Shown here in pieces: positions 1-64,000 of a DNA stretch of 64,000 nt. Position numbers and translations under genes: made by a program. Numbering within the stretch: position 1 is the stretch's first letter; each line of letters begins with the position of its first letter. The notes beneath the pieces were generated by a model, which saw only the letters and a list, made by a program, of their open reading frames with translations, was not told the DNA's origin and ran no database searches. The DNA comes from Thermoanaerobaculia bacterium (lineage in GTDB: Bacteria > Acidobacteriota > Thermoanaerobaculia > Multivoradales > Multivoraceae). The stretch covers positions 4,384,001-4,448,000 of the forward strand of contig OY761158.1 in the NCBI GenBank assembly GCA_963664405.1, in the 5' to 3' direction.

Positions 1-580
1 CGAGATTCCCGATTTCGACGATCTGGGTTTGTGGTCGTGCGGTTCGGCGAGGTTCAGTCGGCATGGCAGCCTCCTCGAAACTGCGGTGGCTGCCGTGGAC
101 CGGTCCGCTGCCGGCTATACGGCTTCTGAACTCGAGCTCCTGCTGCAGGTCGAGGTCAAGCACGCGATGTTGCACCTCGTTCGTCGCAAGAGAATCGTAC
201 GATCCAGAGTTGGGAAGAGGTTCGTATACTTGTGCTCGGAAACAGGGCGCCGTCGTCAGCAGAAGCTGATGCGCAACGAACGGCAGGCTCTCCAGGATGT
301 AGCTGCCAGCCTCGTTCCAGAAGTGCTCCCCGAGGAGCTCAGGGCTGCCATCGTTTTATTCTTCAGCCTGCTAGACGAACGCCAGCGGCGGCTCTTCGCT
401 GGCCTGGAAGCGACCAAGCTCGGGCATGGCGGCGACCGGAAGATCGCCGATCTTCTGGACCTGGACCCTCATACAGTCGCAAAAGGACGTCGCGAGCTCT
501 TCGGCGGCTCCGTGGAGCGCGGAAGAGTTCGAAGAGCAGGCGGTGGCAACCAACGAGTGGAAAAAAAACGCCCGAGATAG
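1..580 (+). CDS. ISAzo13 transposase N-terminal ORF (HTH part, 5' partial)
   Basis: LDERQRRLFAGLEA..LGHGG...TVAKGR motif; the ORF ends just after the A8 run at 561-568. Confidence 0.75.
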   Translation, partial: EIPDFDDLGLWSCGSARFSRHGSLLETAVAAVDRSAAGYTASELELLLQVEVKHAMLHLVRRKRIVRSRVGKRFVYLCSETGRRRQQKLMRNERQALQDVAASLVPEVLPEELRAAIVLFFSLLDERQRRLFAGLEATKLGHGGDRKIADLLDLDPHTVAKGRRELFGGSVERGRVRRAGGGNQRVEKKRPR

Positions 581-1626
581 TCGATGGAATCCATTCCATA
601 CTCGAGGCCGATATAGCTGGTGATCCCATGTCATCAAAAAGATGGACGCACGAGACCGCTGCAAAGGTGGCCCAATGCCTTGCCGAACGCCTTGACATCA
701 TCGTATCGGCTACGGTGGTGCGTCGATTGCTCGCAGACCTGAACTATTCCCTCAAGAGCAATAGGAAATGTCTGTCTTCGGGGAACTCCCCAGATCGTGA
801 TGCACAGTTCAAGGCCATCAAGCGACTGCGCGAGGATTTCACAAGCGCTGGCGACCCGATCATCAGCGTCGATACGAAGAAGAAGGAGCTGATCGGTCGG
901 TTCAAGAACCAGGGACAGACATGGTGCCGCGAGGCCAAGCGGGTCAAGGATCACGACTTCCGGTCCGAAGCTCTCGCCATCGCCTCCCCCTATGGGATCT
1001 ACGATCTTCAGAGGAACTTCGGCGTTCTCGTCCTCGGACAGTCGTCGGACACGCCGGAGTTCGCTGTCAACAGCATCGCGACCTGGTGGCTCAAATACGG
1101 TCGATCTCACTATCCGGCGTCTCAGCGTCTCCTCATTCTTGCCGACAGCGGCGCAAGCAACGGCGCACGGCTTCGAGCCTGGAAGAAGTACCTCCAGGAG
1201 AAGCTCGTAGACAAGTGCGGCCTCATCATCACCGTCGCCCACTATCCAACTGGCACCAGTAAATGGAATCCCATCGAGCACAGGATGTTCAGCGAGATCA
1301 GCAAGAACTGGGCCGGAGTTCCTCTCGAGAGTTTCGAGATCCTCGTCAACCTCGTCCGCAACACGACGACATCCACCGGACTGCGCGTCGAGCCGTGCCG
1401 TGATCAACGCCAATACCAGAAAGGAGTCAGGGTATCGGACAAGGAAATGCTGCAGCTCGCGGTGGCCAGGAGCGACTTCCTAGGAAAGTGGAACTACACC
1501 CTCTCGCCGAGACCGCGAACCGAGCAGGAAGAGCTTGCCCCACAGCCTGGGCTCAGCTCACCACCACCTCCAATGCAGCGACCGCCCTGTGGCGCCTCGG
1601 CCTCACACGCTCCGGCGATAATGTGA
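561..1626 (+). CDS. ISAzo13 transposase catalytic ORF, joined by -1 frameshift at A8
   Basis: The frame of ORF 232..1626 becomes transposase-like from KKTPEI onward (AGDPMS..WT, DTKKKE, HDF). Confidence 0.85.
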
Positions 1627-1693
1627 AGTTATTTCCGCGCCGACCCTTAGGAGACCCTGTGGCTCTTGAATAGAGCTGCAGGGTACTTTTTCT

Positions 1694-2386
1694 TTAGTCG
1701 CTGGGCCGGCTTCTGTTCTCGTACAGTTTGGCGAGACGCTGGGGCGGAGCCCCCAGGAAGTAGAGCAACCAGATCAGCCAATTGGTGGCGACCGTGCGCA
1801 CGATGCCGTGCTTCGTGAAGCGCCTGGCAGAAGTGGTTACGTGCGCCGGCAGGATCGCGATCTCACCGCGTCGGCCGATGCGGCGGATGAGGTCGAGATC
1901 CTCGAGAATGGGCCAGTCTCGAAAACCGCCAAGCTCGCGAAAGATCTTGGCGCTGATGAACTGGGCTTGATCGCCCAGCGGCGCTCGCAAGAGGAGGGTA
2001 CGAAGATTGACGATTCGAGCCCCGAGTGCAAAGAGTCGACTCGAGTCATCGAAGCTCACGCGAAAGCCTCCCCCCGCGGCCCCTCCTTTCGCTGCCTCGT
2101 CGATGAGGTGCCGTGCCCTCGGAGGCAGGCGAGTGTCGGCGTGCAGGAAGAGAAGCGTTTCAGCCCCTTCCTCCAGAGCATCAGCCGCCCCGGCGTTGAG
2201 CTGTGTACCGCGTCCAGGCGCCGACTTGACCACTCTTGCTCCCAGCCGACTGGCGATCTCGACCGAGCCGTCGACGCTGCCGCCGTCAACCACTACGGTC
2301 AGGTCCGCGACCTCGACAGCAGCCTCGAGGTTCTCGAGCAAGGATTCCGCTTCGTTGATTACGGGGATGACGATGCCGAGTCGCAT
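1694..2386 (-). CDS. GT2 glycosyltransferase (TIGR04283-like)
   Basis: IVIPVINE, VVDGGS.DG, GRG.QLNAGA, LLFLHADT, GDQAQF, EDLDL, TSARRF motifs. Confidence 0.85.
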   Translation of the reverse strand: MRLGIVIPVINEAESLLENLEAAVEVADLTVVVDGGSVDGSVEIASRLGARVVKSAPGRGTQLNAGAADALEEGAETLLFLHADTRLPPRARHLIDEAAKGGAAGGGFRVSFDDSSRLFALGARIVNLRTLLLRAPLGDQAQFISAKIFRELGGFRDWPILEDLDLIRRIGRRGEIAILPAHVTTSARRFTKHGIVRTVATNWLIWLLYFLGAPPQRLAKLYENRSRPSD

Positions 2387-2419
2387 TGGGGGTGCTAGCA
2401 TAGCGAGCCCCGGCGCAGC

Positions 2420-2926
2420 ATGAGCTCGAAAAAACTCACGCATGTCGATGCATCCGGGCGCCCAGCCATGGTTGACGTCTCCGAGAAGGCGATCACCCGG
2501 CGAGTAGCAGAGGCCTCTTGCCGAGTGCTCCTCTCCGCCGAGACCCGTGAATGCCTCGACAGGCTGCCCAAAGGCGATGCCCTCGTTGTAGCGCGCCTCG
2601 CCGGCATCCAGGCGGCGAAGAGGGTCGACGAATTGATCCCCCTCGCGCACAGTCTAAATCTCGAGCACGTCGATGTCGATGTTCGCCCTGCTCCTTGTGG
2701 TGCGGAGATTCGCTGTAGCGTGGTCGTGACCGGGCGGACCGGGGCGGAGATGGAGGCTCTGACCGGGTGCGCTGCCGCTGCACTGACGGTCTACGACATG
2801 GTCAAGGCGGTCGAGCGCGACGCCTCGATCACGGACCTGCGCCTCGAGGCCAAGAGTGGTGGCCGAAGCGGTGATTGGAGACGGGAGCCTTTGGGTGCCG
2901 GCTCCGAGGGCCCTGCTGGCGAATGA
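2420..2926 (+). CDS. moaC: cyclic pyranopterin monophosphate synthase
   Basis: LTHVD..G...MVDVS.K, AGIQAAKR..ELIPL.H, EMEALT, YDMVKA, KSGG. Confidence 0.95.
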   Translation: MSSKKLTHVDASGRPAMVDVSEKAITRRVAEASCRVLLSAETRECLDRLPKGDALVVARLAGIQAAKRVDELIPLAHSLNLEHVDVDVRPAPCGAEIRCSVVVTGRTGAEMEALTGCAAAALTVYDMVKAVERDASITDLRLEAKSGGRSGDWRREPLGAGSEGPAGE

Positions 2927-4098
2927 TCCGTTGCGGTCTCGATCGCCTCCTGCGTGACACGAGTAGCCTGGCGGAGCGGAGCTATGGCCTGCTCGCGCAC
3001 GGTGCTTCGGTAACGTCGGATCTCTCTCCGATCGTTCCGGCGCTGACGCGGAGTGCGGCGGGCCCCCCACTGCGCCTGTTCGCTCCCGAGCACGGTTTTT
3101 GGGGTGTGGAGCAAGACATGATCAGCGTCGATGCGCGTCGAGATCCCTATTTCGATCTCGAAACGGTTTCTCTCTATGGCAGCGACGAGGCCTCCTTGAG
3201 ACCTCAGCCCTCCTGTTTTGAGGGACTCGAAATCTTGTTGATCGATCTTCAGGACGTCGGAGCGCGCTACTACACCTACGCTGCAACTGCGATTTGGGCG
3301 GCCGAGGCAGCGCTTGCGGCGGAGGTCGAGATTTGGGTGCTCGACCGCCCCAACCCTCTCGGTGGGCTTCAGGTGGAAGGCGGTTTGCCGGATCCGGGGT
3401 TCGAGTCCTTTGTCAGTGCCTTCGACCTGCCGGTGCGTCACGGTCTGACCCTGGGAGAGCTCCATCGCTTGGAGGCACAGCGGCGGGGCTGGGACGAAGC
3501 CGGCCTGCGTATCTTGCCGGTCGAGGGGTGGCAAAGAGAGGTGCCCTCTAAGCGAGCGGGCTGGACCTGGCGGTCGCCGTCACCGAATATGCCCACCCAG
3601 GAGACAGCTTTCGTCTACCCGGGCGGCTGTCTGATCGAGGCAACAGAGCTGTCTGAGGGACGCGGGACCACTCAGCCTTTCCATCTCGTGGGTGCACCAG
3701 GCCTCGACGGTCTCGAATTGGCGAAGCGGATGAATGCTCGTGGCCTCCCCGGCGCGCGCTACCTGCCGACATGCTTTCGCCCGCAATTCCAAAAACACGG
3801 GGGTCGTGCTTGTGGTGGGGTCGAGATCGTGGTGACCGATCAAGAGGTGTTTCCGTCGTATCGCGCGGGAGTGGAGTTGTTGGAGGAGGTTTGGAGCCTG
3901 GATCCAGATGCCGCGGCCTGGCGCTCCGAGCCTTACGAGTTCGTTATTGATCGGCCGGCTATCGACCTCTTGACTGGGGGCGAGGATTGTCGCCGACTCC
4001 TCGAAGAGGGTGGTGACGTCGCAGACTGGATTGCTTCGTGGAGCGAAGGAGAGCGCTCTTTCTTGGAAGAACGCGAGTCGGTGTTGCTTTACTCCTGA
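2923..4098 (+). CDS. DUF1343 / NamZ-like exo-beta-N-acetylmuramidase
   Basis: LFAPEHG, DLQDVGARYYTY, VLDRPNP, PSPNMP, SEGRGT; ATGA overlap with moaC. Confidence 0.9.
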   Translation: MIRCGLDRLLRDTSSLAERSYGLLAHGASVTSDLSPIVPALTRSAAGPPLRLFAPEHGFWGVEQDMISVDARRDPYFDLETVSLYGSDEASLRPQPSCFEGLEILLIDLQDVGARYYTYAATAIWAAEAALAAEVEIWVLDRPNPLGGLQVEGGLPDPGFESFVSAFDLPVRHGLTLGELHRLEAQRRGWDEAGLRILPVEGWQREVPSKRAGWTWRSPSPNMPTQETAFVYPGGCLIEATELSEGRGTTQPFHLVGAPGLDGLELAKRMNARGLPGARYLPTCFRPQFQKHGGRACGGVEIVVTDQEVFPSYRAGVELLEEVWSLDPDAAAWRSEPYEFVIDRPAIDLLTGGEDCRRLLEEGGDVADWIASWSEGERSFLEERESVLLYS

Positions 4099-4101
4099 GC
4101 G

Positions 4102-4512
4102 ATGGCTGTAGTTCACGCAATTCGCGTCGACCGAGGTGTAGAGATCTTTGCGCCGCTTGTCGCTGCGCTTCTCGAGAAGGGATACCGCGTCGGGTGGCTC
4201 GAGCTGCGCGCCCCGCCCGCTCTCGACCTCCCTCTCGAGAACGCGCTCGATGCGGGTGCTTTTCGTGTTGTGGCCGTGGGTGCGGGTCGGAGTTTGGCGG
4301 CGAAGTCGATGAAGGGCTCTCCGGTGCTCGAGGACGTCTTACGAGAGTCTTTCAAGGGTTGTCGCTTGGTCTTTGTTCAGGGCGAGTCGCGACTCCCGCA
4401 GCTTCGCGCCGCGGCCGGCCAATGGGAGCTGGTCACCCCCGAAGGAGCCGTCAGGCGACTCAGCTCTGCCGAGTTTGTCCGCGCCGTCGGCCGTCCAAGT
4501 CTCCACAAATGA
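4102..4512 (+). CDS. MobB-like protein
   Basis: LVAALLEKGYRVG and ALDAGA..V segments resemble MobB; Walker A is degenerate; lies near moaC. Confidence 0.5.
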   Translation: MAVVHAIRVDRGVEIFAPLVAALLEKGYRVGWLELRAPPALDLPLENALDAGAFRVVAVGAGRSLAAKSMKGSPVLEDVLRESFKGCRLVFVQGESRLPQLRAAAGQWELVTPEGAVRRLSSAEFVRAVGRPSLHK

Positions 4513-4626
4513 TCGCGACTCGTTGGGCCGAATTCAGGAGAGGTTACCCCCTCCTACACGGGGCTCTGTTGGAGTAGGATCGGCTCGCCTCTCACGTTGG
4601 GGGGCAGGGATGGAGGGAGCCCTGGA

Positions 4627-6195
4627 ATGTACCGCATCGTCATATCAGATCCGCTCGAGAGTTCTGGCGTAGAGCGCCTACGTGAGGCTGGCGCCGAGGT
4701 GCTCGAGCTTCAAGACCGTGAGCGCCTACCGGAGATCATCGGGGAATTCGACGCTCTCATTGTGCGCAGCGGCACTCAGGTGACAGCCGAGATTCTGGAG
4801 GCCGGAACGCGCCTCAAGGTGGTTGGCAGAGCCGGAGTCGGAGTCGACAACGTCGATGTGCTGCGCGCCACGGAGCTTGGCATCCTGGTGGTCAATGCGC
4901 CGACTGCGAACCTCCTGTCAGCCACCGAGCACACCTTTGCTCTTCTGCTCTCGTTGGTGCGCCATGTCTCTGCCGCCGATAGCAAGCTGAAGGAAGGAGT
5001 GTGGGACCGCAAGGCCTTTGTTGGCCAAGAGCTCTATGGTAAGACTCTGGGGATTGTCGGTTTGGGGCAGATCGGAAAGCGGGTAGCGGATCGGGCCAAG
5101 GCGTTCGAGATGAAGGTGGTCGCCTACGACCCCTTTCTCGATGCGGAGGCCGCACGGCGGCTCGGCGTCGAGCTGATGGAGGTCGACGAGATGTTGCCCG
5201 TGGTCGACGCCCTTACTTTCCACACCCCGCTCACCGACCAGACCCGCGGTCTCCTCGGCAAAGAGCAACTGGCCAAGATGAAGGCTGGCGCCGTGGTGAT
5301 CAACTGCGGGCGAGGTGGCGTGGTCGACGAGGACGCTCTGCTCTCGGCGCTCGAGTCAGGCCATATCGGCGGCGCCGGTCTCGACGTTTTTAGCCAAGAG
5401 CCTCCGGCCAGCTTCGATCTGGTTTCACATCCCAATGTAGTGGCGACACCGCATCTCGGCGCCCAGACCAAGGAGGCTCAGCAGCGAGTAGCCACCCAGA
5501 TCACCGACATGGTGCTGGCGGCCCTCGGCGGCTCGATGTCGGTGAGTGCGGTCAATCTTCCGTTTCGGCCGGCGGCCGGTCCGAGTGAGGCTTTCTTGCT
5601 CCTCGGCGAGCAACTCGGTCGACTGGCGAGCTCGCTTTCCGGCGGTAGCGTCAAACAGATCGAGGTCGATCTGTGGGGGATCGACGATGACATGCGCGCG
5701 CCGATCTCCGTGGCCGCGACCAAGGGAGCGATGGTTCCCTTTCTCGGTGAGGTGGTGAACTTCGTCAACGCCGAGAAGATCGCTTCAGATCGCGGCATCG
5801 AAGTCGTGCGCGCGGTGCACTCACAGAGCGCCGACTATTCGCACTTGATCGGAGTTACTCTGAAGGGAGAGCAAGGAGAGATCGAGGTCCAAGGAACTCT
5901 CTATGGCAGCGGTGATCCGAGAGTCGTCGGTATTTGGGGCTTCCAGCTCGAGTTCCGACCGCAGGGGAAACTGCTGGTGCTGCGCAACGACGACATCCCG
6001 GGCTTTGTGGGACGCCTGGGCACTCTGCTCGGTGAGTCGAAGATCAATATCGCCGACATCCACCTGGCTCGCGACGAAAAATCGAATGATGCGTTGGCGG
6101 TTCTACGGCTCGATCAGGAGCCCTCGGCCGAGGTCTTGGCGCGGCTTCAGGATCTTCCCGAGGTTCAGGAGACTCACGTCTTCGATCTCGGCTGA
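4627..6195 (+). CDS. serA: D-3-phosphoglycerate dehydrogenase
   Basis: LIVRS.T, GRAGVGVDN, GLGQIG, TPHLGA and C-terminal ASB/ACT domains. Confidence 0.95.
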   Translation: MYRIVISDPLESSGVERLREAGAEVLELQDRERLPEIIGEFDALIVRSGTQVTAEILEAGTRLKVVGRAGVGVDNVDVLRATELGILVVNAPTANLLSATEHTFALLLSLVRHVSAADSKLKEGVWDRKAFVGQELYGKTLGIVGLGQIGKRVADRAKAFEMKVVAYDPFLDAEAARRLGVELMEVDEMLPVVDALTFHTPLTDQTRGLLGKEQLAKMKAGAVVINCGRGGVVDEDALLSALESGHIGGAGLDVFSQEPPASFDLVSHPNVVATPHLGAQTKEAQQRVATQITDMVLAALGGSMSVSAVNLPFRPAAGPSEAFLLLGEQLGRLASSLSGGSVKQIEVDLWGIDDDMRAPISVAATKGAMVPFLGEVVNFVNAEKIASDRGIEVVRAVHSQSADYSHLIGVTLKGEQGEIEVQGTLYGSGDPRVVGIWGFQLEFRPQGKLLVLRNDDIPGFVGRLGTLLGESKINIADIHLARDEKSNDALAVLRLDQEPSAEVLARLQDLPEVQETHVFDLG

Positions 6196-6815
6196 TTCGG
6201 AGCGCTGAGGAGGACCGCTTCGTAGCCTTCTCTAGCGAGGCTGCGACGAAGCGATAGAGCCCGCTTGTGAGTTTGTTGCCCGCCCAGGCGGACCCGGTGC
6301 CAGCCTCCTTCGGAGAGCACCGCGACGTCCGGATACTTGGGCCGAAGCTCGGCGGCGAGGAGCTCGGCTCGCTGGCGGGCCTGGAACGCTCCGACCTGCA
6401 CCACATATGCCGCAGAGGCCGGCGAAGGCAGCTCGACGACGCGGAGGCGAATCCGGGCGATACCCGCTGCCTCCATTCCCAGCTCAGCGGCGGCGGCGCG
6501 AGAGAGGTCGAGAATCCGGCCCCGCACGAAGGGTCCCCGATCATTGATGCGGACCTGGAGCGTTCGTCCGTTCTCCAGGTTCTCGACATCGACCACAGTG
6601 CCGAGCGGCAGAGTTCGATGAGCGGCCGAGATGCCGTTCATGTCGAAGACCTCGCCGCTGGCTGTTGGCTTGCCGTGAAAGCCGGGTCCGTACCATGAGG
6701 CGATACCCACCTGTTTCTTTGGTGGCCGCGAAGAGCTGCAACCGGCAGCGACGAGGGCAAGAATGAGGAGAAGAGAACGAAAGCAGACAGCGGTGCGCTG
6801 ACGGCCGCAGGTCAC
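6174..6815 (-). CDS. rlpA: septal ring lytic transglycosylase RlpA-family lipoprotein with SPOR domain
   Basis: Lipobox AAGC, GIASWYG, AAHRTLP, INDRGPF, YVVQVGAF. Confidence 0.92.
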   Translation of the reverse strand: MTCGRQRTAVCFRSLLLILALVAAGCSSSRPPKKQVGIASWYGPGFHGKPTASGEVFDMNGISAAHRTLPLGTVVDVENLENGRTLQVRINDRGPFVRGRILDLSRAAAAELGMEAAGIARIRLRVVELPSPASAAYVVQVGAFQARQRAELLAAELRPKYPDVAVLSEGGWHRVRLGGQQTHKRALSLRRSLAREGYEAVLLSAPNQPRSKT

Positions 6816-8236
6816 ACTCTCGGCTCCTCGAGCGGGGCGGGATCGAGATCTTCGAGCTGAGGGTCGACGACTTCGCGCAGGAACTCATCGACCTGCTGCG
6901 CCGCCCGACCGGTGAAAGCGATGGGGTCGAGCCGATCGACGATCTCGTCACGGCTGAGCCGGAAGTCGGGATCCGAGGCGATCAGATCGATGAGCGGGTT
7001 GGCGCCTCCGCCGGCCAGTGCCTCCTGAGCGTCGAGACTGTAGCGACGGATCTGCTCGTGGAGCTCCTGGCGATCGCCGCCACGCAAGACCGCCTCCATC
7101 AGAATGGTCTCGGTTGCCATGAAAGGCAGCTCGCGCGCAACGTGGGCCGTGATGGCGCGCTCCGGGGTGGTGAGGCCACGGGCTACGCCCGCAGCCAGGT
7201 GGAGGATGGCGTCGCAGGTGAGAAAGGCGTCAGTCAGCACGAGTCGCCGGTTCGATGAATCGTCGAGGCTCCTCTCCAGCCACTGAAGCGAGCTGGTGAG
7301 CGGACCATTCATGGCATCCGTCAGCAGACGGCGAGCCAGGCCACACATGCGCTCGGTGCGAATCGGGTTGCGCTTGTAAGCCATTGCCGAAGAGCCGACC
7401 TGGCTCGACCCGAATGGCTCCGAGAGCTCACCGAGACCCTGGAGGAGGCGTATATCGGTGCCCATCTTGTGGATAGTCTCGCCGACCCCGGCGAGTGCCA
7501 GCAGGATCTGGGAGTCCTGCTTGCGGGGGTAGGTCTGACCGGTCACGGCCCAGCTCTCATTGAACCCGAGCTTGGTCGCGATCCCGCGGTCGAGTGCTCG
7601 CACCTTTTCGTGATCACCATCGAAGAGGGTCAGGAAGCTGGCCTGGGTACCGGTAGTTCCCTTGGCTCCACGACAGCGCAGCCTTCGAGCGCGCTCTTGG
7701 ATCGCGGTGAGATCCTCGATCGTGTCCTGGAGCCACAGGCAGGCCCGCTTGCCGACAGTGGTGAGCTGCGCCGGTTGCAGGTGAGTGTAGGCGAGCGTGG
7801 GCAGGGCCCGGGTGCGGAGTGCAAAAGTGCGCAGCTCGGTCGCCAGTCGCACGAGCCGTCTTGTCACCAGGTCGAGGGCGTCGCGGAGGATCAACACATC
7901 GGTGTTGTCGGTGATGAAAGCGCTGGTGGCACCCAGATGAAGAATGCCTCCCGCCTCACCGGTCTGTTCGGCGAAGTGACGCAGGTGAGCGACGACGTCG
8001 TGGCGGGTTTGGTTCTCGAGCTCGGCAACGCGCTCGAAATCGATACTGTCGGCGCTCGCTTCGAGGCTCTCGAGCTGTTCCTTCCGGATCGGGAGCCCGA
8101 GCTCCGCTTCGACGGTCGCCAGGGCGATCCACATCTCTCGCCACTTGCGATAGCGCGATCGCGGCGCGAAGAGCGCTCGCATCTCGGCGGTGGCATAACG
8201 CTCGTGGAGTGGGTTCTGGGGCTCCGCGGAGGACAT
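6812..8236 (-). CDS. purB: adenylosuccinate lyase
   Basis: RHDVVAH, HLGATS, THLQPAQ, GSSAMAYKRNP. Confidence 0.95.
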   Translation of the reverse strand: MSSAEPQNPLHERYATAEMRALFAPRSRYRKWREMWIALATVEAELGLPIRKEQLESLEASADSIDFERVAELENQTRHDVVAHLRHFAEQTGEAGGILHLGATSAFITDNTDVLILRDALDLVTRRLVRLATELRTFALRTRALPTLAYTHLQPAQLTTVGKRACLWLQDTIEDLTAIQERARRLRCRGAKGTTGTQASFLTLFDGDHEKVRALDRGIATKLGFNESWAVTGQTYPRKQDSQILLALAGVGETIHKMGTDIRLLQGLGELSEPFGSSQVGSSAMAYKRNPIRTERMCGLARRLLTDAMNGPLTSSLQWLERSLDDSSNRRLVLTDAFLTCDAILHLAAGVARGLTTPERAITAHVARELPFMATETILMEAVLRGGDRQELHEQIRRYSLDAQEALAGGGANPLIDLIASDPDFRLSRDEIVDRLDPIAFTGRAAQQVDEFLREVVDPQLEDLDPAPLEEPRV

Positions 8237-8260
8237 GGCAACGAGAATACCAGCCGTCGC

Positions 8261-8806
8261 TCAGAGCTGCTTCATCAGGTCGCGCCAGGCTCGACCGCGG
8301 TGGCCCTCGGCGTCCTTTGCGGCGACTCCCAGCTCGGCGTAAGTCTTCGCCGATCCCGCGGGCAGAAAGACGGGGTCCCATCCGAAGCCGGCTTCGCCAC
8401 GCTCCGGCAAGACCAAGCTGCCCTCGTTGATCCCCTCTCCGATCACTCGCCGGCTGCCGTCGAAGAAGAGAACGAGACAGCGCGCCGTCGCCCTCGGGTC
8501 TCCGAGAGCTATAGCGCAGCGTGCGATGCCCTGGGCTCCGGCGGACTCCAGCATCCACTTCACCAGCGGACCCGGGAAACCCCCCAGAGCGCTGAGCTCG
8601 AGCGAGGTCTCCTCGACGACGACGGGTTTGCGCAATCTCGACCACGCTTCCATGGCCTTGGCCTCGAGCACTTCCCTCGGATCGAGTGACTGGATCTCCG
8701 GCAGATCCACCTCGGCTGCTTCGAGCTCCGCCCCGAGAATCCGGCGAGCTTCGGCAAGCTTGTGCCGGTTGCCTGTGACTAGAAGGAACGGGAGGGCGTC
8801 GGTCAC
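8261..8806 (-). CDS. non-canonical purine NTP pyrophosphatase (Ham1/RdgB family)
   Basis: VTGN.HK..E, GFPGP..KW, FGWDPVF, HRGRA. Confidence 0.9.
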   Translation of the reverse strand: MTDALPFLLVTGNRHKLAEARRILGAELEAAEVDLPEIQSLDPREVLEAKAMEAWSRLRKPVVVEETSLELSALGGFPGPLVKWMLESAGAQGIARCAIALGDPRATARCLVLFFDGSRRVIGEGINEGSLVLPERGEAGFGWDPVFLPAGSAKTYAELGVAAKDAEGHRGRAWRDLMKQL

Positions 8807-9405
8807 GAGCCTTCGAGCCTCTTATTGAGCTTGGCCACTAGTTCTTCGACCTGCTTTCGCAGCTCGTCGAGGCTACCCTCGTTGTGGAGCACGTAGTCTG
8901 CCAGAGCGATACGGGTGGCGCTGTCTGCCTGGGCCTCGAGCCGTGCCCTCGCCGAGTCTGGATCCACCCCGCGCTCGATCGCGCGAGCGATGCGAAGCTC
9001 AGGGTCGGCTTCGACCGTGACCACCGCGTCATAGCGGCTCTTGCCGCTGGTCTCAGCCAGTAGAGGGACCTCGAAGATGACGATGCCATCGGAGCTTGCC
9101 ACGAGATCCTGGAACGCCTTCCCGACCAGCGGGTGAATGGCGGCCTCGAGGCGGCGTAGGGCTGCGGTGTTGTTGAAAACCAAATCGGCGAGCTTGGGGT
9201 GCAGGACGGCTCCCGCAGAGTCGAGAAAACCCTCTCCGAAGAGGTCGCGAACCGCGGCCGCGCCAACAGCGCCCGGTCGGTAGAGCTCTGCGACCAGCGA
9301 GTCGGCGTCGGCCACGGTGCAACCTAGCTCTCGGAGCCAACGGCCGACGGTCGACTTCCCGCTGGCAATCCCCCCGGTGAGGGCGACGATGAAGCTTCGA
9401 GGCAT
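8803..9405 (-). CDS. coaE: dephospho-CoA kinase
   Basis: ALTGGIASGKST, DAD, LEAAIHP, EVPLL.E. Confidence 0.93.
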   Translation of the reverse strand: MPRSFIVALTGGIASGKSTVGRWLRELGCTVADADSLVAELYRPGAVGAAAVRDLFGEGFLDSAGAVLHPKLADLVFNNTAALRRLEAAIHPLVGKAFQDLVASSDGIVIFEVPLLAETSGKSRYDAVVTVEADPELRIARAIERGVDPDSARARLEAQADSATRIALADYVLHNEGSLDELRKQVEELVAKLNKRLEGS

Positions 9406-9406
9406 G

Positions 9407-9574
9407 CTAGTGGACCGTAACACCCAAACGTTTAGCGTCTGAGCGGCCCTCGCGGCCGATCTCTGCGTTACGCATCCTCGACATAGTCCCCGCTATGCCT
9501 GCGTCAGCGCGCCTTGATCTCGACCACGAATGACTCACTCAGCCCCTAGACGTTCGAGTGTTACGGTCCACTAG
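9407..9574. mobile_element. MITE of about 165 bp with ~29-bp terminal inverted repeats, bounded by CTAG
   Basis: CTAGTGGACCGTAACACCCAAACGTTTAG at 9407 matches the reverse complement of 9546-9574 (CTAGTGGACCGTAACACTCGAACGTCTAG); no internal ORF. Confidence 0.85.
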
Positions 9575-10293
9575 GCGTCTACCGGCTTCTTGGCCATGTA
9601 CATACACACGGTTCCAGCTGAGAGGTCCCGCCAGGTGGCGAGGACGAAGCCGGCTCGTTGCAGAGTCTCGGTCATCGCGTCGCGCTGCTGAAACTCGAGG
9701 ACCGAGTCTCGTAGGTAGTGGTAGGCCGTGCCTCGACCGCTGACGAGGCGCGCGATGGTGGGCATGAGGTGTCGGAAATAGAAGAGATAGGCATGGCGGA
9801 GGAGGACGATACGAGGAAGCGCAAACTCGAGGATGACGAGCAAGCCGCCGGGTCTGAGCGCGTCGAGCATCTCCTCGAGAGCGGCATCCACGTCGGCGAC
9901 GTTACGAATCCCGAAGGCGACGGTGACGGCCGCGAACGAATCGGTGGCAAAGGGGAGCGAGAGTGCGTCGGCAGCTGTCGCGCTTGGTGCCGCTCTAGGC
10001 GACCCACTGAACTTGCGACCCGCCCGCTGCAACATCGGTAAACAGAAATCGGCGGCGATAACGGGGAGGCGGTGGCGAGAGATAGAGAGAGCCTGGTCTC
10101 CGGTGCCGCAGCATAGGTCGAGCACCACCCCCGCGGGAGCCTCGCGAGTGACTGCCTTGGCCACCTGGCGCCGCCACAGCCGATCCAGAGAGACCGAGAG
10201 CACGCCATTGAGTAGATCGTAGCGGGGAGCGACTTTTGCGAACATGTCGCGGATGGTGGTGGCGCTCTTATCGAGCGGTGCCGAGCTGTCCAT
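9571..10293 (-). CDS. ubiE: ubiquinone/menaquinone biosynthesis C-methyltransferase (UbiE/MenG)
   Basis: MFAKVAPRYDLLN, LDLCCGTGD, AFGIRNV, YLRDSV. Confidence 0.9.
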   Translation of the reverse strand: MDSSAPLDKSATTIRDMFAKVAPRYDLLNGVLSVSLDRLWRRQVAKAVTREAPAGVVLDLCCGTGDQALSISRHRLPVIAADFCLPMLQRAGRKFSGSPRAAPSATAADALSLPFATDSFAAVTVAFGIRNVADVDAALEEMLDALRPGGLLVILEFALPRIVLLRHAYLFYFRHLMPTIARLVSGRGTAYHYLRDSVLEFQQRDAMTETLQRAGFVLATWRDLSAGTVCMYMAKKPVDA

Positions 10294-10437
10294 TTCTCGT
10301 CAACGATCCTATCTTTCATTCGGCGCCGGAACGCCCTTGACACCGGCATCGGAGGCCCGTAACATCGACCGCCCTTGCCTGGCAAGGCCCCTGGAAGTTT
10401 GTCTGCACCCCGTCTAGAAGCGAAGAGGTTGGAGTTC

Positions 10438-10908
10438 ATGACCAAGACATATAGCCCGAAGGCGGGCGAGGTGGAGCGTCGGTGGTTTGTGGTCGATGCT
10501 GCGGATATCCCTCTTGGACGATTGTCTACGAGGATCGCCACGGTTTTGCTCGGTAAGCACAAGCCTCAGTACGCTCGACATATCGATACCGGCGACTTTG
10601 TGGTCGTCGTCAATGCCGAGAGGACTGTCCTTACCGGAAACAAAGAAGAGGGCAAGATCTACTATCGGCACAGCGGCCGACCGGGGAACCTCAGGTCGGA
10701 GACGGCGGCGCAGGTTCGACGGCGCTACCCTACTCGCCTGATCGAGCGTGCCGTTCGCGGCATGTTGCCGAAGGGGCCCTTGGGCCGGCAGCAGCTAACT
10801 AAGCTGAAGGTCTACGCGGGGCCGGAGCACCCGCACGAAGCGCAGAAGCCGGAGTCTCTGCCGCTGTTGCAGGGCGCCGCCGCGCGAACTCAGGAGGTTT
10901 CACCGTGA
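10438..10908 (+). CDS. rplM: 50S ribosomal protein L13
   Basis: WFVVDA...[22 protein letters not shown]. Confidence 0.98.
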
Positions 10909-11297
10909 GCGAACTCACCCACTACGCTACCGGACGGCGCAAGACTTCGACCGCGCGCGTCTATCTTCGGCCCGGCGACGGTCAGGCGACAGTCAATGGA
11001 AGGCCTCTCGAGGAGTACTTCGGCAACGACGTGCTCAAGATGATCATCCGGCAGCCGCTGCTCCTGACCGAGAATGACGAGAAGCTCGACTTCATCGCCA
11101 CCGTCAAGGGTGGAGGCACCACAGGCCAGGCGGGCGCGATCCGTCATGGTCTCGCTCGAGCTTTGACCTCGTACGAGCCCGAGTTGCACCAGACGCTTCG
11201 GGACGCCGGGTTCCTCACTCGTGACTCCCGCAAGAAAGAGCGCAAGAAGTACGGTCTCAAAGGGGCTCGCGCCCGTTACCAGTTCAGCAAGAGATAG
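10905..11297 (+). CDS. rpsI: 30S ribosomal protein S9
   Basis: [30 protein letters not shown]. Confidence 0.98.
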
Positions 11298-11311
11298 AAG
11301 GAGAGTCCCCT

Positions 11312-12151
11312 TTGTCCCAGGTCACGATGCAGGAGCTTTTGGAGGCGGGTGTTCACTTTGGGCACCAGACACGCCGTTGGAATCCGAAGATGCGACGCTA
11401 CATCTTCGGCCGTCGTAACGGCATCTACATCATCGACCTCCAAAAGACGATGGCGATGTTCGACGAAGCGGTGGAGTACGTACGCCAACTCTCCCGCGAG
11501 GGTCGAAAGATCCTCTTCGTCGGCACCAAGCGCCAGGCGCAGCAGGTGATCGAAGAAGAGGCGTCTCGCTGTAAGCAGTACTACATGACCCACCGCTGGC
11601 TGGGCGGCACGCTCACCAACTTCGTGACCATTCGTGCGTCGGTGGAGAGGTTGAAAGAGACCGAGGCCAAGCTCGCCGACGAAGAGAGTCATCTCACCAA
11701 GAAGGAGCTCTTGCGGCTGGAGCGCGACCGGCTGAAGATGACACGGAACCTCGAAGGTATTCGAGACATGGAGAGTCTCCCCGATGCACTCTTCGTCGTC
11801 GATTCGAGGCGCGAATCGATCGCGGTCGCAGAAGCGAACAAGTTGGGCGTTCCGGTAATCGGTATCGTCGACACCAACTGCGATCCTGAGCTCATCGACT
11901 ACGTCATTCCCGGCAACGACGATGCGATTCGCACCATTCGACTCTTCGCCGGTAGGCTTGCCGACACCTACAACGAGGGGCAGGGAATCTCAGCCAAGCA
12001 GGAGATGATCGAAGAGACGGCTGCCGAGCCCACCGCTGTAGCGCCGGCAACCGCAGAAGGTGCGGTCGCTCCAGCTGCAACCGAGGTACCGCTCACGGCC
12101 GGCACTGAAGAGCCGATCGTGCCGGCGAACGACAGCCCCGCCTCATCGTAG
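11312..12151 (+). CDS. rpsB: 30S ribosomal protein S2
   Basis: [31 protein letters not shown]. Confidence 0.98.
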
Positions 12152-12293
12152 GCAGTATCACGTCAGACATCTAGAGCTGGTAGACGTCGATCTCAGACGT
12201 CATGGAAAATGGGACGGAAGCACTCTTCGACGGGTTGCCGCCTAATTCCGCTCAGAGCCAGCTCACATTCTTATTTCTAGGAGGCGTCTTTCC

Positions 12294-12890
12294 ATGCAGA
12301 TCACGGCGCAGTTAGTCAAAGAGCTCAGGGAACGCACCGCGGCTCCGATGATGGATTGCAAAGCAGCACTTCAGGAAGCCGACGGCGATGTAGAGGCGGC
12401 CATTGACGTGCTGAGAACGAGGGGGCTCTCGAAGGCGGCCAAGAAGGCCGGGAGGGCGACCAGTGACGGCATCGTCGGCCACTACATCCACGCGGGCGGC
12501 AAGATCGGAGTGCTGCTCGAGGTCAATTGCGAAACCGACTTCGTCGCTCGTACCGAGGACTTTCAGGGCCTGGTGAAGGACATCGCGATGCACATCGCGG
12601 CGGCTGAGCCTCGTTACGTCGCTCGGGAAGAAGTCACTGCCGAGGACCTCGCTAAAGAGAAAGAGATTTTTCGCGAGCAGGCCCTGGCTTCAGGCAAGCC
12701 CGAGAACGTGGTCGAGCGCATCGTCGAGGGCAAGCTCGAGAAGTTCTACGCTGATGCTGTGCTGCTCGATCAGCCCTTCGTCAAGGACAGCGACAGGAAC
12801 GTTCGTGAACTAGTGAGCGACATGGTCGCCAAGCTCGGCGAGAACATTCAGGTGCGCCGCTTCGCTCGTTTCAAGCTTGGAGAAGGCTGA
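12294..12890 (+). CDS. tsf: elongation factor Ts (short form)
   Basis: [23 protein letters not shown]. Confidence 0.98.
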
Positions 12891-12894
12891 GATC

Positions 12895-13611
12895 GTGGAA
12901 GCAACCTCAGCGTATCGTCGAATTCTCCTGAAGCTTTCGGGCGAGGCTCTCATGGGAGAGCAGATCTTCGGTATCGATGAGGACGTGGTGGAGCGGATCG
13001 CCTCCGACATCAAGGACGTTCATGGGCTGGGCGTCCAGATCGCGATCGTAGTTGGCGGCGGCAACATCATCCGGGGTGTTGCGGCTCACGATCGCGGCGT
13101 GGACCGGGTGACGGCCGACTACATGGGCATGCTGGGGACGGTGATCAACGCCCTGGCTCTCCAAGACGCCTTGGAGCGGATCCAGGTCACGACTCGAGTG
13201 CAGACGGCGATCGAGATCCGCGACGTCGCCGAGCCTTTTATCCGTCGCCGTGCGGTTCGCCATCTCGAGAAGGGGCGAGTGGTGATCTTCGGCGCCGGAA
13301 CCGGCAACCCTTTCTTCACCACCGACAGCGCCGCGGCGTTGCGGGCGAATGAGGTTCACGCCGACATTTTGCTCAAGGGAACAGGAGTCGATGGCATCTA
13401 TTCTGCGGATCCCAGAAAGGACCCGAATGCTATGCTCTTGTCTCGATTGACGCATAGGGAGATCCTCGAAAAGGACCTCAGAGTGATGGATGCCGCGGCC
13501 ATTAGTCTTTGCCGAGACAACGGCATTCCCATCGCGGTATTCAAGTTGATGGAGCCAGGGAACCTTCGCCGGATCGTCTGCGGCGAGGAGATCGGGTCCA
13601 TCGTCAGGTGA
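12895..13611 (+). CDS. pyrH: UMP kinase
   Basis: [25 protein letters not shown]. Confidence 0.98.
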
Positions 13612-13624
13612 GGCGGAGGGGCAG

Positions 13625-14179
13625 ATGAAGCGCGTTTTCCAGGAAGTAGAGGTCAAGATGAAGGGGGCCGTCGACCATTTTCACGAAGAGCTGAAGACTC
13701 TTCGCACCGGTCGCGCCTCGCTTTCTATTCTCGACTCGGTTCGGGTGGACTATTTCGGAACGCCGACTCCTCTCAACCAGGTCGCTAATCTTTCGGTTGC
13801 GGACGCCAGCTTGATCATGGCGCAGCCGTGGGATCCCTCCACCATCGGCGCCATCGAGAAGGGCATCCTGCAAGCCGATCTGGGCCTGAACCCCGCCAAC
13901 GACGGCAAAGTCATCCGCATTCCCGTGCCCCCACTGACCGAAGAGCGGAGGCGAGAGATCGTCAAGCGGGCTCACGAATTCGCCGAGGCCAACCGCAACT
14001 CCATTCGGCAGATTCGGCGCGACGGCAACGAGGCGCTGAAGAAGATGGAGAAGGACAAAGAGATCGGGCAGGACGAAGAGCATCATGGCCTCGACGAGAT
14101 CCAGAAGCTTCACGATCACTACATCGCTCAGATCAACAGCGCCGCGGAGACCAAAGAAAAGGATCTGATGACGGTGTGA
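13625..14179 (+). CDS. frr: ribosome recycling factor
   Basis: LRTGRA, LGLNP, PPLTEERR. Confidence 0.98.
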   Translation: MKRVFQEVEVKMKGAVDHFHEELKTLRTGRASLSILDSVRVDYFGTPTPLNQVANLSVADASLIMAQPWDPSTIGAIEKGILQADLGLNPANDGKVIRIPVPPLTEERRREIVKRAHEFAEANRNSIRQIRRDGNEALKKMEKDKEIGQDEEHHGLDEIQKLHDHYIAQINSAAETKEKDLMTV

Positions 14180-14964
14180 CGACCCGGGCTCCGCACCGAA
14201 GGGCCAAGGCGGGAGCCGAGGGCCCACAGCCCGAGCCCACGGCGAGCGTCGCAGCGCCCGTACCCGGCCACTTGGTGCACGGGTTCCACTCGGTTCGAGA
14301 AGCGCTCCGCAGTCGTCCGCAGCACCTGCGTCGGGTATTGATGAGTGACGGTGACGGGGGGCGCCGCCGCGAGATTCGTGCTCTTTGCGAGCGCCATCAG
14401 GTGTCGCTCGAGATCGTCGCCGACGGCGCTCTACAGCGCTTGGCGCCCGAGGCCCATCAGGGCTTTGTCGCCGAGATCGAAGACCTCGGCGCCTCGATCG
14501 GTGGAGGTGTCGATACCGAGCTCGTCGTACTTCTCGAGGACATTCAAGACCCTCGCAATCTGGGCGCGCTACTACGAGTTTGCGAGGGTGCCGGTGTCGG
14601 TCGCGTTCTAGTCCGGGATCGAGGTTCGGCGCCGCTGACCTCGACCGTTGCCCACACCTCCGCCGGAGCCAGTGAGTGGGTGGCCCTGGAGCGCATCACC
14701 AACACGGCCAACGAGCTCGCCCGCTTCAAGAAAGAGGGCTTCTGGATCTATGGCGCCGCCGAGGGTGGGACGCCACCTTGGGATCTGGATCTCCAGGGTC
14801 CTTTAGTTCTCTGTTTGGGAGGCGAAGAGAGTGGCCTCAGGCACCGCACGCGCGAAACTTGTGATGCGCTCGTCGGCCTGCCGATGCGAGGTCGTGTGAG
14901 CTCGTTGAACGTGGCAACTGCTGCGTCGGCTCTGCTCTACGAGGCCGTCCGCCAGCGTGTCTGA
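14176..14964 (+). CDS. rlmB: 23S rRNA G2251 2'-O-methyltransferase
   Basis: G.H.V.EAL, HQG, QDPRNLGA, G.EE.G, SLNVA; GTG start overlaps the frr stop. Confidence 0.9.
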   Translation: MTTRAPHRRAKAGAEGPQPEPTASVAAPVPGHLVHGFHSVREALRSRPQHLRRVLMSDGDGGRRREIRALCERHQVSLEIVADGALQRLAPEAHQGFVAEIEDLGASIGGGVDTELVVLLEDIQDPRNLGALLRVCEGAGVGRVLVRDRGSAPLTSTVAHTSAGASEWVALERITNTANELARFKKEGFWIYGAAEGGTPPWDLDLQGPLVLCLGGEESGLRHRTRETCDALVGLPMRGRVSSLNVATAASALLYEAVRQRV

Positions 14965-15052
14965 CGGGGTCGATTCGCTTGCCTTCGACAAAAGCCACGA
15001 GCTAGACTTTGCCGCCGCCAAAGCGTCTGCCCAGCAGGCGACGGAGGCCAGT

Positions 15053-15128
15053 GCCGGCATAGCTCAGCGGCTAGAGCAGCTGACTTGTAATCAGCAGGTC
15101 CTCGGTTCGATTCCGAGTGCCGGCTCCA
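15053..15128 (+). tRNA. tRNA-Thr(TGT)
   Basis: GCCGGCA..TAGCTCAG..CTTGTAA..GGTTCGATTCC..TGCCGGC TCCA; complete cloverleaf of 76 nt. Confidence 0.97.
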
Positions 15129-15323
15129 TCTAAATATAATGTTTTCATAACTTTAGGGATACTACGATCATTCGCAACTGTGGTAGCCGTATTTCTCGTA
15201 ATCGGTTCGTAATCAGGAAGAGGCGAAAAAGCTGTGCACAGATGGAATTCGCGGGCCCTTGGCCATAGCGGCCTGAATTGGGGCTGTTTGGCTGAGTTGG
15301 TGAGCTTGAGGTGAGCAAGGCCA

Positions 15324-15920
15324 TCAGCCCTGATCCAGTGACGCGTCTATACCAAAAACTTGAAGCCCTACTGGTCCAAGGCTGTTCTGCGTTGTCTTCG
15401 CCGCCAGCCTTTCTAGACGATCGATCACATCCCTAAACTGGAGCACAGCTCGAGTGTCTGGATCGCGCCAGGTTCGATTTCCGTGGTGGGACACAACCAG
15501 CACCCCCCAGCGCCTCGAGGCCGGTTTCAGGTAGTTCTCGGCAAGCTGCTTAGTCAAGGCCGATTCGAGCCGGCGTACTGACCATCCCTTCTCTCTTCCA
15601 CCGTGCTTTACCTCAATCGCTGCTTCCGCAAGGGCAGCAGTTGCGGACACCACAATGTCGGGCTTGTTGCCACCTGAGACTTCGGTCTCGCGGTGAACGT
15701 GATAGCGACCGTTGGAGCGGAGCCTCACTTGCTCAGAGAGCCACTCTTGAACCTGGGCCTCGCTCTCCGCCTTTTGGAGTAAGTCTCGGGAGGACGAGTC
15801 GCCGCTTGTCATATCGTCTTGGACGTCCGAGAGAACGCCGAGCAACACGTTTAGGAGCCTCCCTCCAGTGGTTACTGGTGCTAGGTAAGTCCGCTCGAAG
15901 GCGGGAACCTCAGTAGCCTT
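15324..15920 (-). pseudogene. 3' part of the large NTPase gene, carrying a PD-(D/E)xK nuclease-like domain
   Basis: Continues ORF 19479..21956 in frame once the IS is removed (EPPRW|KATEVPAFERTY..); motif KPDIVV...AIEVK. Confidence 0.85.
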
Positions 15921-16171
15921 CCACCGTGAGAGTGATCAGGGTAGTTGATGGGATTCGCCTCTGTTCTAGTCACGGTAGTCGAGGGAAGAGCGTACTGGTC
16001 CCTCGGATAGCGTGATCAAAGCGGGCAAAAGAGCCGGCATCATCCGCGGCCACCGGGCGCGCCGTTGTTGTGGGGGGGGAGTGAGGTGCCCTCCGGGGGT
16101 TGACGTCCCCTCGGAGGGCGTGTCTTCTTTCGTTGAATTTAAAAACGAAAGGCCGAAAGGAGACAGCCCTC

Positions 16172-16738
16172 TTGTACCAGACCCTGCTTCAGGATGCCAG
16201 TTTCTACGATCTACTGTTGCGACTCGACGAGGATCTAGCGGAGAAGACTCGCGCCCTAGGCTGCGAATGCGGTGGGCGTTTGCACCAGGCTCACTATCCA
16301 CGTAAGCCTCGCGGAGGGCCCGAGGAGCTGCGCAGAAGGACCTCGTTGCGGCTGAGCTATTGCTGCTCGGTGGAGGGGTGCCGGCGTCGTCAGACGCCTG
16401 CGTCCTTTCGTTTTCTGGGCCGAAAGGTGTACTTCAGCGTGTTGGTACTTCTGGTCCCAGTGCTGCGGGAAGGGGCCAAGGGAGAGCGGCTGCATCGTCT
16501 ACAGGAATTGTTTCAGGTGAGCGCACGTACGGTGCGCCGTTGGCAGAGATGGTGGCGAGAGGACTTCGGTCTCAGCCCGGTCATGACTCGCTTTCAAGGC
16601 TTTCATGCCGAGCCGATCCAGCGGCAAGACTTGCCGGGCTCTCTGCTCCTAGTCTTTCGTCAATTGTCGCCGGCAGGCGAGAGGGTGCTGGCGGTGATTC
16701 GCGCCCTATTGGTCGGGCCCTCTGTGCTAGCTGTGTGA
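16172..16738 (+). CDS. transposon accessory protein with Cys-rich Zn-ribbon and HTH
   Basis: TTG start after AAAGGAG; CECGG..H, YCC..GCRRR, VSARTVRRW. Confidence 0.75.
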   Translation: MYQTLLQDASFYDLLLRLDEDLAEKTRALGCECGGRLHQAHYPRKPRGGPEELRRRTSLRLSYCCSVEGCRRRQTPASFRFLGRKVYFSVLVLLVPVLREGAKGERLHRLQELFQVSARTVRRWQRWWREDFGLSPVMTRFQGFHAEPIQRQDLPGSLLLVFRQLSPAGERVLAVIRALLVGPSVLAV

Positions 16739-16844
16739 GGGTCGCCGGAAACCCGCAGAAGATGCGTCTCGACTCGCCGAGAAGCGGGCCTTAAGGTCTC
16801 TGTTCTCGCCGCCGATTGAAGGAATCGGCGCCCAGGAGAGGGAG

Positions 16845-18269
16845 ATGAGCCATCGAGCCTCGACGCAACAACGCTGGGCGCAGTTTCGCTTCAGTGTGGT
16901 GGGTGAGCTGTTGGCTGCGCCTCCCGCACCGGGACATCTGCAGGTGGAATTGTCTCGACTCTCCCAGAAGGCCTGGCGCCATCCGATCACGGAGAAGGCG
17001 GTGTACTTTGCCCGCTCGACGATTGAGCGTTGGTACTACACGGCCCTGGCCGGTCGCGATCCGATCGGGGCGCTACAACGCCGATCGAGAAGCGACAGCG
17101 GCCAAGCGCGCGCCATCCCAACCCGGATCGCCGAGCTGATCCACACGCAATACAAGGCCCACCCGACGTGGAGCTACCAGCTCCATTGGGACAATCTGGA
17201 CGTGGTGCTAAAAGAGCGACCGGAGCCAGGGAAGGTGCCTTCCTACTCCACCCTGCGCCGCTTCATGATCGCGCACGGTTGGCCCAAACAACGACGCACG
17301 AAGGGAAAGGATCGCAGCACTGCCTCCGGTGCCCCTGCGCGCGAGAAGCGCAGCTACGAAGCCGAGTACGTCAACGGGCTCTGGCACCTCGACTTCCACC
17401 ACGGCTCGCGCAAGATCCCGAGCTCCGCAGGGACCTGGGAAGTACCGATGCTGCTGGCGATTCTCGACGATCACTCCCGGCTCACCTGCCATCTGCAGTG
17501 GTATCTGCACGAGACCGCCGAGTGTCTGATCCACGCTCTGATCCAAGCCTTCATCAAACGCGGACTGTGCCGCTCACTGCTCACCGATAACGGCAGCGCC
17601 ATGATCGCCGACGAGACCACCGAGGGGCTCCTACGCCTCTCCGTCGTCCATCGCACCACATTGCCCCGGAGCCCCTATCAAAACGGGAAACAAGAAAACT
17701 TCTTCTCTCGAGTCGAATCCCGCCTCCTCGCCATGCTCGAAGGACACGCGGATCTCAATCTGGCATTGCTCAATGAGGCGACGCTGGCTTGGGTGGAGAT
17801 GGAGTATCACCGCACCGTCCATTCCGAGACCGGCCAGACGCCGCTCGACCGCTTTCTCGAGGGTCCCTCCGTCTCTCGGATCTGCCCCAGCCTGGACGAG
17901 CTGCGCTTCGCCTTCACCGCCGCTCGAAAGCGCACCCAGCGCCAAAGCGACGGCACCATCAGCCTCGACGGCACCCGTTTCGAGATCCCCTCTCGTTTCC
18001 ATCATCTCAACCGGATCTCGGTGCGATACCAGAGCTGGGAGAAAAGCTCCGTCTTCATGGTCGACGAAAGCTCCGACGTCCCACTCGAGCGCCTCTACCC
18101 CCTCGACAAGGCAAGAAACGCTTCCGGCATCCGCCGCCCGATCCAACCCCAGAGCACCGACGAGCCGACAGGCCCGGAGCCTGGCATCGCACCCCTACTC
18201 CGCAAACACATGGCGGAGTACGCCGCCACCGGGCTCCCGCCCGCCTACCTCAAAAAGGAGACACCGTGA
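16845..18269 (+). CDS. DDE transposase (rve/Mu-like)
   Basis: LWHLDF, DDHSR, TDNGS, NGKQE; Mu C-terminal-like RTQ..DGTISLDG.RF. Confidence 0.92.
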   Translation: MSHRASTQQRWAQFRFSVVGELLAAPPAPGHLQVELSRLSQKAWRHPITEKAVYFARSTIERWYYTALAGRDPIGALQRRSRSDSGQARAIPTRIAELIHTQYKAHPTWSYQLHWDNLDVVLKERPEPGKVPSYSTLRRFMIAHGWPKQRRTKGKDRSTASGAPAREKRSYEAEYVNGLWHLDFHHGSRKIPSSAGTWEVPMLLAILDDHSRLTCHLQWYLHETAECLIHALIQAFIKRGLCRSLLTDNGSAMIADETTEGLLRLSVVHRTTLPRSPYQNGKQENFFSRVESRLLAMLEGHADLNLALLNEATLAWVEMEYHRTVHSETGQTPLDRFLEGPSVSRICPSLDELRFAFTAARKRTQRQSDGTISLDGTRFEIPSRFHHLNRISVRYQSWEKSSVFMVDESSDVPLERLYPLDKARNASGIRRPIQPQSTDEPTGPEPGIAPLLRKHMAEYAATGLPPAYLKKETP

Positions 18270-19108
18270 ACAACCAGAAACTACTGGCACTCTTCGGACT
18301 GAAGTGGAACCCCTTTACCCCCAACATCCCCGTCGAAGCGCTGTGGCGACACCCGCATCTCGACCACTTCTGCTGGCGCCTGGAGACCCTCGTCCACGAC
18401 GGTGGCTTCGCATTGATCTCCGGTGATCCCGGCACCGGCAAGTCGGTCGCTCTACGCACCCTCGCTCACCACCTTCAACACCTGCCCGACCTGCGCACCG
18501 GAGTCCTCACGCGGCCACAGAGCAGTCTCGCCGACTTTTACCGTGAGCTCGGACAGCTCTTCGGGGTCCCGCTCAATCCACACAACCGATGGGCCGGATT
18601 CAAAGCCCTCCGACAGACCTGGCTCTCCCATGTCGATGCCACCCATCAAAGACCCGTACTCTTGATCGACGAAGCCCAGGAGCTCGCCGCCAACGTGCTG
18701 GCCGAACTGCGCATCCTCGCCTCTGCGGACTTCGACTCACGCTCCATCCTCACCGTCGTCCTGTGCGGCGACTCCCGACTCACACAGCTCTTCCGACGAG
18801 ACGATTTCCTACCCGTCGCCAGCCGCATCCGCGTACGCCTCCTCCTCGACTACCTGCCCCCAGAGACGTTGGCCGAATGGCTCCAGCACTCCCTGACACA
18901 AGCCGGAAACCCCAGTCTCCTCGACCACGAGGTCATCACCACTCTCGCCGAGCACGCCGCCGGAAACCTCAGAGTACTCGCACACATGGCCAACGAGCTC
19001 CTCGCCATGGCCGCCAAAGAAGAGCTACCCAACATCGATCAGAAGCTCTACCTCGAGGTCTTCTCGCCACCTACCTCCCAGCGCTCTCCCAGGAAAGCCC
19101 GTGCCTGA
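18266..19108 (+). CDS. ExeA-family AAA ATPase (transposition helper)
   Basis: FGLKWNPF, GDPGTGKS, LLIDEAQ, GNLR. Confidence 0.9.
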   Translation: MNNQKLLALFGLKWNPFTPNIPVEALWRHPHLDHFCWRLETLVHDGGFALISGDPGTGKSVALRTLAHHLQHLPDLRTGVLTRPQSSLADFYRELGQLFGVPLNPHNRWAGFKALRQTWLSHVDATHQRPVLLIDEAQELAANVLAELRILASADFDSRSILTVVLCGDSRLTQLFRRDDFLPVASRIRVRLLLDYLPPETLAEWLQHSLTQAGNPSLLDHEVITTLAEHAAGNLRVLAHMANELLAMAAKEELPNIDQKLYLEVFSPPTSQRSPRKARA

Positions 19109-19448
19109 CTCCCCATCCGCCCAGCAACAACGACGGCACCTCCAGAGCGTCCTCGAGCTCTATCGACGACATCCCCAAACCACCGGACGAGTCAGAAACG
19201 CCGATCGCCGCCTCGCCGTACATCTCTATCGAAACGGCGTTACCCTCGACACCATCAACGCTGCCTTACTACTCGTCGCCGCCAGGAGATGCAACGAGGC
19301 ACACACCACAACCCCCATCCAGAGTCTCCACTACTTCCTCCCCGTCATCCGAGAGATTCGCGATAGACCCCTCGATAACGGCTACCTCCGGTACCTTGAA
19401 ACTCTCATCCGCGACAGCAGCCAAGACCCAGACCATCATTTACTGTGA
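19101..19448 (+). CDS. small transposon-associated hypothetical protein
   Basis: Overlaps the ATPase stop; homologous to 33166..33522. Confidence 0.75.
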   Translation: MPDSPSAQQQRRHLQSVLELYRRHPQTTGRVRNADRRLAVHLYRNGVTLDTINAALLLVAARRCNEAHTTTPIQSLHYFLPVIREIRDRPLDNGYLRYLETLIRDSSQDPDHHLL

Positions 19449-19481
19449 TCAGCCCGCCATCGATTACCGTGATCACTCTCA

Positions 19482-22400
19482 CCACCGCGGAGGTTCAGCA
19501 TCCTGCTCTGCCTTCTCGCGTGCTAAAGCGATGAGGCAACTAGAGGACAGCGGGAAGCCCTTCTCCTCCGAAAGCGAAAGAACAGCTTGGTAGGCGTCTG
19601 GGCCTCGACGGTCAACAAGCGAAGAGAACAGTCTTTCACGGGCCCACTCGGCCTCATCCCTCTCATCAGGGCTATAGGCACCCTCGTGGACTGCGTCGTC
19701 TTTCGTGTTTACCTCTCGGTATGCGATGCGCACCAATGAAGAAAGCGCCGGAACCGACATAGAAGTGGGCGCCTCCGCTGCCAGGCCGAACTCTCGACCG
19801 AAAAGGACGGCCAAGCCTGCTTCCGTTGTAGCAGCCTTGGTATCGATCCACTTGATCAGCTGGGTCGTAGCCTGGTCGGTATCCGCCAGGAACAGCAGGG
19901 CAATAGAGCGTACAGCGCGATCGACATCATCGACCTTCAATGCTGCTCGAAATCGGCGGCGAGCGACCGCCACAACCCGACGCCTCTCCTCATCGGAGAA
20001 CTGCATTCGTCGCAGCGCCTGAATGCCTCGATCGAGCGCTCTCAGTGACGTCGCGTCCTCGCTCATCATGATCTCGAAGAGGGGGCCTTGTACAGAAGGA
20101 GGGAAGGGCGCACCCTTATCGCGATAATGGGTGAGCAGTTCGACCTGGCCCCCATCATGGCTTTTCCACTCATCTTCTAGAGCCTTGCTCACGACCGGTA
20201 GCACGGATACACCGCGTTGATCGATGAGCTTGTCGAGCCATTCGGGATAGCCCAGTTCACTCATGCAAGCGTGCCTTGCAGCGCAGGCGGCATCGGCGGC
20301 GCTGAGACCCGCTGGCCAGTTCGACTCCTCGCGAGCTTCGACCCCTATGCCTGCAAAGGAAAGGACGCTCGGATGCTTCCTTGAGAAACCACGATCGGTA
20401 CGCTCAGGGGCTTCAGGTCGTGTAATGCGCCAGAGCACCTTCATCCCTTCACAATAGGCCTCGGCTACGGTCCCGCCGAATGCCGGTGCCGGTGCCAGCA
20501 ATTGCCACTGCAAGGCTGCTTGCTCTGCGTTCTTTCCAGTCTTCTTCTGCAGCCACTGGGTTAGCCAGTAAAGTCTGGACGACCCTGTCTCCCAATCTGC
20601 CAATCGAGCTGGATCGGTTAGTCCGGCAGGGTCTGCTTGAAGCTCTTCCCTGAACCGGATCCACTGCGCCTCGGTCTCTTTTCTTTCCTCAGCCTCGCGG
20701 TCTTGCTTCTGTTGGGTGTTCCTTTCGTGCTCGAGCGCCGCTTCTAGCTCTGTCTCTGACGGAGGTGCGAGATAGCCGTCGAGATCGGCCGCCAGTTCAT
20801 TGCAGCCCGCAGCGAGCTCTCCTAGACGAGAGGATTCAGAGTCGAGTTCGCCAGCTGCGCGCAAGATTCGGGCGAGAGCGCTAAGAGCCACCTGTCGATC
20901 AGCAACCAGCGGGCGATGCGAGTAGTCTTCAAAGAGCCAGCCCACGTCATGGGGCCCAAGCTCCCATAGAACGTCACCGCACCCCCAGACATGCGAAAGC
21001 CTCGTTGGGTATTCCTCGGCGTGGCGGTTGTCGTTTAGCCGCGTCTCCTCGACGTCAGCCCAGAAAAGTGTGCGCTGCAGTTGCGAATCACCGGTCACGA
21101 GCGCTCTTAGGGCAGGTTCTTCTTGGTCCCAGTTGCGCTGACTGTCAGCCCGCTCGACAGCCATGAGGAAACGTACAAGCACTCCAGGGGGGTCAGCGTT
21201 CCCCATGTCTATAACAACGTCGCGAGCGATCTTTGCCATACGCCTTGCGATGCCGACGTGGCGAGCTGAGATACGTCCGTGCCTGGACTGGAAGGGTGGT
21301 GAGAGACTCAAGTCTGAGAGGCCGACGATCAGTCTCTCGCGTGCGTCTGAATCAGGGCAAACTTCCCACAGCTTCGCGACTTCGCTCTCGAAGCCACCTA
21401 ACGATCCTGGCTCCGCCGACGGCGTTAGCTCGACCAAGCGAAGCACCTCGTCGACATCAAGGTGTTCTGGAAAGAGAACCCCCACGAATTCCGGTGCGAG
21501 AACGGCACTCGCCGGACCGGCGGCTCCCTTCAACCAGCCTGCTGCTTGCCGTAACCCGTCGGTGTCCTCACACGCGCTGAGTGCCTCAAGCGCGACGATG
21601 CGAAAGTGGTCTCCGCACCCTTGGTCGACAGCTACTTTACGGGCGAGGTGGGCGCAGGCCGCTATCCTCCCTTCCCTCACGATGCGGAGGAGGTTTGTAC
21701 GGAAGAACTCTCGCTTGTTGAGACCCCAGCAGCGCTCGATGGTCGAGGCGAGTTCAGGGTCGGAGAACATCCAAAGGGCTCGTTCATCGGGAATGTAATC
21801 TGCCCTCCGGCCCTCCGGTCCCGCCTTCGCGTAATTGAGCAGGAGGGTCTTCTTTGCATCGAGGGGCAGCGAGCCCGGGTCTCCGTAGCGCAAAGCACGA
21901 TCGGTGCGCGTCGGATGATTTCGGCGCGGATGTCGGTCTGACTCAGCGACAGCCATGCTGCAGCGCCTTGCAGTGACGGTACGAGAGCTTCGACTCCGTA
22001 GACGTCCTCGAAGAGCAAGTCCTTCACAACGTGGCGGGGGCAGCCTCCCTCGAGGAGGCGTTTGAGCCAGCTCGCCATCAGGTACTCCCTAGTACCGCGA
22101 TGGTGGAAGCGGATACGCCCATAGGTGGCTTGCTCGAAGACGCCTCTTCGTAGCAGTGCATTCCGCTCCGCGTCCGTCCAGCTGTCGAGCACTTCGGCCG
22201 AATCAATGGCACCGGCAGCAAGCGTCGGATCAGCCTCTTGGCCCGATGCTCGAATAGTTGAACTCTTCACCAAGGCCAATGCAGCTGACAGTCGCTCGGC
22301 GCCGCGCCGCGATTTGTCGTTGGCGAGATCTCGGTTGTCTGCTCGGTATCGGTCGTGCTCACGCAGCTTCCGATTCACGCTGTTCTCGGTCATTCTCTCC

Positions 22401-23236
22401 AGGCTGTCAAAGCCGTTCCAGGCCTTCCAGTGCTCAGCGAGATCGAGAAGATCCCCCGGCCGTTGCGCCAGGTTGTCGAGCCCCTGCTGCACAATCGCTT
22501 GGACGAATACCGCAGGTTCCTCTGCTCCGGCACTCGCAGCAAGTAGCCGCATTTGTTCAGGATCGAGAGGCACAAGCCTGACCACCAGAGTGTCGTCGGC
22601 TTCCTCGGTACGCCGTGGTAAGCCGAAGACCGAGTTCGTCGGCACCTTGCTCCCAAATATGGGGCCGAGCAGATACGAATCGTCCTCCTCAGCGGAGATT
22701 GGAGCTTGCTCCTTCCATGCTGGTAGAAGCCGCCTGAATTCAGCTAGGTCGGTACGGCCCTTCCAGTCGCTTCCGCGACAAGAGATGTATACATGTGCAC
22801 GGTGTAGAGCTCCAGAGACTTCACGCGCAAAGTGCGACAGAGCTCTTTGCAGGCTCTTGCCATGGAGTTGCGCTTCATCTACAGAATCCAGAAAGAACCA
22901 CCCCTCCTCGCTCCCACTCTCCTTCCACTGCTCGAACTTCCTTGCTGCTTGTGGATCAAGGGCAGCGTCGAAGCCATAGTCGGCAAGGTCCTCGATGCGG
23001 ACGAAGAACCCCGACTTGCCCTCAGCGAGCAACGACGCTGCACGGTTCCGGAACTCCTCTGTCTTCCCGCTCGAGGCCTCAGCGAGCAACACCACGCGAC
23101 GGTGCGTGAGTAGGCCAGACCAGTGGAGCGAACCCGATAGCCCTAAGAGTCTGTGAACCTCCAGACTCCACTCCTCGTCCTTCTCAACACGAACGAAGCG
23201 ACGATCAAGTTCGACAAATTCCATACTGGAGGTCAC
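19482..23236 (-). pseudogene. large NACHT/STAND-like NTPase, N-terminal and central parts; frameshift at about 21893; IS-interrupted
   Basis: Walker A AEASSGKT, Walker B FFLDSVDE, RF.HR..REYLMA; frame switch from APIVL to LRYGDPGSLP at a short A run (21892-21894). Confidence 0.85.
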
Positions 23237-23261
23237 CTACGACTCACTGTCTGGAATCCTC

Positions 23262-23318
23262 TCACGCCCCGCCTGGCAGCTGCACCGTCGCCCGCACCTC
23301 TTTCAGCATGCGCTCCGC
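23262..23318 (-). pseudogene. 3' remnant of a paralogue of the 44872->42697 gene
   Basis: Reads AERMLKEVRATVQLPGGA* versus TERMLKEVRASVQMPERAKG* at 42697-42760. Confidence 0.7.
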
Positions 23319-23433
23319 GCTTTACACCTGCCAGCGCCATTCGCCACAATCAACTGGGCGAATCGAGCAATCGCGCAGACTCGCTGACTGCGGGTTCCCC
23401 TAACGATCGACGGTGGCGTACAGAGGGGGCGGC
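23314..23433 (+). repeat. 120-bp repeat, copy 1, with a sigma70-like promoter
   Basis: One mismatch to 49506-49625; TTTACA-N18-CACAAT at 23321-23350. Confidence 0.9.
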
Positions 23434-23441
23434 AGGAATCT

Positions 23442-24020
23442 ATGATCGTTTTCATCCAGGGCCCCCCAGCATCCGGCAAGTCGACACTGGGTATGGGGCT
23501 CAGCGCGAAGCTAAACATCCCCCATGTCAGCAAAGATGACATCAAAGAAAATCTGTTCGATTCATTGGGGGCGCGCGATGCCGCGTGGTCACGCGAGTTG
23601 GGGGCGGCGTCGAATCGACTGCTCTTCCTACTGGTGCGAAAGTACGCGTCGCTTTCGCGGGACATCATCATCGAGAGCAACTTCTCGAGAGATGAAGTAG
23701 CAGAAATCGAACGGACTCTCGCAGGCGGAAGTCAGGACGTCTGTGATGTGTTCCTGACTGCGCCGCCCGATGTACTGATGGCGCGTTTCCGGGAGCGCTG
23801 GGAGTCCGGGCGGCGTCATCCGGGACATGTGGACGATCAGCGATATGAAGACATCGAGAGCTACATTGCCGAACAGAAGTCGCGGCCGATGGGGCTCGGG
23901 ATAGTCCAGATCCGGATCAACACCGAACGCGAAGGCCCGGACTCCGTTCTGTCGACCGTACTTGCACAGCTCGCGGCGGTCGCCGCATCTCAGGGAGCTT
24001 CGACCGGGCCCAGCAAATGA
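23442..24020 (+). CDS. P-loop kinase (AAA_33-like)
   Basis: GPPASGKST, SKDDIKE.LFD, RHPGH.D. Confidence 0.85.
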   Translation: MIVFIQGPPASGKSTLGMGLSAKLNIPHVSKDDIKENLFDSLGARDAAWSRELGAASNRLLFLLVRKYASLSRDIIIESNFSRDEVAEIERTLAGGSQDVCDVFLTAPPDVLMARFRERWESGRRHPGHVDDQRYEDIESYIAEQKSRPMGLGIVQIRINTEREGPDSVLSTVLAQLAAVAASQGASTGPSK

Positions 24021-24790
24021 AGCTGACCATGCAGCAGGATGCTATCGGGCAGGCAGTCTATGACTGTTATCGGGGGCTCGGCGGGTACGAGATCATCGAG
24101 CGCTCCGATGGCTTCATCCAGGAAAGTGGCGGCCCCAGGATCTACCTATCCGAGTATCGATCTTGGCCACGCTACCAGAAGCTCGCGCTTCGGCACGTGA
24201 GTGGCCGTGTGCTCGACATTGGCTGTAATGCCGGCAGGCATGCCCTCTACCTTCAGGAACGAGGCCACTCCGTCCTGGGTATCGACATCTCGCCGCTCGC
24301 AATCAAGACCGCCGGCCTGAGGGGCCTGAAAGCAAGGAGGGTCCTCCCGATCACGGGTGTTAGCAGGCACTTGGGATCTTTCGAGACCATTTTCCTTCTC
24401 GGTAACAACTTTGGCCTCTTTGCCACTTGGGCGCGAGCACGGTGGCTGCTACGCCGCCTGAGGACGATCACCGCGGAGGATGCTCGCCTCATCGTAGAAA
24501 GCCTGGATGTGTACCGGACGGACGAACCAGAGCATCTCGAATACCAGGCAGAGAATCGCAGACTTGGCCGGATGAGCGGTCAAATCCGGATGAGGGCTCG
24601 ATACAAGCAGTTTGCCACGCCCTGGTTCGACTATCTGATGGTGTCGCAGCAGGAGATGGAGTCCATTCTTGAGGGAACGGGCTGGATCACCAACCGGTTC
24701 TTCAATGGACCTGGTGGCTCGTACGCCGCTGTCATCAAGAAAGAGACATTAGGGACCCCTACTTGCGCCCCAGTTGCGTCGAAGGAGTAA
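24017..24790 (+). CDS. class I SAM-dependent methyltransferase
   Basis: VLDIGCNAG, GIDIS, LGNN.G. Confidence 0.88.
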   Translation: MKLTMQQDAIGQAVYDCYRGLGGYEIIERSDGFIQESGGPRIYLSEYRSWPRYQKLALRHVSGRVLDIGCNAGRHALYLQERGHSVLGIDISPLAIKTAGLRGLKARRVLPITGVSRHLGSFETIFLLGNNFGLFATWARARWLLRRLRTITAEDARLIVESLDVYRTDEPEHLEYQAENRRLGRMSGQIRMRARYKQFATPWFDYLMVSQQEMESILEGTGWITNRFFNGPGGSYAAVIKKETLGTPTCAPVASKE

Positions 24791-25026
24791 GATCAGAGCT
24801 GGCCTATAGGGCCGGACCCCCCGGTCCACGAGCGGCAGGGAAGCCACGGCGGGACCCCCCGCAGCCAACCCTGCCCAGTTTCTCTGCCGCCGTTCTTCGC
24901 GAGCCCCGCCCCCGATCGGGATCGCGAGCCCCCAACAGAGCCTCCCACCTGCGCCCCGGTTGCGCCTAGGGGCCGTATGCTGAGGTGTTCTCACGAAAGG
25001 ATATCTGTGTCTTGGGTTAGAGAACC

Positions 25027-25848
25027 GTGCTCGGCCAGGCCGCACCAGAGCGTGGGCTCCACTACCACCGGCTGTTGCTTCTGGAGAATCCGAGCGACGT
25101 GGCCCGAAACCTCGCCCGCCATCGCCTGGCCGGCGTCGTACTTCTCCCGGAAAGTGAAGCGAGTGGCCTGCGAGTCCATCCGAATGGGACGATAGTCGCC
25201 ATGCTGCGGACACCCCAGCGTCCCGGAGCTCAACCGTCGCCGACCGCGGCCACCGCGCTGAGCTACGACCGCATAGCCGACGACTACGTGAAGCGCAACC
25301 GGGACCGATCCGCTATGGCCCCGGCCATGGACCGGTTCGCGGCGCAGCTCGCACCCGGCGCGCTCGTCGTGGATGTCGGCTGCGGGCCCGGGTTCGACGG
25401 GGTGCTGCTTCGGCAGCGCGGGCTGCGGGTGATCGGGGTGGACCTGTCGGCGGGGATGCTCGCAACCGCGCGGGAGCTCTTCCCCGGCGTATTCGTGCAG
25501 GGCGACCTGCGACGGCTGCCGCTGTCGCGGCGCGCGGACGGGCTCTGGGTGAACGCGTCGCTGTTGCACGTGCCGCGGGACGAGGTGCCGGTGGCTCTGG
25601 AGGGGTTCGCGGGGGCGCTGCGGCCGGGCGGCGTGCTGTTCGTCAGCGTGAAGGCGGGGGACGACGAGGGCTGGGAGGACGAACCGGCGTACGGCGATCC
25701 CCGCTGGTTCACGTACTGGACCGAGGACGCGCTCGACGCGGCGTTGGCCAGCGCCGGGTTCACGGTGACCGACGGGCGGACGAACCCGTCGCCGTTGGGG
25801 CTGTGGATCCTGCGGGTAGCGCATTTCCGCGGGCCGGGCTCGGCGTAG
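25027..25848 (+). CDS. class I SAM-dependent methyltransferase (start uncertain, possibly 25201)
   Basis: YDRIA..Y, VDVGCGPG, ASLLHVP, LRPGG. Confidence 0.82.
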   Translation: MLGQAAPERGLHYHRLLLLENPSDVARNLARHRLAGVVLLPESEASGLRVHPNGTIVAMLRTPQRPGAQPSPTAATALSYDRIADDYVKRNRDRSAMAPAMDRFAAQLAPGALVVDVGCGPGFDGVLLRQRGLRVIGVDLSAGMLATARELFPGVFVQGDLRRLPLSRRADGLWVNASLLHVPRDEVPVALEGFAGALRPGGVLFVSVKAGDDEGWEDEPAYGDPRWFTYWTEDALDAALASAGFTVTDGRTNPSPLGLWILRVAHFRGPGSA

Positions 25849-26105
25849 CGGACGTGATCACCTTGTGCGTCCTTTCGCGCGACGCAACCCGGGCCCCGCG
25901 TCCTGAGTCGGACTTCGACTTCCCGGTCGCTGCCCGAGATGAGCTGTTCGCCCTTCCAACCCTCTCGTCGTCCCGGCAGGGAAAGTGCCATCTCGCTACT
26001 TGCTAGGACGCGCTCCTCGAACCGAGGGAAGACTACAGACGACAGACGATGACGGTCGAGTAGGGTGTACACAGCAATAAAATGCACGACTGAAGGAAAC
26101 CACGA

Positions 26106-26513
26106 ATGAAGAGACGTCATGGAAGCTGTCTTTGCGGCGGTGCAAGGTTTGCGATCACCGGCGAGATTCGGGGGGTCGGAAGTTGTCACTGCTCGAAGTG
26201 CCGCAAGGTGTCTGGGACCGGAGGGAACGCTCAGTTCATTGTTCCAAGAGACAGCTTTCAGTGGCTTCGGGGTGAGTCGGATGCCATGACCTTCCAACGC
26301 GATGACGGCTGGAGCGTGTCTCGCTGCAACACCTGTGGCAGCCCACTACCTCGTAGCTATGACGGACAACGGTTCTGGGTCCCTGGGGGCCTGATGGACG
26401 ACCCGCTCGACACGGACGTGAAGAGGCACATCTTCTGCGCTTCAAGAGCAGACTGGGATCGAGAGTCAGAGACTGCCGAGTACCACGATGAATACCCGCC
26501 AGCGCTCAGCTAG
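26106..26513 (+). CDS. GFA/CENP-V family Zn protein
   Basis: GSCLCG, CHCSKCRK, C..CGS, HIF..S.A.W. Confidence 0.9.
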   Translation: MKRRHGSCLCGGARFAITGEIRGVGSCHCSKCRKVSGTGGNAQFIVPRDSFQWLRGESDAMTFQRDDGWSVSRCNTCGSPLPRSYDGQRFWVPGGLMDDPLDTDVKRHIFCASRADWDRESETAEYHDEYPPALS

Positions 26514-26582
26514 CATGGCCTAGGCTCCGACAACTTGTTCCTTTCACCTTTCCCTTTGGGCTAGTGTTGGTGCGAGCAGAGA

Positions 26583-27311
26583 ATGTCTATCTCAAGGGAG
26601 AGCATCAAGGGACTGTGCTTCGATTTCGGCAATACGCTCGTGGAATTTGGACCCAGGCAGGTAGCCGCACAGTACGAAACATTTGAGCGAACGTTGACTG
26701 GCCTGTTCGGTCCCTGCGACGCAGCGCGCTTCAAGGCCGTGCGAGATCGCCAGCGCGCTGCCCCGCTCAGCAACGGCTATAAGGAGAGCGAATTGACGTC
26801 GCTCTCGCAGGAGTTGATTCGGGAGCTCTATGACGCGGAGCCGGACGAGAACCACATCGAAGTCCTAAATCAGACGCGTTGCGATTCGGTAGCTGATGCC
26901 ATTGAACTTAACGATGAGGTGTTGCCGCTCTTGCGCGAGCTCCGGCGGCGGTACCGCCTGGGATTGTTGTCGAACTACCCCTGCGGTCGCTCTGTTCGCA
27001 ACGTCCTCGCCAAGGTGGGCCTGTTGGACATCTTCGAGGTGGTTGTGATCTCGGGCGATGTCGGGTACGTGAAGCCTCACACCAGGCCGTTCGAGGCCAT
27101 GTTGTCGCAGATGGGCCTTGCCCCCTCGGAGTGTCTATACGTCGGCGACAACTGGCTGGCGGATATTCAAGGGGCAAAGCAGATCGGGATGCGGGCGGTT
27201 CTAACGACTCAGTACACACCCCACACAATCTTCAAGCCCGTGGTGGGCGATCACTTACCCGACGCACGCATCGCACACCTAGACGAACTTCGGGCGCTGC
27301 TTCTGAGCTGA
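26583..27311 (+). CDS. HAD-family hydrolase, copy 1
   Basis: FDFGNTL, LSN, KP, VGD..DIQGA; near-identical to 48767..49495. Confidence 0.9.
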   Translation: MSISRESIKGLCFDFGNTLVEFGPRQVAAQYETFERTLTGLFGPCDAARFKAVRDRQRAAPLSNGYKESELTSLSQELIRELYDAEPDENHIEVLNQTRCDSVADAIELNDEVLPLLRELRRRYRLGLLSNYPCGRSVRNVLAKVGLLDIFEVVVISGDVGYVKPHTRPFEAMLSQMGLAPSECLYVGDNWLADIQGAKQIGMRAVLTTQYTPHTIFKPVVGDHLPDARIAHLDELRALLLS

Positions 27312-27345
27312 GACTGGGCCGCACCGATTCCTCTATCGCATCCGC

Positions 27346-27372
27346 TACCACCTTCCGCTAGAGAAGGCGCCA
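27346..27372 (+). repeat. 27-bp palindromic site (10-7-10)
   Basis: TACCACCTTC-CGCTAGA-GAAGGCGCCA. Confidence 0.75.
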
Positions 27373-27579
27373 ACGCCCATCGCAAGCTTCCACCAGTCCG
27401 GTCGCGATCAGAATCACCGCTGTCAGAGTCGCCTGGAGGACGAGCAGCGACTGCTGCGCCCCGAGCGTTCCGAATAGGCGACTTTGTCGCTTGTTCCTCA
27501 GACGCTCCGTGGAAAGACGGATTGGAAACCCGCAGTCCAAACCTCGTGGAGAGTCCTGGGGTAGCCGGTCGGCGAGAGG

Positions 27580-27707
27580 TGTACCTTGATGGCGACATCC
27601 CGCTCCAGGCGTGTGTCACGACCCAGGTACACCTCTCCCATGCCGCCCTTGCCGCGCAGCTCGACGATCTCGTAGGGACCGAGGCGTGTGCCAGCTCCTA
27701 GAGCCAT
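27580..27707 (-). pseudogene. Ser/Thr protein kinase N-terminal fragment
   Basis: LGPYEIV..G.GGMGEVY..RD.RL.RDVAIKV, then similarity is lost. Confidence 0.85.
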
Positions 27708-27920
27708 GACTTGGCGACATCTTACCCGTCGCCCGACGGGATCAGCGGGGCTCGATCTAACGTGTCGCGAAGGACCACAAACTACGACAGCGATCTCCGC
27801 TAGCCCCCGTAGTTATTGCACTCTTGGGCCGCCCCGGGGAGATTTTGCGACACCGTGTCGCAAAATCTGCGAAGGTGCGACACCCCCGCTTCCGACAGCG
27901 CAACAAAAGTACCCTCGTCA

Positions 27921-27981
27921 TGGCACCTTCCGCTACAGAAGGCGCCAACGCCCATGGCACCTTCCACTAGAAGACGTGACA
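27921..27981 (+). repeat. two tandem 27-bp palindromic sites
   Basis: TGGCACCTTC-CGCTACA-GAAGGCGCCA (27921-27947) and TGGCACCTTC-CACTAGA-AGACGTGACA (27955-27981). Confidence 0.8.
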
Positions 27982-28126
27982 ACTGACCGAGTCTCTGGAG
28001 TATGGTCTATCAATGCCCGGCGGGCGCTATTGAGACAAGCCGCTCTCGGCCATCGCCTCTCGCACCTGCTCGCCGGCAAAGTGAGTCGTGTCATTGAGCA
28101 ACGGTGCCGGTTCGGTGTACTCGCTA

Positions 28127-28906
28127 TCAGGTAGCAACAGAGAGTTGTAGCACCAGCTCATTCCCGTCGCCGAATGCCTCGCCCTGATAGCCGCCCCAAG
28201 TGCTCACGATCGCGAGCCCTTGGTCTCCCACCAGCTCGGCAATCTGATCTGGATACCAGCAGCGCATTGTGATTGGCATCGTGAGTTCCTCTAGTAGTTC
28301 GTCGCCGCGATACCGTCGGAAGACGAGCTCCGGGTACAGCACCAGCCTCTTCGCGTCCATTCGCGGCCGCCGATCTGAACCGACGATGCGCTCGTCTCCG
28401 ATCCATCGTTCCCACTCAACTGTCTCTTCTTCTCGAATCCATCCGGCACGCAGCGCGTCCGGGTCTTTCAAAGGCTTGAACATCGTCAATACACAGGAGC
28501 CGGAAGGCTTCATGTGTTGGCGCAGGCAGCGAAAGAAGCCTGCCACCTGCTCGTCCGTCTCCAGAGCCTGGAATACTCGGTACGGCGCCAGGACAAGATC
28601 GAACGTGCGGCCGAGGTCGAAATCCGTAATGTCGGCCTCAATCAGACTGATTCTGCGCTGAACGTCACCTGGTAGGCGGCGGACCTTTCCCTCTGCAATG
28701 TCAAGCATGGCCCGCGAGAGGTCGATACCGACGGCTGAGCCACACAGCTCCGCCAACTCGAGGATCACCCGACCGGTCCCACAGCCGAGCTCCAACAGGG
28801 AGGTTCCTCGGGAAGTGATGAGATCTCGGTAGAAGGGGACGTCTTCGTCGAAATCCTGAAGATCATAGAACTTCGCGGCGCCGCTGCGTTGGTCAACTGT
28901 CTTCAT
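28127..28906 (-). CDS. class I SAM-dependent methyltransferase
   Basis: DVPFY, LELGCGTGR, GIDLS..ML, FDLV. Confidence 0.9.
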   Translation of the reverse strand: MKTVDQRSGAAKFYDLQDFDEDVPFYRDLITSRGTSLLELGCGTGRVILELAELCGSAVGIDLSRAMLDIAEGKVRRLPGDVQRRISLIEADITDFDLGRTFDLVLAPYRVFQALETDEQVAGFFRCLRQHMKPSGSCVLTMFKPLKDPDALRAGWIREEETVEWERWIGDERIVGSDRRPRMDAKRLVLYPELVFRRYRGDELLEELTMPITMRCWYPDQIAELVGDQGLAIVSTWGGYQGEAFGDGNELVLQLSVAT

Positions 28907-28952
28907 TGAGTTCTCACGATTGTATGCACGACGGCTCTACGATGCGCTGGGC

Positions 28953-28979
28953 TGTCGTCTTCCACTACAAGACGTGCCA
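28953..28979 (+). repeat. 27-bp site
   Basis: TGTCGTCTTC-CACTACA-AGACGTGCCA; direct repeat of 27955-27981. Confidence 0.72.
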
Positions 28980-29089
28980 ACTCAGCGTTTCGCCGGAGAG
29001 CCCACTAAAACCAACGCGTGAGAAATCTGACCAACAAGCTCACCCCAGATAGCGAGGGAAGAAGAGCCGTGGCGATCAGAATCATGCCC

Positions 29090-29998
29090 TCACGAGCAAG
29101 AGGTCAACGGAAGGTAGCGACGTATCCGCTCAAGTCCACTACTCACTCGCTTCGGGTGGTTGTCCAGGTAGCCGTAGTGGACCTCGCCGACGGCGATCAT
29201 GATGGCCTTGTGTTCAAGCCAGCGCCACTCGTCATCATCCGGTTCCGCGCCATAGGTCCAAAAGGCACGCGCCGCGCACTCACGACCGCCCGCGTAAAAG
29301 AGACCTCCGAAGTCGGCACTTCGGATGGTGGTGCAGGCATCGGCCCAGTCGATGATGCCGGCCAGGGCGCTCGTTGCCGGGTCCACGAGGATGTGGTCTG
29401 CTAGCAGATCTGCATGCGCCAGCACAAGCGGCACTTCTGGTTCCGGCGGCAAGGGGTCCTGGAGGTAAGCGTCGAGCCGCCTGCGGAGCGTGGCAGAGTA
29501 CGCATCGGCGGAATGACGGAATTCGCGCAACGCCCACTGGCTGTAGTCCTGTCCTGCCCAGGGGCTCGGGACCTCAGTTGCGATGCGCGCCCGGTGCAGG
29601 ACGGCTAGAAACTCACCGACTTCTGCTGCGACGTCGTTGAGGATGGCGGCATCACTAATGTCAGTGAGGGGCGTGCCGCTCAGGTATCTGTAGGCTGCGA
29701 AGTGCCACGGAAATTCCGCGAGCGGGGAGCTGAAGTACTCGAACCCTGGCACCGGGACGGGCAGCGGCAGATTGTGCATCCGCTTGAGTATCTCCCGTTC
29801 CCGGACGAGCACGCCATCGCACTCGGCGCGCTTCGGAAATCGTAGGACCCATTCGCCGTCGGCGAGGTAGCTGATGTAGTCGAACCCCTCGGCCAGTTTC
29901 TCGACGTCTGCGCAGCGTATACCGAAGGCGCGGCGCGCGAGCGCCCCGGCACGGTTGGGCTCCAGTTGGAGCTCCGCCGCCCACGGGAAGTGGGTCAT
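29090..29998 (-). CDS. aminoglycoside phosphotransferase (APH)-family kinase
   Basis: WVLRFP, HADL..HILV, GIIDWAD. Confidence 0.88.
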   Translation of the reverse strand: MTHFPWAAELQLEPNRAGALARRAFGIRCADVEKLAEGFDYISYLADGEWVLRFPKRAECDGVLVREREILKRMHNLPLPVPVPGFEYFSSPLAEFPWHFAAYRYLSGTPLTDISDAAILNDVAAEVGEFLAVLHRARIATEVPSPWAGQDYSQWALREFRHSADAYSATLRRRLDAYLQDPLPPEPEVPLVLAHADLLADHILVDPATSALAGIIDWADACTTIRSADFGGLFYAGGRECAARAFWTYGAEPDDDEWRWLEHKAIMIAVGEVHYGYLDNHPKRVSSGLERIRRYLPLTSCS

Positions 29999-30500
29999 GG
30001 GTTTGCCATCCTGCCCGTTGAAGGCGCTCGGGAGATGCTGCCCGCCCGACGCCTTGTTGAAAGGGAGAGCTGAAGAGCCACTTAATTGTGATAGCGAGAC
30101 GGCGCGCCTAGCAGGCCAACGATTCTAAGAGAGTGATCACGTGTTGATGGCTGCGAGAAAGCGCATCCCGTTGGCTGCGAGCGCAGTTTCCGGGATGGAG
30201 TGAGCTGAGGGCTTCGCGACCGCGGGAAAGCTAGGCCTTCTTCAGGAAGGGCGGCATCATCCCGCCGGAACGGCGGTCCGGGTGCGTGGTCCCGGCGGCG
30301 TGTTTGCGGTCGGAAGAGATGCGTGAGTCGGTGTAGGGCTTTGCAGTGCGGGCTCTGCTCTGATAGAGCAGGCCGACCAGAGACGGCGAGAGCCCGGGAA
30401 AGCGAAGTAGAAAACGCCCCGGGCTCTGCCCCAAACCGCAGCATTAGCTGCGCTTGCAGTATGGCAGAGAGTCGGGGTCGTCGTCGAATGGGAGGCGACG

Positions 30501-30896
30501 ATGCGACCGGACTACCGACTCTTCGACTGTGCTCGATGCCGTCGGCGTATCTCGCTGTGCTCGCACTGTGACCGTGGCCAGCGTTACTGCCGGGCTTGTG
30601 CTCTGGTGGCTCGTCGGGAATCGACTCGGGCGGCCGGCCATCGGTACCAGCGAAGCCTCCGAGGTCGGCATTGTCATGCCGCCCGTCAGGCCCGCTACCG
30701 TCGGCGCCAGCGCGAGCGGGCAGAGAAAGTGACGCATCAGGGTACCCCAGGCGGTACTTCGGGGAGGACACTGTGTCGGATCGAGACTCCGAGGCGCGAA
30801 GTGCGCTACGACCCGAGGAATCCGCGATGCATGCAGTGTGGAGAGGCCTGCCGAGAGTTTGTGCGAACGAGCTTTCGTCGTTGCCGACGGAGATAG
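30501..30896 (+). CDS. IS21-associated Cys/Arg-rich Zn-finger protein
   Basis: CARC...CSHCDRGQRYC..C and a C-terminal CMQC; GGGAGG ribosome-binding site. Confidence 0.75.
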   Translation: MRPDYRLFDCARCRRRISLCSHCDRGQRYCRACALVARRESTRAAGHRYQRSLRGRHCHAARQARYRRRQRERAEKVTHQGTPGGTSGRTLCRIETPRREVRYDPRNPRCMQCGEACREFVRTSFRRCRRR

Positions 30897-30900
30897 GGGC

Positions 30901-32409
30901 GTGATCGACGCACAGCTGCGCGGGGAGATCCGTCGTCTGTTCCTGGTCGAGAAGTGGAAAGTCGGCACGATCGCTCGACAGCTACAGCTGCACCCCTCAA
31001 CCGTGCGCCGGGCGCTGGAGAAGTCCGGCGTGCTACCCCAGCAGCGACGAGGGAGGATGATCGATCCTTACCTGCCGTTCATCGAGCAGGTGCTCGGGAC
31101 CTACCCACGACTGCCGGCGAGCCGTCTCTACACCATGGTGGTGGAGCGCGGCTATCCAGGAGGCCCGGATCAGTTTCGCCACCTGGTGGCCTCGATGCGA
31201 CCGAAGCCCCAGCGCGAGGCGTTTCTCTCGCTGCGCATGCTGCCAGGAGAGCAGGCGCAGGTCGACTGGGGCCACTTCGGTCGGCTCCGCGTCGGCCGGG
31301 CACATCGTCGGCTCTATGCCTTCGTCTTCGTGCTGTCGTTCTCGCGCACGGTCTTCGTGCACTTCACCCTCGACACTCGTCTCGAAACCTTCTTGCACGC
31401 TCACCAGCTGGCCTTCCACTACGTCGACGGCGTCGTCAGGACCGTTCTGTACGACAACCTGCGAACCGCGGTGATCGAGCGGCAGGGAACCGCGGTGCGC
31501 TTCCATCCCGTGCTGCTCGATTTCGCCAGCCACTACGGCTTCCTTCCCACCGTCGCCGCGGTGGCTCGGGGAAATGAGAAAGGCCGCGTCGAGCGCGCAA
31601 TCCGCTTCCTGCGAAGCTCGTTCTTCGGCGCCCGAACGGTGAGCGATTTGGATCGTCTGAATCGGCAGGTCCTGGAATGGTGCCAGAGGTCGCAGCGCAG
31701 ACCCTGGCCGCAGGACCGACAGCGAACCGTGAAAAGCGCCCTGGCCCAGGAACGACCTCGACTGCTTGAGCTTCCCGGAGACGACTTCGAAACCGACCTG
31801 CGACTGGAGATCAAGGTCAGAAAGACGCCGATCGTGCGCTTCGACCTCAACGACTACTCGGTGCCGCACAGTCATGTGCAGAGGACCGTCACGCTCCTCG
31901 CCAGCGAGCATCGGGTGCGGATCCTCGATGGCCAGGAGCTCCTCGCCGAGCACCCTCGCTCGTACTCCCGGGGCGAGCAGATCCTCGATCCTCAACACCT
32001 CGAGGAGCTCCTCGCTCACAAACGCAGGGCCCGACGACACCGGGGCTTCCATCGGCTGTTTTCCGCTGTGCCTCGATGCGAAGAGCTGATGCAGCAGCTC
32101 GCCGAGCGAGGCGAGAACCTCGGAACGCAGACCGCCGGCCTGCTCCGACTCCTGCGCCAGTACGGCCCCCAGCGACTCGACAAAGCCGTGCGCGAAGCGC
32201 TCCTGAACCACGCACCGCGATTCCAGTCCGTCCGGCTCCTACTCGAACGGCACCAGCGCGGCCTCGGTCAGCCCCCGGCTTTACCGGTGCCGCTCAGCCA
32301 GGAGCTCCAACAGCGAGATCTCTCCGTGAGACCGCACAACCTCGAGGACTACGACCAACTTGGAGGCAACGACGATGGCCCGACCCAGGAAGAGTCCAAC
32401 GATCCCTGA
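30901..32409 (+). CDS. istA: IS21 transposase
   Basis: PGEQAQVDWG, LSFSR, YDN, EKGRVER. Confidence 0.93.
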   Translation: MIDAQLRGEIRRLFLVEKWKVGTIARQLQLHPSTVRRALEKSGVLPQQRRGRMIDPYLPFIEQVLGTYPRLPASRLYTMVVERGYPGGPDQFRHLVASMRPKPQREAFLSLRMLPGEQAQVDWGHFGRLRVGRAHRRLYAFVFVLSFSRTVFVHFTLDTRLETFLHAHQLAFHYVDGVVRTVLYDNLRTAVIERQGTAVRFHPVLLDFASHYGFLPTVAAVARGNEKGRVERAIRFLRSSFFGARTVSDLDRLNRQVLEWCQRSQRRPWPQDRQRTVKSALAQERPRLLELPGDDFETDLRLEIKVRKTPIVRFDLNDYSVPHSHVQRTVTLLASEHRVRILDGQELLAEHPRSYSRGEQILDPQHLEELLAHKRRARRHRGFHRLFSAVPRCEELMQQLAERGENLGTQTAGLLRLLRQYGPQRLDKAVREALLNHAPRFQSVRLLLERHQRGLGQPPALPVPLSQELQQRDLSVRPHNLEDYDQLGGNDDGPTQEESNDP

Positions 32410-33169
32410 CGAACCACTACGAGAGCTCGCCCGATCCCTCGGCTTCTACGCCCTCGTCGACGACTGGGGCACCTACCGAGAACAGCCCTGGCTCGAACAG
32501 CTGCTGCGCAAAGAAGAGGCCGAGCGCAAACGGCGCAGCCTCGAACGGCGCATCCGCACCAGCCGCGTCGGGCTCTTCAAGAGCATCGCCGACTTCGACT
32601 TCTCCTGGCCCCAGCGCATCGACCGCGAGCAGATCCAGGATCTGCTCACCCTCCAATTCCTCGACGACATCACCAACGTCATCCTCCTCGGACCCAACGG
32701 TGTCGGCAAGACCATGATTGCCAAGAACCTCCTCTACCAGGCGCTGCAACGAGGGGCCACCGCCAGCTTCGTCACCGCCTCCGACATGCTCAACGATCTC
32801 GCCGTCCAGGAAACCCCCTCGGCGCTCCAGAGAAGGCTCTCCAAATACACCCGACCCTCGCTTTTGGCAATCGATGAGCTCGGCTATCTCTCCTACGACC
32901 ACCGCCACGCGGATCTCCTCTTCGAGGTCGTCTCCAGGAGATACGGCAACAAGCCCATTCTTCTCACCACCAACAAGCCCTTCGCCGAATGGGCCGAGGT
33001 CTTTCCCAACGCCTCCTGCGTCGTCACTCTCGTCGATCGACTCACCCACCACGCCGAGATCGTCAAGATCGAGGCTAACTCCTATCGCCGCAAGGAGGCC
33101 AAGGAGGCTGCTGAAAAAAAGGCCAAGGACCGCGCCAAAAGGCGGAGCGCAGCACGACGACGCTCATGA
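32375..33169 (+). CDS. istB: IS21 helper ATPase
   Basis: FDFSW, GPNGVGKT, IDELGY, TTNKPF.EW, DRLTHH. Confidence 0.95.
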   Translation: MARPRKSPTIPDEPLRELARSLGFYALVDDWGTYREQPWLEQLLRKEEAERKRRSLERRIRTSRVGLFKSIADFDFSWPQRIDREQIQDLLTLQFLDDITNVILLGPNGVGKTMIAKNLLYQALQRGATASFVTASDMLNDLAVQETPSALQRRLSKYTRPSLLAIDELGYLSYDHRHADLLFEVVSRRYGNKPILLTTNKPFAEWAEVFPNASCVVTLVDRLTHHAEIVKIEANSYRRKEAKEAAEKKAKDRAKRRSAARRRS

Positions 33170-33522
33170 CCCGAAGCCACTATCGGCGCCAGCTCCTCCG
33201 CCTCTATCGACTCCTTCCCGACACCCCGCACCGCTTCCACCACGGCGACCGCGTCATCGTCGACCAGCTCTTCGACCAAGACCTGCCTCTCACCGTCCTC
33301 CAGGCCGCCCTCCTCCTCGGCTCCGCCCGACGCGCATGCCGAGATCCGCGCCTACCAAAGCTCCAGCCCATCCGATCCCTCGCCTACTTTCTCCCCATCC
33401 TCCGAGAACTCCCCACGACGCCACCCCCCGAGGGGTACCTCGACTATCTGCGCCACACCCTGAGTCACGCCTCGCGGGGACAAAAAACCGACTCGCAGCC
33501 AACTAAGTGCGCTTTCTCGTAG
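33166..33522 (+). CDS. small transposon-associated hypothetical protein
   Basis: ATGA-coupled to istB; homologous to 19101..19448. Confidence 0.75.
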   Translation: MTRSHYRRQLLRLYRLLPDTPHRFHHGDRVIVDQLFDQDLPLTVLQAALLLGSARRACRDPRLPKLQPIRSLAYFLPILRELPTTPPPEGYLDYLRHTLSHASRGQKTDSQPTKCAFS

Positions 33523-33574
33523 CCGGTAACAATCACGCATACGACCGGACGAGGCCGGTGATTGCGCTATTACT

Positions 33575-34030
33575 CTAGCGCAACCGCTTCTCGAACAAGA
33601 CACACTTCAGTCCGTGATTGGTCGCCCGTCCTATCTCGGTATAGCCGCTGCTTTTGTAGAGCGCTATCGCTGCCACCTGTTGGACCGTTGTGTCGAGGAT
33701 GATTCGCGTATACCCGAGCATGTTTGCGCGCGCTTCCAGCTCTTCGAGAATTGACCTACCGACCCCTTGACGCTGCTTTTCAGGGTGCACTCGCATCCGC
33801 TTGATCTCCGCTTCGTCCTCGGAACGGCGGCGAGGTGCGCCCATTCCAACGATCCTCCCACGCGTTTCTGCAACGAGAAAGTCGCCTTTGTTGCCCAGGT
33901 AGACTGCCTGGATATCCTCCAGATCATCGTCCCACGGTCCCGGCCCGATGTTGGTGCCCGTCTGATCCAAGCCGAGGATGTGAAGCTCCCTGATTGCCGG
34001 CAGGTCTGACTCCTGAAATTGTCGGATCAC
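33575..34030 (-). CDS. GNAT acetyltransferase, copy 1
   Basis: EIKRMRVHP..QRQGVG, AIALY...GY. Confidence 0.9.
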   Translation of the reverse strand: MIRQFQESDLPAIRELHILGLDQTGTNIGPGPWDDDLEDIQAVYLGNKGDFLVAETRGRIVGMGAPRRRSEDEAEIKRMRVHPEKQRQGVGRSILEELEARANMLGYTRIILDTTVQQVAAIALYKSSGYTEIGRATNHGLKCVLFEKRLR

Positions 34031-34147
34031 CTGTGGTTCACGACCTGTGGACCGCGTCGTTCGCGATTGGACGGCTCTACGCACTAGAGTCTCGAGCCCG
34101 ACCAAGCGACCGTCATCGCCGCCATGGCCCCCATCGAACACCTCACA

Positions 34148-34603
34148 CTAGGGGGCTTCCATAACAAAATAGTGCTCCTTGCGTTCGATCTCTCGAAAGC
34201 CGAACCTTTCGTAGAGTGATTTTGCTCGTGTGTTTTCGTGCAGTACCTGAAGTCGAACTGGTAGCCCTTGGTCACGGGCCTGCGAGAGAATCTGGGCGAT
34301 GAGCCTGCTGCCTAGGCCTTGACCTTGATGCTCTCGAAGAACTTGAATCTCGTCCAGCCAGAGATTACCCTGACGCTCTTCCGATGTGAGCATACCGACT
34401 GGCTTTCCGTCTAGGACCACGATCCTTGACGCGGCTGGATTCCAAGCTTCCTCAAATAGTCGCTGCTGGAGGTCTTCATCCCAGCTTCCGAACTGCCTTT
34501 TCACGACATCGAGGTAGCCCTCGCGACGGAGCCTATAGAGCCAGTCATAGTCCGACTCGACTACTGGTCGCGTGGATATCGGCTCTGCGCTCTTGGGAGT
34601 CAA
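34148..34603 (-). CDS. GNAT acetyltransferase
   Basis: HQGQGLGS, N.RA..LYERFGF. Confidence 0.9.
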   Translation of the reverse strand: MTPKSAEPISTRPVVESDYDWLYRLRREGYLDVVKRQFGSWDEDLQQRLFEEAWNPAASRIVVLDGKPVGMLTSEERQGNLWLDEIQVLREHQGQGLGSRLIAQILSQARDQGLPVRLQVLHENTRAKSLYERFGFREIERKEHYFVMEAP

Positions 34604-34611
34604 GCACGCAC

Positions 34612-35367
34612 CTAGGATTCGAAACGTCGTTGCCGTCGAACTTGCGCCAGCGCACCAAGCACCGCCGTCAAGCTAGGGAAGCGAGGGCAATCAACGTCGC
34701 GCCAGTCATTGAACGGGTCAAGGAGCACCGCGTGAACGCCAGCAGCTCGCGCGCCGACGACGTCCGCGAAGTACATGTCGCCTACGTGAAGCGCTTTCTC
34801 GGGAGAGCATTCAAGGGCGTCCAGAGCGTGGCGAAATATCGACGGATCCGGCTTCTCTACGCCCACGATGTGGGAGTCCACAACTACAGCGAAGTAGTGC
34901 CGTATCCCGCCCTCCACGAGAGACTGGTCCACGGTACCGTCCGAGTTGCTGACGACGCCGAGAGCGAGACCCAAGCCGACCAGCTTGTGAAGAGCCTCGT
35001 CAACCCCGGGAAGAACGGACGACCATAGGCGATTGCTCTGTCCATCGGGCCTCAGAACAGGGGCAAGATCAAAGGCCAGGTCGCGGGTGTCGATGTGCTG
35101 GCCAGTCAAGCCTTTGAGTTGTTCCAGGATAATGCGCAAGTAGCCTTCGAACCCCCGAGGAACGTCAGGCCTCGACTCCGAGGTCATGAGACGAGACAAG
35201 ACCGGTCTGGCTGCAGCTTCTGCTCTCTCCAGAGTAGCGACCGAGCAATCGACTCCGCGCAACCGAAGCTCCTCTTGTACCCACTCGAAGTCCAGAGAGA
35301 TCAGCGTGCCGCCGACATCTAGGAGCACAGCCTCAATTGCGGCTAGCGGCGTATTGTCGAGGCTCAT
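34612..35367 (-). CDS. HAD-family hydrolase
   Basis: LDVGGTL, VVSNSDG, EKPDP, HVGD..DV.GA. Confidence 0.9.
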   Translation of the reverse strand: MSLDNTPLAAIEAVLLDVGGTLISLDFEWVQEELRLRGVDCSVATLERAEAAARPVLSRLMTSESRPDVPRGFEGYLRIILEQLKGLTGQHIDTRDLAFDLAPVLRPDGQSNRLWSSVLPGVDEALHKLVGLGLALGVVSNSDGTVDQSLVEGGIRHYFAVVVDSHIVGVEKPDPSIFRHALDALECSPEKALHVGDMYFADVVGARAAGVHAVLLDPFNDWRDVDCPRFPSLTAVLGALAQVRRQRRFES

Positions 35368-35415
35368 GCAGGTCGCAGGTCTCCTCAGGGCCAGACAAAG
35401 GTGCCTGGCGATCGG

Positions 35416-35844
35416 CTAGATGGCGCGCCACAGGCACGAGAACCGTTCCACGCCGGGGTAGCGCTCACCCAGCGATGAAACCGAGAAGCCGCACTGCTGG
35501 TAGAAATCCCTTGCGTCGGCGTCGGTCTCGGCATAGAGCTCAGAAAGGCGGAGCTTCGCCAAGCCAGAGCAACAATTCACCACATCGCGGTTCAGCCGGA
35601 CCATTCGTCGCCAAGGGCTTGGCCGCTCCCTTATTTCCGAGGTCGTTCGCGAGGCGAGCTCGCCCCCAAGCAACGCCAGCACGTCGGCGTCGCGGACCCA
35701 GCCGAACGCGAACCGGTTCGGCTCCGTCCGGTAGGACCCGACGATCTCGCTCAGTCCAGGCTCAGTAGGCTCTCCGACGGCGTCGGCGAGCAAGACTCGA
35801 ATTGGAGCCTCGGAGAGTCGGAGTCGAATGTTCGAGAACTTCAC
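35416..35844 (-). CDS. GNAT-like acetyltransferase, possibly degraded
   Basis: C-terminal AETD.DA.DFY..CGF..YPGVERF; the acetyl-CoA motif A is not recognisable. Confidence 0.65.
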   Translation of the reverse strand: MKFSNIRLRLSEAPIRVLLADAVGEPTEPGLSEIVGSYRTEPNRFAFGWVRDADVLALLGGELASRTTSEIRERPSPWRRMVRLNRDVVNCCSGLAKLRLSELYAETDADARDFYQQCGFSVSSLGERYPGVERFSCLWRAI

Positions 35845-35866
35845 TCACACAGCCTAGCGTTACGAG

Positions 35867-36667
35867 TCACGACGCGTTCGCTTCGGTTGTTGGCCTGTCT
35901 CCAGCTTCATTGACTCGGAAAACGAACAGGTCAATAGGTTCATAGACAGGTGTGTCCGGAGGCTGTCTGTCAACCCAGTCCCGCAGGCTTAGCAAGCCAG
36001 CCTCAAACGCTTCGTCACTGATGGCGATCAGGGAGGAGAGGCCACGACGACTGATCTTGTGGAAGTACTCGTCGCATGAGGCCGCGAAGTACTGGCGGAC
36101 AGTCTGAGCGCTCATCTTCACATAACCATGTCCCGAGACCAGATCAACCACATCCTGCTGAGAGGGCAGCCTGCCTTTATCAATCTGATCCGCATCGGGA
36201 AAACAACGCATCCATTCGATCTCGACATTGTTCTCTTGGGTGCCATTCCTGATGGACAGGCAGCCGCCCGGCCGCAAAACCCTACGGATCTCATGAAAAG
36301 CTTGGTCAGGCCTATCGAGATGGTGGAAAGTCTGGGACATCCAGACCAAGTCTAAGGAGTCGGTCTCGAGAGGAATGCTCTCCGCCGCTCCGCGGTGCCA
36401 CGCGATGCGCTCTGCTTTGTTGCGCTGCCCTTCGGCCATCATGGCCTCCGCAGGCTCAACGGCGTGGACTTGGCAATGAAACGTCCTGTGAAGAGGCAAT
36501 GTAAAGCGACCGGTACCCGCGCCGAGATCAAGAACTTCATTCGGGGCAAAGCCCGGCGGAAGCGCCCTTGCCAATGTCATCATCCACAAGGCTGACGTTT
36601 CTTCCGGCAGTTCCCGCGCAGCGTCATATCGCTTGGCAGCACCTTTATTTTCGTATGTTAGCGACAT
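35867..36667 (-). CDS. class I SAM-dependent methyltransferase
   Basis: YD.AR, LDLGAGTG, FHHL, RVLRPGG. Confidence 0.9.
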   Translation of the reverse strand: MSLTYENKGAAKRYDAARELPEETSALWMMTLARALPPGFAPNEVLDLGAGTGRFTLPLHRTFHCQVHAVEPAEAMMAEGQRNKAERIAWHRGAAESIPLETDSLDLVWMSQTFHHLDRPDQAFHEIRRVLRPGGCLSIRNGTQENNVEIEWMRCFPDADQIDKGRLPSQQDVVDLVSGHGYVKMSAQTVRQYFAASCDEYFHKISRRGLSSLIAISDEAFEAGLLSLRDWVDRQPPDTPVYEPIDLFVFRVNEAGDRPTTEANAS

Positions 36668-36707
36668 GCTCTTCACGCAACGATAGCTCCCCACGGACGC
36701 GGCTTGT

Positions 36708-37385
36708 TCACGGCCTCAGTAGCGTCTGGTTCCCTGAAAGTTTACGAATTGCGGAGATGGTGATGTCGGGTATCTCCTGCGGGCTTCGTGGCTCTTGAAA
36801 CCGCGAGAAACCCTGAAGGACACGCACGGTATTCCAGCCCTGAGACTTGGCAGGCCCAATATCATTGTCAATTCGATCACCAATCATCAAAGCTGCTTGT
36901 GGTGTGCACCTTGCCTCAGACAGAGCACTCTCAAAGATCCGGGGGTCTGGCTTGGACAGGCCGAGCTCCGCGGAAGCAAAGACGAGGGAGAAATGGTCCC
37001 TGATGCGCCACTGTACAAGGCGGTCTTCGGTGCCTTTGGATTGATTCGCAATGACGCCGAGATTGAATAGCCCCGACAACTGGGCGAGAAGCTCAGGCAC
37101 CCCGGGATACAAGACCTCGTTTTCCTTGACGTAGCGTACGGAGTCCATGAGTGTGCCGATGTCATCTCCAGAGAGGCCTAAGCGTGCCAGCATGCCTTGA
37201 AAAGGGCTTGCCGAGAACCTCGTCGCGGCGTGCTCGCGCATCTGCATGAGCTCGTCAACGGAGTGGTGCAGCCCGAGCCGGGCAAGATGATCTTGCGTTA
37301 CATCAAGACGAGCGCGATGGGCCTCAGTCTCGTCGACGAGAGTCCAGCCTAGATCCAAGAATATCCATTTGCGATTGCTCATCAT
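36708..37385 (-). CDS. HAD-family hydrolase
   Basis: FLDLGWTL, IANQ, KPDP, IGDRIDND. Confidence 0.9.
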   Translation of the reverse strand: MMSNRKWIFLDLGWTLVDETEAHRARLDVTQDHLARLGLHHSVDELMQMREHAATRFSASPFQGMLARLGLSGDDIGTLMDSVRYVKENEVLYPGVPELLAQLSGLFNLGVIANQSKGTEDRLVQWRIRDHFSLVFASAELGLSKPDPRIFESALSEARCTPQAALMIGDRIDNDIGPAKSQGWNTVRVLQGFSRFQEPRSPQEIPDITISAIRKLSGNQTLLRP

Positions 37386-37626
37386 TATCTCGGCCAACGG
37401 ATTCGGCGATCACAGGCAGGGTACCAGCGGAGGCGCCAAGTGCCGAGCTGTTCTTCATTGCCTCTCTCAGGCGGGCTGGGAACGTCCGTGACTTGGTCGC
37501 CGCCACGGAACCCAAAGGCTCTTAGCCGATCACGCCGTCCAAGGCCGTAGCTAGCCCGCGCTAGGGCGCGAACGCGCGGAGGGAACGGCGCCCCCGGCGT
37601 CTGAGTGCGGCGTCGGTTTGTACTCG

Positions 37627-38106
37627 CTAGACGTCGAGTCTCATCATGTAAGCCAGCGCGCCTTCTGCATCCTTGACTGTATGCGTGTAACGGAAGCCGA
37701 CCTTCTCATAGCAGCGGATCGCTCGCAGGTTGCGTAGGTCCGGATCAACAATGACGCAATGGGGATCCTCTCTCTCGTTGATGAGCTCAATGAACTGAGC
37801 GATAGCCGACGCTCCAATACCGCGATTGAGGAGCTGTGCCTTCGCGATGAACTGATCGATTCCCACTACGCCCTGTGGCTGTAAGTAGTATTGGAAGTAA
37901 CCAATCGTTGTCTCCTGCACGTTCGGATCGTTGGACTGATAGGAGAGCAAGAACCTCTTTGTCTCGTCCGGGTCAGCGGAATAGTGCGCCGTGACCTTCG
38001 CAAGTGTGTCGTCACCGTCGTTCCACCACTCCTTGACGTGTGGTCTGGAGAGCCACTTGAGCAGTAGCGGAAAGTCGGCTTCGCTTAGGGTGTGAAATCG
38101 ATACAC
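37627..38106 (-). CDS. GNAT acetyltransferase (AAC(6')-Ib-like fold)
   Basis: WL..PHV.EWW, GIDQFI, DPD..N.RAIRCYEKVGF. Confidence 0.88.
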   Translation of the reverse strand: MYRFHTLSEADFPLLLKWLSRPHVKEWWNDGDDTLAKVTAHYSADPDETKRFLLSYQSNDPNVQETTIGYFQYYLQPQGVVGIDQFIAKAQLLNRGIGASAIAQFIELINEREDPHCVIVDPDLRNLRAIRCYEKVGFRYTHTVKDAEGALAYMMRLDV

Positions 38107-38431
38107 GATCAGTGGCCCGTGCGTCTAGTATTCAAGCTGAGATCACGGCATCGAAGCCACGCAGAAGCCCCTCCCGTCCGGTCGAACCCGCAGGCCTCCG
38201 CGCTCCAGGCTAACAGCAGAGTCAGCCGCTGCGTCTTGCGAAACGTCACGGCTGCCTGGATCCAGGCTGAATGAGCACGTCGCGTGAAGCCTACTCTTCG
38301 AATTGGGGCCGCGCCGACAGTTGCCGCGAATTGGATTGCCGCTCCCACGCCCTGCCCGAAGGCGCCGCGCCTCTAGAATTCAACAGGGGAGTGCGATAAT
38401 TTGAAAGGTTACCTTCCACCAGACCAGCAGG

Positions 38432-39211
38432 ATGGACTACGACGCCACCAACATTCCCGCCGCCTATGACGATGCACGCGGCTACGATCCAGCAACGCTC
38501 GAAACGTGGCTGACGCACATCGCACGACATGCGTCGGCGACAACGACCCGCCGAGTCCTAGATCTCGGGTGTGGTACCGGGCGCTATTCCGCGGCGCTTG
38601 CGGATCGCTTTGAGGCAGCTGTACTCGCGCTCGACCCGTCTACGCGGATGCTCGGGCAGGCAAAGCCCAAATTTCGTAGGGGTAGCGTCATGGGGTGTTA
38701 CGCCGCCGCCGAGGCGTTGCCGCTCGCGGACAACACGATCGACTTCGTCTTTCTCTCGATGGTATTTCACCATCTCGCAGATTGCCGCCGCGCGTGCCAC
38801 GAAATCCGCCGCGTCCTCCGCGAGAGAGGGACGGTCGTGGTTAGAAACAGCACGTGGGATCAAGCCGAGACCTTCCCCTACGTTGGCTATTTTCCAAACG
38901 TCGATGCGGCCATCCACCGCTTGTTGCCGGCCGCCGCAGACGTCGAAACCGCCTTCGGAGACGCCGGTTTATCGTTGGTCGCTCACGAAATCATTCGTCA
39001 TCCGATGGCGCGCGATTGGCCGGAATTCGTGAGAAAATCCAAGCGACGCGCCGATTCGATCCTTGCTCGCCTGCCCGACCGGGACTTCGAGGCCGGGATT
39101 GCCGCACTCGAGTCTGCCACGTCAACCGCAGCACCGATCACCGTCGATCTGGATTTATTCGTCTTTCGCGATAGCCGCCATCTTCCTGCCGGCGCTAGTA
39201 AGTCGCTCTGA
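38432..39211 (+). CDS. class I SAM-dependent methyltransferase
   Basis: YD.AR, LDLGCGTG, SMVFHH; related to 35867..36667. Confidence 0.9.
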   Translation: MDYDATNIPAAYDDARGYDPATLETWLTHIARHASATTTRRVLDLGCGTGRYSAALADRFEAAVLALDPSTRMLGQAKPKFRRGSVMGCYAAAEALPLADNTIDFVFLSMVFHHLADCRRACHEIRRVLRERGTVVVRNSTWDQAETFPYVGYFPNVDAAIHRLLPAAADVETAFGDAGLSLVAHEIIRHPMARDWPEFVRKSKRRADSILARLPDRDFEAGIAALESATSTAAPITVDLDLFVFRDSRHLPAGASKSL

Positions 39212-39218
39212 ACGACCA

Positions 39219-39767
39219 ATGAGCACCAGCGTAAGAGCGGCCTGCCTAGCGGACGCCCCCGCCATCGCTCGCACGCACGTGAAGGCGTGGCAGGTCGCCT
39301 ATCGAGGCATCATGCCGGCGGAGACCCTGGCACGGCTCTCGATTGATGAACGTCAAGAGAGTTGGCGCGCTCAGATTGAAGACGGTGGGCCACAGACCAC
39401 TCTCGTTGTCGAATTGGATGATGAGGTGATTGGCTTTGCAGGTCTTGGGCCAACTCGTGACAAGGATCTGGCTCCGACTGTCGTATCAGAGCTATACGCA
39501 ATCTACGTTGACCCCGATCACTGGGGGCAGGGTTTCGGCTATCCCTTGTGGCGAGCCGCTCTAGACGAGGCTTCGAGCCATGGATTTAGCGAGATCTCCC
39601 TTTGGGTGCTTGAGAGGAACGAGAGAGCCAGGCGCTTCTACGACCGCCAGGGGTTTAGTGCCGATCCAGGGGTGACGAAGGAGTGGACACGGGCGGGAGT
39701 GACGCTCGAGGAGGTGCGCTACAGAGGAGAGACAGGCCGAGACAGGGGCAGTTTTGCGGATTGGTGA
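39219..39767 (+). CDS. GNAT acetyltransferase
   Basis: AWQ.AY.G, AIYVDP..WG.G.G, N.RARRFY...GF. Confidence 0.9.
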   Translation: MSTSVRAACLADAPAIARTHVKAWQVAYRGIMPAETLARLSIDERQESWRAQIEDGGPQTTLVVELDDEVIGFAGLGPTRDKDLAPTVVSELYAIYVDPDHWGQGFGYPLWRAALDEASSHGFSEISLWVLERNERARRFYDRQGFSADPGVTKEWTRAGVTLEEVRYRGETGRDRGSFADW

Positions 39768-39800
39768 ACAAACGGTGAACAAGCGACCCGGAGACTCCTT

Positions 39801-40880
39801 CTACAAACTGCGGAACTCCATGCGTATCGTCTTTGAGGAGTCGGCTTGCCGATAGGTTCGCTTGAACCTCTCGCCTACCTGCACCTCGACGTTCCAGCCT
39901 TCGACGAGGACACCGAGCTCCGGAGATGGTGCATCCAGTGGAAGGCCGAGAACCGGGTATTCGGTGAACAGAGTGTCGAGGAACGGCACCACGAAGGCGT
40001 CATACCGCTCCGAATCCGAGGCATGGTTCCCCCAGAGCGAACTCAGGAGCACCGTCGGCGCGGGATACCTCGCCTCGCCTGTTTCCCAGATCGCCTCCGC
40101 CGGGAAGATGAAGTGCAGCTCATCACGAGTGCCCGCGCGGATCATTCCGTGCAGGGTCATCTGGACGTTCCGGAGGACGCAGGCCTTGAAGGCACCCCCG
40201 GTGAACACGACGCGATCGGCATCGATCAGAATCTCGTGCTCCTGTCCCTCGCTGATGATCGCGAGATCCGGCTGACGGTCCTCGGTGTACCAATTTGGGT
40301 ATTCTTCGCTCACCCAGTAGACGACTGGCCGCCCACGCCGTTTGAACTCGCGCACCAGGCGGTCGATCCCAGGCTTGGCCGCCGCGGTGTGGTCGAACCC
40401 GTCGCGGTTGGCGTGACCGACGAACAGCACCTCCTCGCCGACGATGGTGTCCACCTCGCTGTGAGGAACGGTGGTGAGGGCCGGCAGCTTGTCCCCGCGA
40501 ACCACAATGTCGTAGCGCCGTTCGCTCGCGGGGCTCCTGATGATGAAGCTGGTATGGCCCGGCGACAAGGCCTCGAAGAGGCCCCTCTGGTCTCTCAACG
40601 CGAGAACATCTGGATTTCCCGTTTCGAGCTCATAGTCTTCGAGGAACTGCAGCTCACCGCGGCGAGCATGCTGCATCGGCATGTAGCGGATCGTCTCGCC
40701 AGGACGCAGGTCGAAGTGGCGGGGGAAGACTTCGATGCCTCCGACCTCCCGCTGCCCGCACCCAGTCGCCGCGAAAGCGCCGAGAGCTGCCAGGACGGTG
40801 AGAATGGCCAGCCGGTTCGACGGACGACTCTGGCGGTCTCCACCGCGTCTCCGCACTATCCACTCAGCAACGCCACGCAC
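39801..40880 (-). CDS. hypothetical lipoprotein
   Basis: Hydrophobic segment followed by ATGC; its 3' part is repeated at 58093-58368. Confidence 0.65.
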   Translation of the reverse strand: MRGVAEWIVRRRGGDRQSRPSNRLAILTVLAALGAFAATGCGQREVGGIEVFPRHFDLRPGETIRYMPMQHARRGELQFLEDYELETGNPDVLALRDQRGLFEALSPGHTSFIIRSPASERRYDIVVRGDKLPALTTVPHSEVDTIVGEEVLFVGHANRDGFDHTAAAKPGIDRLVREFKRRGRPVVYWVSEEYPNWYTEDRQPDLAIISEGQEHEILIDADRVVFTGGAFKACVLRNVQMTLHGMIRAGTRDELHFIFPAEAIWETGEARYPAPTVLLSSLWGNHASDSERYDAFVVPFLDTLFTEYPVLGLPLDAPSPELGVLVEGWNVEVQVGERFKRTYRQADSSKTIRMEFRSL

Positions 40881-41195
40881 TAGGTGGCCAGCGTTTGATG
40901 GGAGTCGACGGCATCAGCCTGGGTGTCACACCTTCGGGTACCTCACCCGATACAACTGACACCCAGCGCCCTCTTCGGTCCATGAGTACGCCTCAACGTC
41001 AATCCATGAGTCGATCGGGAATCTCCTCGAAGCTTGCCCTCCATTGCTTCGGATTCGAGCCTCCATCGTATGCTAAGCGCTGGAGGCCGCGAGCTACCTT
41101 CGGCTCAATACCGGACTCTCCACGAAACTGAGCCCATGTCCGGAGAGTGCAGGCTCCAGGGTCTACCTCAATTCGAAATAGTCCACCTACGACCT

Positions 41196-41265
41196 TGGCG
41201 GTCTCCTCTATGGTGGGAATTCGAACCCACGGACCGCGTTAACGGTCGCCGGTTTTCAAGACCGC
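41196..41265 (-). pseudogene. 3' half of tRNA-Ser(TGA), probable att-site remnant
   Basis: Minus strand reads GCGGTCTTGAAAACCGG, variable arm, GTGGGTTCGAATTCCCACC..CCGCCA; no D-arm or 5' acceptor strand. Confidence 0.75.
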
Positions 41266-41321
41266 AAATGGCCAAGTCCGCGAGCCCTTTAGGTATAACG
41301 GCTTGCGCGGATCTAGCCTGG

Positions 41322-41410
41322 AATCAATGACTTAGATTCATTACGAGGCTTACGAGCCTTACGGGGCTTTCTGCCCTCTCAGGGACAAAAAAGGGACAGT
41401 TTGGGGACAG
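41322..41410. promoter_or_regulatory. IHF-consensus site and arm-type direct repeats
   Basis: AATCAATGACTTA fits WATCAANNNNTTR; GGGACA occurs three times at 11-bp period (41382-41409). Confidence 0.55.
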
Positions 41411-41584
41411 TCAAACGGGCGCAGGCCCCCGAGACTCTGCGGGAGATTGACAGCGAGTCTAGCGCTGCCGTCTGCCCTCAACCCTCAGCTGGCGGCCTGC
41501 TCCTCGACAGCGCAACGGCGCGATACGGGAACAAACCGCGACCGGGCTCGTCTTCGCCTTCGATGCCGACGGTGCCACCGGATC

Positions 41585-42240
41585 TCAAGGACAGGTGGCG
41601 AAAGCCTGCGTGTCCTGGATGGGTTGGAACGGGGTGTGCAGCGGGTTGCCATACTCGCGCACCGCGCCGGTCTCTGTGTCGGTCACCGTCATATCGACCT
41701 CGACGTTGGTCAAGCCGCCGGCGAAGACCCAGAAGCGATTGTTGATGTTGCAGCCGTCGAGAACCTTGAGCACCATTTCGATGTTCTCTGGATTGAAGAA
41801 CCAAAAATAGCCCGTGTCCGGGGTGAGCTCTTCGGCCATGCCGGACCCTTCGCCGCCCTGTATCCGCCAGTCGACCTCGACCTTGAAGCGGCCGTTGTTG
41901 AGACAGAGAATGGTTAGGTCGGGGACACACGGATCTGTGGCCCCTGTGAATGTCGTCGCGGTGGCGTCATTCGAGTACAGGGAGTTGCCAAGAGCGTTTC
42001 GGGCAAGAACCCGGAAGTCGTACGTGGTACCCGGGGGCAGCCCCGAGATGCGTGCGCCGGTCGAATTCTGGGGAACCGAGCCGATGTCATTGAAAAATGA
42101 CCCCTTTCCGAGCTGTTCCTTGAGCTCCACCCTAAACTCGTCCTCGTTATTGGAGTTATCCCTCCAGAACAGATCGATCTCTGATAGCGAGACCCCAGTG
42201 GCCGTCAGGTCGGACGGAGCTGCTGGTGTCTGCGCTACGT
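41585..42240 (-). pseudogene. 5'-truncated fibronectin type III protein with Acidobacteria-type C-terminal domain
   Basis: PAAPSDL.A, W.DNS.NE..F, GL..GTTY.FRV.A.N; then CLNNGRF..GYFWFF..KVLDGC. Confidence 0.8.
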
Positions 42241-42367
42241 CCAAGTAGCGAGCACGGACGCCAAGGGCGCTATACTGAGGAAAGGTGTCAGGCCCTCCGA
42301 GCTCGAGGACTGGAGCCTCCCCGGGTATTGATGTGAAATAGGCCCGTTCCCCGCCGGGTCCGTTCTC

Positions 42368-42428
42368 ATCAGCGGAACGACTGATCACTTTGGCCCGGAA
42401 CCGGCGATCACGATCAGCGGAACACGCA
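42368..42428 (-). mobile_element. orphan IS21-type terminal repeat
   Basis: Minus strand TGCGTGTTCCGCTGATCGTGATCGCCGGTTCC with repeated internal GATCAC/CGGAAC units. Confidence 0.55.
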
Positions 42429-42782
42429 GTCTAAACCGGAAATGATGTAGAGCGTAGTCTACCCTCTTTACCTTCATTGGAGCCCGACGAGGAGCACCCC
42501 CGTCTCCGTGAGTTGAGCAGACGGCGGCCCCTGCTTCCCCCTATCCTTCGTGGATAGGTTGGTGGACAACGAAGGGCGACCCGCTCCCTCTTTAGTTCGC
42601 CTCAGAACACGCAAATCGCGCTGCGGAGGGGTCGCCCTGGTTGAGTAAGGTGCTACTGGTCGGCGTTTGATGCAGCCGCCCTAGCGCCAATTGGCGCTAC
42701 CCCTTCGCCCGCTCCGGCATCTGCACCGAAGCCCGCACCTCTTTTAGCATCCGCTCCGTCATAGCCAGGTCCCCGCGGTTTC

Positions 42783-44166
42783 GAGCTATGGTCGAAAGTT
42801 GTGTATGCGGAGGTTGAAGGCGGCGTATCCTGAGGTTGTTCAACGACCTTGGGACGACCTTCCGGAGAAGGAGGATACGCCGTGGTTCAGGGTAACGCAG
42901 AGCGCTTCAGAGAGCCAGGTACAGCGAGTGTGGATGACGCCTTGACCGAGGTGCTGCGACAAGGAGCCCAGGAGCTGCTCCGGGTGGCGGTCGAGGCGGA
43001 AGTGGGCGAGCTGCTCGAGCACTACGCAGAGGAGCGCGACTCAGCCGGTAGACAGAGGCTGGTGCGCAACGGGCATCTGCCGGAGCGGTCGATTCAGACT
43101 GGAATCGGCGACGTCCCGGTGCGAGTCCCGCGAGTGCGGGACCGGGGTGAGACAGAGGAGCCGATCCGCTTCGAGTCGAAACTGGTGCCGCGCTACCTTC
43201 GCAAGTCCAAGAGCATCGAGGAGCTGCTTCCGCTGCTGTACTTGCGCGGCATCTCGACGGGCGACTTCGGTGAGGCACTCAGCGCTCTGCTTGGGCCCAA
43301 CGCGAAGGGTCTGTCGGCCTCCACGATCAGCCGGCTGAAGAAGGACTGGCTCCAGGAATTCGAGAGCTGGTCCAAGCGCGACCTGGGTCGCCAGCAGATT
43401 GTCTACCTGTGGGCCGACGGGATCTACTGCAACGTCCGCTTCGACGACGCCCGGCTATGCCTCCTGGTGCTGATCGGCGCTGACGAAACGGGCAAGAAGC
43501 GACTCTTGGCGGTTCAGGAGGGCTATCGCGAGAGCGAGCAGTCTTGGCGGGAGATCTTGATGGATCTCAAGCACCGCGGCGTAGCCGTCTCGCCCAAGTT
43601 GGCGGTCGCGGATGGTGCCCTGGGCTTCTGGAAGGCGATCACGAAGGTATTCGGCGACACCCGCACCCAGCGTTGCTGGATGCACAAGACCGGGAATGTC
43701 CTGAACTCCCTGCCGAAGTCGACGCAGCCCAAGGCGAAGAAGGCCTTGCACGAGATCTGGCAGGCGGAGACGAGGGCGAAAGCCTATGAGGCGTTCGATG
43801 CCTTCGTAGAGACCTACGAAGCGAAGTACCCGCGAGCCGCCGAGTGCCTGACTAAAGACCGGGACGAGCTCCTCGCCTTCTACGACTTTCCCAGCCAGCA
43901 GTGGCCTCATCTCCGAACGACCAATCCCATCGAATCGACGTTCGCCACCGTCCGTCTTCGCACTGCCAAGACCAGGGGATGTCTGTCGCGAGAGACCATG
44001 CTCACCATGGTCTTCAAGCTCACTCAGAGTGCCGAGAAACGATGGCGACGACTCAGAGGGTTCCACCATCTCGCTGAAGTTGTCGGGGGAGTCCAGTTCG
44101 TCGACGGAGAACATCCATCAACCATCGCCGCCTGATGCCCCCGTACCCAACATTTGACAATAACTC
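42783..44166 (+). mobile_element. IS256-family element with 9-bp target duplication CGCGGTTTC
   Basis: Ends GAGCTATGGTCGAAAGTTGTGTA and (reverse complement) GAGTTATTGTCAAATGTTGGGTA; duplication at 42774-42782 and 44167-44175. Confidence 0.93.
42882..44135 (+). CDS. IS256 transposase
   Basis: RNG...R...TG.G, WADG, ADGALG, QRCW.H, RTTN.IE; AGGAGG ribosome-binding site. Confidence 0.95.
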   Translation: MVQGNAERFREPGTASVDDALTEVLRQGAQELLRVAVEAEVGELLEHYAEERDSAGRQRLVRNGHLPERSIQTGIGDVPVRVPRVRDRGETEEPIRFESKLVPRYLRKSKSIEELLPLLYLRGISTGDFGEALSALLGPNAKGLSASTISRLKKDWLQEFESWSKRDLGRQQIVYLWADGIYCNVRFDDARLCLLVLIGADETGKKRLLAVQEGYRESEQSWREILMDLKHRGVAVSPKLAVADGALGFWKAITKVFGDTRTQRCWMHKTGNVLNSLPKSTQPKAKKALHEIWQAETRAKAYEAFDAFVETYEAKYPRAAECLTKDRDELLAFYDFPSQQWPHLRTTNPIESTFATVRLRTAKTRGCLSRETMLTMVFKLTQSAEKRWRRLRGFHHLAEVVGGVQFVDGEHPSTIAA

Positions 44167-44855
44167 CGCGGTTTCCTGCACTGCGTAGATACTGGTAAGC
44201 CAGCCCCGCCTGGTGAGCTAAGGCGGCCGAGAGGGAGTTGTCCGCCCGGGCCCACAGCGCGATAGCCCGAATGAGATGAAGGGCAGCAAGGCGGGCGATG
44301 TCAGGCGCACGCTTCTCGCAAGGCCGCCCGCCGCCCTGCACGTGGTACTTCCCCTTGTGCCCACCATGCTCGGGCTCTAAGAAGCTGGAGAGCCGCTCGA
44401 TACATGTCTGGTAGCTGCCTTTCTCGCCCTTCTCGATGGCGACTATCAGGCGAGCTTCGGTGTCCCGGCGGGCCTCCGCGATGTTGCGGTCCTCATTGAG
44501 AATCTCGGCTACAGGATCGCTGCGAGTGAAACCTTCCAGCCGGAGCCGAGCATGCTGTACTGGCCCCCACGGGCTCTTCGCCACTTCTTCTTTGCGCGCG
44601 GAGCTCTCGAGTACCTTGCCGATAGGACAACTCTTGCAGACATCCTTCCAGCCATCACTCTGATCTCGTCGCGGAAGGCACCATGGCTCCTTGACTCGCT
44701 CAGCCCATTCCTCGGGGTCTTCCTTCCTCGAGATGGCCGCAAGGCCAAGGCAGACCAGGGCACCGTGGGGCTTCCACTCAACGGCATCGAGCCATCTCTT
44801 CATCCCCTCTACGTCGTTGGCGAGGTACGCCTCCCCGAAGGCATCTCCCCTAGGG

Positions 44856-45194
44856 TTATTGCTCTTCCGCATCGGCGGCCTCCCGTTCCCCTCGCTCCGG
44901 CCAAGCAGCAGGGAGGCCCTGCATCGCCTGAGCGAAGGCGTAGCGCTCCTGAGCCTGGTTCTTACCAGAAGAGCTCTCCAACTCCATCCTCGCCGCCTCC
45001 TTGAAGGCAGCGGCTATGTCGGGTAGCGCTTCTGCGCTCAGTTCGACATCGCCAGCGACCTTGGCCGCTAGGCGGTCGATCTGGTCCTGCAGGTCGCGGA
45101 CACTCTTGGCGACCTCGAGCAGCTCGCGGAGAGTCTGCTGTGGACTCGCGCCGGGGTCGCGGCCGGCTTCTGTAGACTCTTGGTAGCTGGACAT
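44856..45194 (-). CDS. hypothetical protein (mobile-element module)
   Basis: GAGGAGG ribosome-binding site; overlaps the next gene. Confidence 0.55.
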   Translation of the reverse strand: MSSYQESTEAGRDPGASPQQTLRELLEVAKSVRDLQDQIDRLAAKVAGDVELSAEALPDIAAAFKEAARMELESSSGKNQAQERYAFAQAMQGLPAAWPERGEREAADAEEQ

Positions 45195-45260
45195 AGGGGA
45201 TCCTCCTCTGTCTGGTCAGGGCCTCGTTGGGAGCACGAACTCCCGCGGGGCCCGTTTGGT

Positions 45261-45464
45261 TTACTCGTCCTTCTTCGTCAACTCCAATCCCAAGTACTCG
45301 GCAAGGCGGTCGAGGGTGGTCGTGTTCAGTCCGCGCTCTCCCCGCACGAAGCGGGATAGCTGCGATTGGCCTACCTTCGTCTGTCTCGCGATCTCGCGGA
45401 GCGAGGCTCCGCTCTCGGCGATGGCCCTTCGGACCTCCTCACTGACGATAAGGATCGGTGTCAC
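45261..45464 (-). CDS. small XRE/Cro-type HTH regulator
   Basis: SLREIARQT.V.QSQLSRFVRGER....TLDRLAEYLG. Confidence 0.85.
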   Translation of the reverse strand: MTPILIVSEEVRRAIAESGASLREIARQTKVGQSQLSRFVRGERGLNTTTLDRLAEYLGLELTKKDE

Positions 45465-45682
45465 GACGTTGGGGCGAGTCTACGTGGCCTTCATCTATGA
45501 TGTCAAACAGCATCATTAAGCGTGACAGCGTTGCGGCCATCTAAAGTGAATGTGTCCATATGGACACAGGGGGTCTGGGATTGAAACTCTCTGACCCCCT
45601 CCTGTACACCCTCCCGTACCCTCGGCCACAATGGACTGTTTCGCCGAACTGGCTCGGCGACCGTTCATATGAGGAGAAGAGG

Positions 45683-45910
45683 ATGGGATTTCTAGACCAG
45701 CTGATCTCGATTGACGAGCTGGCAACCAAGCTAGGCGTCAATCCCAAGACCGTGCGCCGCTGGATGGACCGCGCCGAGCTGCTGGGGCTCGATGACGCCT
45801 TCTATCAGGTCGAGCCGTGGGGGCGCATCACGGTGCACGAGCCTACTTTTGAGAAGTGGTACAAGGGGCGGCTAAAGACGCGGCTAGGAGAGCGGGGGAG
45901 GGCGGCGTGA
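45683..45910 (+). CDS. excisionase-like HTH protein
   Basis: LISIDELA.KLGV.PKTVRRW; GAGGAG ribosome-binding site. Confidence 0.7.
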   Translation: MGFLDQLISIDELATKLGVNPKTVRRWMDRAELLGLDDAFYQVEPWGRITVHEPTFEKWYKGRLKTRLGERGRAA

Positions 45911-45983
45911 GCCGCAAAGCGGGTGAGGCCGGCGTGGGCCCTACAAGCAGGACCCATTGGAGAGACCGAGGAAGTAGGTTGCC

Positions 45984-46319
45984 ATGTCTCTGAGCGTCAC
46001 CATCGACACACGAGAAGTCGAGGAGAGAATCGTCGAGCGTCTCCGCCAGGAGCTCCCGTCGATCATCAACGAGGCGACCAACCCGAAGAAGGACCCGGAT
46101 GAGTGGCTCGAGTACTCACAGGTAATGCAGGAGATTCGCCTGGGGCGCACGAGCTCGGATGCACTACTGGAGCTCGGCCTGCTGCCCCGATGCGACCTGC
46201 GAATGGGCTCCAAGAGGATCTGGCTGCGACGGACGGTTGAGGCGTTCAAGCGACAAGTTGAAAAGGATGGCTATCTCGAGCTGATTAGACCGGACACGAA
46301 GAAGCCGCGAGCTACCTAG
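45984..46319 (+). CDS. AlpA/excisionase-like DNA-binding protein
   Basis: EWL....V....LGRTS....G.LP....G...W....V pattern. Confidence 0.55.
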   Translation: MSLSVTIDTREVEERIVERLRQELPSIINEATNPKKDPDEWLEYSQVMQEIRLGRTSSDALLELGLLPRCDLRMGSKRIWLRRTVEAFKRQVEKDGYLELIRPDTKKPRAT

Positions 46320-46708
46320 GGGACACCCCAGCACGCCAGGCCATGAGCCCTACTTACGCTCTAGTTACGCCTACAAGGGCCGATCGCTTCTTGGGGGTGT
46401 AGTACCCTTAGCGAGGCCCTGTTCGGGCGTTGTGGGGCCGCTCAGGCGGCCTACACCGTGCTGTTGGCGAACACCTCGCCGCCGCTTCGTCTCGATGACA
46501 TACGGACCGGGTCGATCAGCTTGAGGTTGATTCGACCTAGAGCGGCCGGCTTGACCCGCCTTACCGCCGTGAACGCGTCCAAGCCGCAAAGAGTTCTGTC
46601 CATCGGTGGACGTAACTACATTTCGTGGCGCACTTTTCCCCTCGTCTCCGCATGTATGGACAGGGGAGCGCTGGATTGGGCCAGCCCTTCCTGTGTGGGA
46701 GGTTGAAT

Positions 46709-48400
46709 ATGCCCGAGAGAACACCTGGACTCACTGTTCTCGTGAGTCTGTCAGCCCTAGTGGTCTTCAGCGCGGTACAGGCACAAGACGTGCTTCAGGT
46801 GGTTGATGTGACTGGCCAGACGGTCGGCACGCTGCTCGACAGCCAATTCGTGGTCGTCGACGTTGGTGATGGGCTACTTACGACCGTCACGGTGGCCAAC
46901 TGTGGCCGATCGGGATTTCGGATGTGGTCCGGAAACGGCCCGCGCGTGAGATTCGCCTCGAGTGACTGTTCGGGTCAAGGATACTTTCGTTCAGAAGGAG
47001 GCTTTCTTACCAGCGTCGGCTTTCTAGTATCGCTGGGTTGCTTTACGACCGATCTGGCGTTGTGTAGCTGCGCCGGCCAGACCGCTGACCACAACACCAT
47101 CTATGTGCCTGACCTGGACGGCCCGACCATGTCGTTTACTGCGCACTCGGCTCTGCTACAGAACAGCTCCGAGTGCTTTCCCGAGACACAGAACATCGTG
47201 GACGGCATTCCTGTGAGGGAGGGCTTCGACCCAAGTGTCTTCACAGGCCCCTTTTCGGTCGGTCGCCAAGGCGGGGGCATGATGATGTTAGATGCTTCAA
47301 CATTCACCTCCCCAAGCAACGAGGCATTCGGCGGGGTCCAAGTCGGCAATCGGGGGACCGGAGTACTGGAGATCACAAATGGTGGCACCGTTGACATCAT
47401 TCGCGATTCCGGCCTTGTCGACCCGGGTCCCTCCGGCGTTGTCACTGGGTTCTTTGATACCGGAATCGGTACGGTAAATCTCCGCAACGGATCTTCAATC
47501 TCCGTAACCGGTGGCACAGAGTGGGTGGCGATCGGAAAGTCGGGTCAAGGGACTCTGAATGTGTTGGGCGGGAGCAGCCTAACGCTCGAAAACCTCGATT
47601 CCCTTGGATATGGCACCATCGGTTCGGATCCCGGAGCCGGGGTTCCACCCGCAGTCGGAAGTCTTCTAGTGAGCGGTGTCGGTTCCATGGTAGACACCGG
47701 CGAGATCCTGGCTTGCGCGAAACGCATCTCCGACTCCCTCACTCTCGTCGATTTCGAGCGCATCCCCGCCAATCTGATCGAAGGCGGCACCGGTTCGATG
47801 ATAGTCCGCGACGGTGGGGTAATAAGGGCCGCCGAAATCGTCATCGGACCCGACTGCGTCGCCTCGGGGGATGGCACGCTCGATGGCAATGTGACGCTGG
47901 AAGGCACCCTGCTACCCGGCAATTCACCCGGCACGATCACGATCATCAACGGCAACCTGACTCTGGCAGAAGGCGGCACCATAAAAATGGAGATTGACGG
48001 AACCGGTGCCGGGCAGTTCGACGCGGTGAAGGTCGACGGCGACGTAATCTTGAACGGAGGCACCATCGAGATCGAAATGGACGAGTCGCTCGAACCCGAA
48101 GCGATTTCCAGTGTGATGTTGGTGGAGGCGGTGGGGGGAGATATTAGCGGTACCGTCGAGCTTGTTGTCAACGACAGCGAACCCGAGACGTTGACGGTGG
48201 AAGACTCGGCGACGCTCGTCCCGCTCGTCCCGTGTGAAGGCCCGCCTGGGACTACCGAGCCGTGGAAGAACCACGGCAAGTACGTCTCAGCCGTGGCCCA
48301 CGCTGCCAGCGATCTTTTCGACCGTGGGTTGATCAGTGCGGCGACGAAAGGCGCCATCGTCTCCGAGGCAACTGGCTCGAGTTGCGGCAGCGAGAACTAG
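46709..48400 (+). CDS. secreted protein with autotransporter-like beta-strand repeats
   Basis: Signal peptide; VG..G.G.L.I..GG repeats; PGNSPG; C-terminal WKNHGKYVS..A.SSCG. Confidence 0.75.
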   Translation: MPERTPGLTVLVSLSALVVFSAVQAQDVLQVVDVTGQTVGTLLDSQFVVVDVGDGLLTTVTVANCGRSGFRMWSGNGPRVRFASSDCSGQGYFRSEGGFLTSVGFLVSLGCFTTDLALCSCAGQTADHNTIYVPDLDGPTMSFTAHSALLQNSSECFPETQNIVDGIPVREGFDPSVFTGPFSVGRQGGGMMMLDASTFTSPSNEAFGGVQVGNRGTGVLEITNGGTVDIIRDSGLVDPGPSGVVTGFFDTGIGTVNLRNGSSISVTGGTEWVAIGKSGQGTLNVLGGSSLTLENLDSLGYGTIGSDPGAGVPPAVGSLLVSGVGSMVDTGEILACAKRISDSLTLVDFERIPANLIEGGTGSMIVRDGGVIRAAEIVIGPDCVASGDGTLDGNVTLEGTLLPGNSPGTITIINGNLTLAEGGTIKMEIDGTGAGQFDAVKVDGDVILNGGTIEIEMDESLEPEAISSVMLVEAVGGDISGTVELVVNDSEPETLTVEDSATLVPLVPCEGPPGTTEPWKNHGKYVSAVAHAASDLFDRGLISAATKGAIVSEATGSSCGSEN

Positions 48401-48680
48401 AAGCAACCGCTTCGGCTCAGTGGGAATTGGCTTGTCGTCTTATCTGGCGCACTGCGACACGAATAGCTCGAGCCGAATAAGCCTCCGGTAGCGCGAGGCG
48501 CCCCTATCGAGACGAAAGAAGGCCTACTCAAGGGCAGGCTGTTCGCGGTCCGTTGACAGATCGGCCCGACCCCCCTCATCAAACGCCAGCTGCCAGCAGC
48601 CTTGTCTAGCAGGGGCGGCTCCTCCACGGCGCGATTGCGTAGCTACAGAAGTGGCAAATGAAAGAGGGAGCGGGTCGCCC

Positions 48681-48727
48681 TGCCCCCTTTCACTACAAGA
48701 GGTGCCACCCGCTGCAGAAAGGATGCA
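48681..48727 (+). repeat. 27-bp site with an overlapping degenerate copy
   Basis: TGCCCCCTTT-CACTACA-AGAGGTGCCA, then CC-CGCTGCA-GAAAGGATGCA. Confidence 0.65.
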
Positions 48728-48766
48728 CCGCCCCCTTACGGGAACTAGTATCTTTGAGGACAGAGA

Positions 48767-49495
48767 ATGTCTATCGCGAGAGAAAACATCAAGGCGCTGT
48801 GCTTCGACTTCGGCAACACGCTGGTGGAATTTGGACCGCGCCAGGTAGCCGCACAGTACGAAACATTTGAGCGAACGTTGACCGGCCTGTTCGGTCCCTG
48901 CGACGCAGCGCGCTTCAAGGCCGTGCGAGATCGCCAGCGCGCTGCCCCGCTCAGCAACGGCTACAAGGAGAGCGAATTGACGTCGCTCTCGCAGGAGTTG
49001 ATTCGGGAGCTCTACGATGTAGAGCCGGACGAACACCACATCGAAGTCCTAAATCAGACGCGTTGCGATTCGCTTGCTGACGCCATTGAGCTTAACGATG
49101 AGGTGTTGCCGCTCTTGCGCGAGCTCCGGCGGCGATACCGCCTGGGATTGTTGTCGAACTACCCCTGCAGTCGCTCTGTTCGCAACGTCCTCGCCAAGGT
49201 GGGCCTGTTGGACATCTTCGAGGTGGTTGTGATCTCGGGCGATGTCGGGTACGTGAAGCCTCACACCAGGCCGTTCGAGGCCATGTTGTCGCAGATGGGC
49301 CTTGCCCCCTCGGAGTGTCTATACGTCGGCGACAACTGGCTGGCGGATATTCAAGGGGCAAAGCAGATCGGGATGCGGGCGGTTCTAACGACTCAGTACA
49401 CACCCCACACAATCTTCAAGCCCGTGGTGGGCGATCACTTACCCGACGCACGCATCGCACACCTAGACGAACTTCGGACGCTGCTTCTGAGCTGA
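48767..49495 (+). CDS. HAD-family hydrolase, copy 2
   Basis: Near-identical to 26583..27311. Confidence 0.9.
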   Translation: MSIARENIKALCFDFGNTLVEFGPRQVAAQYETFERTLTGLFGPCDAARFKAVRDRQRAAPLSNGYKESELTSLSQELIRELYDVEPDEHHIEVLNQTRCDSLADAIELNDEVLPLLRELRRRYRLGLLSNYPCSRSVRNVLAKVGLLDIFEVVVISGDVGYVKPHTRPFEAMLSQMGLAPSECLYVGDNWLADIQGAKQIGMRAVLTTQYTPHTIFKPVVGDHLPDARIAHLDELRTLLLS

Positions 49496-49505
49496 GCTGT
49501 CACCT

Positions 49506-49625
49506 TCCGCGCTTTACACCTGCCAGCGGCATTCGCCACAATCAACTGGGCGAATCGAGCAATCGCGCAGACTCGCTGACTGCGGGTTCCCCTAACGATC
49601 GACGGTGGCGTACAGAGGGGGCGGC
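49506..49625 (+). repeat. 120-bp repeat, copy 2
   Basis: Matches 23314-23433 with one mismatch. Confidence 0.9.
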
Positions 49626-51388
49626 TGAGAGCTTGAGATCTGCGAGCTGATCCAACAGGGCGTGACGCTGGGTCATGACGGCGTCTCCTCTTGGTAGTAG
49701 GCCTGTCCACGGATGTTGGGGTGCTCGAGGCCGCTCGTCGGTGCCGAGGGCTCGACCTCGAATGGCTGCTGGTCGAGGCCCGACTGCAGGATGGACTTCA
49801 CGTTCTTGTAGGACGGGCTCGAGATGCGCAGCGCTCGCTGGCAGGCCGCCTCCAGACGCTGGGCACCGTAGCGCTTCTCCAAGCGCATCAGGCCCAGGCA
49901 GGAGCGGAAGCCCTGCTGAGGATGACGCTTTGTCGTGAGGATCGTTTCGACCACGTCCCGGGTCGCCTCTCCGGTCTCCTGGGCCTTCTTGAGCAGACCT
50001 TTGGGAGTCCAGCCTCGGATGGACTGGTGCGACTTGGGCATGTGCTCGGTGACGGTGATGTGACCGGGCCCACGCGCGCGGCTGTGCACAGCGACCTGTT
50101 TGCCTTTGTGGAAGACTTCGACCGTGTGGGCCGTGGCTCGTAGATCCAGCTCGGTGGACACGAGCTGGTAGGGCACGCTGTAGAAGTGCTTTTTGTGCTC
50201 GACGTGGTAGTCGCAGCCCACCCTCACCTTTTTCCACTCCGCGAAGCGGTAGCGCTCCCCAGGGAGGGACCGAAGTGCCGGGCGGTCGAGCTTCTCGTAG
50301 AGCTCGCGGCGGGAGGCGCCGAGGTCCTTGCGCTGGCGGTCGTTGAGTCTTGAGAGGAGCTCTCGAATTGCCTGGTTGGCCTCCGCTAGGCTGAAGAAGG
50401 TGTGATTCCTCAGTCGGGCGAGGATCCAGCGCTCGGTCTGGAGCACGGCGTTCTCGACCTTGGCTTTGTCCCGCGGCTTTCTCACCCGCGTGGGCACCAC
50501 TGCGACACCGTAGTGCTCTGCCATCTCGGCGTAAGTGCGGTTTAGCTCTGGCTCGTAGTAGCAAGGACTCTTGACCGCCGTCTTGGTGTTGTCAGGCACG
50601 ACGAGATCGCTCACCCCGCCTAGGAAGTCCCAGGTCCTCACGTGGCAGTCGATCCACTCGGGAAGGGTCTGGTCCCAGCTCGCGTGAGCGAAGGTGTACT
50701 GACTGGCGGCGAGGCAGGCGACAAACAGCGACGCTTCGTGCACCTCGCCGCTGTGGCGATCATGGATCGAGATCGTCTGACCCGCCCAGTCGACCTGGAG
50801 CACCTCTCCGGCCTTGTAGTCCTGGCGCATCGTCACATCGAGCTTCTTCGTGAAGGCTCGGTACAGCTCGCAGAAACGGCTGTAGCCGTAGCCATCCAGG
50901 TGATCTGCCTTGTACTCCTCCCACAACAGCAGCAGGGTGACGCCGGGTCTCCTGTGCTCCCTGTAGATCTCGGCCCAGTCCGGCATCGGCCGAGGCACCC
51001 TGCTGTGCGGCACGGCCGGGTACAGCCGAGCCTCCAACTCCGCATCGTCCATCGAGCGCACCTCGCACCACGTCAGCCCCTTGGCACGCTGCAGGTACTC
51101 GGCAACAGTGCCCTGGCTGACGCCACAGGCCCGCTGCGTCTCACGGTGGGTGCGGCCCAGCTTCCACTTCAGTCGCAATACCTCTCTGATCTTCCTCATC
51201 GTCGTCCTCTTTCGCGGCAACTCGGGCCCTCCTTTCGGAGAGGAGAGTACGAGCTACCCGGTTTCGAGAACTCCCTGAGACACTGCCCGGCCAGCGCGGT
51301 CAGTTTCGTCGGAACCCTTGGTCGAATTCCCCGGAATCACCGGTCAGATTCGATTGGAATCGATGGTCAGTTTCCGCCGGTGTAGGCA
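49626..51388 (-). mobile_element. truncated IS21 element (left end, istA and about 17 codons of istB)
   Basis: Left end TGCCTACACCGGCGGAAACTGACC; istB (MTQRHALLDQLADLKLS) is cut at the 120-bp repeat. Confidence 0.85.
49673..51220 (-). CDS. istA: IS21 transposase
   Basis: MRKIREVLRL, QVDWAG, VPDN.K, KPRDKAKVE, H.NIRG..YY. Confidence 0.93.
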   Translation of the reverse strand: MPRKRTTMRKIREVLRLKWKLGRTHRETQRACGVSQGTVAEYLQRAKGLTWCEVRSMDDAELEARLYPAVPHSRVPRPMPDWAEIYREHRRPGVTLLLLWEEYKADHLDGYGYSRFCELYRAFTKKLDVTMRQDYKAGEVLQVDWAGQTISIHDRHSGEVHEASLFVACLAASQYTFAHASWDQTLPEWIDCHVRTWDFLGGVSDLVVPDNTKTAVKSPCYYEPELNRTYAEMAEHYGVAVVPTRVRKPRDKAKVENAVLQTERWILARLRNHTFFSLAEANQAIRELLSRLNDRQRKDLGASRRELYEKLDRPALRSLPGERYRFAEWKKVRVGCDYHVEHKKHFYSVPYQLVSTELDLRATAHTVEVFHKGKQVAVHSRARGPGHITVTEHMPKSHQSIRGWTPKGLLKKAQETGEATRDVVETILTTKRHPQQGFRSCLGLMRLEKRYGAQRLEAACQRALRISSPSYKNVKSILQSGLDQQPFEVEPSAPTSGLEHPNIRGQAYYQEETPS

Positions 51389-51544
51389 ACAGAAGTCCCC
51401 AAACCAGGAGTTGACACCAAAGAAGTCGCCTTCTTCGGGCTAAACGAACTTCCACCGCTGTCGACCGGTAGGACGATCACCTCAGATATCGAGTTGGCGT
51501 TTGAGGCCAAGCACTCTGCCGTCGGCCTCAAAACGTTTGACTAG
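51389..51544 (+). pseudogene. C-terminal fragment of a NUDIX-like hydrolase
   Basis: Reads ..EVAFFGLNELPPLSTGR....FD*; cut by the IS21 end. Confidence 0.55.
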
Positions 51545-51872
51545 TTAGTTGCTTAAGCAATGCCGTACCAACGATTCGTTGCACCGGGCGCTGGCCGCCC
51601 CACAGACAGACGTCGTCGCCCACGGCTCTAGTCCTGCTCGAGCTGCTCGTCGTCCCGAAGAGCTCGCCAACCAGGAGCTTCAGGCCCTACCCGTCTGATG
51701 AAGATCGATCAACAAACATCCCCCGCATCGGGGGTGCTTTTTCTTGTAGTCTTCCGCAACCTGTCAAGAACGCATCCTCGGGAGTTCGAAGATGAAGAGA
51801 TGTCAGTTCTGTGCCGATCCGATAGAGGCTCCCGGTAGAACGACCGTTTCAGAGCGGGGCGGAGGACGACAT

Positions 51873-53447
51873 ATGCGCAGAATTCTGAGGGTCGCAGCGC
51901 TCGGCATGGTGTTGCCACTGATTGTCCCAATTTCGTCCGACGCCGCCACGGCGCGCGGAGTCGTCTTTCACGATGTTGACGGGGACGGTGCTCGCGATCC
52001 CTCCGAGCCTGGCCTGCCGGGTGTCGGTGTCTCCAACGGTCTGGACATCGTGCGAACGGACGACGCGGGCCGCTACCGGCTCGACGTCGACGAAGACGCC
52101 ATCGTCTTTGTGCTTAAGCCGAGGGGCTACCGCACTCCGATCGACGAAAACCAGATCCCGCGCTTCTACTACATCCACAAACCGGCAGGGTCGCCTGATC
52201 TCGAGTACCCCGGCGTTCAGCCAACGGGAGAGCTTCCCGGCGAAATCGACTTTCCGCTCACTCCGCAGGAGGAGCCGGAGCGCTTCGAGGCGATTCTCAT
52301 GGGCGACCCGCAGCCGCGCAACCAGACGGAGATTGACTACCTCACGCACGATGTCGTGGAGCCGCTGATCGGCACCAGCGCCAAGTTCGGCGTCACGCTC
52401 GGGGACATCATGCACGACGATCTTTCGCTTTTCGGATCGATCAACCGATCCATCGCCCTGATCGGCATCCCCTGGTACAACGTGGTAGGAAACCACGACA
52501 TCAATTTCGACGCGCCGAACGACGCGCTCTCCGACGAGACGTTTGAGAGGACGTACGGTCCGCCCTACTATTCCTTCGACTACGGACCGGTCCACTTCCT
52601 CGTTCTCGACGACGTGTACTGGAAGGGGCGCGTCGAGGACCCTGAAGAGAACGTTGGAGGGAACTACACCGGCGGATTGGGCGACGACCAGCTCGAGTTC
52701 ATTCGCCGGGATCTGGAGGGAGTACCGCCGGAGCAGCTCGTCGTGCTGTTCATGCACATCCCACTTGTGGCGCCATGGATCGAGCCGGAACGGGCCGCTC
52801 TGTACCGGATGCTGGAAGACCGTCCGCTCGCCGTGTCGATCTCGGCGCACTACCACTATCAGGAGCACATCTATCTGACCGTGGAGGACGGCTGGCGGGG
52901 ACCGCAACCGCACCACCATGTGATCGCAGTGACCGCGTGCGGAAGCTGGTGGCGAGGCCTCCCGGATGAGACCGGTGTTCCGGTGACTACGGGCAGGGGC
53001 GGCGCGCCGAACGGTTACCTCACGATGAACTTCGACGGGGCCGGGTACTCCGTGGACTTCCACGCCGCACGGGGCGCATCCCACGAGCAGATGCACGTGT
53101 GGGTGCCGGAGTCGGTTCCCAGACGCATGGCACACCTCACGGAGTTCCTCGTCAACGTGTACAACGGATCCGAGCGATCCCAGGTGGAGTTCCGCATGGA
53201 TGATGCCGGCGAGTGGACTGCCATGCAACAGACCGCGCGAGCCGATCCGTTCTATCAAGCCGTCAAGCGCCGCGAGACCGACGACATGCCGGCGCTATGG
53301 AAGTTGCCGGCCCCGATCCGTTCTCCGCACCTCTGGAGTGCGCGGCTGCCGCGTGGACTCGGTCCGGGTTCTCACCGGCTCCAGGTGCGTACGGTTGATG
53401 CGTGGGGCCGCACATTCGAGTCTGCTCGCGTTTTCCGGGTGGAGTAA
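51873..53447 (+). CDS. secreted calcineurin-like metallophosphoesterase
   Basis: G.VF.D..GDG, VSNG, GDPQ, GDI, GNHD, HIP, H.H motifs; signal peptide. Confidence 0.9.
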   Translation: MRRILRVAALGMVLPLIVPISSDAATARGVVFHDVDGDGARDPSEPGLPGVGVSNGLDIVRTDDAGRYRLDVDEDAIVFVLKPRGYRTPIDENQIPRFYYIHKPAGSPDLEYPGVQPTGELPGEIDFPLTPQEEPERFEAILMGDPQPRNQTEIDYLTHDVVEPLIGTSAKFGVTLGDIMHDDLSLFGSINRSIALIGIPWYNVVGNHDINFDAPNDALSDETFERTYGPPYYSFDYGPVHFLVLDDVYWKGRVEDPEENVGGNYTGGLGDDQLEFIRRDLEGVPPEQLVVLFMHIPLVAPWIEPERAALYRMLEDRPLAVSISAHYHYQEHIYLTVEDGWRGPQPHHHVIAVTACGSWWRGLPDETGVPVTTGRGGAPNGYLTMNFDGAGYSVDFHAARGASHEQMHVWVPESVPRRMAHLTEFLVNVYNGSERSQVEFRMDDAGEWTAMQQTARADPFYQAVKRRETDDMPALWKLPAPIRSPHLWSARLPRGLGPGSHRLQVRTVDAWGRTFESARVFRVE

Positions 53448-53594
53448 TGATCGCTTCTCGACCGATCGTAGACAGGGCCGCCTGATCCCGGCCGCGCGCC
53501 GATGTGCCGGAGGATCTTGGCAACAACACGGGGCCGAAGATGAAGGCCTAGAGCCCCGGGAAGGGCTTTAGAGTCAGGAAGCTGTCCTTCGTTC

Positions 53595-53632
53595 TGTCAC
53601 CTCCCGCTGCAGAAGGTGCCAGTGACACCTCC
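53595..53632 (+). repeat. 27-bp site with an extra left arm
   Basis: TGTCACCTCC-CGCTGCA-GAAGGTGCCA, then G-TGACACCTCC. Confidence 0.75.
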
Positions 53633-53670
53633 CGGGTTGCATTTGGGTCGGCAAGTCTCATCCCCGCCGA

Positions 53671-54120
53671 CTATGTCGCTCCGGGCCAGTGGTAGAAGAT
53701 GTTGGGCTCGCCGTTGAAGCGGTTGATGCCGGTCTGGCCAGGGACGAATCCGTGCCGTTCGTAGAAGGACCTGGCAGCCGAGTTCCTTTGAAGCGTATGG
53801 AGCCCAAGGCCCCTCGGAGAGAGCACCTTTGCCCGCTTCAATAGCGCGGCGCCTACGCCCCCATGCTGGTGATGCGGGTCGACCCAGATCTGATCAAGGT
53901 AATGATCTTCAACGAACGCGACCAGGAACCCGACGATCGTGCCGGAACTCGCGGCGACCCACACGTCACCGAGAGGACAGAGCTCCTGGATAAACCGCCG
54001 GCGCCAGGTCTCGATCGGATCCGGATGACAGAGATCCGGGAATGTCGTGTGCCAGGTCGTAAACCAGAGGTCGACGACTGCATCCAGGTCGGCGTCTCCG
54101 TACGGACGGACAACCAGCAA
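53671..54120 (-). CDS. GNAT acetyltransferase (start approximate)
   Basis: VDP.HQ.GGVG, N..AR.FYERHGF. Confidence 0.85.
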   Translation of the reverse strand: MLVVRPYGDADLDAVVDLWFTTWHTTFPDLCHPDPIETWRRRFIQELCPLGDVWVAASSGTIVGFLVAFVEDHYLDQIWVDPHHQHGGVGAALLKRAKVLSPRGLGLHTLQRNSAARSFYERHGFVPGQTGINRFNGEPNIFYHWPGAT

Positions 54121-54430
54121 CTTTTTCTCCAACCCTGCATCCCCCGGAGTCTCGGCGGAGAGAGATAGCCGACCCCCGATCACGTGTGCAAGGTACCGGA
54201 CCGAGAGCACCGCATGAGGGCCATTGCGTTCGCTCGGGCGTCTATGAATTGCCGCGACTTGCTCGACAACCTGGACATCGAGTCCTGTCTCCTCGAGGGT
54301 CTCACGAATGGCGGTCTCCTCTGGCGCTTCTGACGGCTCGACCTAGCCGCACGGCAAACACCAGCAGCCGTCGTCGTTGAGACGGACGAGGCGCAACAGC
54401 CAGCGTCGTCGAACACCGCCGCGTATGGCC

Positions 54431-54841
54431 TCAAGGGTTCCTCGTGGCCATGATCAGCTGAGTCTGAGTCACAACAGCGACCAACTTGCCGTCCTCACGG
54501 TAGATTTCGGTGCGCCATACCATCGTTGTGCGCCCCTTGTGAATCGGCGTGCAGACGCCGCGCAAGGTGTTTCCTTCCGGGGCTCCCCGCAGAAAGTTCG
54601 TCTTGCTTTCGAGGGTCGTCGTTCTCGCCCCTTCCGGCAGACTCGCGGAGGTGGAGACTGCCCCCATCGTGTCCGCGAAGGACATGAGAGACCCACCATG
54701 CGCAATGTTCCGAGCGGTACACATGTCTTCGCGCACTAGCATCCTTGCCTCGACCCGCTCGGGTGTGATGTCGGTGTAGACAACGCCTAGCAGTTTCGTG
54801 AACGGAGTCCGGCGTTCATTCACCGTGTCGATCAGGTTCAT
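54431..54841 (-). CDS. PaaI-family thioesterase
   Basis: HGG.LM.FAD, TTLESKTNF, H.GRTT.VW. Confidence 0.9.
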   Translation of the reverse strand: MNLIDTVNERRTPFTKLLGVVYTDITPERVEARMLVREDMCTARNIAHGGSLMSFADTMGAVSTSASLPEGARTTTLESKTNFLRGAPEGNTLRGVCTPIHKGRTTMVWRTEIYREDGKLVAVVTQTQLIMATRNP

Positions 54842-55007
54842 GTGCTGCTACCTACGGAGGTGGATTTGTCGAGCTGCTCAATGTACCGGGGGACTATTCT
54901 ATCTCCTGACTACTACTGCTCGCGGCACTGGGGTTCCGCAGTGCAGTGTCAACGGTTTCGCCTGTTTGATGACCTCGAGCATCTTCTCGAATGCCTAGAG
55001 GATTGTG

Positions 55008-55468
55008 TTATGACTGGCGTAACCGCTTCTCAAAGAACACCATTTCGAATCCGCGATGGGTCGATCGCTCTATCTCGGTGTAGCCACTACTTTCGTAAAG
55101 TGCCGTCGCCGCCACCTGTTGGACCGTTGTGTCAAGGATGATTCGCGCATACCCGAGTTTGCCTGCGCGCGCTTCCAGCTCCTTGAGAATTGACCTACCG
55201 ACCCCTTGACGCTGCTTTTCAGGGTGCACTCGCATCCGCTGATCTCCGCTTCGTCCTCGGAACGGCGGCGAAGTGCGCCCATTCCAACGATCCTCCCACG
55301 CGTTTCTGCAACGAGAAAGTCGCCTTTGTTGCCCAGGTAGACTGCCTGGATATCCTCCAGATCATCGTCCCACGGCCCCGGGCCGAGGTTGGTGCCGGTC
55401 TGATCTAAGCCGAGGACGTGAAGCTCCCTGATCGCGGCTAGGTCCGAATTCCGGAATTGTCGGATCAC
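55008..55468 (-). pseudogene. GNAT acetyltransferase, copy 2, with 1-bp deletion at about 55240
   Basis: Near-identical to 33575..34030; CCGCT-GATC versus CCGCTTGATC. Confidence 0.85.
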
Positions 55469-55550
55469 CGGACGGACCAAAGGTCGCTGTTCACTGGGGA
55501 GCCGGGGCATTGATGTCGAGCGATCCGTCACCTAACACGGTGAGTCTCTC

Positions 55551-58001
55551 CTAGTCCCCCCGCAAGGCGAGTGTGGGATCGGTGGTCGCCGCTCTCCAGG
55601 CAGGGACGAGCATCGCAATAAGAGTTGTGCCGCCGACAACTAGGACGACAGCCAGCAGGGACGCCGGGTCCGTCGCCGTGACTCCGAAGAGAAACCTCGC
55701 GGCAACCTGCCTCACAGCGAAGGCTCCACTGAGCCCCACTGCGATTCCAACGGCAAGGGGCCAGGTGCCCTGTACGAGAACTAGGTGAGTGAGTCTTCTG
55801 GGGGTGGATCCTAGGGCGGTACGAATGGCGAACTCTCGACTGCGGCTCGAGGCAAGGAAAGCGAGGACCCCGTAGATGCCCACACTGGCGAGGATTAGAG
55901 CCAGGGCACCGAATCCACTCGTCACTGCGGCCCTGAACTCTTGGGGGGCGAGAGATCGACGAAGCACTTCGTTCATGGATGTGACTCGGCGCATCGGATG
56001 ATTCGCGCCGAGGGCCCGCACTCGCTCTCTCATGGCAGCAATGAGGGTTCCCGAATCGGCATCCGACTTCACTACAATGAAGACTGCCCCTAGTACGTGG
56101 CCGCCAAGGGGATCGGCCATCTGATCAAGCGGAACGTAGAGGCTGTCCCATCGCCGGCTCTCTCCGAGCCCGAGCTCGCTGACGTCGCCGACGACGCCAA
56201 CCACAGTCCGCGGCGGGTGCTCGTAGATCGAATCTGGGAAAATGTCGACTCTCTTTCCAATCGGATCCTCGCCCGGCCAATGTCGCTGTGCAGCCGTCTC
56301 GCTAACGAGCGCAACGGGTGGAGATCCGTCACGATCAGCTTCTACGAAGCCGCGCCCGTGCAGCAACGGAATCTGCATGGTTTCAAGATAGGTCGGGCTG
56401 ATGCCCCTAAACTGTGCGGCGACCTGTCCTTCCCTAGCGGGACCTGGCACATACCGGCTCGTATCAATATAGGGCAAGACCGCCGTGCTCTGCACCGGGA
56501 GCGACGTAGTAGCGCCGACCGACGTCACTCCAGGGAGCCCGTCAAACTGCACCAGTAGGTCGCTTGTCAACGTTCCTAGGCGCAGCGCCGCCGCGTCTTC
56601 GGTTCCAGACCGGCGCAGCTCCAGAGCAAAAACGTTGCCCGGGTTGAAACCTGGGTCCACAGCTTCCAAGAGGTTGTAGCTTCTAATCAGGAGGGTCGCC
56701 GTCAATACTGCGAGAACGGTCAATGCAATCTCGGACGCTACGAGAAGCTGGCGGCCCAGACGGGCTCGTCTTCCGACTGCTGAGGTGCTCGTCCCTTGCC
56801 TGAGATTGTCGACGGACTCCTTCTTCACGGCCTGCAACGAGGGAACCGTCGCGAGCGCTGCCAGCAGCGTCGTAGCCAGAACGAACCCCAGGACCCTCCA
56901 GTCAATCACGGGTAGCGGGGCCGACTCAAGGATGGTTGGGTTAACGGCCACCAGCCACCGGTTGAGGCCGATGGTGAGCATTAGACCGAGGGCGGCTCCG
57001 GCACCGGCAAGGAGGAGCGTCTCCACGAGCAGCGGGTTGAGCGCTCGACGCGTGCTCGCACCGAGGGCTTGTCGGATCGCGATTTCGCGGGCGCGCGGTG
57101 CCACGCGAACGAGCTGAAGGTTGGCGACATTGGCGCAGGCAAGAAGAAGAAGGAAGCCGGATGCCGAGAGCAAGAGGAGCAGTGTGGGCTTGCGACCGCC
57201 GAATCGGAATTGCTGGAAGGGGCGTAGGGACACCCCCTCCGCGTCGGCTGGCAGGCCAGCGCGCTCGAGCCCTCGACTGTGAACCAGCCGAAGCTCCTGC
57301 AGGGCGCTCTCGAGGTCGACGCCGTCGCGCAGCCGTCCGGTAACCCGCCCGAAGTATCCCCGATCGACCGAAGCGTCTATGGCGAGCGGCAGCAGGACTT
57401 CGAGCTCGAAAGGTGGTGGAGTCGTTGCAGAGAGAACCCCCACCAACGTGAGACTCCTCCCGCCCAGGTCGAGTGGATGACCCAATACTGTCGGATCGCC
57501 CGCGAACCTGCTGAGCCAGAGTTCATGACCAATAACGACTTCGGTGGGCGGCCCCGGTGGAGGTTCTTCGAGTGTGAAGCCGGGCCCCGCGGCCAACTCA
57601 AGGCCGAAGGTCTCGAAGAAGCTGTTCGTCACCCGAGAGCCCGAAACCCATTCCGTCTCGGAATCCCACTGAACGCTGAAGAGGTCTGGAGGAGTAGACG
57701 CGGCGAGGGATCGGAAGACAGTGCTGTTGTCTCGCCATTGCGCGTAGTGGCGATCGCTGACGTACTGCCCCAAACGACCGTTCTGTACTGTTTCCAGCTG
57801 CACGAGACGGCTGGGCTCGGGAAAGTCTAGCGGCCGTAAGAACAGTGAGCTGAAGACGCTGAAGATCGAGCAGTTGATGCCAATGCCCAAAGCGAGCAGG
57901 AGGATTCCCGCGCCCGTAGCGACTGGCGTTCTTCGGAGGACGCGGGCTGCAATGACCAGATCGTTCAATCTTTTAAGGAGTCTAGCCCTCTCGGACTCCA
58001 T
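55551..58001 (-). CDS. ADOP-type duplicated ABC permease (MacB/FtsX domains)
   Basis: LALGIG.N..IFS, LLACANVANL, REIAIR.ALGA, GIYGV, DP..ALR.D. Confidence 0.9.
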   Translation of the reverse strand: MESERARLLKRLNDLVIAARVLRRTPVATGAGILLLALGIGINCSIFSVFSSLFLRPLDFPEPSRLVQLETVQNGRLGQYVSDRHYAQWRDNSTVFRSLAASTPPDLFSVQWDSETEWVSGSRVTNSFFETFGLELAAGPGFTLEEPPPGPPTEVVIGHELWLSRFAGDPTVLGHPLDLGGRSLTLVGVLSATTPPPFELEVLLPLAIDASVDRGYFGRVTGRLRDGVDLESALQELRLVHSRGLERAGLPADAEGVSLRPFQQFRFGGRKPTLLLLLSASGFLLLLACANVANLQLVRVAPRAREIAIRQALGASTRRALNPLLVETLLLAGAGAALGLMLTIGLNRWLVAVNPTILESAPLPVIDWRVLGFVLATTLLAALATVPSLQAVKKESVDNLRQGTSTSAVGRRARLGRQLLVASEIALTVLAVLTATLLIRSYNLLEAVDPGFNPGNVFALELRRSGTEDAAALRLGTLTSDLLVQFDGLPGVTSVGATTSLPVQSTAVLPYIDTSRYVPGPAREGQVAAQFRGISPTYLETMQIPLLHGRGFVEADRDGSPPVALVSETAAQRHWPGEDPIGKRVDIFPDSIYEHPPRTVVGVVGDVSELGLGESRRWDSLYVPLDQMADPLGGHVLGAVFIVVKSDADSGTLIAAMRERVRALGANHPMRRVTSMNEVLRRSLAPQEFRAAVTSGFGALALILASVGIYGVLAFLASSRSREFAIRTALGSTPRRLTHLVLVQGTWPLAVGIAVGLSGAFAVRQVAARFLFGVTATDPASLLAVVLVVGGTTLIAMLVPAWRAATTDPTLALRGD

Positions 58002-58092
58002 CTCAAGCGTGCGCCGCTGCGACCCTGGTGTCGAATACCAGCGCCGGGCCATCGGTGGGGATAGCACGAACGACGTGTCGACACCGTATCGT

Positions 58093-58368
58093 CTACAGAC
58101 TGTGAAACTCCATGCGTATCGTCTTTGAGGAGTCGGCTTGCCGATACGTTCGCTTGAACCTCTCGCCTAGCTGCACCTCGACGTTCCAGCCTTCGACGAG
58201 GACACCGAGCTCCGGAGATGGTGCGTCCGGTGGGTAGGCGAGAACCGGGTATTCGGTGAACAGAGTGTCGAGGAACGGCACCACGAAGGCGTCATACCGC
58301 TCCGAGTCCGAGGCATGGTTCTCCCAGAGCGAACTCAGGAGCACCATCGGCGCGGGATACCTCGCCTC
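58093..58368 (-). pseudogene. 3' fragment of a paralogue of 39801..40880, cut by IS6
   Basis: Near-identical to 39801-about 40076. Confidence 0.85.
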
Positions 58369-59075
58369 GGTATTGTCAACTTAGCGCTGTCGGAGCGAGT
58401 CGGTGCCGCGGTCGATGGCAGAGTCCGCGTTCAGCAGACGCACGTCACCTGCCGCCAGACTCCGAAGGAACGATCTCGCAGCGTGCGATGGTTGGGTGCG
58501 CTGACGAGGTGACGGCCAAGACGGAACAGGTTCAGGATGATCCCGTGAACAGAGAGGAATCGCTGCGCGTGTTCGGCCGACTTGAACCTCCGCATCTGGC
58601 GCTCCCGCTGTCGGGTCGGCTGGTGCGACACCTCAGCTCGATTGTTCGCGTACTGCTTCGTGTCGTGCCTGACCGAAGGCATGGTGGCTCGGTGGGCTGC
58701 CCCGTAGCTCCTCAGCTTGTCGGTCACCAGCCGCAGTGGCTCGGCTCCTTGGCCCTTCAATAGCTTGCGGAAGAAGCGTTCTGCGGCACGCCGATCGCGG
58801 CGGGACTGAACGAGGATGTCGATCAGGTCGCCGTCCTGGTCCACGGCACGCCAAAGATACTGCCTCCGGCCTTGGATCGAGACGAAGAGCTCGTCCAGGA
58901 ACCAAGTGTCACCCAGACGACCCTGACGCCGCTTCAGGCCGCGAGCGTATTCGGAGCCGAATTTCCTGCACCATTGACGGATGGCCTCATAGGAGACATC
59001 GATTCCGCGCTCCGCCAAGAGATCCTCGACGTCGCGGAAGCTCAGGCAGAACCGATGGTACAGCCAGACGGCGTG
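58369..59075 (-). mobile_element. 5'-truncated IS6-family element
   Basis: End GGTATTGTCAACTTAG; transposase HAVWLY.RF.LSFRDVE, W.LDE, YLWRAVD, TDKL.SY, NNRAE; start codon and other end missing. Confidence 0.88.
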
Positions 59076-59173
59076 ACCCTTGGTAGCGCGCCCTCGCGTG
59101 CCCGACGGATTGCCGGCACTCTGTGCCCGACCGGCTCCAGAGTCGTTTAAGATCTCGCTCGGAAGCGTTCCCG

Positions 59174-59854
59174 ATGATCTATGCCCTCACCTTCATCTTG
59201 GGTTTTTGCAGCATTGCCTACGAGCTGCTTCTCGGCCAATCTCTATCGGCGTTCTTGGGCAACACGGTGCTGCGCTACAGCGTCACGATCGGTCTCTATA
59301 TGTTTTCGATGGGGGTGGGCTCGCTGATTGCCGAAGGACGGCGAGTCGCCCACCCGGTCGTTGCACTGTTGAAGATCGAGCTCCTGCTCACCTTGACCGG
59401 CGGCTTTTCAGTGCTCGTCCTGCTAGCGCTCAACTCGGTGGGCTCGCCGGACATCCTGTTCTCCGCTCTTGCACATCTACTGATCGTGGTCATCGGTGTC
59501 TTGACCGGCGTCGAGATCCCGCTACTCGTCGAGCTGAAGAGCCTCGAGCAGCGTAAGGCGGAGAGCTCGATCATCGGTGTCGACTATCTCGGGGCCTTCG
59601 CCGGCACGGTCGTCTTCGCCTTTGTCTTCTACCCGAGAGTGGGTCTCATCGCCACCGCCTTCTATGTCGCTGCGCTCAACGCCTTCGTCGGCATCTGCCT
59701 GATCTCGCAGGGAGCGAAGGTAAAGCGATCGCGTCGGCGTCAGTACCGCGGTCTTTTGGCCTGCCAATCGGCCCTGCTCGTCGTTCTCTTCCTCTGCCTC
59801 AGATCCGCCGACACCATCACCGAGATCTTTCTCGAAAAGTACCTCGCTTCTTGA
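59174..59854 (+). CDS. membrane domain of long-form spermidine synthase (stand-alone)
   Basis: CSIAYELL, G.Y.FSMG.GS, G.EIPLL, DYLG; no catalytic domain before the stop codon. Confidence 0.8.
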   Translation: MIYALTFILGFCSIAYELLLGQSLSAFLGNTVLRYSVTIGLYMFSMGVGSLIAEGRRVAHPVVALLKIELLLTLTGGFSVLVLLALNSVGSPDILFSALAHLLIVVIGVLTGVEIPLLVELKSLEQRKAESSIIGVDYLGAFAGTVVFAFVFYPRVGLIATAFYVAALNAFVGICLISQGAKVKRSRRRQYRGLLACQSALLVVLFLCLRSADTITEIFLEKYLAS

Positions 59855-59861
59855 GCCAACC

Positions 59862-60248
59862 ATGACAATGCGCCACGACTTCGGTGAGCACTTCCTGATC
59901 GATCTCTTCGGGTGCGACGCCGAATCGATCAAGTACGTCGCGCCGGCGCGGGAAGTGCTGCTGCGCGCCGCGCGGGACTGTGGCGCGACCGTGATCGGCG
60001 ATCTGTTTCACCAATTCGAGCCCTACGGGGTCAGCGGTGTGGTGCTGATCGCCGAGTCTCACTTCAGTCTCCACACCTGGCCGGAGAACGAGTACGCCGC
60101 GTTGGACATCCTCACCTGCGGGGACATGGACGCGGAGGTCGCGATAGAGATCATGAAGCAGGGCTACGGGGCACGGACCTCACGCCTGCGCCGCTTGGTG
60201 CGGGGACAGCCGGATGACGAATGGCACGGAACCCGGTCGCGACCCTGA
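59862..60248 (+). CDS. speD: S-adenosylmethionine decarboxylase proenzyme
   Basis: HQF.P.GVSG..IAESH.S.HTWPE, D..TCG. Confidence 0.92.
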   Translation: MTMRHDFGEHFLIDLFGCDAESIKYVAPAREVLLRAARDCGATVIGDLFHQFEPYGVSGVVLIAESHFSLHTWPENEYAALDILTCGDMDAEVAIEIMKQGYGARTSRLRRLVRGQPDDEWHGTRSRP

Positions 60249-60268
60249 TCTTGGCAGGCCGGGTGGCC

Positions 60269-60760
60269 TCAGTCCCTACGAAGAAGTGGCAGTAGGCTGA
60301 AGTAGTCGTCGGTCCAGAGCGAGCTTTGGGGAAGCGGATCGCCATCCTCTTCCGCACTCTGTGAATCCGCGGGCTCCTCGACCACTCCCTGTCTTCTTCG
60401 GAGGATCATCCACGTGCTTCCCCAGTCCTGGCCGGCGCCGCTCCCATTGTGGAGTCGCAGCGGTTCGAGGCCGAAGTGGGCCGCCTGAGCGCGAATCACC
60501 GGCTCAAAGTCGAGGTGATAGCTCGAGATCAGAATGGCGATGACCCCGTCGCGGCGAAGATGACTGAGATAGACCTCGAAGGCTTCCTCGGTGAGCAGAT
60601 GCACCGGAATGGAGTCGCCGGAAAAGGCGTCGAGGAGCAGTAGGTCGAGCTCCTGCGGATCTTCTCTCTCGAGGGAGAGACGAGCGTCACCGAGGACGAC
60701 TTCGATCTGGGCGGGGGAATCCTCGAGGTAGGTGAACCAGGTCTCGGCGATGCGCTGGAC
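60269..60760 (-). pseudogene. 3' fragment of a fused membrane/spermidine-synthase-like methyltransferase
   Basis: FTYL...GDARLSL..DAFSGDSIPVHLLT.EA..WTDDY. Confidence 0.8.
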
Positions 60761-60761
60761 A

Positions 60762-61236
60762 TATCAGCGACAACATTCGCTACGGTCGCCCCGGCGTCAG
60801 TGAAGATGAAGTTCGAACGGCCGCGGCTCTCGCCAACGCCGCCGGTTTCGTTGAGGCCTTTCCCGAGGCCTACGAGACCATGGTCGGCGAGAGAGGAGTA
60901 CGCCTTTCGGGAGGTCAGAAGCAGCGCATCGCGATCGCCAGGGCGGTGCTGAAGAACCCCCGTATCCTCATCCTCGACGAAGCCACGTCGGCACTCGACG
61001 CGGAGAGCGAGTACCTGGTGCAGGAGGCGCTGGACAGGCTTATGAAGGGACGTACCACGATCGTCATAGCGCACCCTCTCTCGACCGTGCGCAACGCAGA
61101 CCAAGTTGTCGTGCTGGATGAAGGTGCCGTCGCGGAAGCCGGGACCCATGACCGCCTGATGGCCGCCGGTGGACTCTACCGTCGGCTTGTCGAGCGCCAA
61201 TTCACCGAGCCGCCGAAGGCCGTCGTCGTCGGCTGA
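60762..61236 (+). pseudogene. 3' fragment of an ABC exporter ATPase
   Basis: [28 protein letters not shown]; no Walker A or transmembrane domain. Confidence 0.85.
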
Positions 61237-61406
61237 TAGCTCCTTAGGCAGGTCTGGCTCGGCAGACTTTCACGCCTTCCCGGCGGGAGCCGTTCGGCCG
61301 GCAAGCCGAGTCCCCCGGGTATGACTCACCCAGCACTACGCGTTCGAGTGCTACAGTCTACTCGTGTCACTCAGAAACAGCTTGAGCGTCGAGAGGGGAG
61401 AGCGAC

Positions 61407-61955
61407 ATGGGTTTGACGGATCGGCTGTTCGGCAAGAAGAAGACGGAGAAAGAGCTGGATCCGCTTGCCGATCTGGTTCTCGAGAAGCTCAAGGTCGGCT
61501 ACCTCGTTGACTATGACTTCCACACCTGGCAGGTCACGGCCTACTGCAGCTACAAGTTCTTGGGCAACGACGAAGACGTCCAGGAATGGGAGCTAACTGC
61601 AGGTGGCTGGCAGCGTTATCTGGAGCTGGCCGACGGCGCCTGGTCGCTGTCGAGGAGAGTCTCGATCGGTGCCATCGACGGCGACATTCGCCAGCACATC
61701 CTCGATCATGAGGATCCGCCCGAGCGCGTCCTCTTCAAGGGCCAGGAGTACCACCTCGATGCCTCCTACTCCGGTCGCATGTTCCCTGACGGGAAGGGGG
61801 GCGGACAGGACGTGATACGCTGGGAGTTCCTCGACGAGGCCGAGCTCTCCTTTGTCGCCATCGAACAGTGGAGCGAGACCGAATTCTCTGCCGCCGCTGG
61901 CTCAGTAGTAGAGGACTATCAGTTCACTTCCATTCTACCGGGGGCGCCGGAGTGA
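61407..61955 (+). CDS. DUF4178-like protein
   Basis: LKVGYLVDYD..TW.V, IEQW..EF; gene context with DUF350 and speD. Confidence 0.7.
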   Translation: MGLTDRLFGKKKTEKELDPLADLVLEKLKVGYLVDYDFHTWQVTAYCSYKFLGNDEDVQEWELTAGGWQRYLELADGAWSLSRRVSIGAIDGDIRQHILDHEDPPERVLFKGQEYHLDASYSGRMFPDGKGGGQDVIRWEFLDEAELSFVAIEQWSETEFSAAAGSVVEDYQFTSILPGAPE

Positions 61956-62644
61956 AGCGGAGGCAGGCAGGGCGCAGACTGATCGCGGTGGTAGCCGTCG
62001 TTGTCGGTGCAGCGGCCTGTAGCAGCGAAGCTCCTCTCGAGCGCCTACAGCGTCAACTCGATCAGTACCCCGAGTATTCAGTCTTGCTTCAGGATATGCA
62101 GGAGAGAGGGTACCAGCACCAATACCGGGTGACGATTGGCGAGTCGCAAGCCGGATCAGACGAGCTCCTCTATCGCGACTCGGTTCGAGATTGGCAAAAG
62201 GTGGGTCGCAAAACCTACAACCGCTATCAGCCAAATCTCGGCATGGTGATCCTTTCCAAGGGCGCCGATGGGACCGTCGATCAGGGCCTGCACCCGCCCG
62301 GTTATCAACAAGTCGGTAATGAGCGCTACGGGAGATGGCGCGACGATAGGGGCGGGGGCTCGTTCTGGGAGTTCTACGGTAAGTACGCCCTGCTGAGCCA
62401 TGTGATCGGTGGCTTCGGGCGCCCCATCTACCGCAACGACTGGGATGCGTATCGGGGCGCTCGACAGCGCGGTCAAACCTATTACGGTGCTGGAGGCGCC
62501 TATGGCACCAACGGGTCCGTCACCAGACAGACGAACCCCAACTATTTCCGTCGACAACAGGCGCGACAGGCCTCCCGTAGCCGCTCGTTCAGTCAGCGGG
62601 TGAGCAGTCGCGGCTCGGCCGGCACACGGGGCGGCGCGAAGTAG
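61952..62644 (+). CDS. lipoprotein with Gly/Arg/Ser-rich tail
   Basis: AAAC lipobox; PPGY..VGN.RYG.W, SFWEFYG.YA. Confidence 0.7.
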   Translation: MKRRQAGRRLIAVVAVVVGAAACSSEAPLERLQRQLDQYPEYSVLLQDMQERGYQHQYRVTIGESQAGSDELLYRDSVRDWQKVGRKTYNRYQPNLGMVILSKGADGTVDQGLHPPGYQQVGNERYGRWRDDRGGGSFWEFYGKYALLSHVIGGFGRPIYRNDWDAYRGARQRGQTYYGAGGAYGTNGSVTRQTNPNYFRRQQARQASRSRSFSQRVSSRGSAGTRGGAK

Positions 62645-62658
62645 CGTCGAGGAGGAGC

Positions 62659-63504
62659 ATGATGTCGGTGGAACAGATCTTGGCGGGTTTCATCTACTTG
62701 GCGGTGGTCCTCGTCCTGCTGGTGATCGGCAAGTGGGTTTTCGCCGCCCTACACCGGCGCCTCAACCTGCGCACCGAGCTCGTCGAGAAAGACAACCTGG
62801 CCGTTGCCCTTGCCGTCGCTGGCTACTATCTCGCCCTTGTAATCGTCCTCGCCGCAGTGGTGTCAGGACCGGCCTCCTTCAGCGTGGTCGACGACGTCAT
62901 CGGTCTGGTGATTTTCGGGTTGCTTGCAATCGCGCTGCTCAATCTATCTGCCTGGGTCAACGACAAGGTCGTCTTCTCGAAGTTCGACAATGAGAAGGAG
63001 ATCGTCGATGACCGCAATGCGGGCATGGGCGCTGTTGAAGGGGGTAACTACATCGCGGTCGGCTTGATCACGGCCGGAGCGATGTCGGGCGAGGGCGGGC
63101 TGCTGCCGGGCCTGGTCTTTTGGAGCCTTGGTCTGGCCGTGCTGATCGTCGCCGCGGTTCTATACAACAAGGTCACCTCATACGATCTTCACGAACAGAT
63201 CGAGAAGGACAATGTCGCCGTCGGCGTCGCGTTTGCCGGGGTCCTTGTCGGCTTGGGCAACATCATCCGCAACGCCGCACAGGGAGATTTCGTCTCATGG
63301 CAGGAGAGCCTGACCGAGTTTGGGTACTACACCGTCGGCGGCCTGCTCCTGTTACCTCTCATTCGGATCTTTGCCGACAAGGTGCTGCTGCCTGGCCGTA
63401 GGTTGAGCGACGAACTGGTGCAGGAGAAGCCGAACGTAGGCGCCGGCGTCATCGAAGCGATCAGCTATGTCGGTGCTTCGATGCTACTCGGATCGACCTT
63501 CTAG
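62659..63504 (+). CDS. duplicated DUF350 membrane protein
   Basis: Repeated 'E/Q-L/I...N.AV' motifs and multiple transmembrane segments. Confidence 0.8.
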   Translation: MMSVEQILAGFIYLAVVLVLLVIGKWVFAALHRRLNLRTELVEKDNLAVALAVAGYYLALVIVLAAVVSGPASFSVVDDVIGLVIFGLLAIALLNLSAWVNDKVVFSKFDNEKEIVDDRNAGMGAVEGGNYIAVGLITAGAMSGEGGLLPGLVFWSLGLAVLIVAAVLYNKVTSYDLHEQIEKDNVAVGVAFAGVLVGLGNIIRNAAQGDFVSWQESLTEFGYYTVGGLLLLPLIRIFADKVLLPGRRLSDELVQEKPNVGAGVIEAISYVGASMLLGSTF

Positions 63505-63567
63505 CTCATCGACGAGGACAGACCCCGGCCTTAAGGCCGGAGCAAGAGGCCTCGGCAGCAACGAACG

Positions 63568-64000
63568 ATGAGCATCTTCAGAACCAAGGTGGTGCAGCCT
63601 CTGGCGGATGTCATGGGGTTCATGCAGCGAGAGCACCTCTTCCGACTGATGGGCGTGATCGTGGTGCTGGTCTTTGGCGGAGCCTTTGGCCTGGTCTTCT
63701 TCGAGAACGGCCGAAACTTCCCCGACGCGTTGTGGTGGGCTATCGTCACCGTCACCACGGTGGGCTTCGGCGACGTATTCCCCGTTTCCCTCGGCGGCCG
63801 ATTGATCGGTGGTGTGCTCATGTTTTTTGGCATCGGCGTGCTCGGCATGTTCACGGCCACAATAGCCGGCGTCTTTGTCGAGAAGCGAATGCGGAAGGAG
63901 CGAGGCATGGGCTCATACGAACTCGAGAACCACATCATCCTGTGCGAATGGAACGAGCGCACAAAGGAGATCCTCAAAGACCTGCGGGCCGACCCGCGCG
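63568..64000 (+). CDS. potassium channel protein (3' partial)
   Basis: DALWWAIVTVTTVGFGD pore motif followed by the RCK domain start NHIILC.WN. Confidence 0.88.
   Translation, partial: MSIFRTKVVQPLADVMGFMQREHLFRLMGVIVVLVFGGAFGLVFFENGRNFPDALWWAIVTVTTVGFGDVFPVSLGGRLIGGVLMFFGIGVLGMFTATIAGVFVEKRMRKERGMGSYELENHIILCEWNERTKEILKDLRADPR

Follow-up and report, generated by a model that had tools for sequence, protein, structure and literature searches.

Sites and genes in the window

The window analysed here, a 64-kb stretch of the chromosome of an uncultured Acidobacteriota bacterium, contains six full 10-7-10 palindromic sites, each 27 bp long and all on the + strand. They are listed below with the partial copies, further elements and genes among which they lie (PWM, position weight matrix).

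26583..27311, +: HAD1 hydrolase gene (Pfam), with a duplicate, HAD2, at 48767-49495
27346..27372, +: 10-7-10 site with core CGCTAGA (E 5.7e-6), 35 nt past the HAD1 stop; it opens a doublet that has decayed
27381..27407, +: the other, decayed site of this doublet, left arm and core only, recognised by paralogy
27573..27707, −: stub of a PD40 Ser/Thr-kinase gene, first 45 codons (in tblastn it aligns with residues 1-45 of a full-length paralogue at 62% identity, E 3e-12)
27763..27789, +: 27-bp element of TGTCG type belonging to the large family (PWM 24.8 bits), inside the kinase upstream region
27921..27947, +: 10-7-10 site with core CGCTACA (profile E 2.9e-7; PWM 21.1 bits)
27955..27981, +: hybrid site with core CACTAGA (PWM 18.9 bits), left arm of the 27921 type and right arm of the 28953 type
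28127..28906, −: class I SAM methyltransferase gene (Pfam Methyltransf_25, E 2e-16), cargo between the sites at 27955 and 28953
28953..28979, +: site with core CACTACA (PWM 21.1 bits), 111 nt past the stop of the APH gene and oriented against it, as is canonical
29090..29998, −: APH-family phosphotransferase gene (Pfam APH, E 6e-26), cargo upstream of the site at 28953
48433..48459, −: TGTCG-type element (PWM 38.0 bits), 33 nt past the stop of the gene at 46625-48400, the canonical arrangement
48681..48707, +: weaker 10-7-10 site with core CACTACA (profile E 2.2e-5; PWM <16 bits), upstream of HAD2
49498..49510, +: left arm and first core bases, 2 nt past the HAD2 stop
53595..53621, +: 10-7-10 site with core CGCTGCA (profile E 8.3e-5; PWM 16.0 bits), 50 nt past the stop of the GNAT gene at 53671-54210

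The first-pass annotation had reported full sites at 27346, 27921, 27955, 28953, 48681 and 53595, and all six were recovered by the pattern and profile scans. The strict site pattern with ≤3 mismatches gave 3 matches against 0.01 expected (0 of 100 shuffles reached 3). The other 3 full sites were detected with a looser core pattern and a profile whose 16 best matches are its own seeds, picked by eye from the looser-pattern matches. The partial copies fared less well. The arms of an overlapping copy proposed at about 48700 are non-complementary, and the half copies proposed at 25964 and 38407 are one-arm matches recovered by no scan. The half copy at 27381 was missed by every scan as well and is credible only because the stretch 27346-27407 and the doublet 27921-27981 are paralogues; as a group, the half copies are indistinguishable from chance matches. 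With heuristic gene calls the sites are intergenic, as had been proposed, and the PWM scan agreed that there are none at 1.7-15 kb of the window. The constant core direction that had been claimed holds for the full sites inside the window, but neither for the − strand element at 48433-48459 nor genome-wide, where the 16 copies of the subfamily to which the window sites belong are divided between the + strand (10) and the − strand (6).

The sites at 27955 and 28953 do flank the methyltransferase gene, and those at 27346 and 27921 the kinase fragment, which comprises only the first 45 codons and a promoter region extending to 27920. A site follows each of the HAD copies, but the limit of the duplication is the stop codon and not the site core. 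The HAD1/HAD2 alignment (96% identity) is restricted to the ORF ±6 nt; it begins 6 nt upstream of the start and finishes with the stop codon, neither boundary lying in a site. At 49498, where a site had been described as broken inside its core by foreign sequence, a left arm followed by CGC is indeed present, but the sequence from 49506 is a 120-bp copy of window positions 23314-23433 and not the IS itself. This joint falls within TCCGC and is identical in 4/4 metagenome runs. No second core-bounded copy was found for any of the window units, and the contigs of four metagenome runs with this organism showed neither an excised circle, for which the first-pass annotation had suggested looking, nor a deletion joint for 23300-30800. 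The absence of such joints is weak evidence against mobility, because contigs drop rare variants. No unit inside the window has demonstrated movement; the strong evidence comes from arrays outside it. The window is best explained as a decayed outlier array with 6 canonical sites, 2 TGTCG-type elements and some half sites.

Seven arrays with breakpoints in the site cores

The 16-copy subfamily falls within a larger family of 27-bp elements (TGKCR-N5-CRCYR-N7-YGMCA) that numbers about 110-120 copies in the genome, of which the window sites first noticed make up ~5%. The pattern matched 98 times, against 8 on the reversed genome. The PWM gave 118 vs 3 matches at ≥16 bits and 108 vs 0 at ≥20 bits, both the PWM and the profile having been built from matches selected in this genome. 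About 95 copies are grouped in seven co-oriented arrays, in which 13/13, 10/10, 22/23, 12/12, 11/12, 15/15 and 10/10 elements point the same way (93/95 overall). The genome scan suggested in the first-pass annotation found islands of near-uniform direction, not the randomly oriented copies in core regions which it had considered a sign of an ordinary repeat or operator.

Array sites lie mostly directly 3' of the stop codons of PD40 Ser/Thr-kinase paralogues; among 105 elements outside called genes, the stop of the right-hand neighbour faces the site in 88, against 17. The array cargo is diverse, with elements also behind rpoD-like, Na/H exchanger, OCD and methyltransferase genes, and many cassettes have their own promoter. 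In each doublet, one element ends ~12 nt upstream of the −35-like box of a near-leaderless kinase promoter, and the 39-nt spacer contains a small conserved hairpin. Exact family matches number 69 in this genome vs 0-3 in each of 40 relatives, of which only one (G008) has credible elements. The kinase arrays of relatives are without them.

Blocks common to different arrays terminate within elements, in the central core. Altogether, 46 of 203 homology-block endpoints lie ≤15 bp from an element centre, compared with 2.2 expected. One 3.8-kb unit (genome positions 28158-31984 and 755760-759586) is 99.7% identical between unrelated flanks, the identity beginning at position 11 of one site and stopping at position 16 of the next. 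In an all-pairs flank test, both flanks were common to only 4 pairs and exactly one flank to 153. Where only the right flank is common (≥95% identity), 7/14 pairs are identical from position 27 down to 11, and where only the left flank is common (≥95% identity), 31/51 are identical from position 1 to 14-17; the same patterns occur in 0.3% and 0.9%, respectively, of unrelated pairs (n=6,067). Each arm is linked to its own flank, and it is in the central core, between positions 10/11 and 14-18, that the linkage is lost. The 13 of 51 strict left-only pairs that diverge already at position 8 we read as having old paralogous promoter flanks. Breakpoints of gene gain or loss outside the cores, which the first-pass annotation had named as evidence against recombination sites, are not what the arrays display; the breakpoints coincide with the cores.

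Candidate recombinase and alternative readings

A single-copy tyrosine recombinase of 175-179 aa, consisting of the catalytic domain only, is encoded 1.04 Mb from the window (C1:5456065-5456601; PF00589, E 3e-29). Its catalytic residues (pattern R..K..HxxR..H/W..Y) and catalytic-domain fold place it in the tyrosine recombinase superfamily: H128, R131, H154 and Y163 are invariant in 25 homologues, of which ≥90% also have R44. Two invariant lysines, K68 and K77, lie in the region of two model strands, and one or the other would, judging from the model, be the catalytic lysine. The model (pLDDT 82) is closest to XerA 5hxy (TM 0.76, E 8e-12), aligning only to the C-terminal half of the 266-280-aa XerA chains (TM 0.5 normalised by target), and VchIntIA (2a3v) comes next behind the archaeal Xer structures, occupying ranks 7-9. 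The NCBIfam scores are below the Xer cut-offs (XerA 117 vs 220 bits, XerC 94 vs 335, XerD 93 vs 330), TIGR02249 (IntI) gave 68 bits, and tyrosine-type DNA invertases were matched weakly. At least 1,248 homologues, in bacteria from candidate phyla to Acidobacteriota, retain the catalytic residues; they often lie beside plasmid or defence genes, some adjoining ParA/RepA genes, and no described member of the family was found in the literature.

An association with a tyrosine recombinase, which the first-pass annotation had proposed to look for, was found in other genomes. Of 76 unrelated metagenome loci, 42 have a site with this layout ≤1 kb upstream of a homologue (downstream, 3/76; controls, 2 and 1), and the PWM gave 48 matches vs 1 in the recombinase loci. 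The site closest to the gene overlies a TATAAT box in other taxa, and the sites adjoining the recombinase gene could also be autoregulatory operators. Elsewhere the recombinase mostly has only 1-3 sites nearby, which makes the formation of arrays a lineage-specific habit. Two related contigs, L109 and L110, encode recombinases with 92% identity; their recombinase cassettes match exactly between the cores of the upstream and downstream sites and the outer arms and neighbours differ, the recombinase gene itself being a cassette with limits at site cores. Between this genome and L109, homology is lost 3 nt past the recombinase stop, not at a site. Among the 40 relatives and 56 other genomes of the family, only G008 has a close recombinase homologue. 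Recombinase and credible elements occur together only in this genome and G008 (pattern sought in the 40 relatives, protein also in the 56 others), a phyletic link of two genomes only.

For the site family, array structure, core-centred breakpoints and recombinase–site synteny demonstrated above, the most likely explanation is that the 27-bp palindromes are recombination sites of a small tyrosine recombinase which would shuffle single-gene modules between chromosomal arrays. We consider it probable that they are double-strand sites (two 10-bp arms and a 7-bp exchange region) of a chromosomal cassette system, with the 175-aa protein as the likely enzyme. The earlier suggestion of non-attC sites of the tyrosine-recombinase type, served by a recombinase encoded elsewhere, is supported by three independent lines, namely the core-located breakpoints, the recombinase–site synteny and the recombinase–element co-occurrence. 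The arms would bind the recombinase and the 7-bp centre would be exchanged. Two direct sites with matching cores would recombine, the intervening gene leaving as a one-site circle, which could re-enter at any core-compatible site; each integrated site would therefore be chimeric, with its left arm from the left module and its right arm from the right module. The system may have grown to its about 110-120 sites and seven arrays within this uncultured lineage, carrying mainly PD40 sensor-kinase paralogues. All evidence is computational, and the excision/integration cycle, the enzyme assignment and any present-day activity are what we infer from it. A bolder proposal, whose chance we put a little below even, is that of a third independent cassette platform beside integrons and dif modules. 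An autonomous ~0.8-kb circle (one 27-bp site and the 175-aa recombinase gene) would move other cassettes in trans, and this lineage would have recruited the platform for shuffling ~35 PD40 sensor-kinase genes among the seven arrays and probably for diversifying them, with the core classes CACC, CGCC, CACT and CGCT as compatibility groups.

It is unlikely that the recombination sites are served by another enzyme, namely an XerC-like integrase beside IS91-family Y2 transposases, a 204-aa serine resolvase or the host XerC/XerD. Several of the 7 integrase–IS91 units are within or at the edges of arrays, those at 34790-37386, 41380-43976, 596842-599449 and from 615106 lying inside or flanking arrays 1 and 2 and ending 20-40 nt away from elements, and the 2 resolvase copies (2755044-2755655 and 6509481-6510077) are ~200-250 nt from array-edge sites. 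However, the distance from an IS91 unit to the nearest site varies (~20-30 nt in some copies, 111 nt in another), the 40 relatives, element-bearing G008 included, contain no resolvase homologue at E 1e-30 or better, and the synteny present in 42/76 loci of other genomes was examined for the 175-aa enzyme. As for XerC/XerD, the cumulative GC-skew maximum (6765428) has a single dif-like 28-mer, a candidate dif of layout ATAA-N6-TTAT. The sites are unlike it, and a match to the chromosomal dif, which the first-pass annotation had proposed to check, was rejected.

We give still less credence to an intergenic repeat of the REP, BIME or MITE kind, spread behind stop codons with a hairpin function if any and with mosaic junctions as by-products. 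The location directly past stop codons in an orientation fixed relative to the upstream gene, the lineage-specific burst, the element-free kinase arrays of relatives and the spacer hairpin of the doublets would all suit such a repeat. But in a covariation test the arms, past their 5 terminal base pairs, pair no more often than by chance (pair 6-22 is Watson-Crick in 44/98, where base composition predicts ~45%), the arms favour neither G-T nor C-A mismatches, pairing between neighbouring elements was not found, and the sites have no downstream T-run. Arms without pairing covariation argue for a protein site rather than a hairpin, and a hairpin leaves the arm–flank linkage with its switch in the core unexplained. 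The copies are concentrated in the seven arrays, not dispersed, and 0/13 Y1_Tnp (RAYT-like, PF01797) loci adjoin an element; a link to RAYT, also raised earlier, was rejected. Operators controlling kinase paralogues and conserved via tandem duplication, the 175-aa protein perhaps being only a DNA-binding repressor, are very improbable: the doublet element before the −35-like box and the site over TATAAT in other taxa agree with them, but elements also lie behind unrelated genes, descent by duplication predicts two common flanks where one was found in 153 pairs and two in 4, and every catalytic residue is kept across the homologues.

If the preferred reading, cassette recombination by the 175-aa enzyme, is true, it would add another gene-shuffling route to integrons and dif modules, with a much smaller recombinase, simple duplex sites and a chromosomal scale of ~100 sites. 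A large unnamed recombinase family would acquire both a cognate site and a function, a mechanism would be at hand for the expansion and mosaicism of sensor kinases in this genome, and the compact recombinase with its defined 27-bp site would be a candidate genetic tool. Site, enzyme and predicted products are all explicit, and the idea is therefore directly testable.

Comparison with known systems

Integrons, the textbook bacterial system of single-gene capture and reshuffling, consist of the IntI integrase, attI and attC-bounded gene cassettes, and sedentary chromosomal integrons exist. Their attC sites are imperfect palindromes of 57-141 nt with R''/L''...L'/R' boxes (RYYYAAC ... GTTRRRY), and it is as folded single strands that they undergo recombination. 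The putative system resembles integrons in its long co-oriented arrays of mostly single-gene units with a site directly past each ORF, in units common to several arrays with junctions found inside the sites, in a tyrosine recombinase of the Xer/IntI ('simple') clade and in the small-enzyme cargo of the window (GNAT, methyltransferase, HAD, APH). Its sites, in contrast, are of the 27-bp duplex type. The first-pass annotation rightly held them not to be attC; the arms lack pairing covariation, and the GTT/AAC letters, as seen by eye, are outside the arms. The best whole-genome match to TIGR02249 reached 122 bits vs the 265-bit cut-off, the matches skipping model positions 182-234 (the IntI-specific insert), and no dedicated attI or Pc was seen. 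Unlike in integrons, many cassettes here have their own promoter and the recombinase gene is itself a cassette.

The dif modules, a second and recent example of gene shuffling, sit between oppositely oriented sites, whereas the arrays here are in direct orientation. In Acinetobacter they are gene modules between ~28-bp duplex pdif sites recombined by XerC/XerD (PMC6449649, PMC7399989, PMC13141974). The likeness includes discrete modules in varied contexts, short duplex tyrosine-recombinase sites, junctions at sites and a recombinase encoded elsewhere. However, pdif copies chromosomal dif (11-6-11) and uses the host XerC/D pair, while the likely enzyme here is a separate single protein, and the present arrays are chromosomal with about 100 sites, not plasmid-borne.

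The layout of loxP, 13-8-13, is analogous. A protein of ~175-200 aa without the usual N-terminal core-binding domain and with a cognate palindromic site beside its gene recalls FimB/FimE-type invertases and Cre-loxP, and the homologues adjoining ParA/RepA genes recall plasmid resolution systems, but the sequence scores far under every family cut-off. Moreover, invertases (FimB/E, shufflons) act on inverted repeats flanking a switch, whereas the sites described here are direct in all seven arrays.

Sites in the window and the wider family

In the source genome (G000; 6.78 Mb, single contig, 62.6% G+C), of which the window is C1:4384001-4448000, the strict pattern TGGCACCTTC-N7-GAAGGTGCCA with at most three mismatches has matches at window positions 27346, 27921 and 53595, against 0.01 expected. 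Further full sites at 27955, 28953 and 48681 were found by reading the sequence, with a looser core pattern and with a profile. The six full 10-7-10 sites (27-bp palindromes of two 10-bp arms and a 7-bp core) reported in the first-pass annotation were thus recovered, all on the + strand. The uniform core orientation proposed for them holds in the window and not genome-wide, where the profile gave 16 good copies, six of them in the window, on both strands; these copies are the profile's own seeds, picked by eye from matches to the looser core pattern. Three further annotated copies were indistinguishable from chance, namely the half copies at 25964 and 38407 and the overlapping one at 48700, and the half copy at 27381 is credible solely as a decayed partner in a doublet. 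At 49498, where a site broken by foreign sequence had been described, the left arm stands and the joint lies within the letters TCCGC, but the adjoining DNA is a 120-bp copy of window 23314-23433; the joint is the same in contigs from four sequencing runs.

A wider family of the same length was reached via the left flanks of the 10-7-10 copies. Its members (TGTCG-type elements) have the termini TGKCR...YGMCA and the core CRCYR at positions 11-15 of 27. The regular expression for this family has 98 matches in G000 and 8 on the reversed genome, and its weight matrix (PWM) has 118 matches vs 3 in the control at ≥16 bits and 108 vs 0 at ≥20 bits. Chimeric members link the two forms as one family: element 1037011 (genome coordinate) joins a TGTCG-type left arm to a GGTGCCA-type right arm, and the reverse chimeras are 775761 and 5456004. 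The genome scan for clustering in islands that had been called for placed about 95 PWM copies in seven arrays, each almost perfectly co-oriented:

Genome 17-41 kb, array
Genome 599-614 kb, array
Genome 752-783 kb, array
Genome 3944-3980 kb, array
Genome 4985-5004 kb, array
Genome 5455-5475 kb, array
Genome 6510-6523 kb, array

The array genes are also co-oriented, and an element lies 2-30 nt past the stop codon, oriented opposite to the gene. Among 105 elements outside genes called by a GC3 heuristic made in this analysis, the stop of the right-hand neighbour faces the element in 88 and not in 17, and the facing stop lies within 150 nt in 66 cases. The cargo comprises chiefly PD40 Ser/Thr kinases of about 890 aa, together with a kinase-AAA_16-TPR protein, an rpoD-like sigma factor, a Na/H exchanger, an ornithine cyclodeaminase, DUF1326, a methyltransferase and others. 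Doublets 64-67 bp apart, with a 39-nt spacer containing a small hairpin, account for 23 of the 28 same-strand element pairs at 40-110 bp spacing. Kinase paralogues (e.g. locus L049, 5740-5900) share a promoter-like stretch with a TAAGAT box inside a GGCGAC...GTCGCC hairpin; since it ends about 13 nt before the ATG, near-leaderless mRNAs are suggested.

The PWM added two TGTCG-type members in the window, 27763 (+) and 48433 (-). The canonical rule (opposite-strand gene, stop facing the right arm) is obeyed, according to the heuristic gene calls, by five of the eight good window elements:

Window 27921 and 27955 (+), sites after the methyltransferase gene
Window 28953 (+), site after the APH gene
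Window 48433 (-), element after gene 46625-48400
Window 53595 (+), site after the GNAT gene

Site 27955 is a chimera with the left arm of 27921 and a right arm of the 28953 type. A kinase stub, of which 45 codons and the promoter are kept, lies between directly repeated doublets at 27346 and 27921, and similar stubs are present in the big arrays. The window cargo consists of GNAT, methyltransferase, HAD, APH and GFA genes, interrupted by IS21, IS256 and IS6 elements. IS elements and small accessory genes begin past a tRNA gene (15053-15125, +, 71.9 bits), and window ~15 to 56 kb has the look of a tRNA-adjacent island. The IS21-family element (30141-33169; IstA 30838-32409, IstB 32360-33169) has about 25 near-identical genome copies (99.8-100% identity) and a contig depth of 160-380 vs about 8-10 beside it. 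A TTGCGACA-CCG-TGTCGCAA palindrome lies at 27841-27866, upstream of site 27921. A related perfect hairpin, AAAAGGCGACA-NNN-TGTCGCCTTTT with a T-run, occurs about 55 nt past a 27-bp element at genome 873756-873900 and in the relative G008 (L095:1686-1830).

The exact TGTCG pattern has 69 matches in G000 vs 0-3 per genome in 40 relatives, and the 10-7-10 pattern 13 vs 0-2. In a set of 185,579 species with one genome each, the exact 10-7-10 pattern gave nine singletons in unrelated taxa, with about nine expected by chance by our own arithmetic. A pattern search that allowed one mismatch, in five relatives, gave mostly noise. PD40-kinase arrays also occur in relatives, and at five such loci from four genomes no elements of this kind were seen by eye, the genes overlapping or having spacers of about 10 to about 390 nt. 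Since these kinase loci of relatives showed none and pattern matches in relatives are nearly absent, the elements are an addition in the G000 lineage.

Breakpoints in the element cores

Array-versus-array BLAST (identity ≥85% over ≥250 bp) yielded 203 block endpoints. The distance to an element centre is at most 15 bp for 46 of them, against 2.2 expected, and at most 30 bp for 65, against 5.2 expected. Genome 28158-31984 and 755760-759586 carry a 3.8-kb unit with 99.7% identity and unrelated outer flanks. At its left border the left arms differ between the copies and identity begins at position 11; at its right border identity runs through position 16 and the right arms then differ. Like behaviour was found for 767719-768573 and 4989807-4990666 (98.4%) and for 5468234-5471075, 6520295-6523133 and 772926-775775 (about 92%).

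When all pairs of the 118 elements were compared with their 40-nt flanks, both flanks were common in 4 pairs, only the right in 29 and only the left in 124. In the strict subset of one-flank pairs (common flank ≥95% identical; 14 right-only, 51 left-only), identity runs from position 27 to 11 with the first difference at 10 in 7 of the 14 right-only pairs, and from position 1 to 14-17 in 31 of the 51 left-only pairs; among 6,067 control pairs without a common flank, 0.3% (right) and 0.9% (left) extend as far. The first difference falls at positions 11-14 in no one-flank pair. The partners always agree there, as a need for core identity would give. Thirteen left-only pairs that differ from position 8 are not explained by the recombination model and are read as old paralogous promoter flanks. 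Since a 4-7-bp core offers too little length for homologous recombination and the flanks outside have no relation to each other, the breakpoints are most simply read as site-specific exchange in the core. The first-pass annotation had tied its proposal of a non-integron cassette system to breakpoints coinciding with the cores, and the homology blocks between the arrays of G000 do end there.

No unit in the window has a second copy bounded at cores. A second copy of the methyltransferase unit was not found at the DNA level, the array methyltransferase being only 25-31% identical, and the identity of the duplicated HAD genes (26583-27311, +, and 48767-49495) is restricted to the ORF. A check for excised circles in window 23300-30800 found no excision or deletion joint in the contigs of four runs from two studies, in which rare forms cannot appear; the lone apparent joint was the second HAD locus, and the reference arrangement was seen across 27706-30169. 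These three observations were counted against activity in the window.

A small tyrosine recombinase and its probable sites

PF00589 has 25 matches in the genome. One of them, a 206-aa open frame for a 175-179-aa protein, is found at one edge of the 5455-5475-kb array:

Genome 5455907, 10-7-10 site about 70 nt beyond element 5456004
Genome 5456004, element 61 nt past the stop of the recombinase gene
Genome 5456065-5456601 (-), gene of the 175-aa tyrosine recombinase
Genome 5456690, element about 100 nt upstream of the gene

The protein has at most 31% identity to any other G000 recombinase, and one fragmentary copy, at 783 kb, sits at one edge of a different array. Among 40 relatives and 56 other family genomes, a close homologue (53-75% identity, three frames) occurs solely in G008. 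Among the relatives, credible elements are likewise confined to G008; about six were seen by eye, and one lies some 310 nt downstream of the homologue. Family members retain the catalytic R, HxxR, H and Y. The structure model (pLDDT 82) matches just the catalytic half of archaeal XerA (5hxy, TM 0.76), followed by the integron integrase VchIntIA, Tn1549 Int and XerH, and all NCBIfam scores of the enzyme are under the cut-offs.

In metagenome contigs, 506 stretches encode relatives of the enzyme, and 80 loci with 55-92% identity were kept; G+C was 39-50% in the ten contigs measured. A TGKCR-N17-YGMSA 27-mer occurs within 1 kb upstream of the recombinase gene in 42 of the 76 loci with at least 150 nt available and downstream in 3 (reversed-sequence controls 2 and 1, respectively), with a peak at -100 to -150 (17 sites). 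The PWM trained on G000 gave 48 matches vs 1 in the control on these loci (475 kb). A generic palindrome detector was uninformative (26/76 loci upstream, 26/76 downstream). Many of the metagenome sites form good 10-7-10 palindromes that share the arm endings and have a core beginning with CAC or TAC; the 10-7-10 form is therefore the canonical one, of which the abundant TGTCG-type elements are relaxed versions.

The homologues in contigs L109 and L110 have 92% identity to the G000 protein. Around the recombinase gene the two contigs agree completely between the core of the upstream site and that of the downstream site, and their outer arms and neighbouring genes differ on both sides. They share the upstream boundary with the G000 locus, homology starting from element position 10, and diverge from it 3 nt past the stop codon. 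In these contigs the recombinase gene thus forms a cassette of its own.

A search at E 1e-20 or better found at least 1,248 members of the family; among the 120 listed, nearly all are 175 aa long and carry generic names only. Neighbours in other taxa include the plasmid genes ParA and RepA and defence-type Shedu, TIR, Schlafen/AlbA_2, methylases and HsdM. Some members are plasmid-borne, since the recombinase adjoins ParA and a RepA-type initiator in metagenome loci L118 and L176. No prior description of the family or the site was found in literature searches or in passages of PMC8138268; supplements might list the family under a subgroup name.

Other recombinase genes were also observed near arrays or sites. 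A XerC-like integrase (286-316 aa), an IS91-family Y2 transposase and a 70-aa ORF form a unit that recurs with 93-99% identity within kinase arrays and at either end of them:

Genome 34790-37386, integrase-IS91 unit
Genome 41380-43976, integrase-IS91 unit
Genome 596842-599449, integrase-IS91 unit
Genome 615106-616500+, integrase-IS91 unit

A 204-aa serine resolvase is present twice (93% identity), at 2755044-2755655 and 6509481-6510077, with each copy ~200-250 nt from an array-edge site, and no homologue at E 1e-30 or better was found in the 40 relatives. A 2.8-3.0-kb repeat (DUF5372 gene, HTH gene, 697-aa large serine recombinase) occurs at 3326065-3329000 (L012), starting ~34 nt right of the 10-7-10 site 3326004, and in four other copies without such a site nearby.

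Other readings and known systems

The palindromic arms were compared with what a hairpin would need. At pair 6-22, 44 of 98 elements have Watson-Crick pairs, 23 G-T and 24 C-A mismatches; past the five terminal pairs, pairing within an element is as frequent as base composition predicts, and no pairing was found between arms of neighbouring elements. These base counts mark the elements as protein sites and not as hairpins. Rfam gave the tRNA at 15053-15125 as the sole match in the window, none at the sites, and nothing relevant in six outside loci. The genome is without an integron integrase, in agreement with the earlier statement that the sites are not attC. The suggested comparison with the chromosomal dif gave no likeness: a single dif-like 28-mer was found where the cumulative GC skew peaks (6.76 Mb), and this 28-mer, at 6765428-6765455 with an ATAA-N6-TTATG layout, is unlike the sites. 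It lies 6 kb from the gene of a 308-aa tyrosine recombinase; the cumulative GC-skew minimum is at 2.74 Mb. Nor did the suggested check for RAYT proximity show a link, as the 13 Y1-transposase loci all lie away from the elements. A sigma-54 promoter (TGGCAC-N5-TTGC) is unfit by eye in its GG/GC spacing on both strands, and a canonical terminator would have a T-run, which does not follow the sites.

The best explanation of the palindromes is that they serve recombination in a cassette system, with the small tyrosine recombinase encoded elsewhere as its enzyme. The first-pass annotation had supposed such a system with a recombinase from elsewhere, and the core-centred breakpoints and the sites upstream of the recombinase genes both speak for it. 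That this enzyme is the one acting, and that the system is active at present, we infer. The system works like integrons and dif-module systems, yet belongs to neither.
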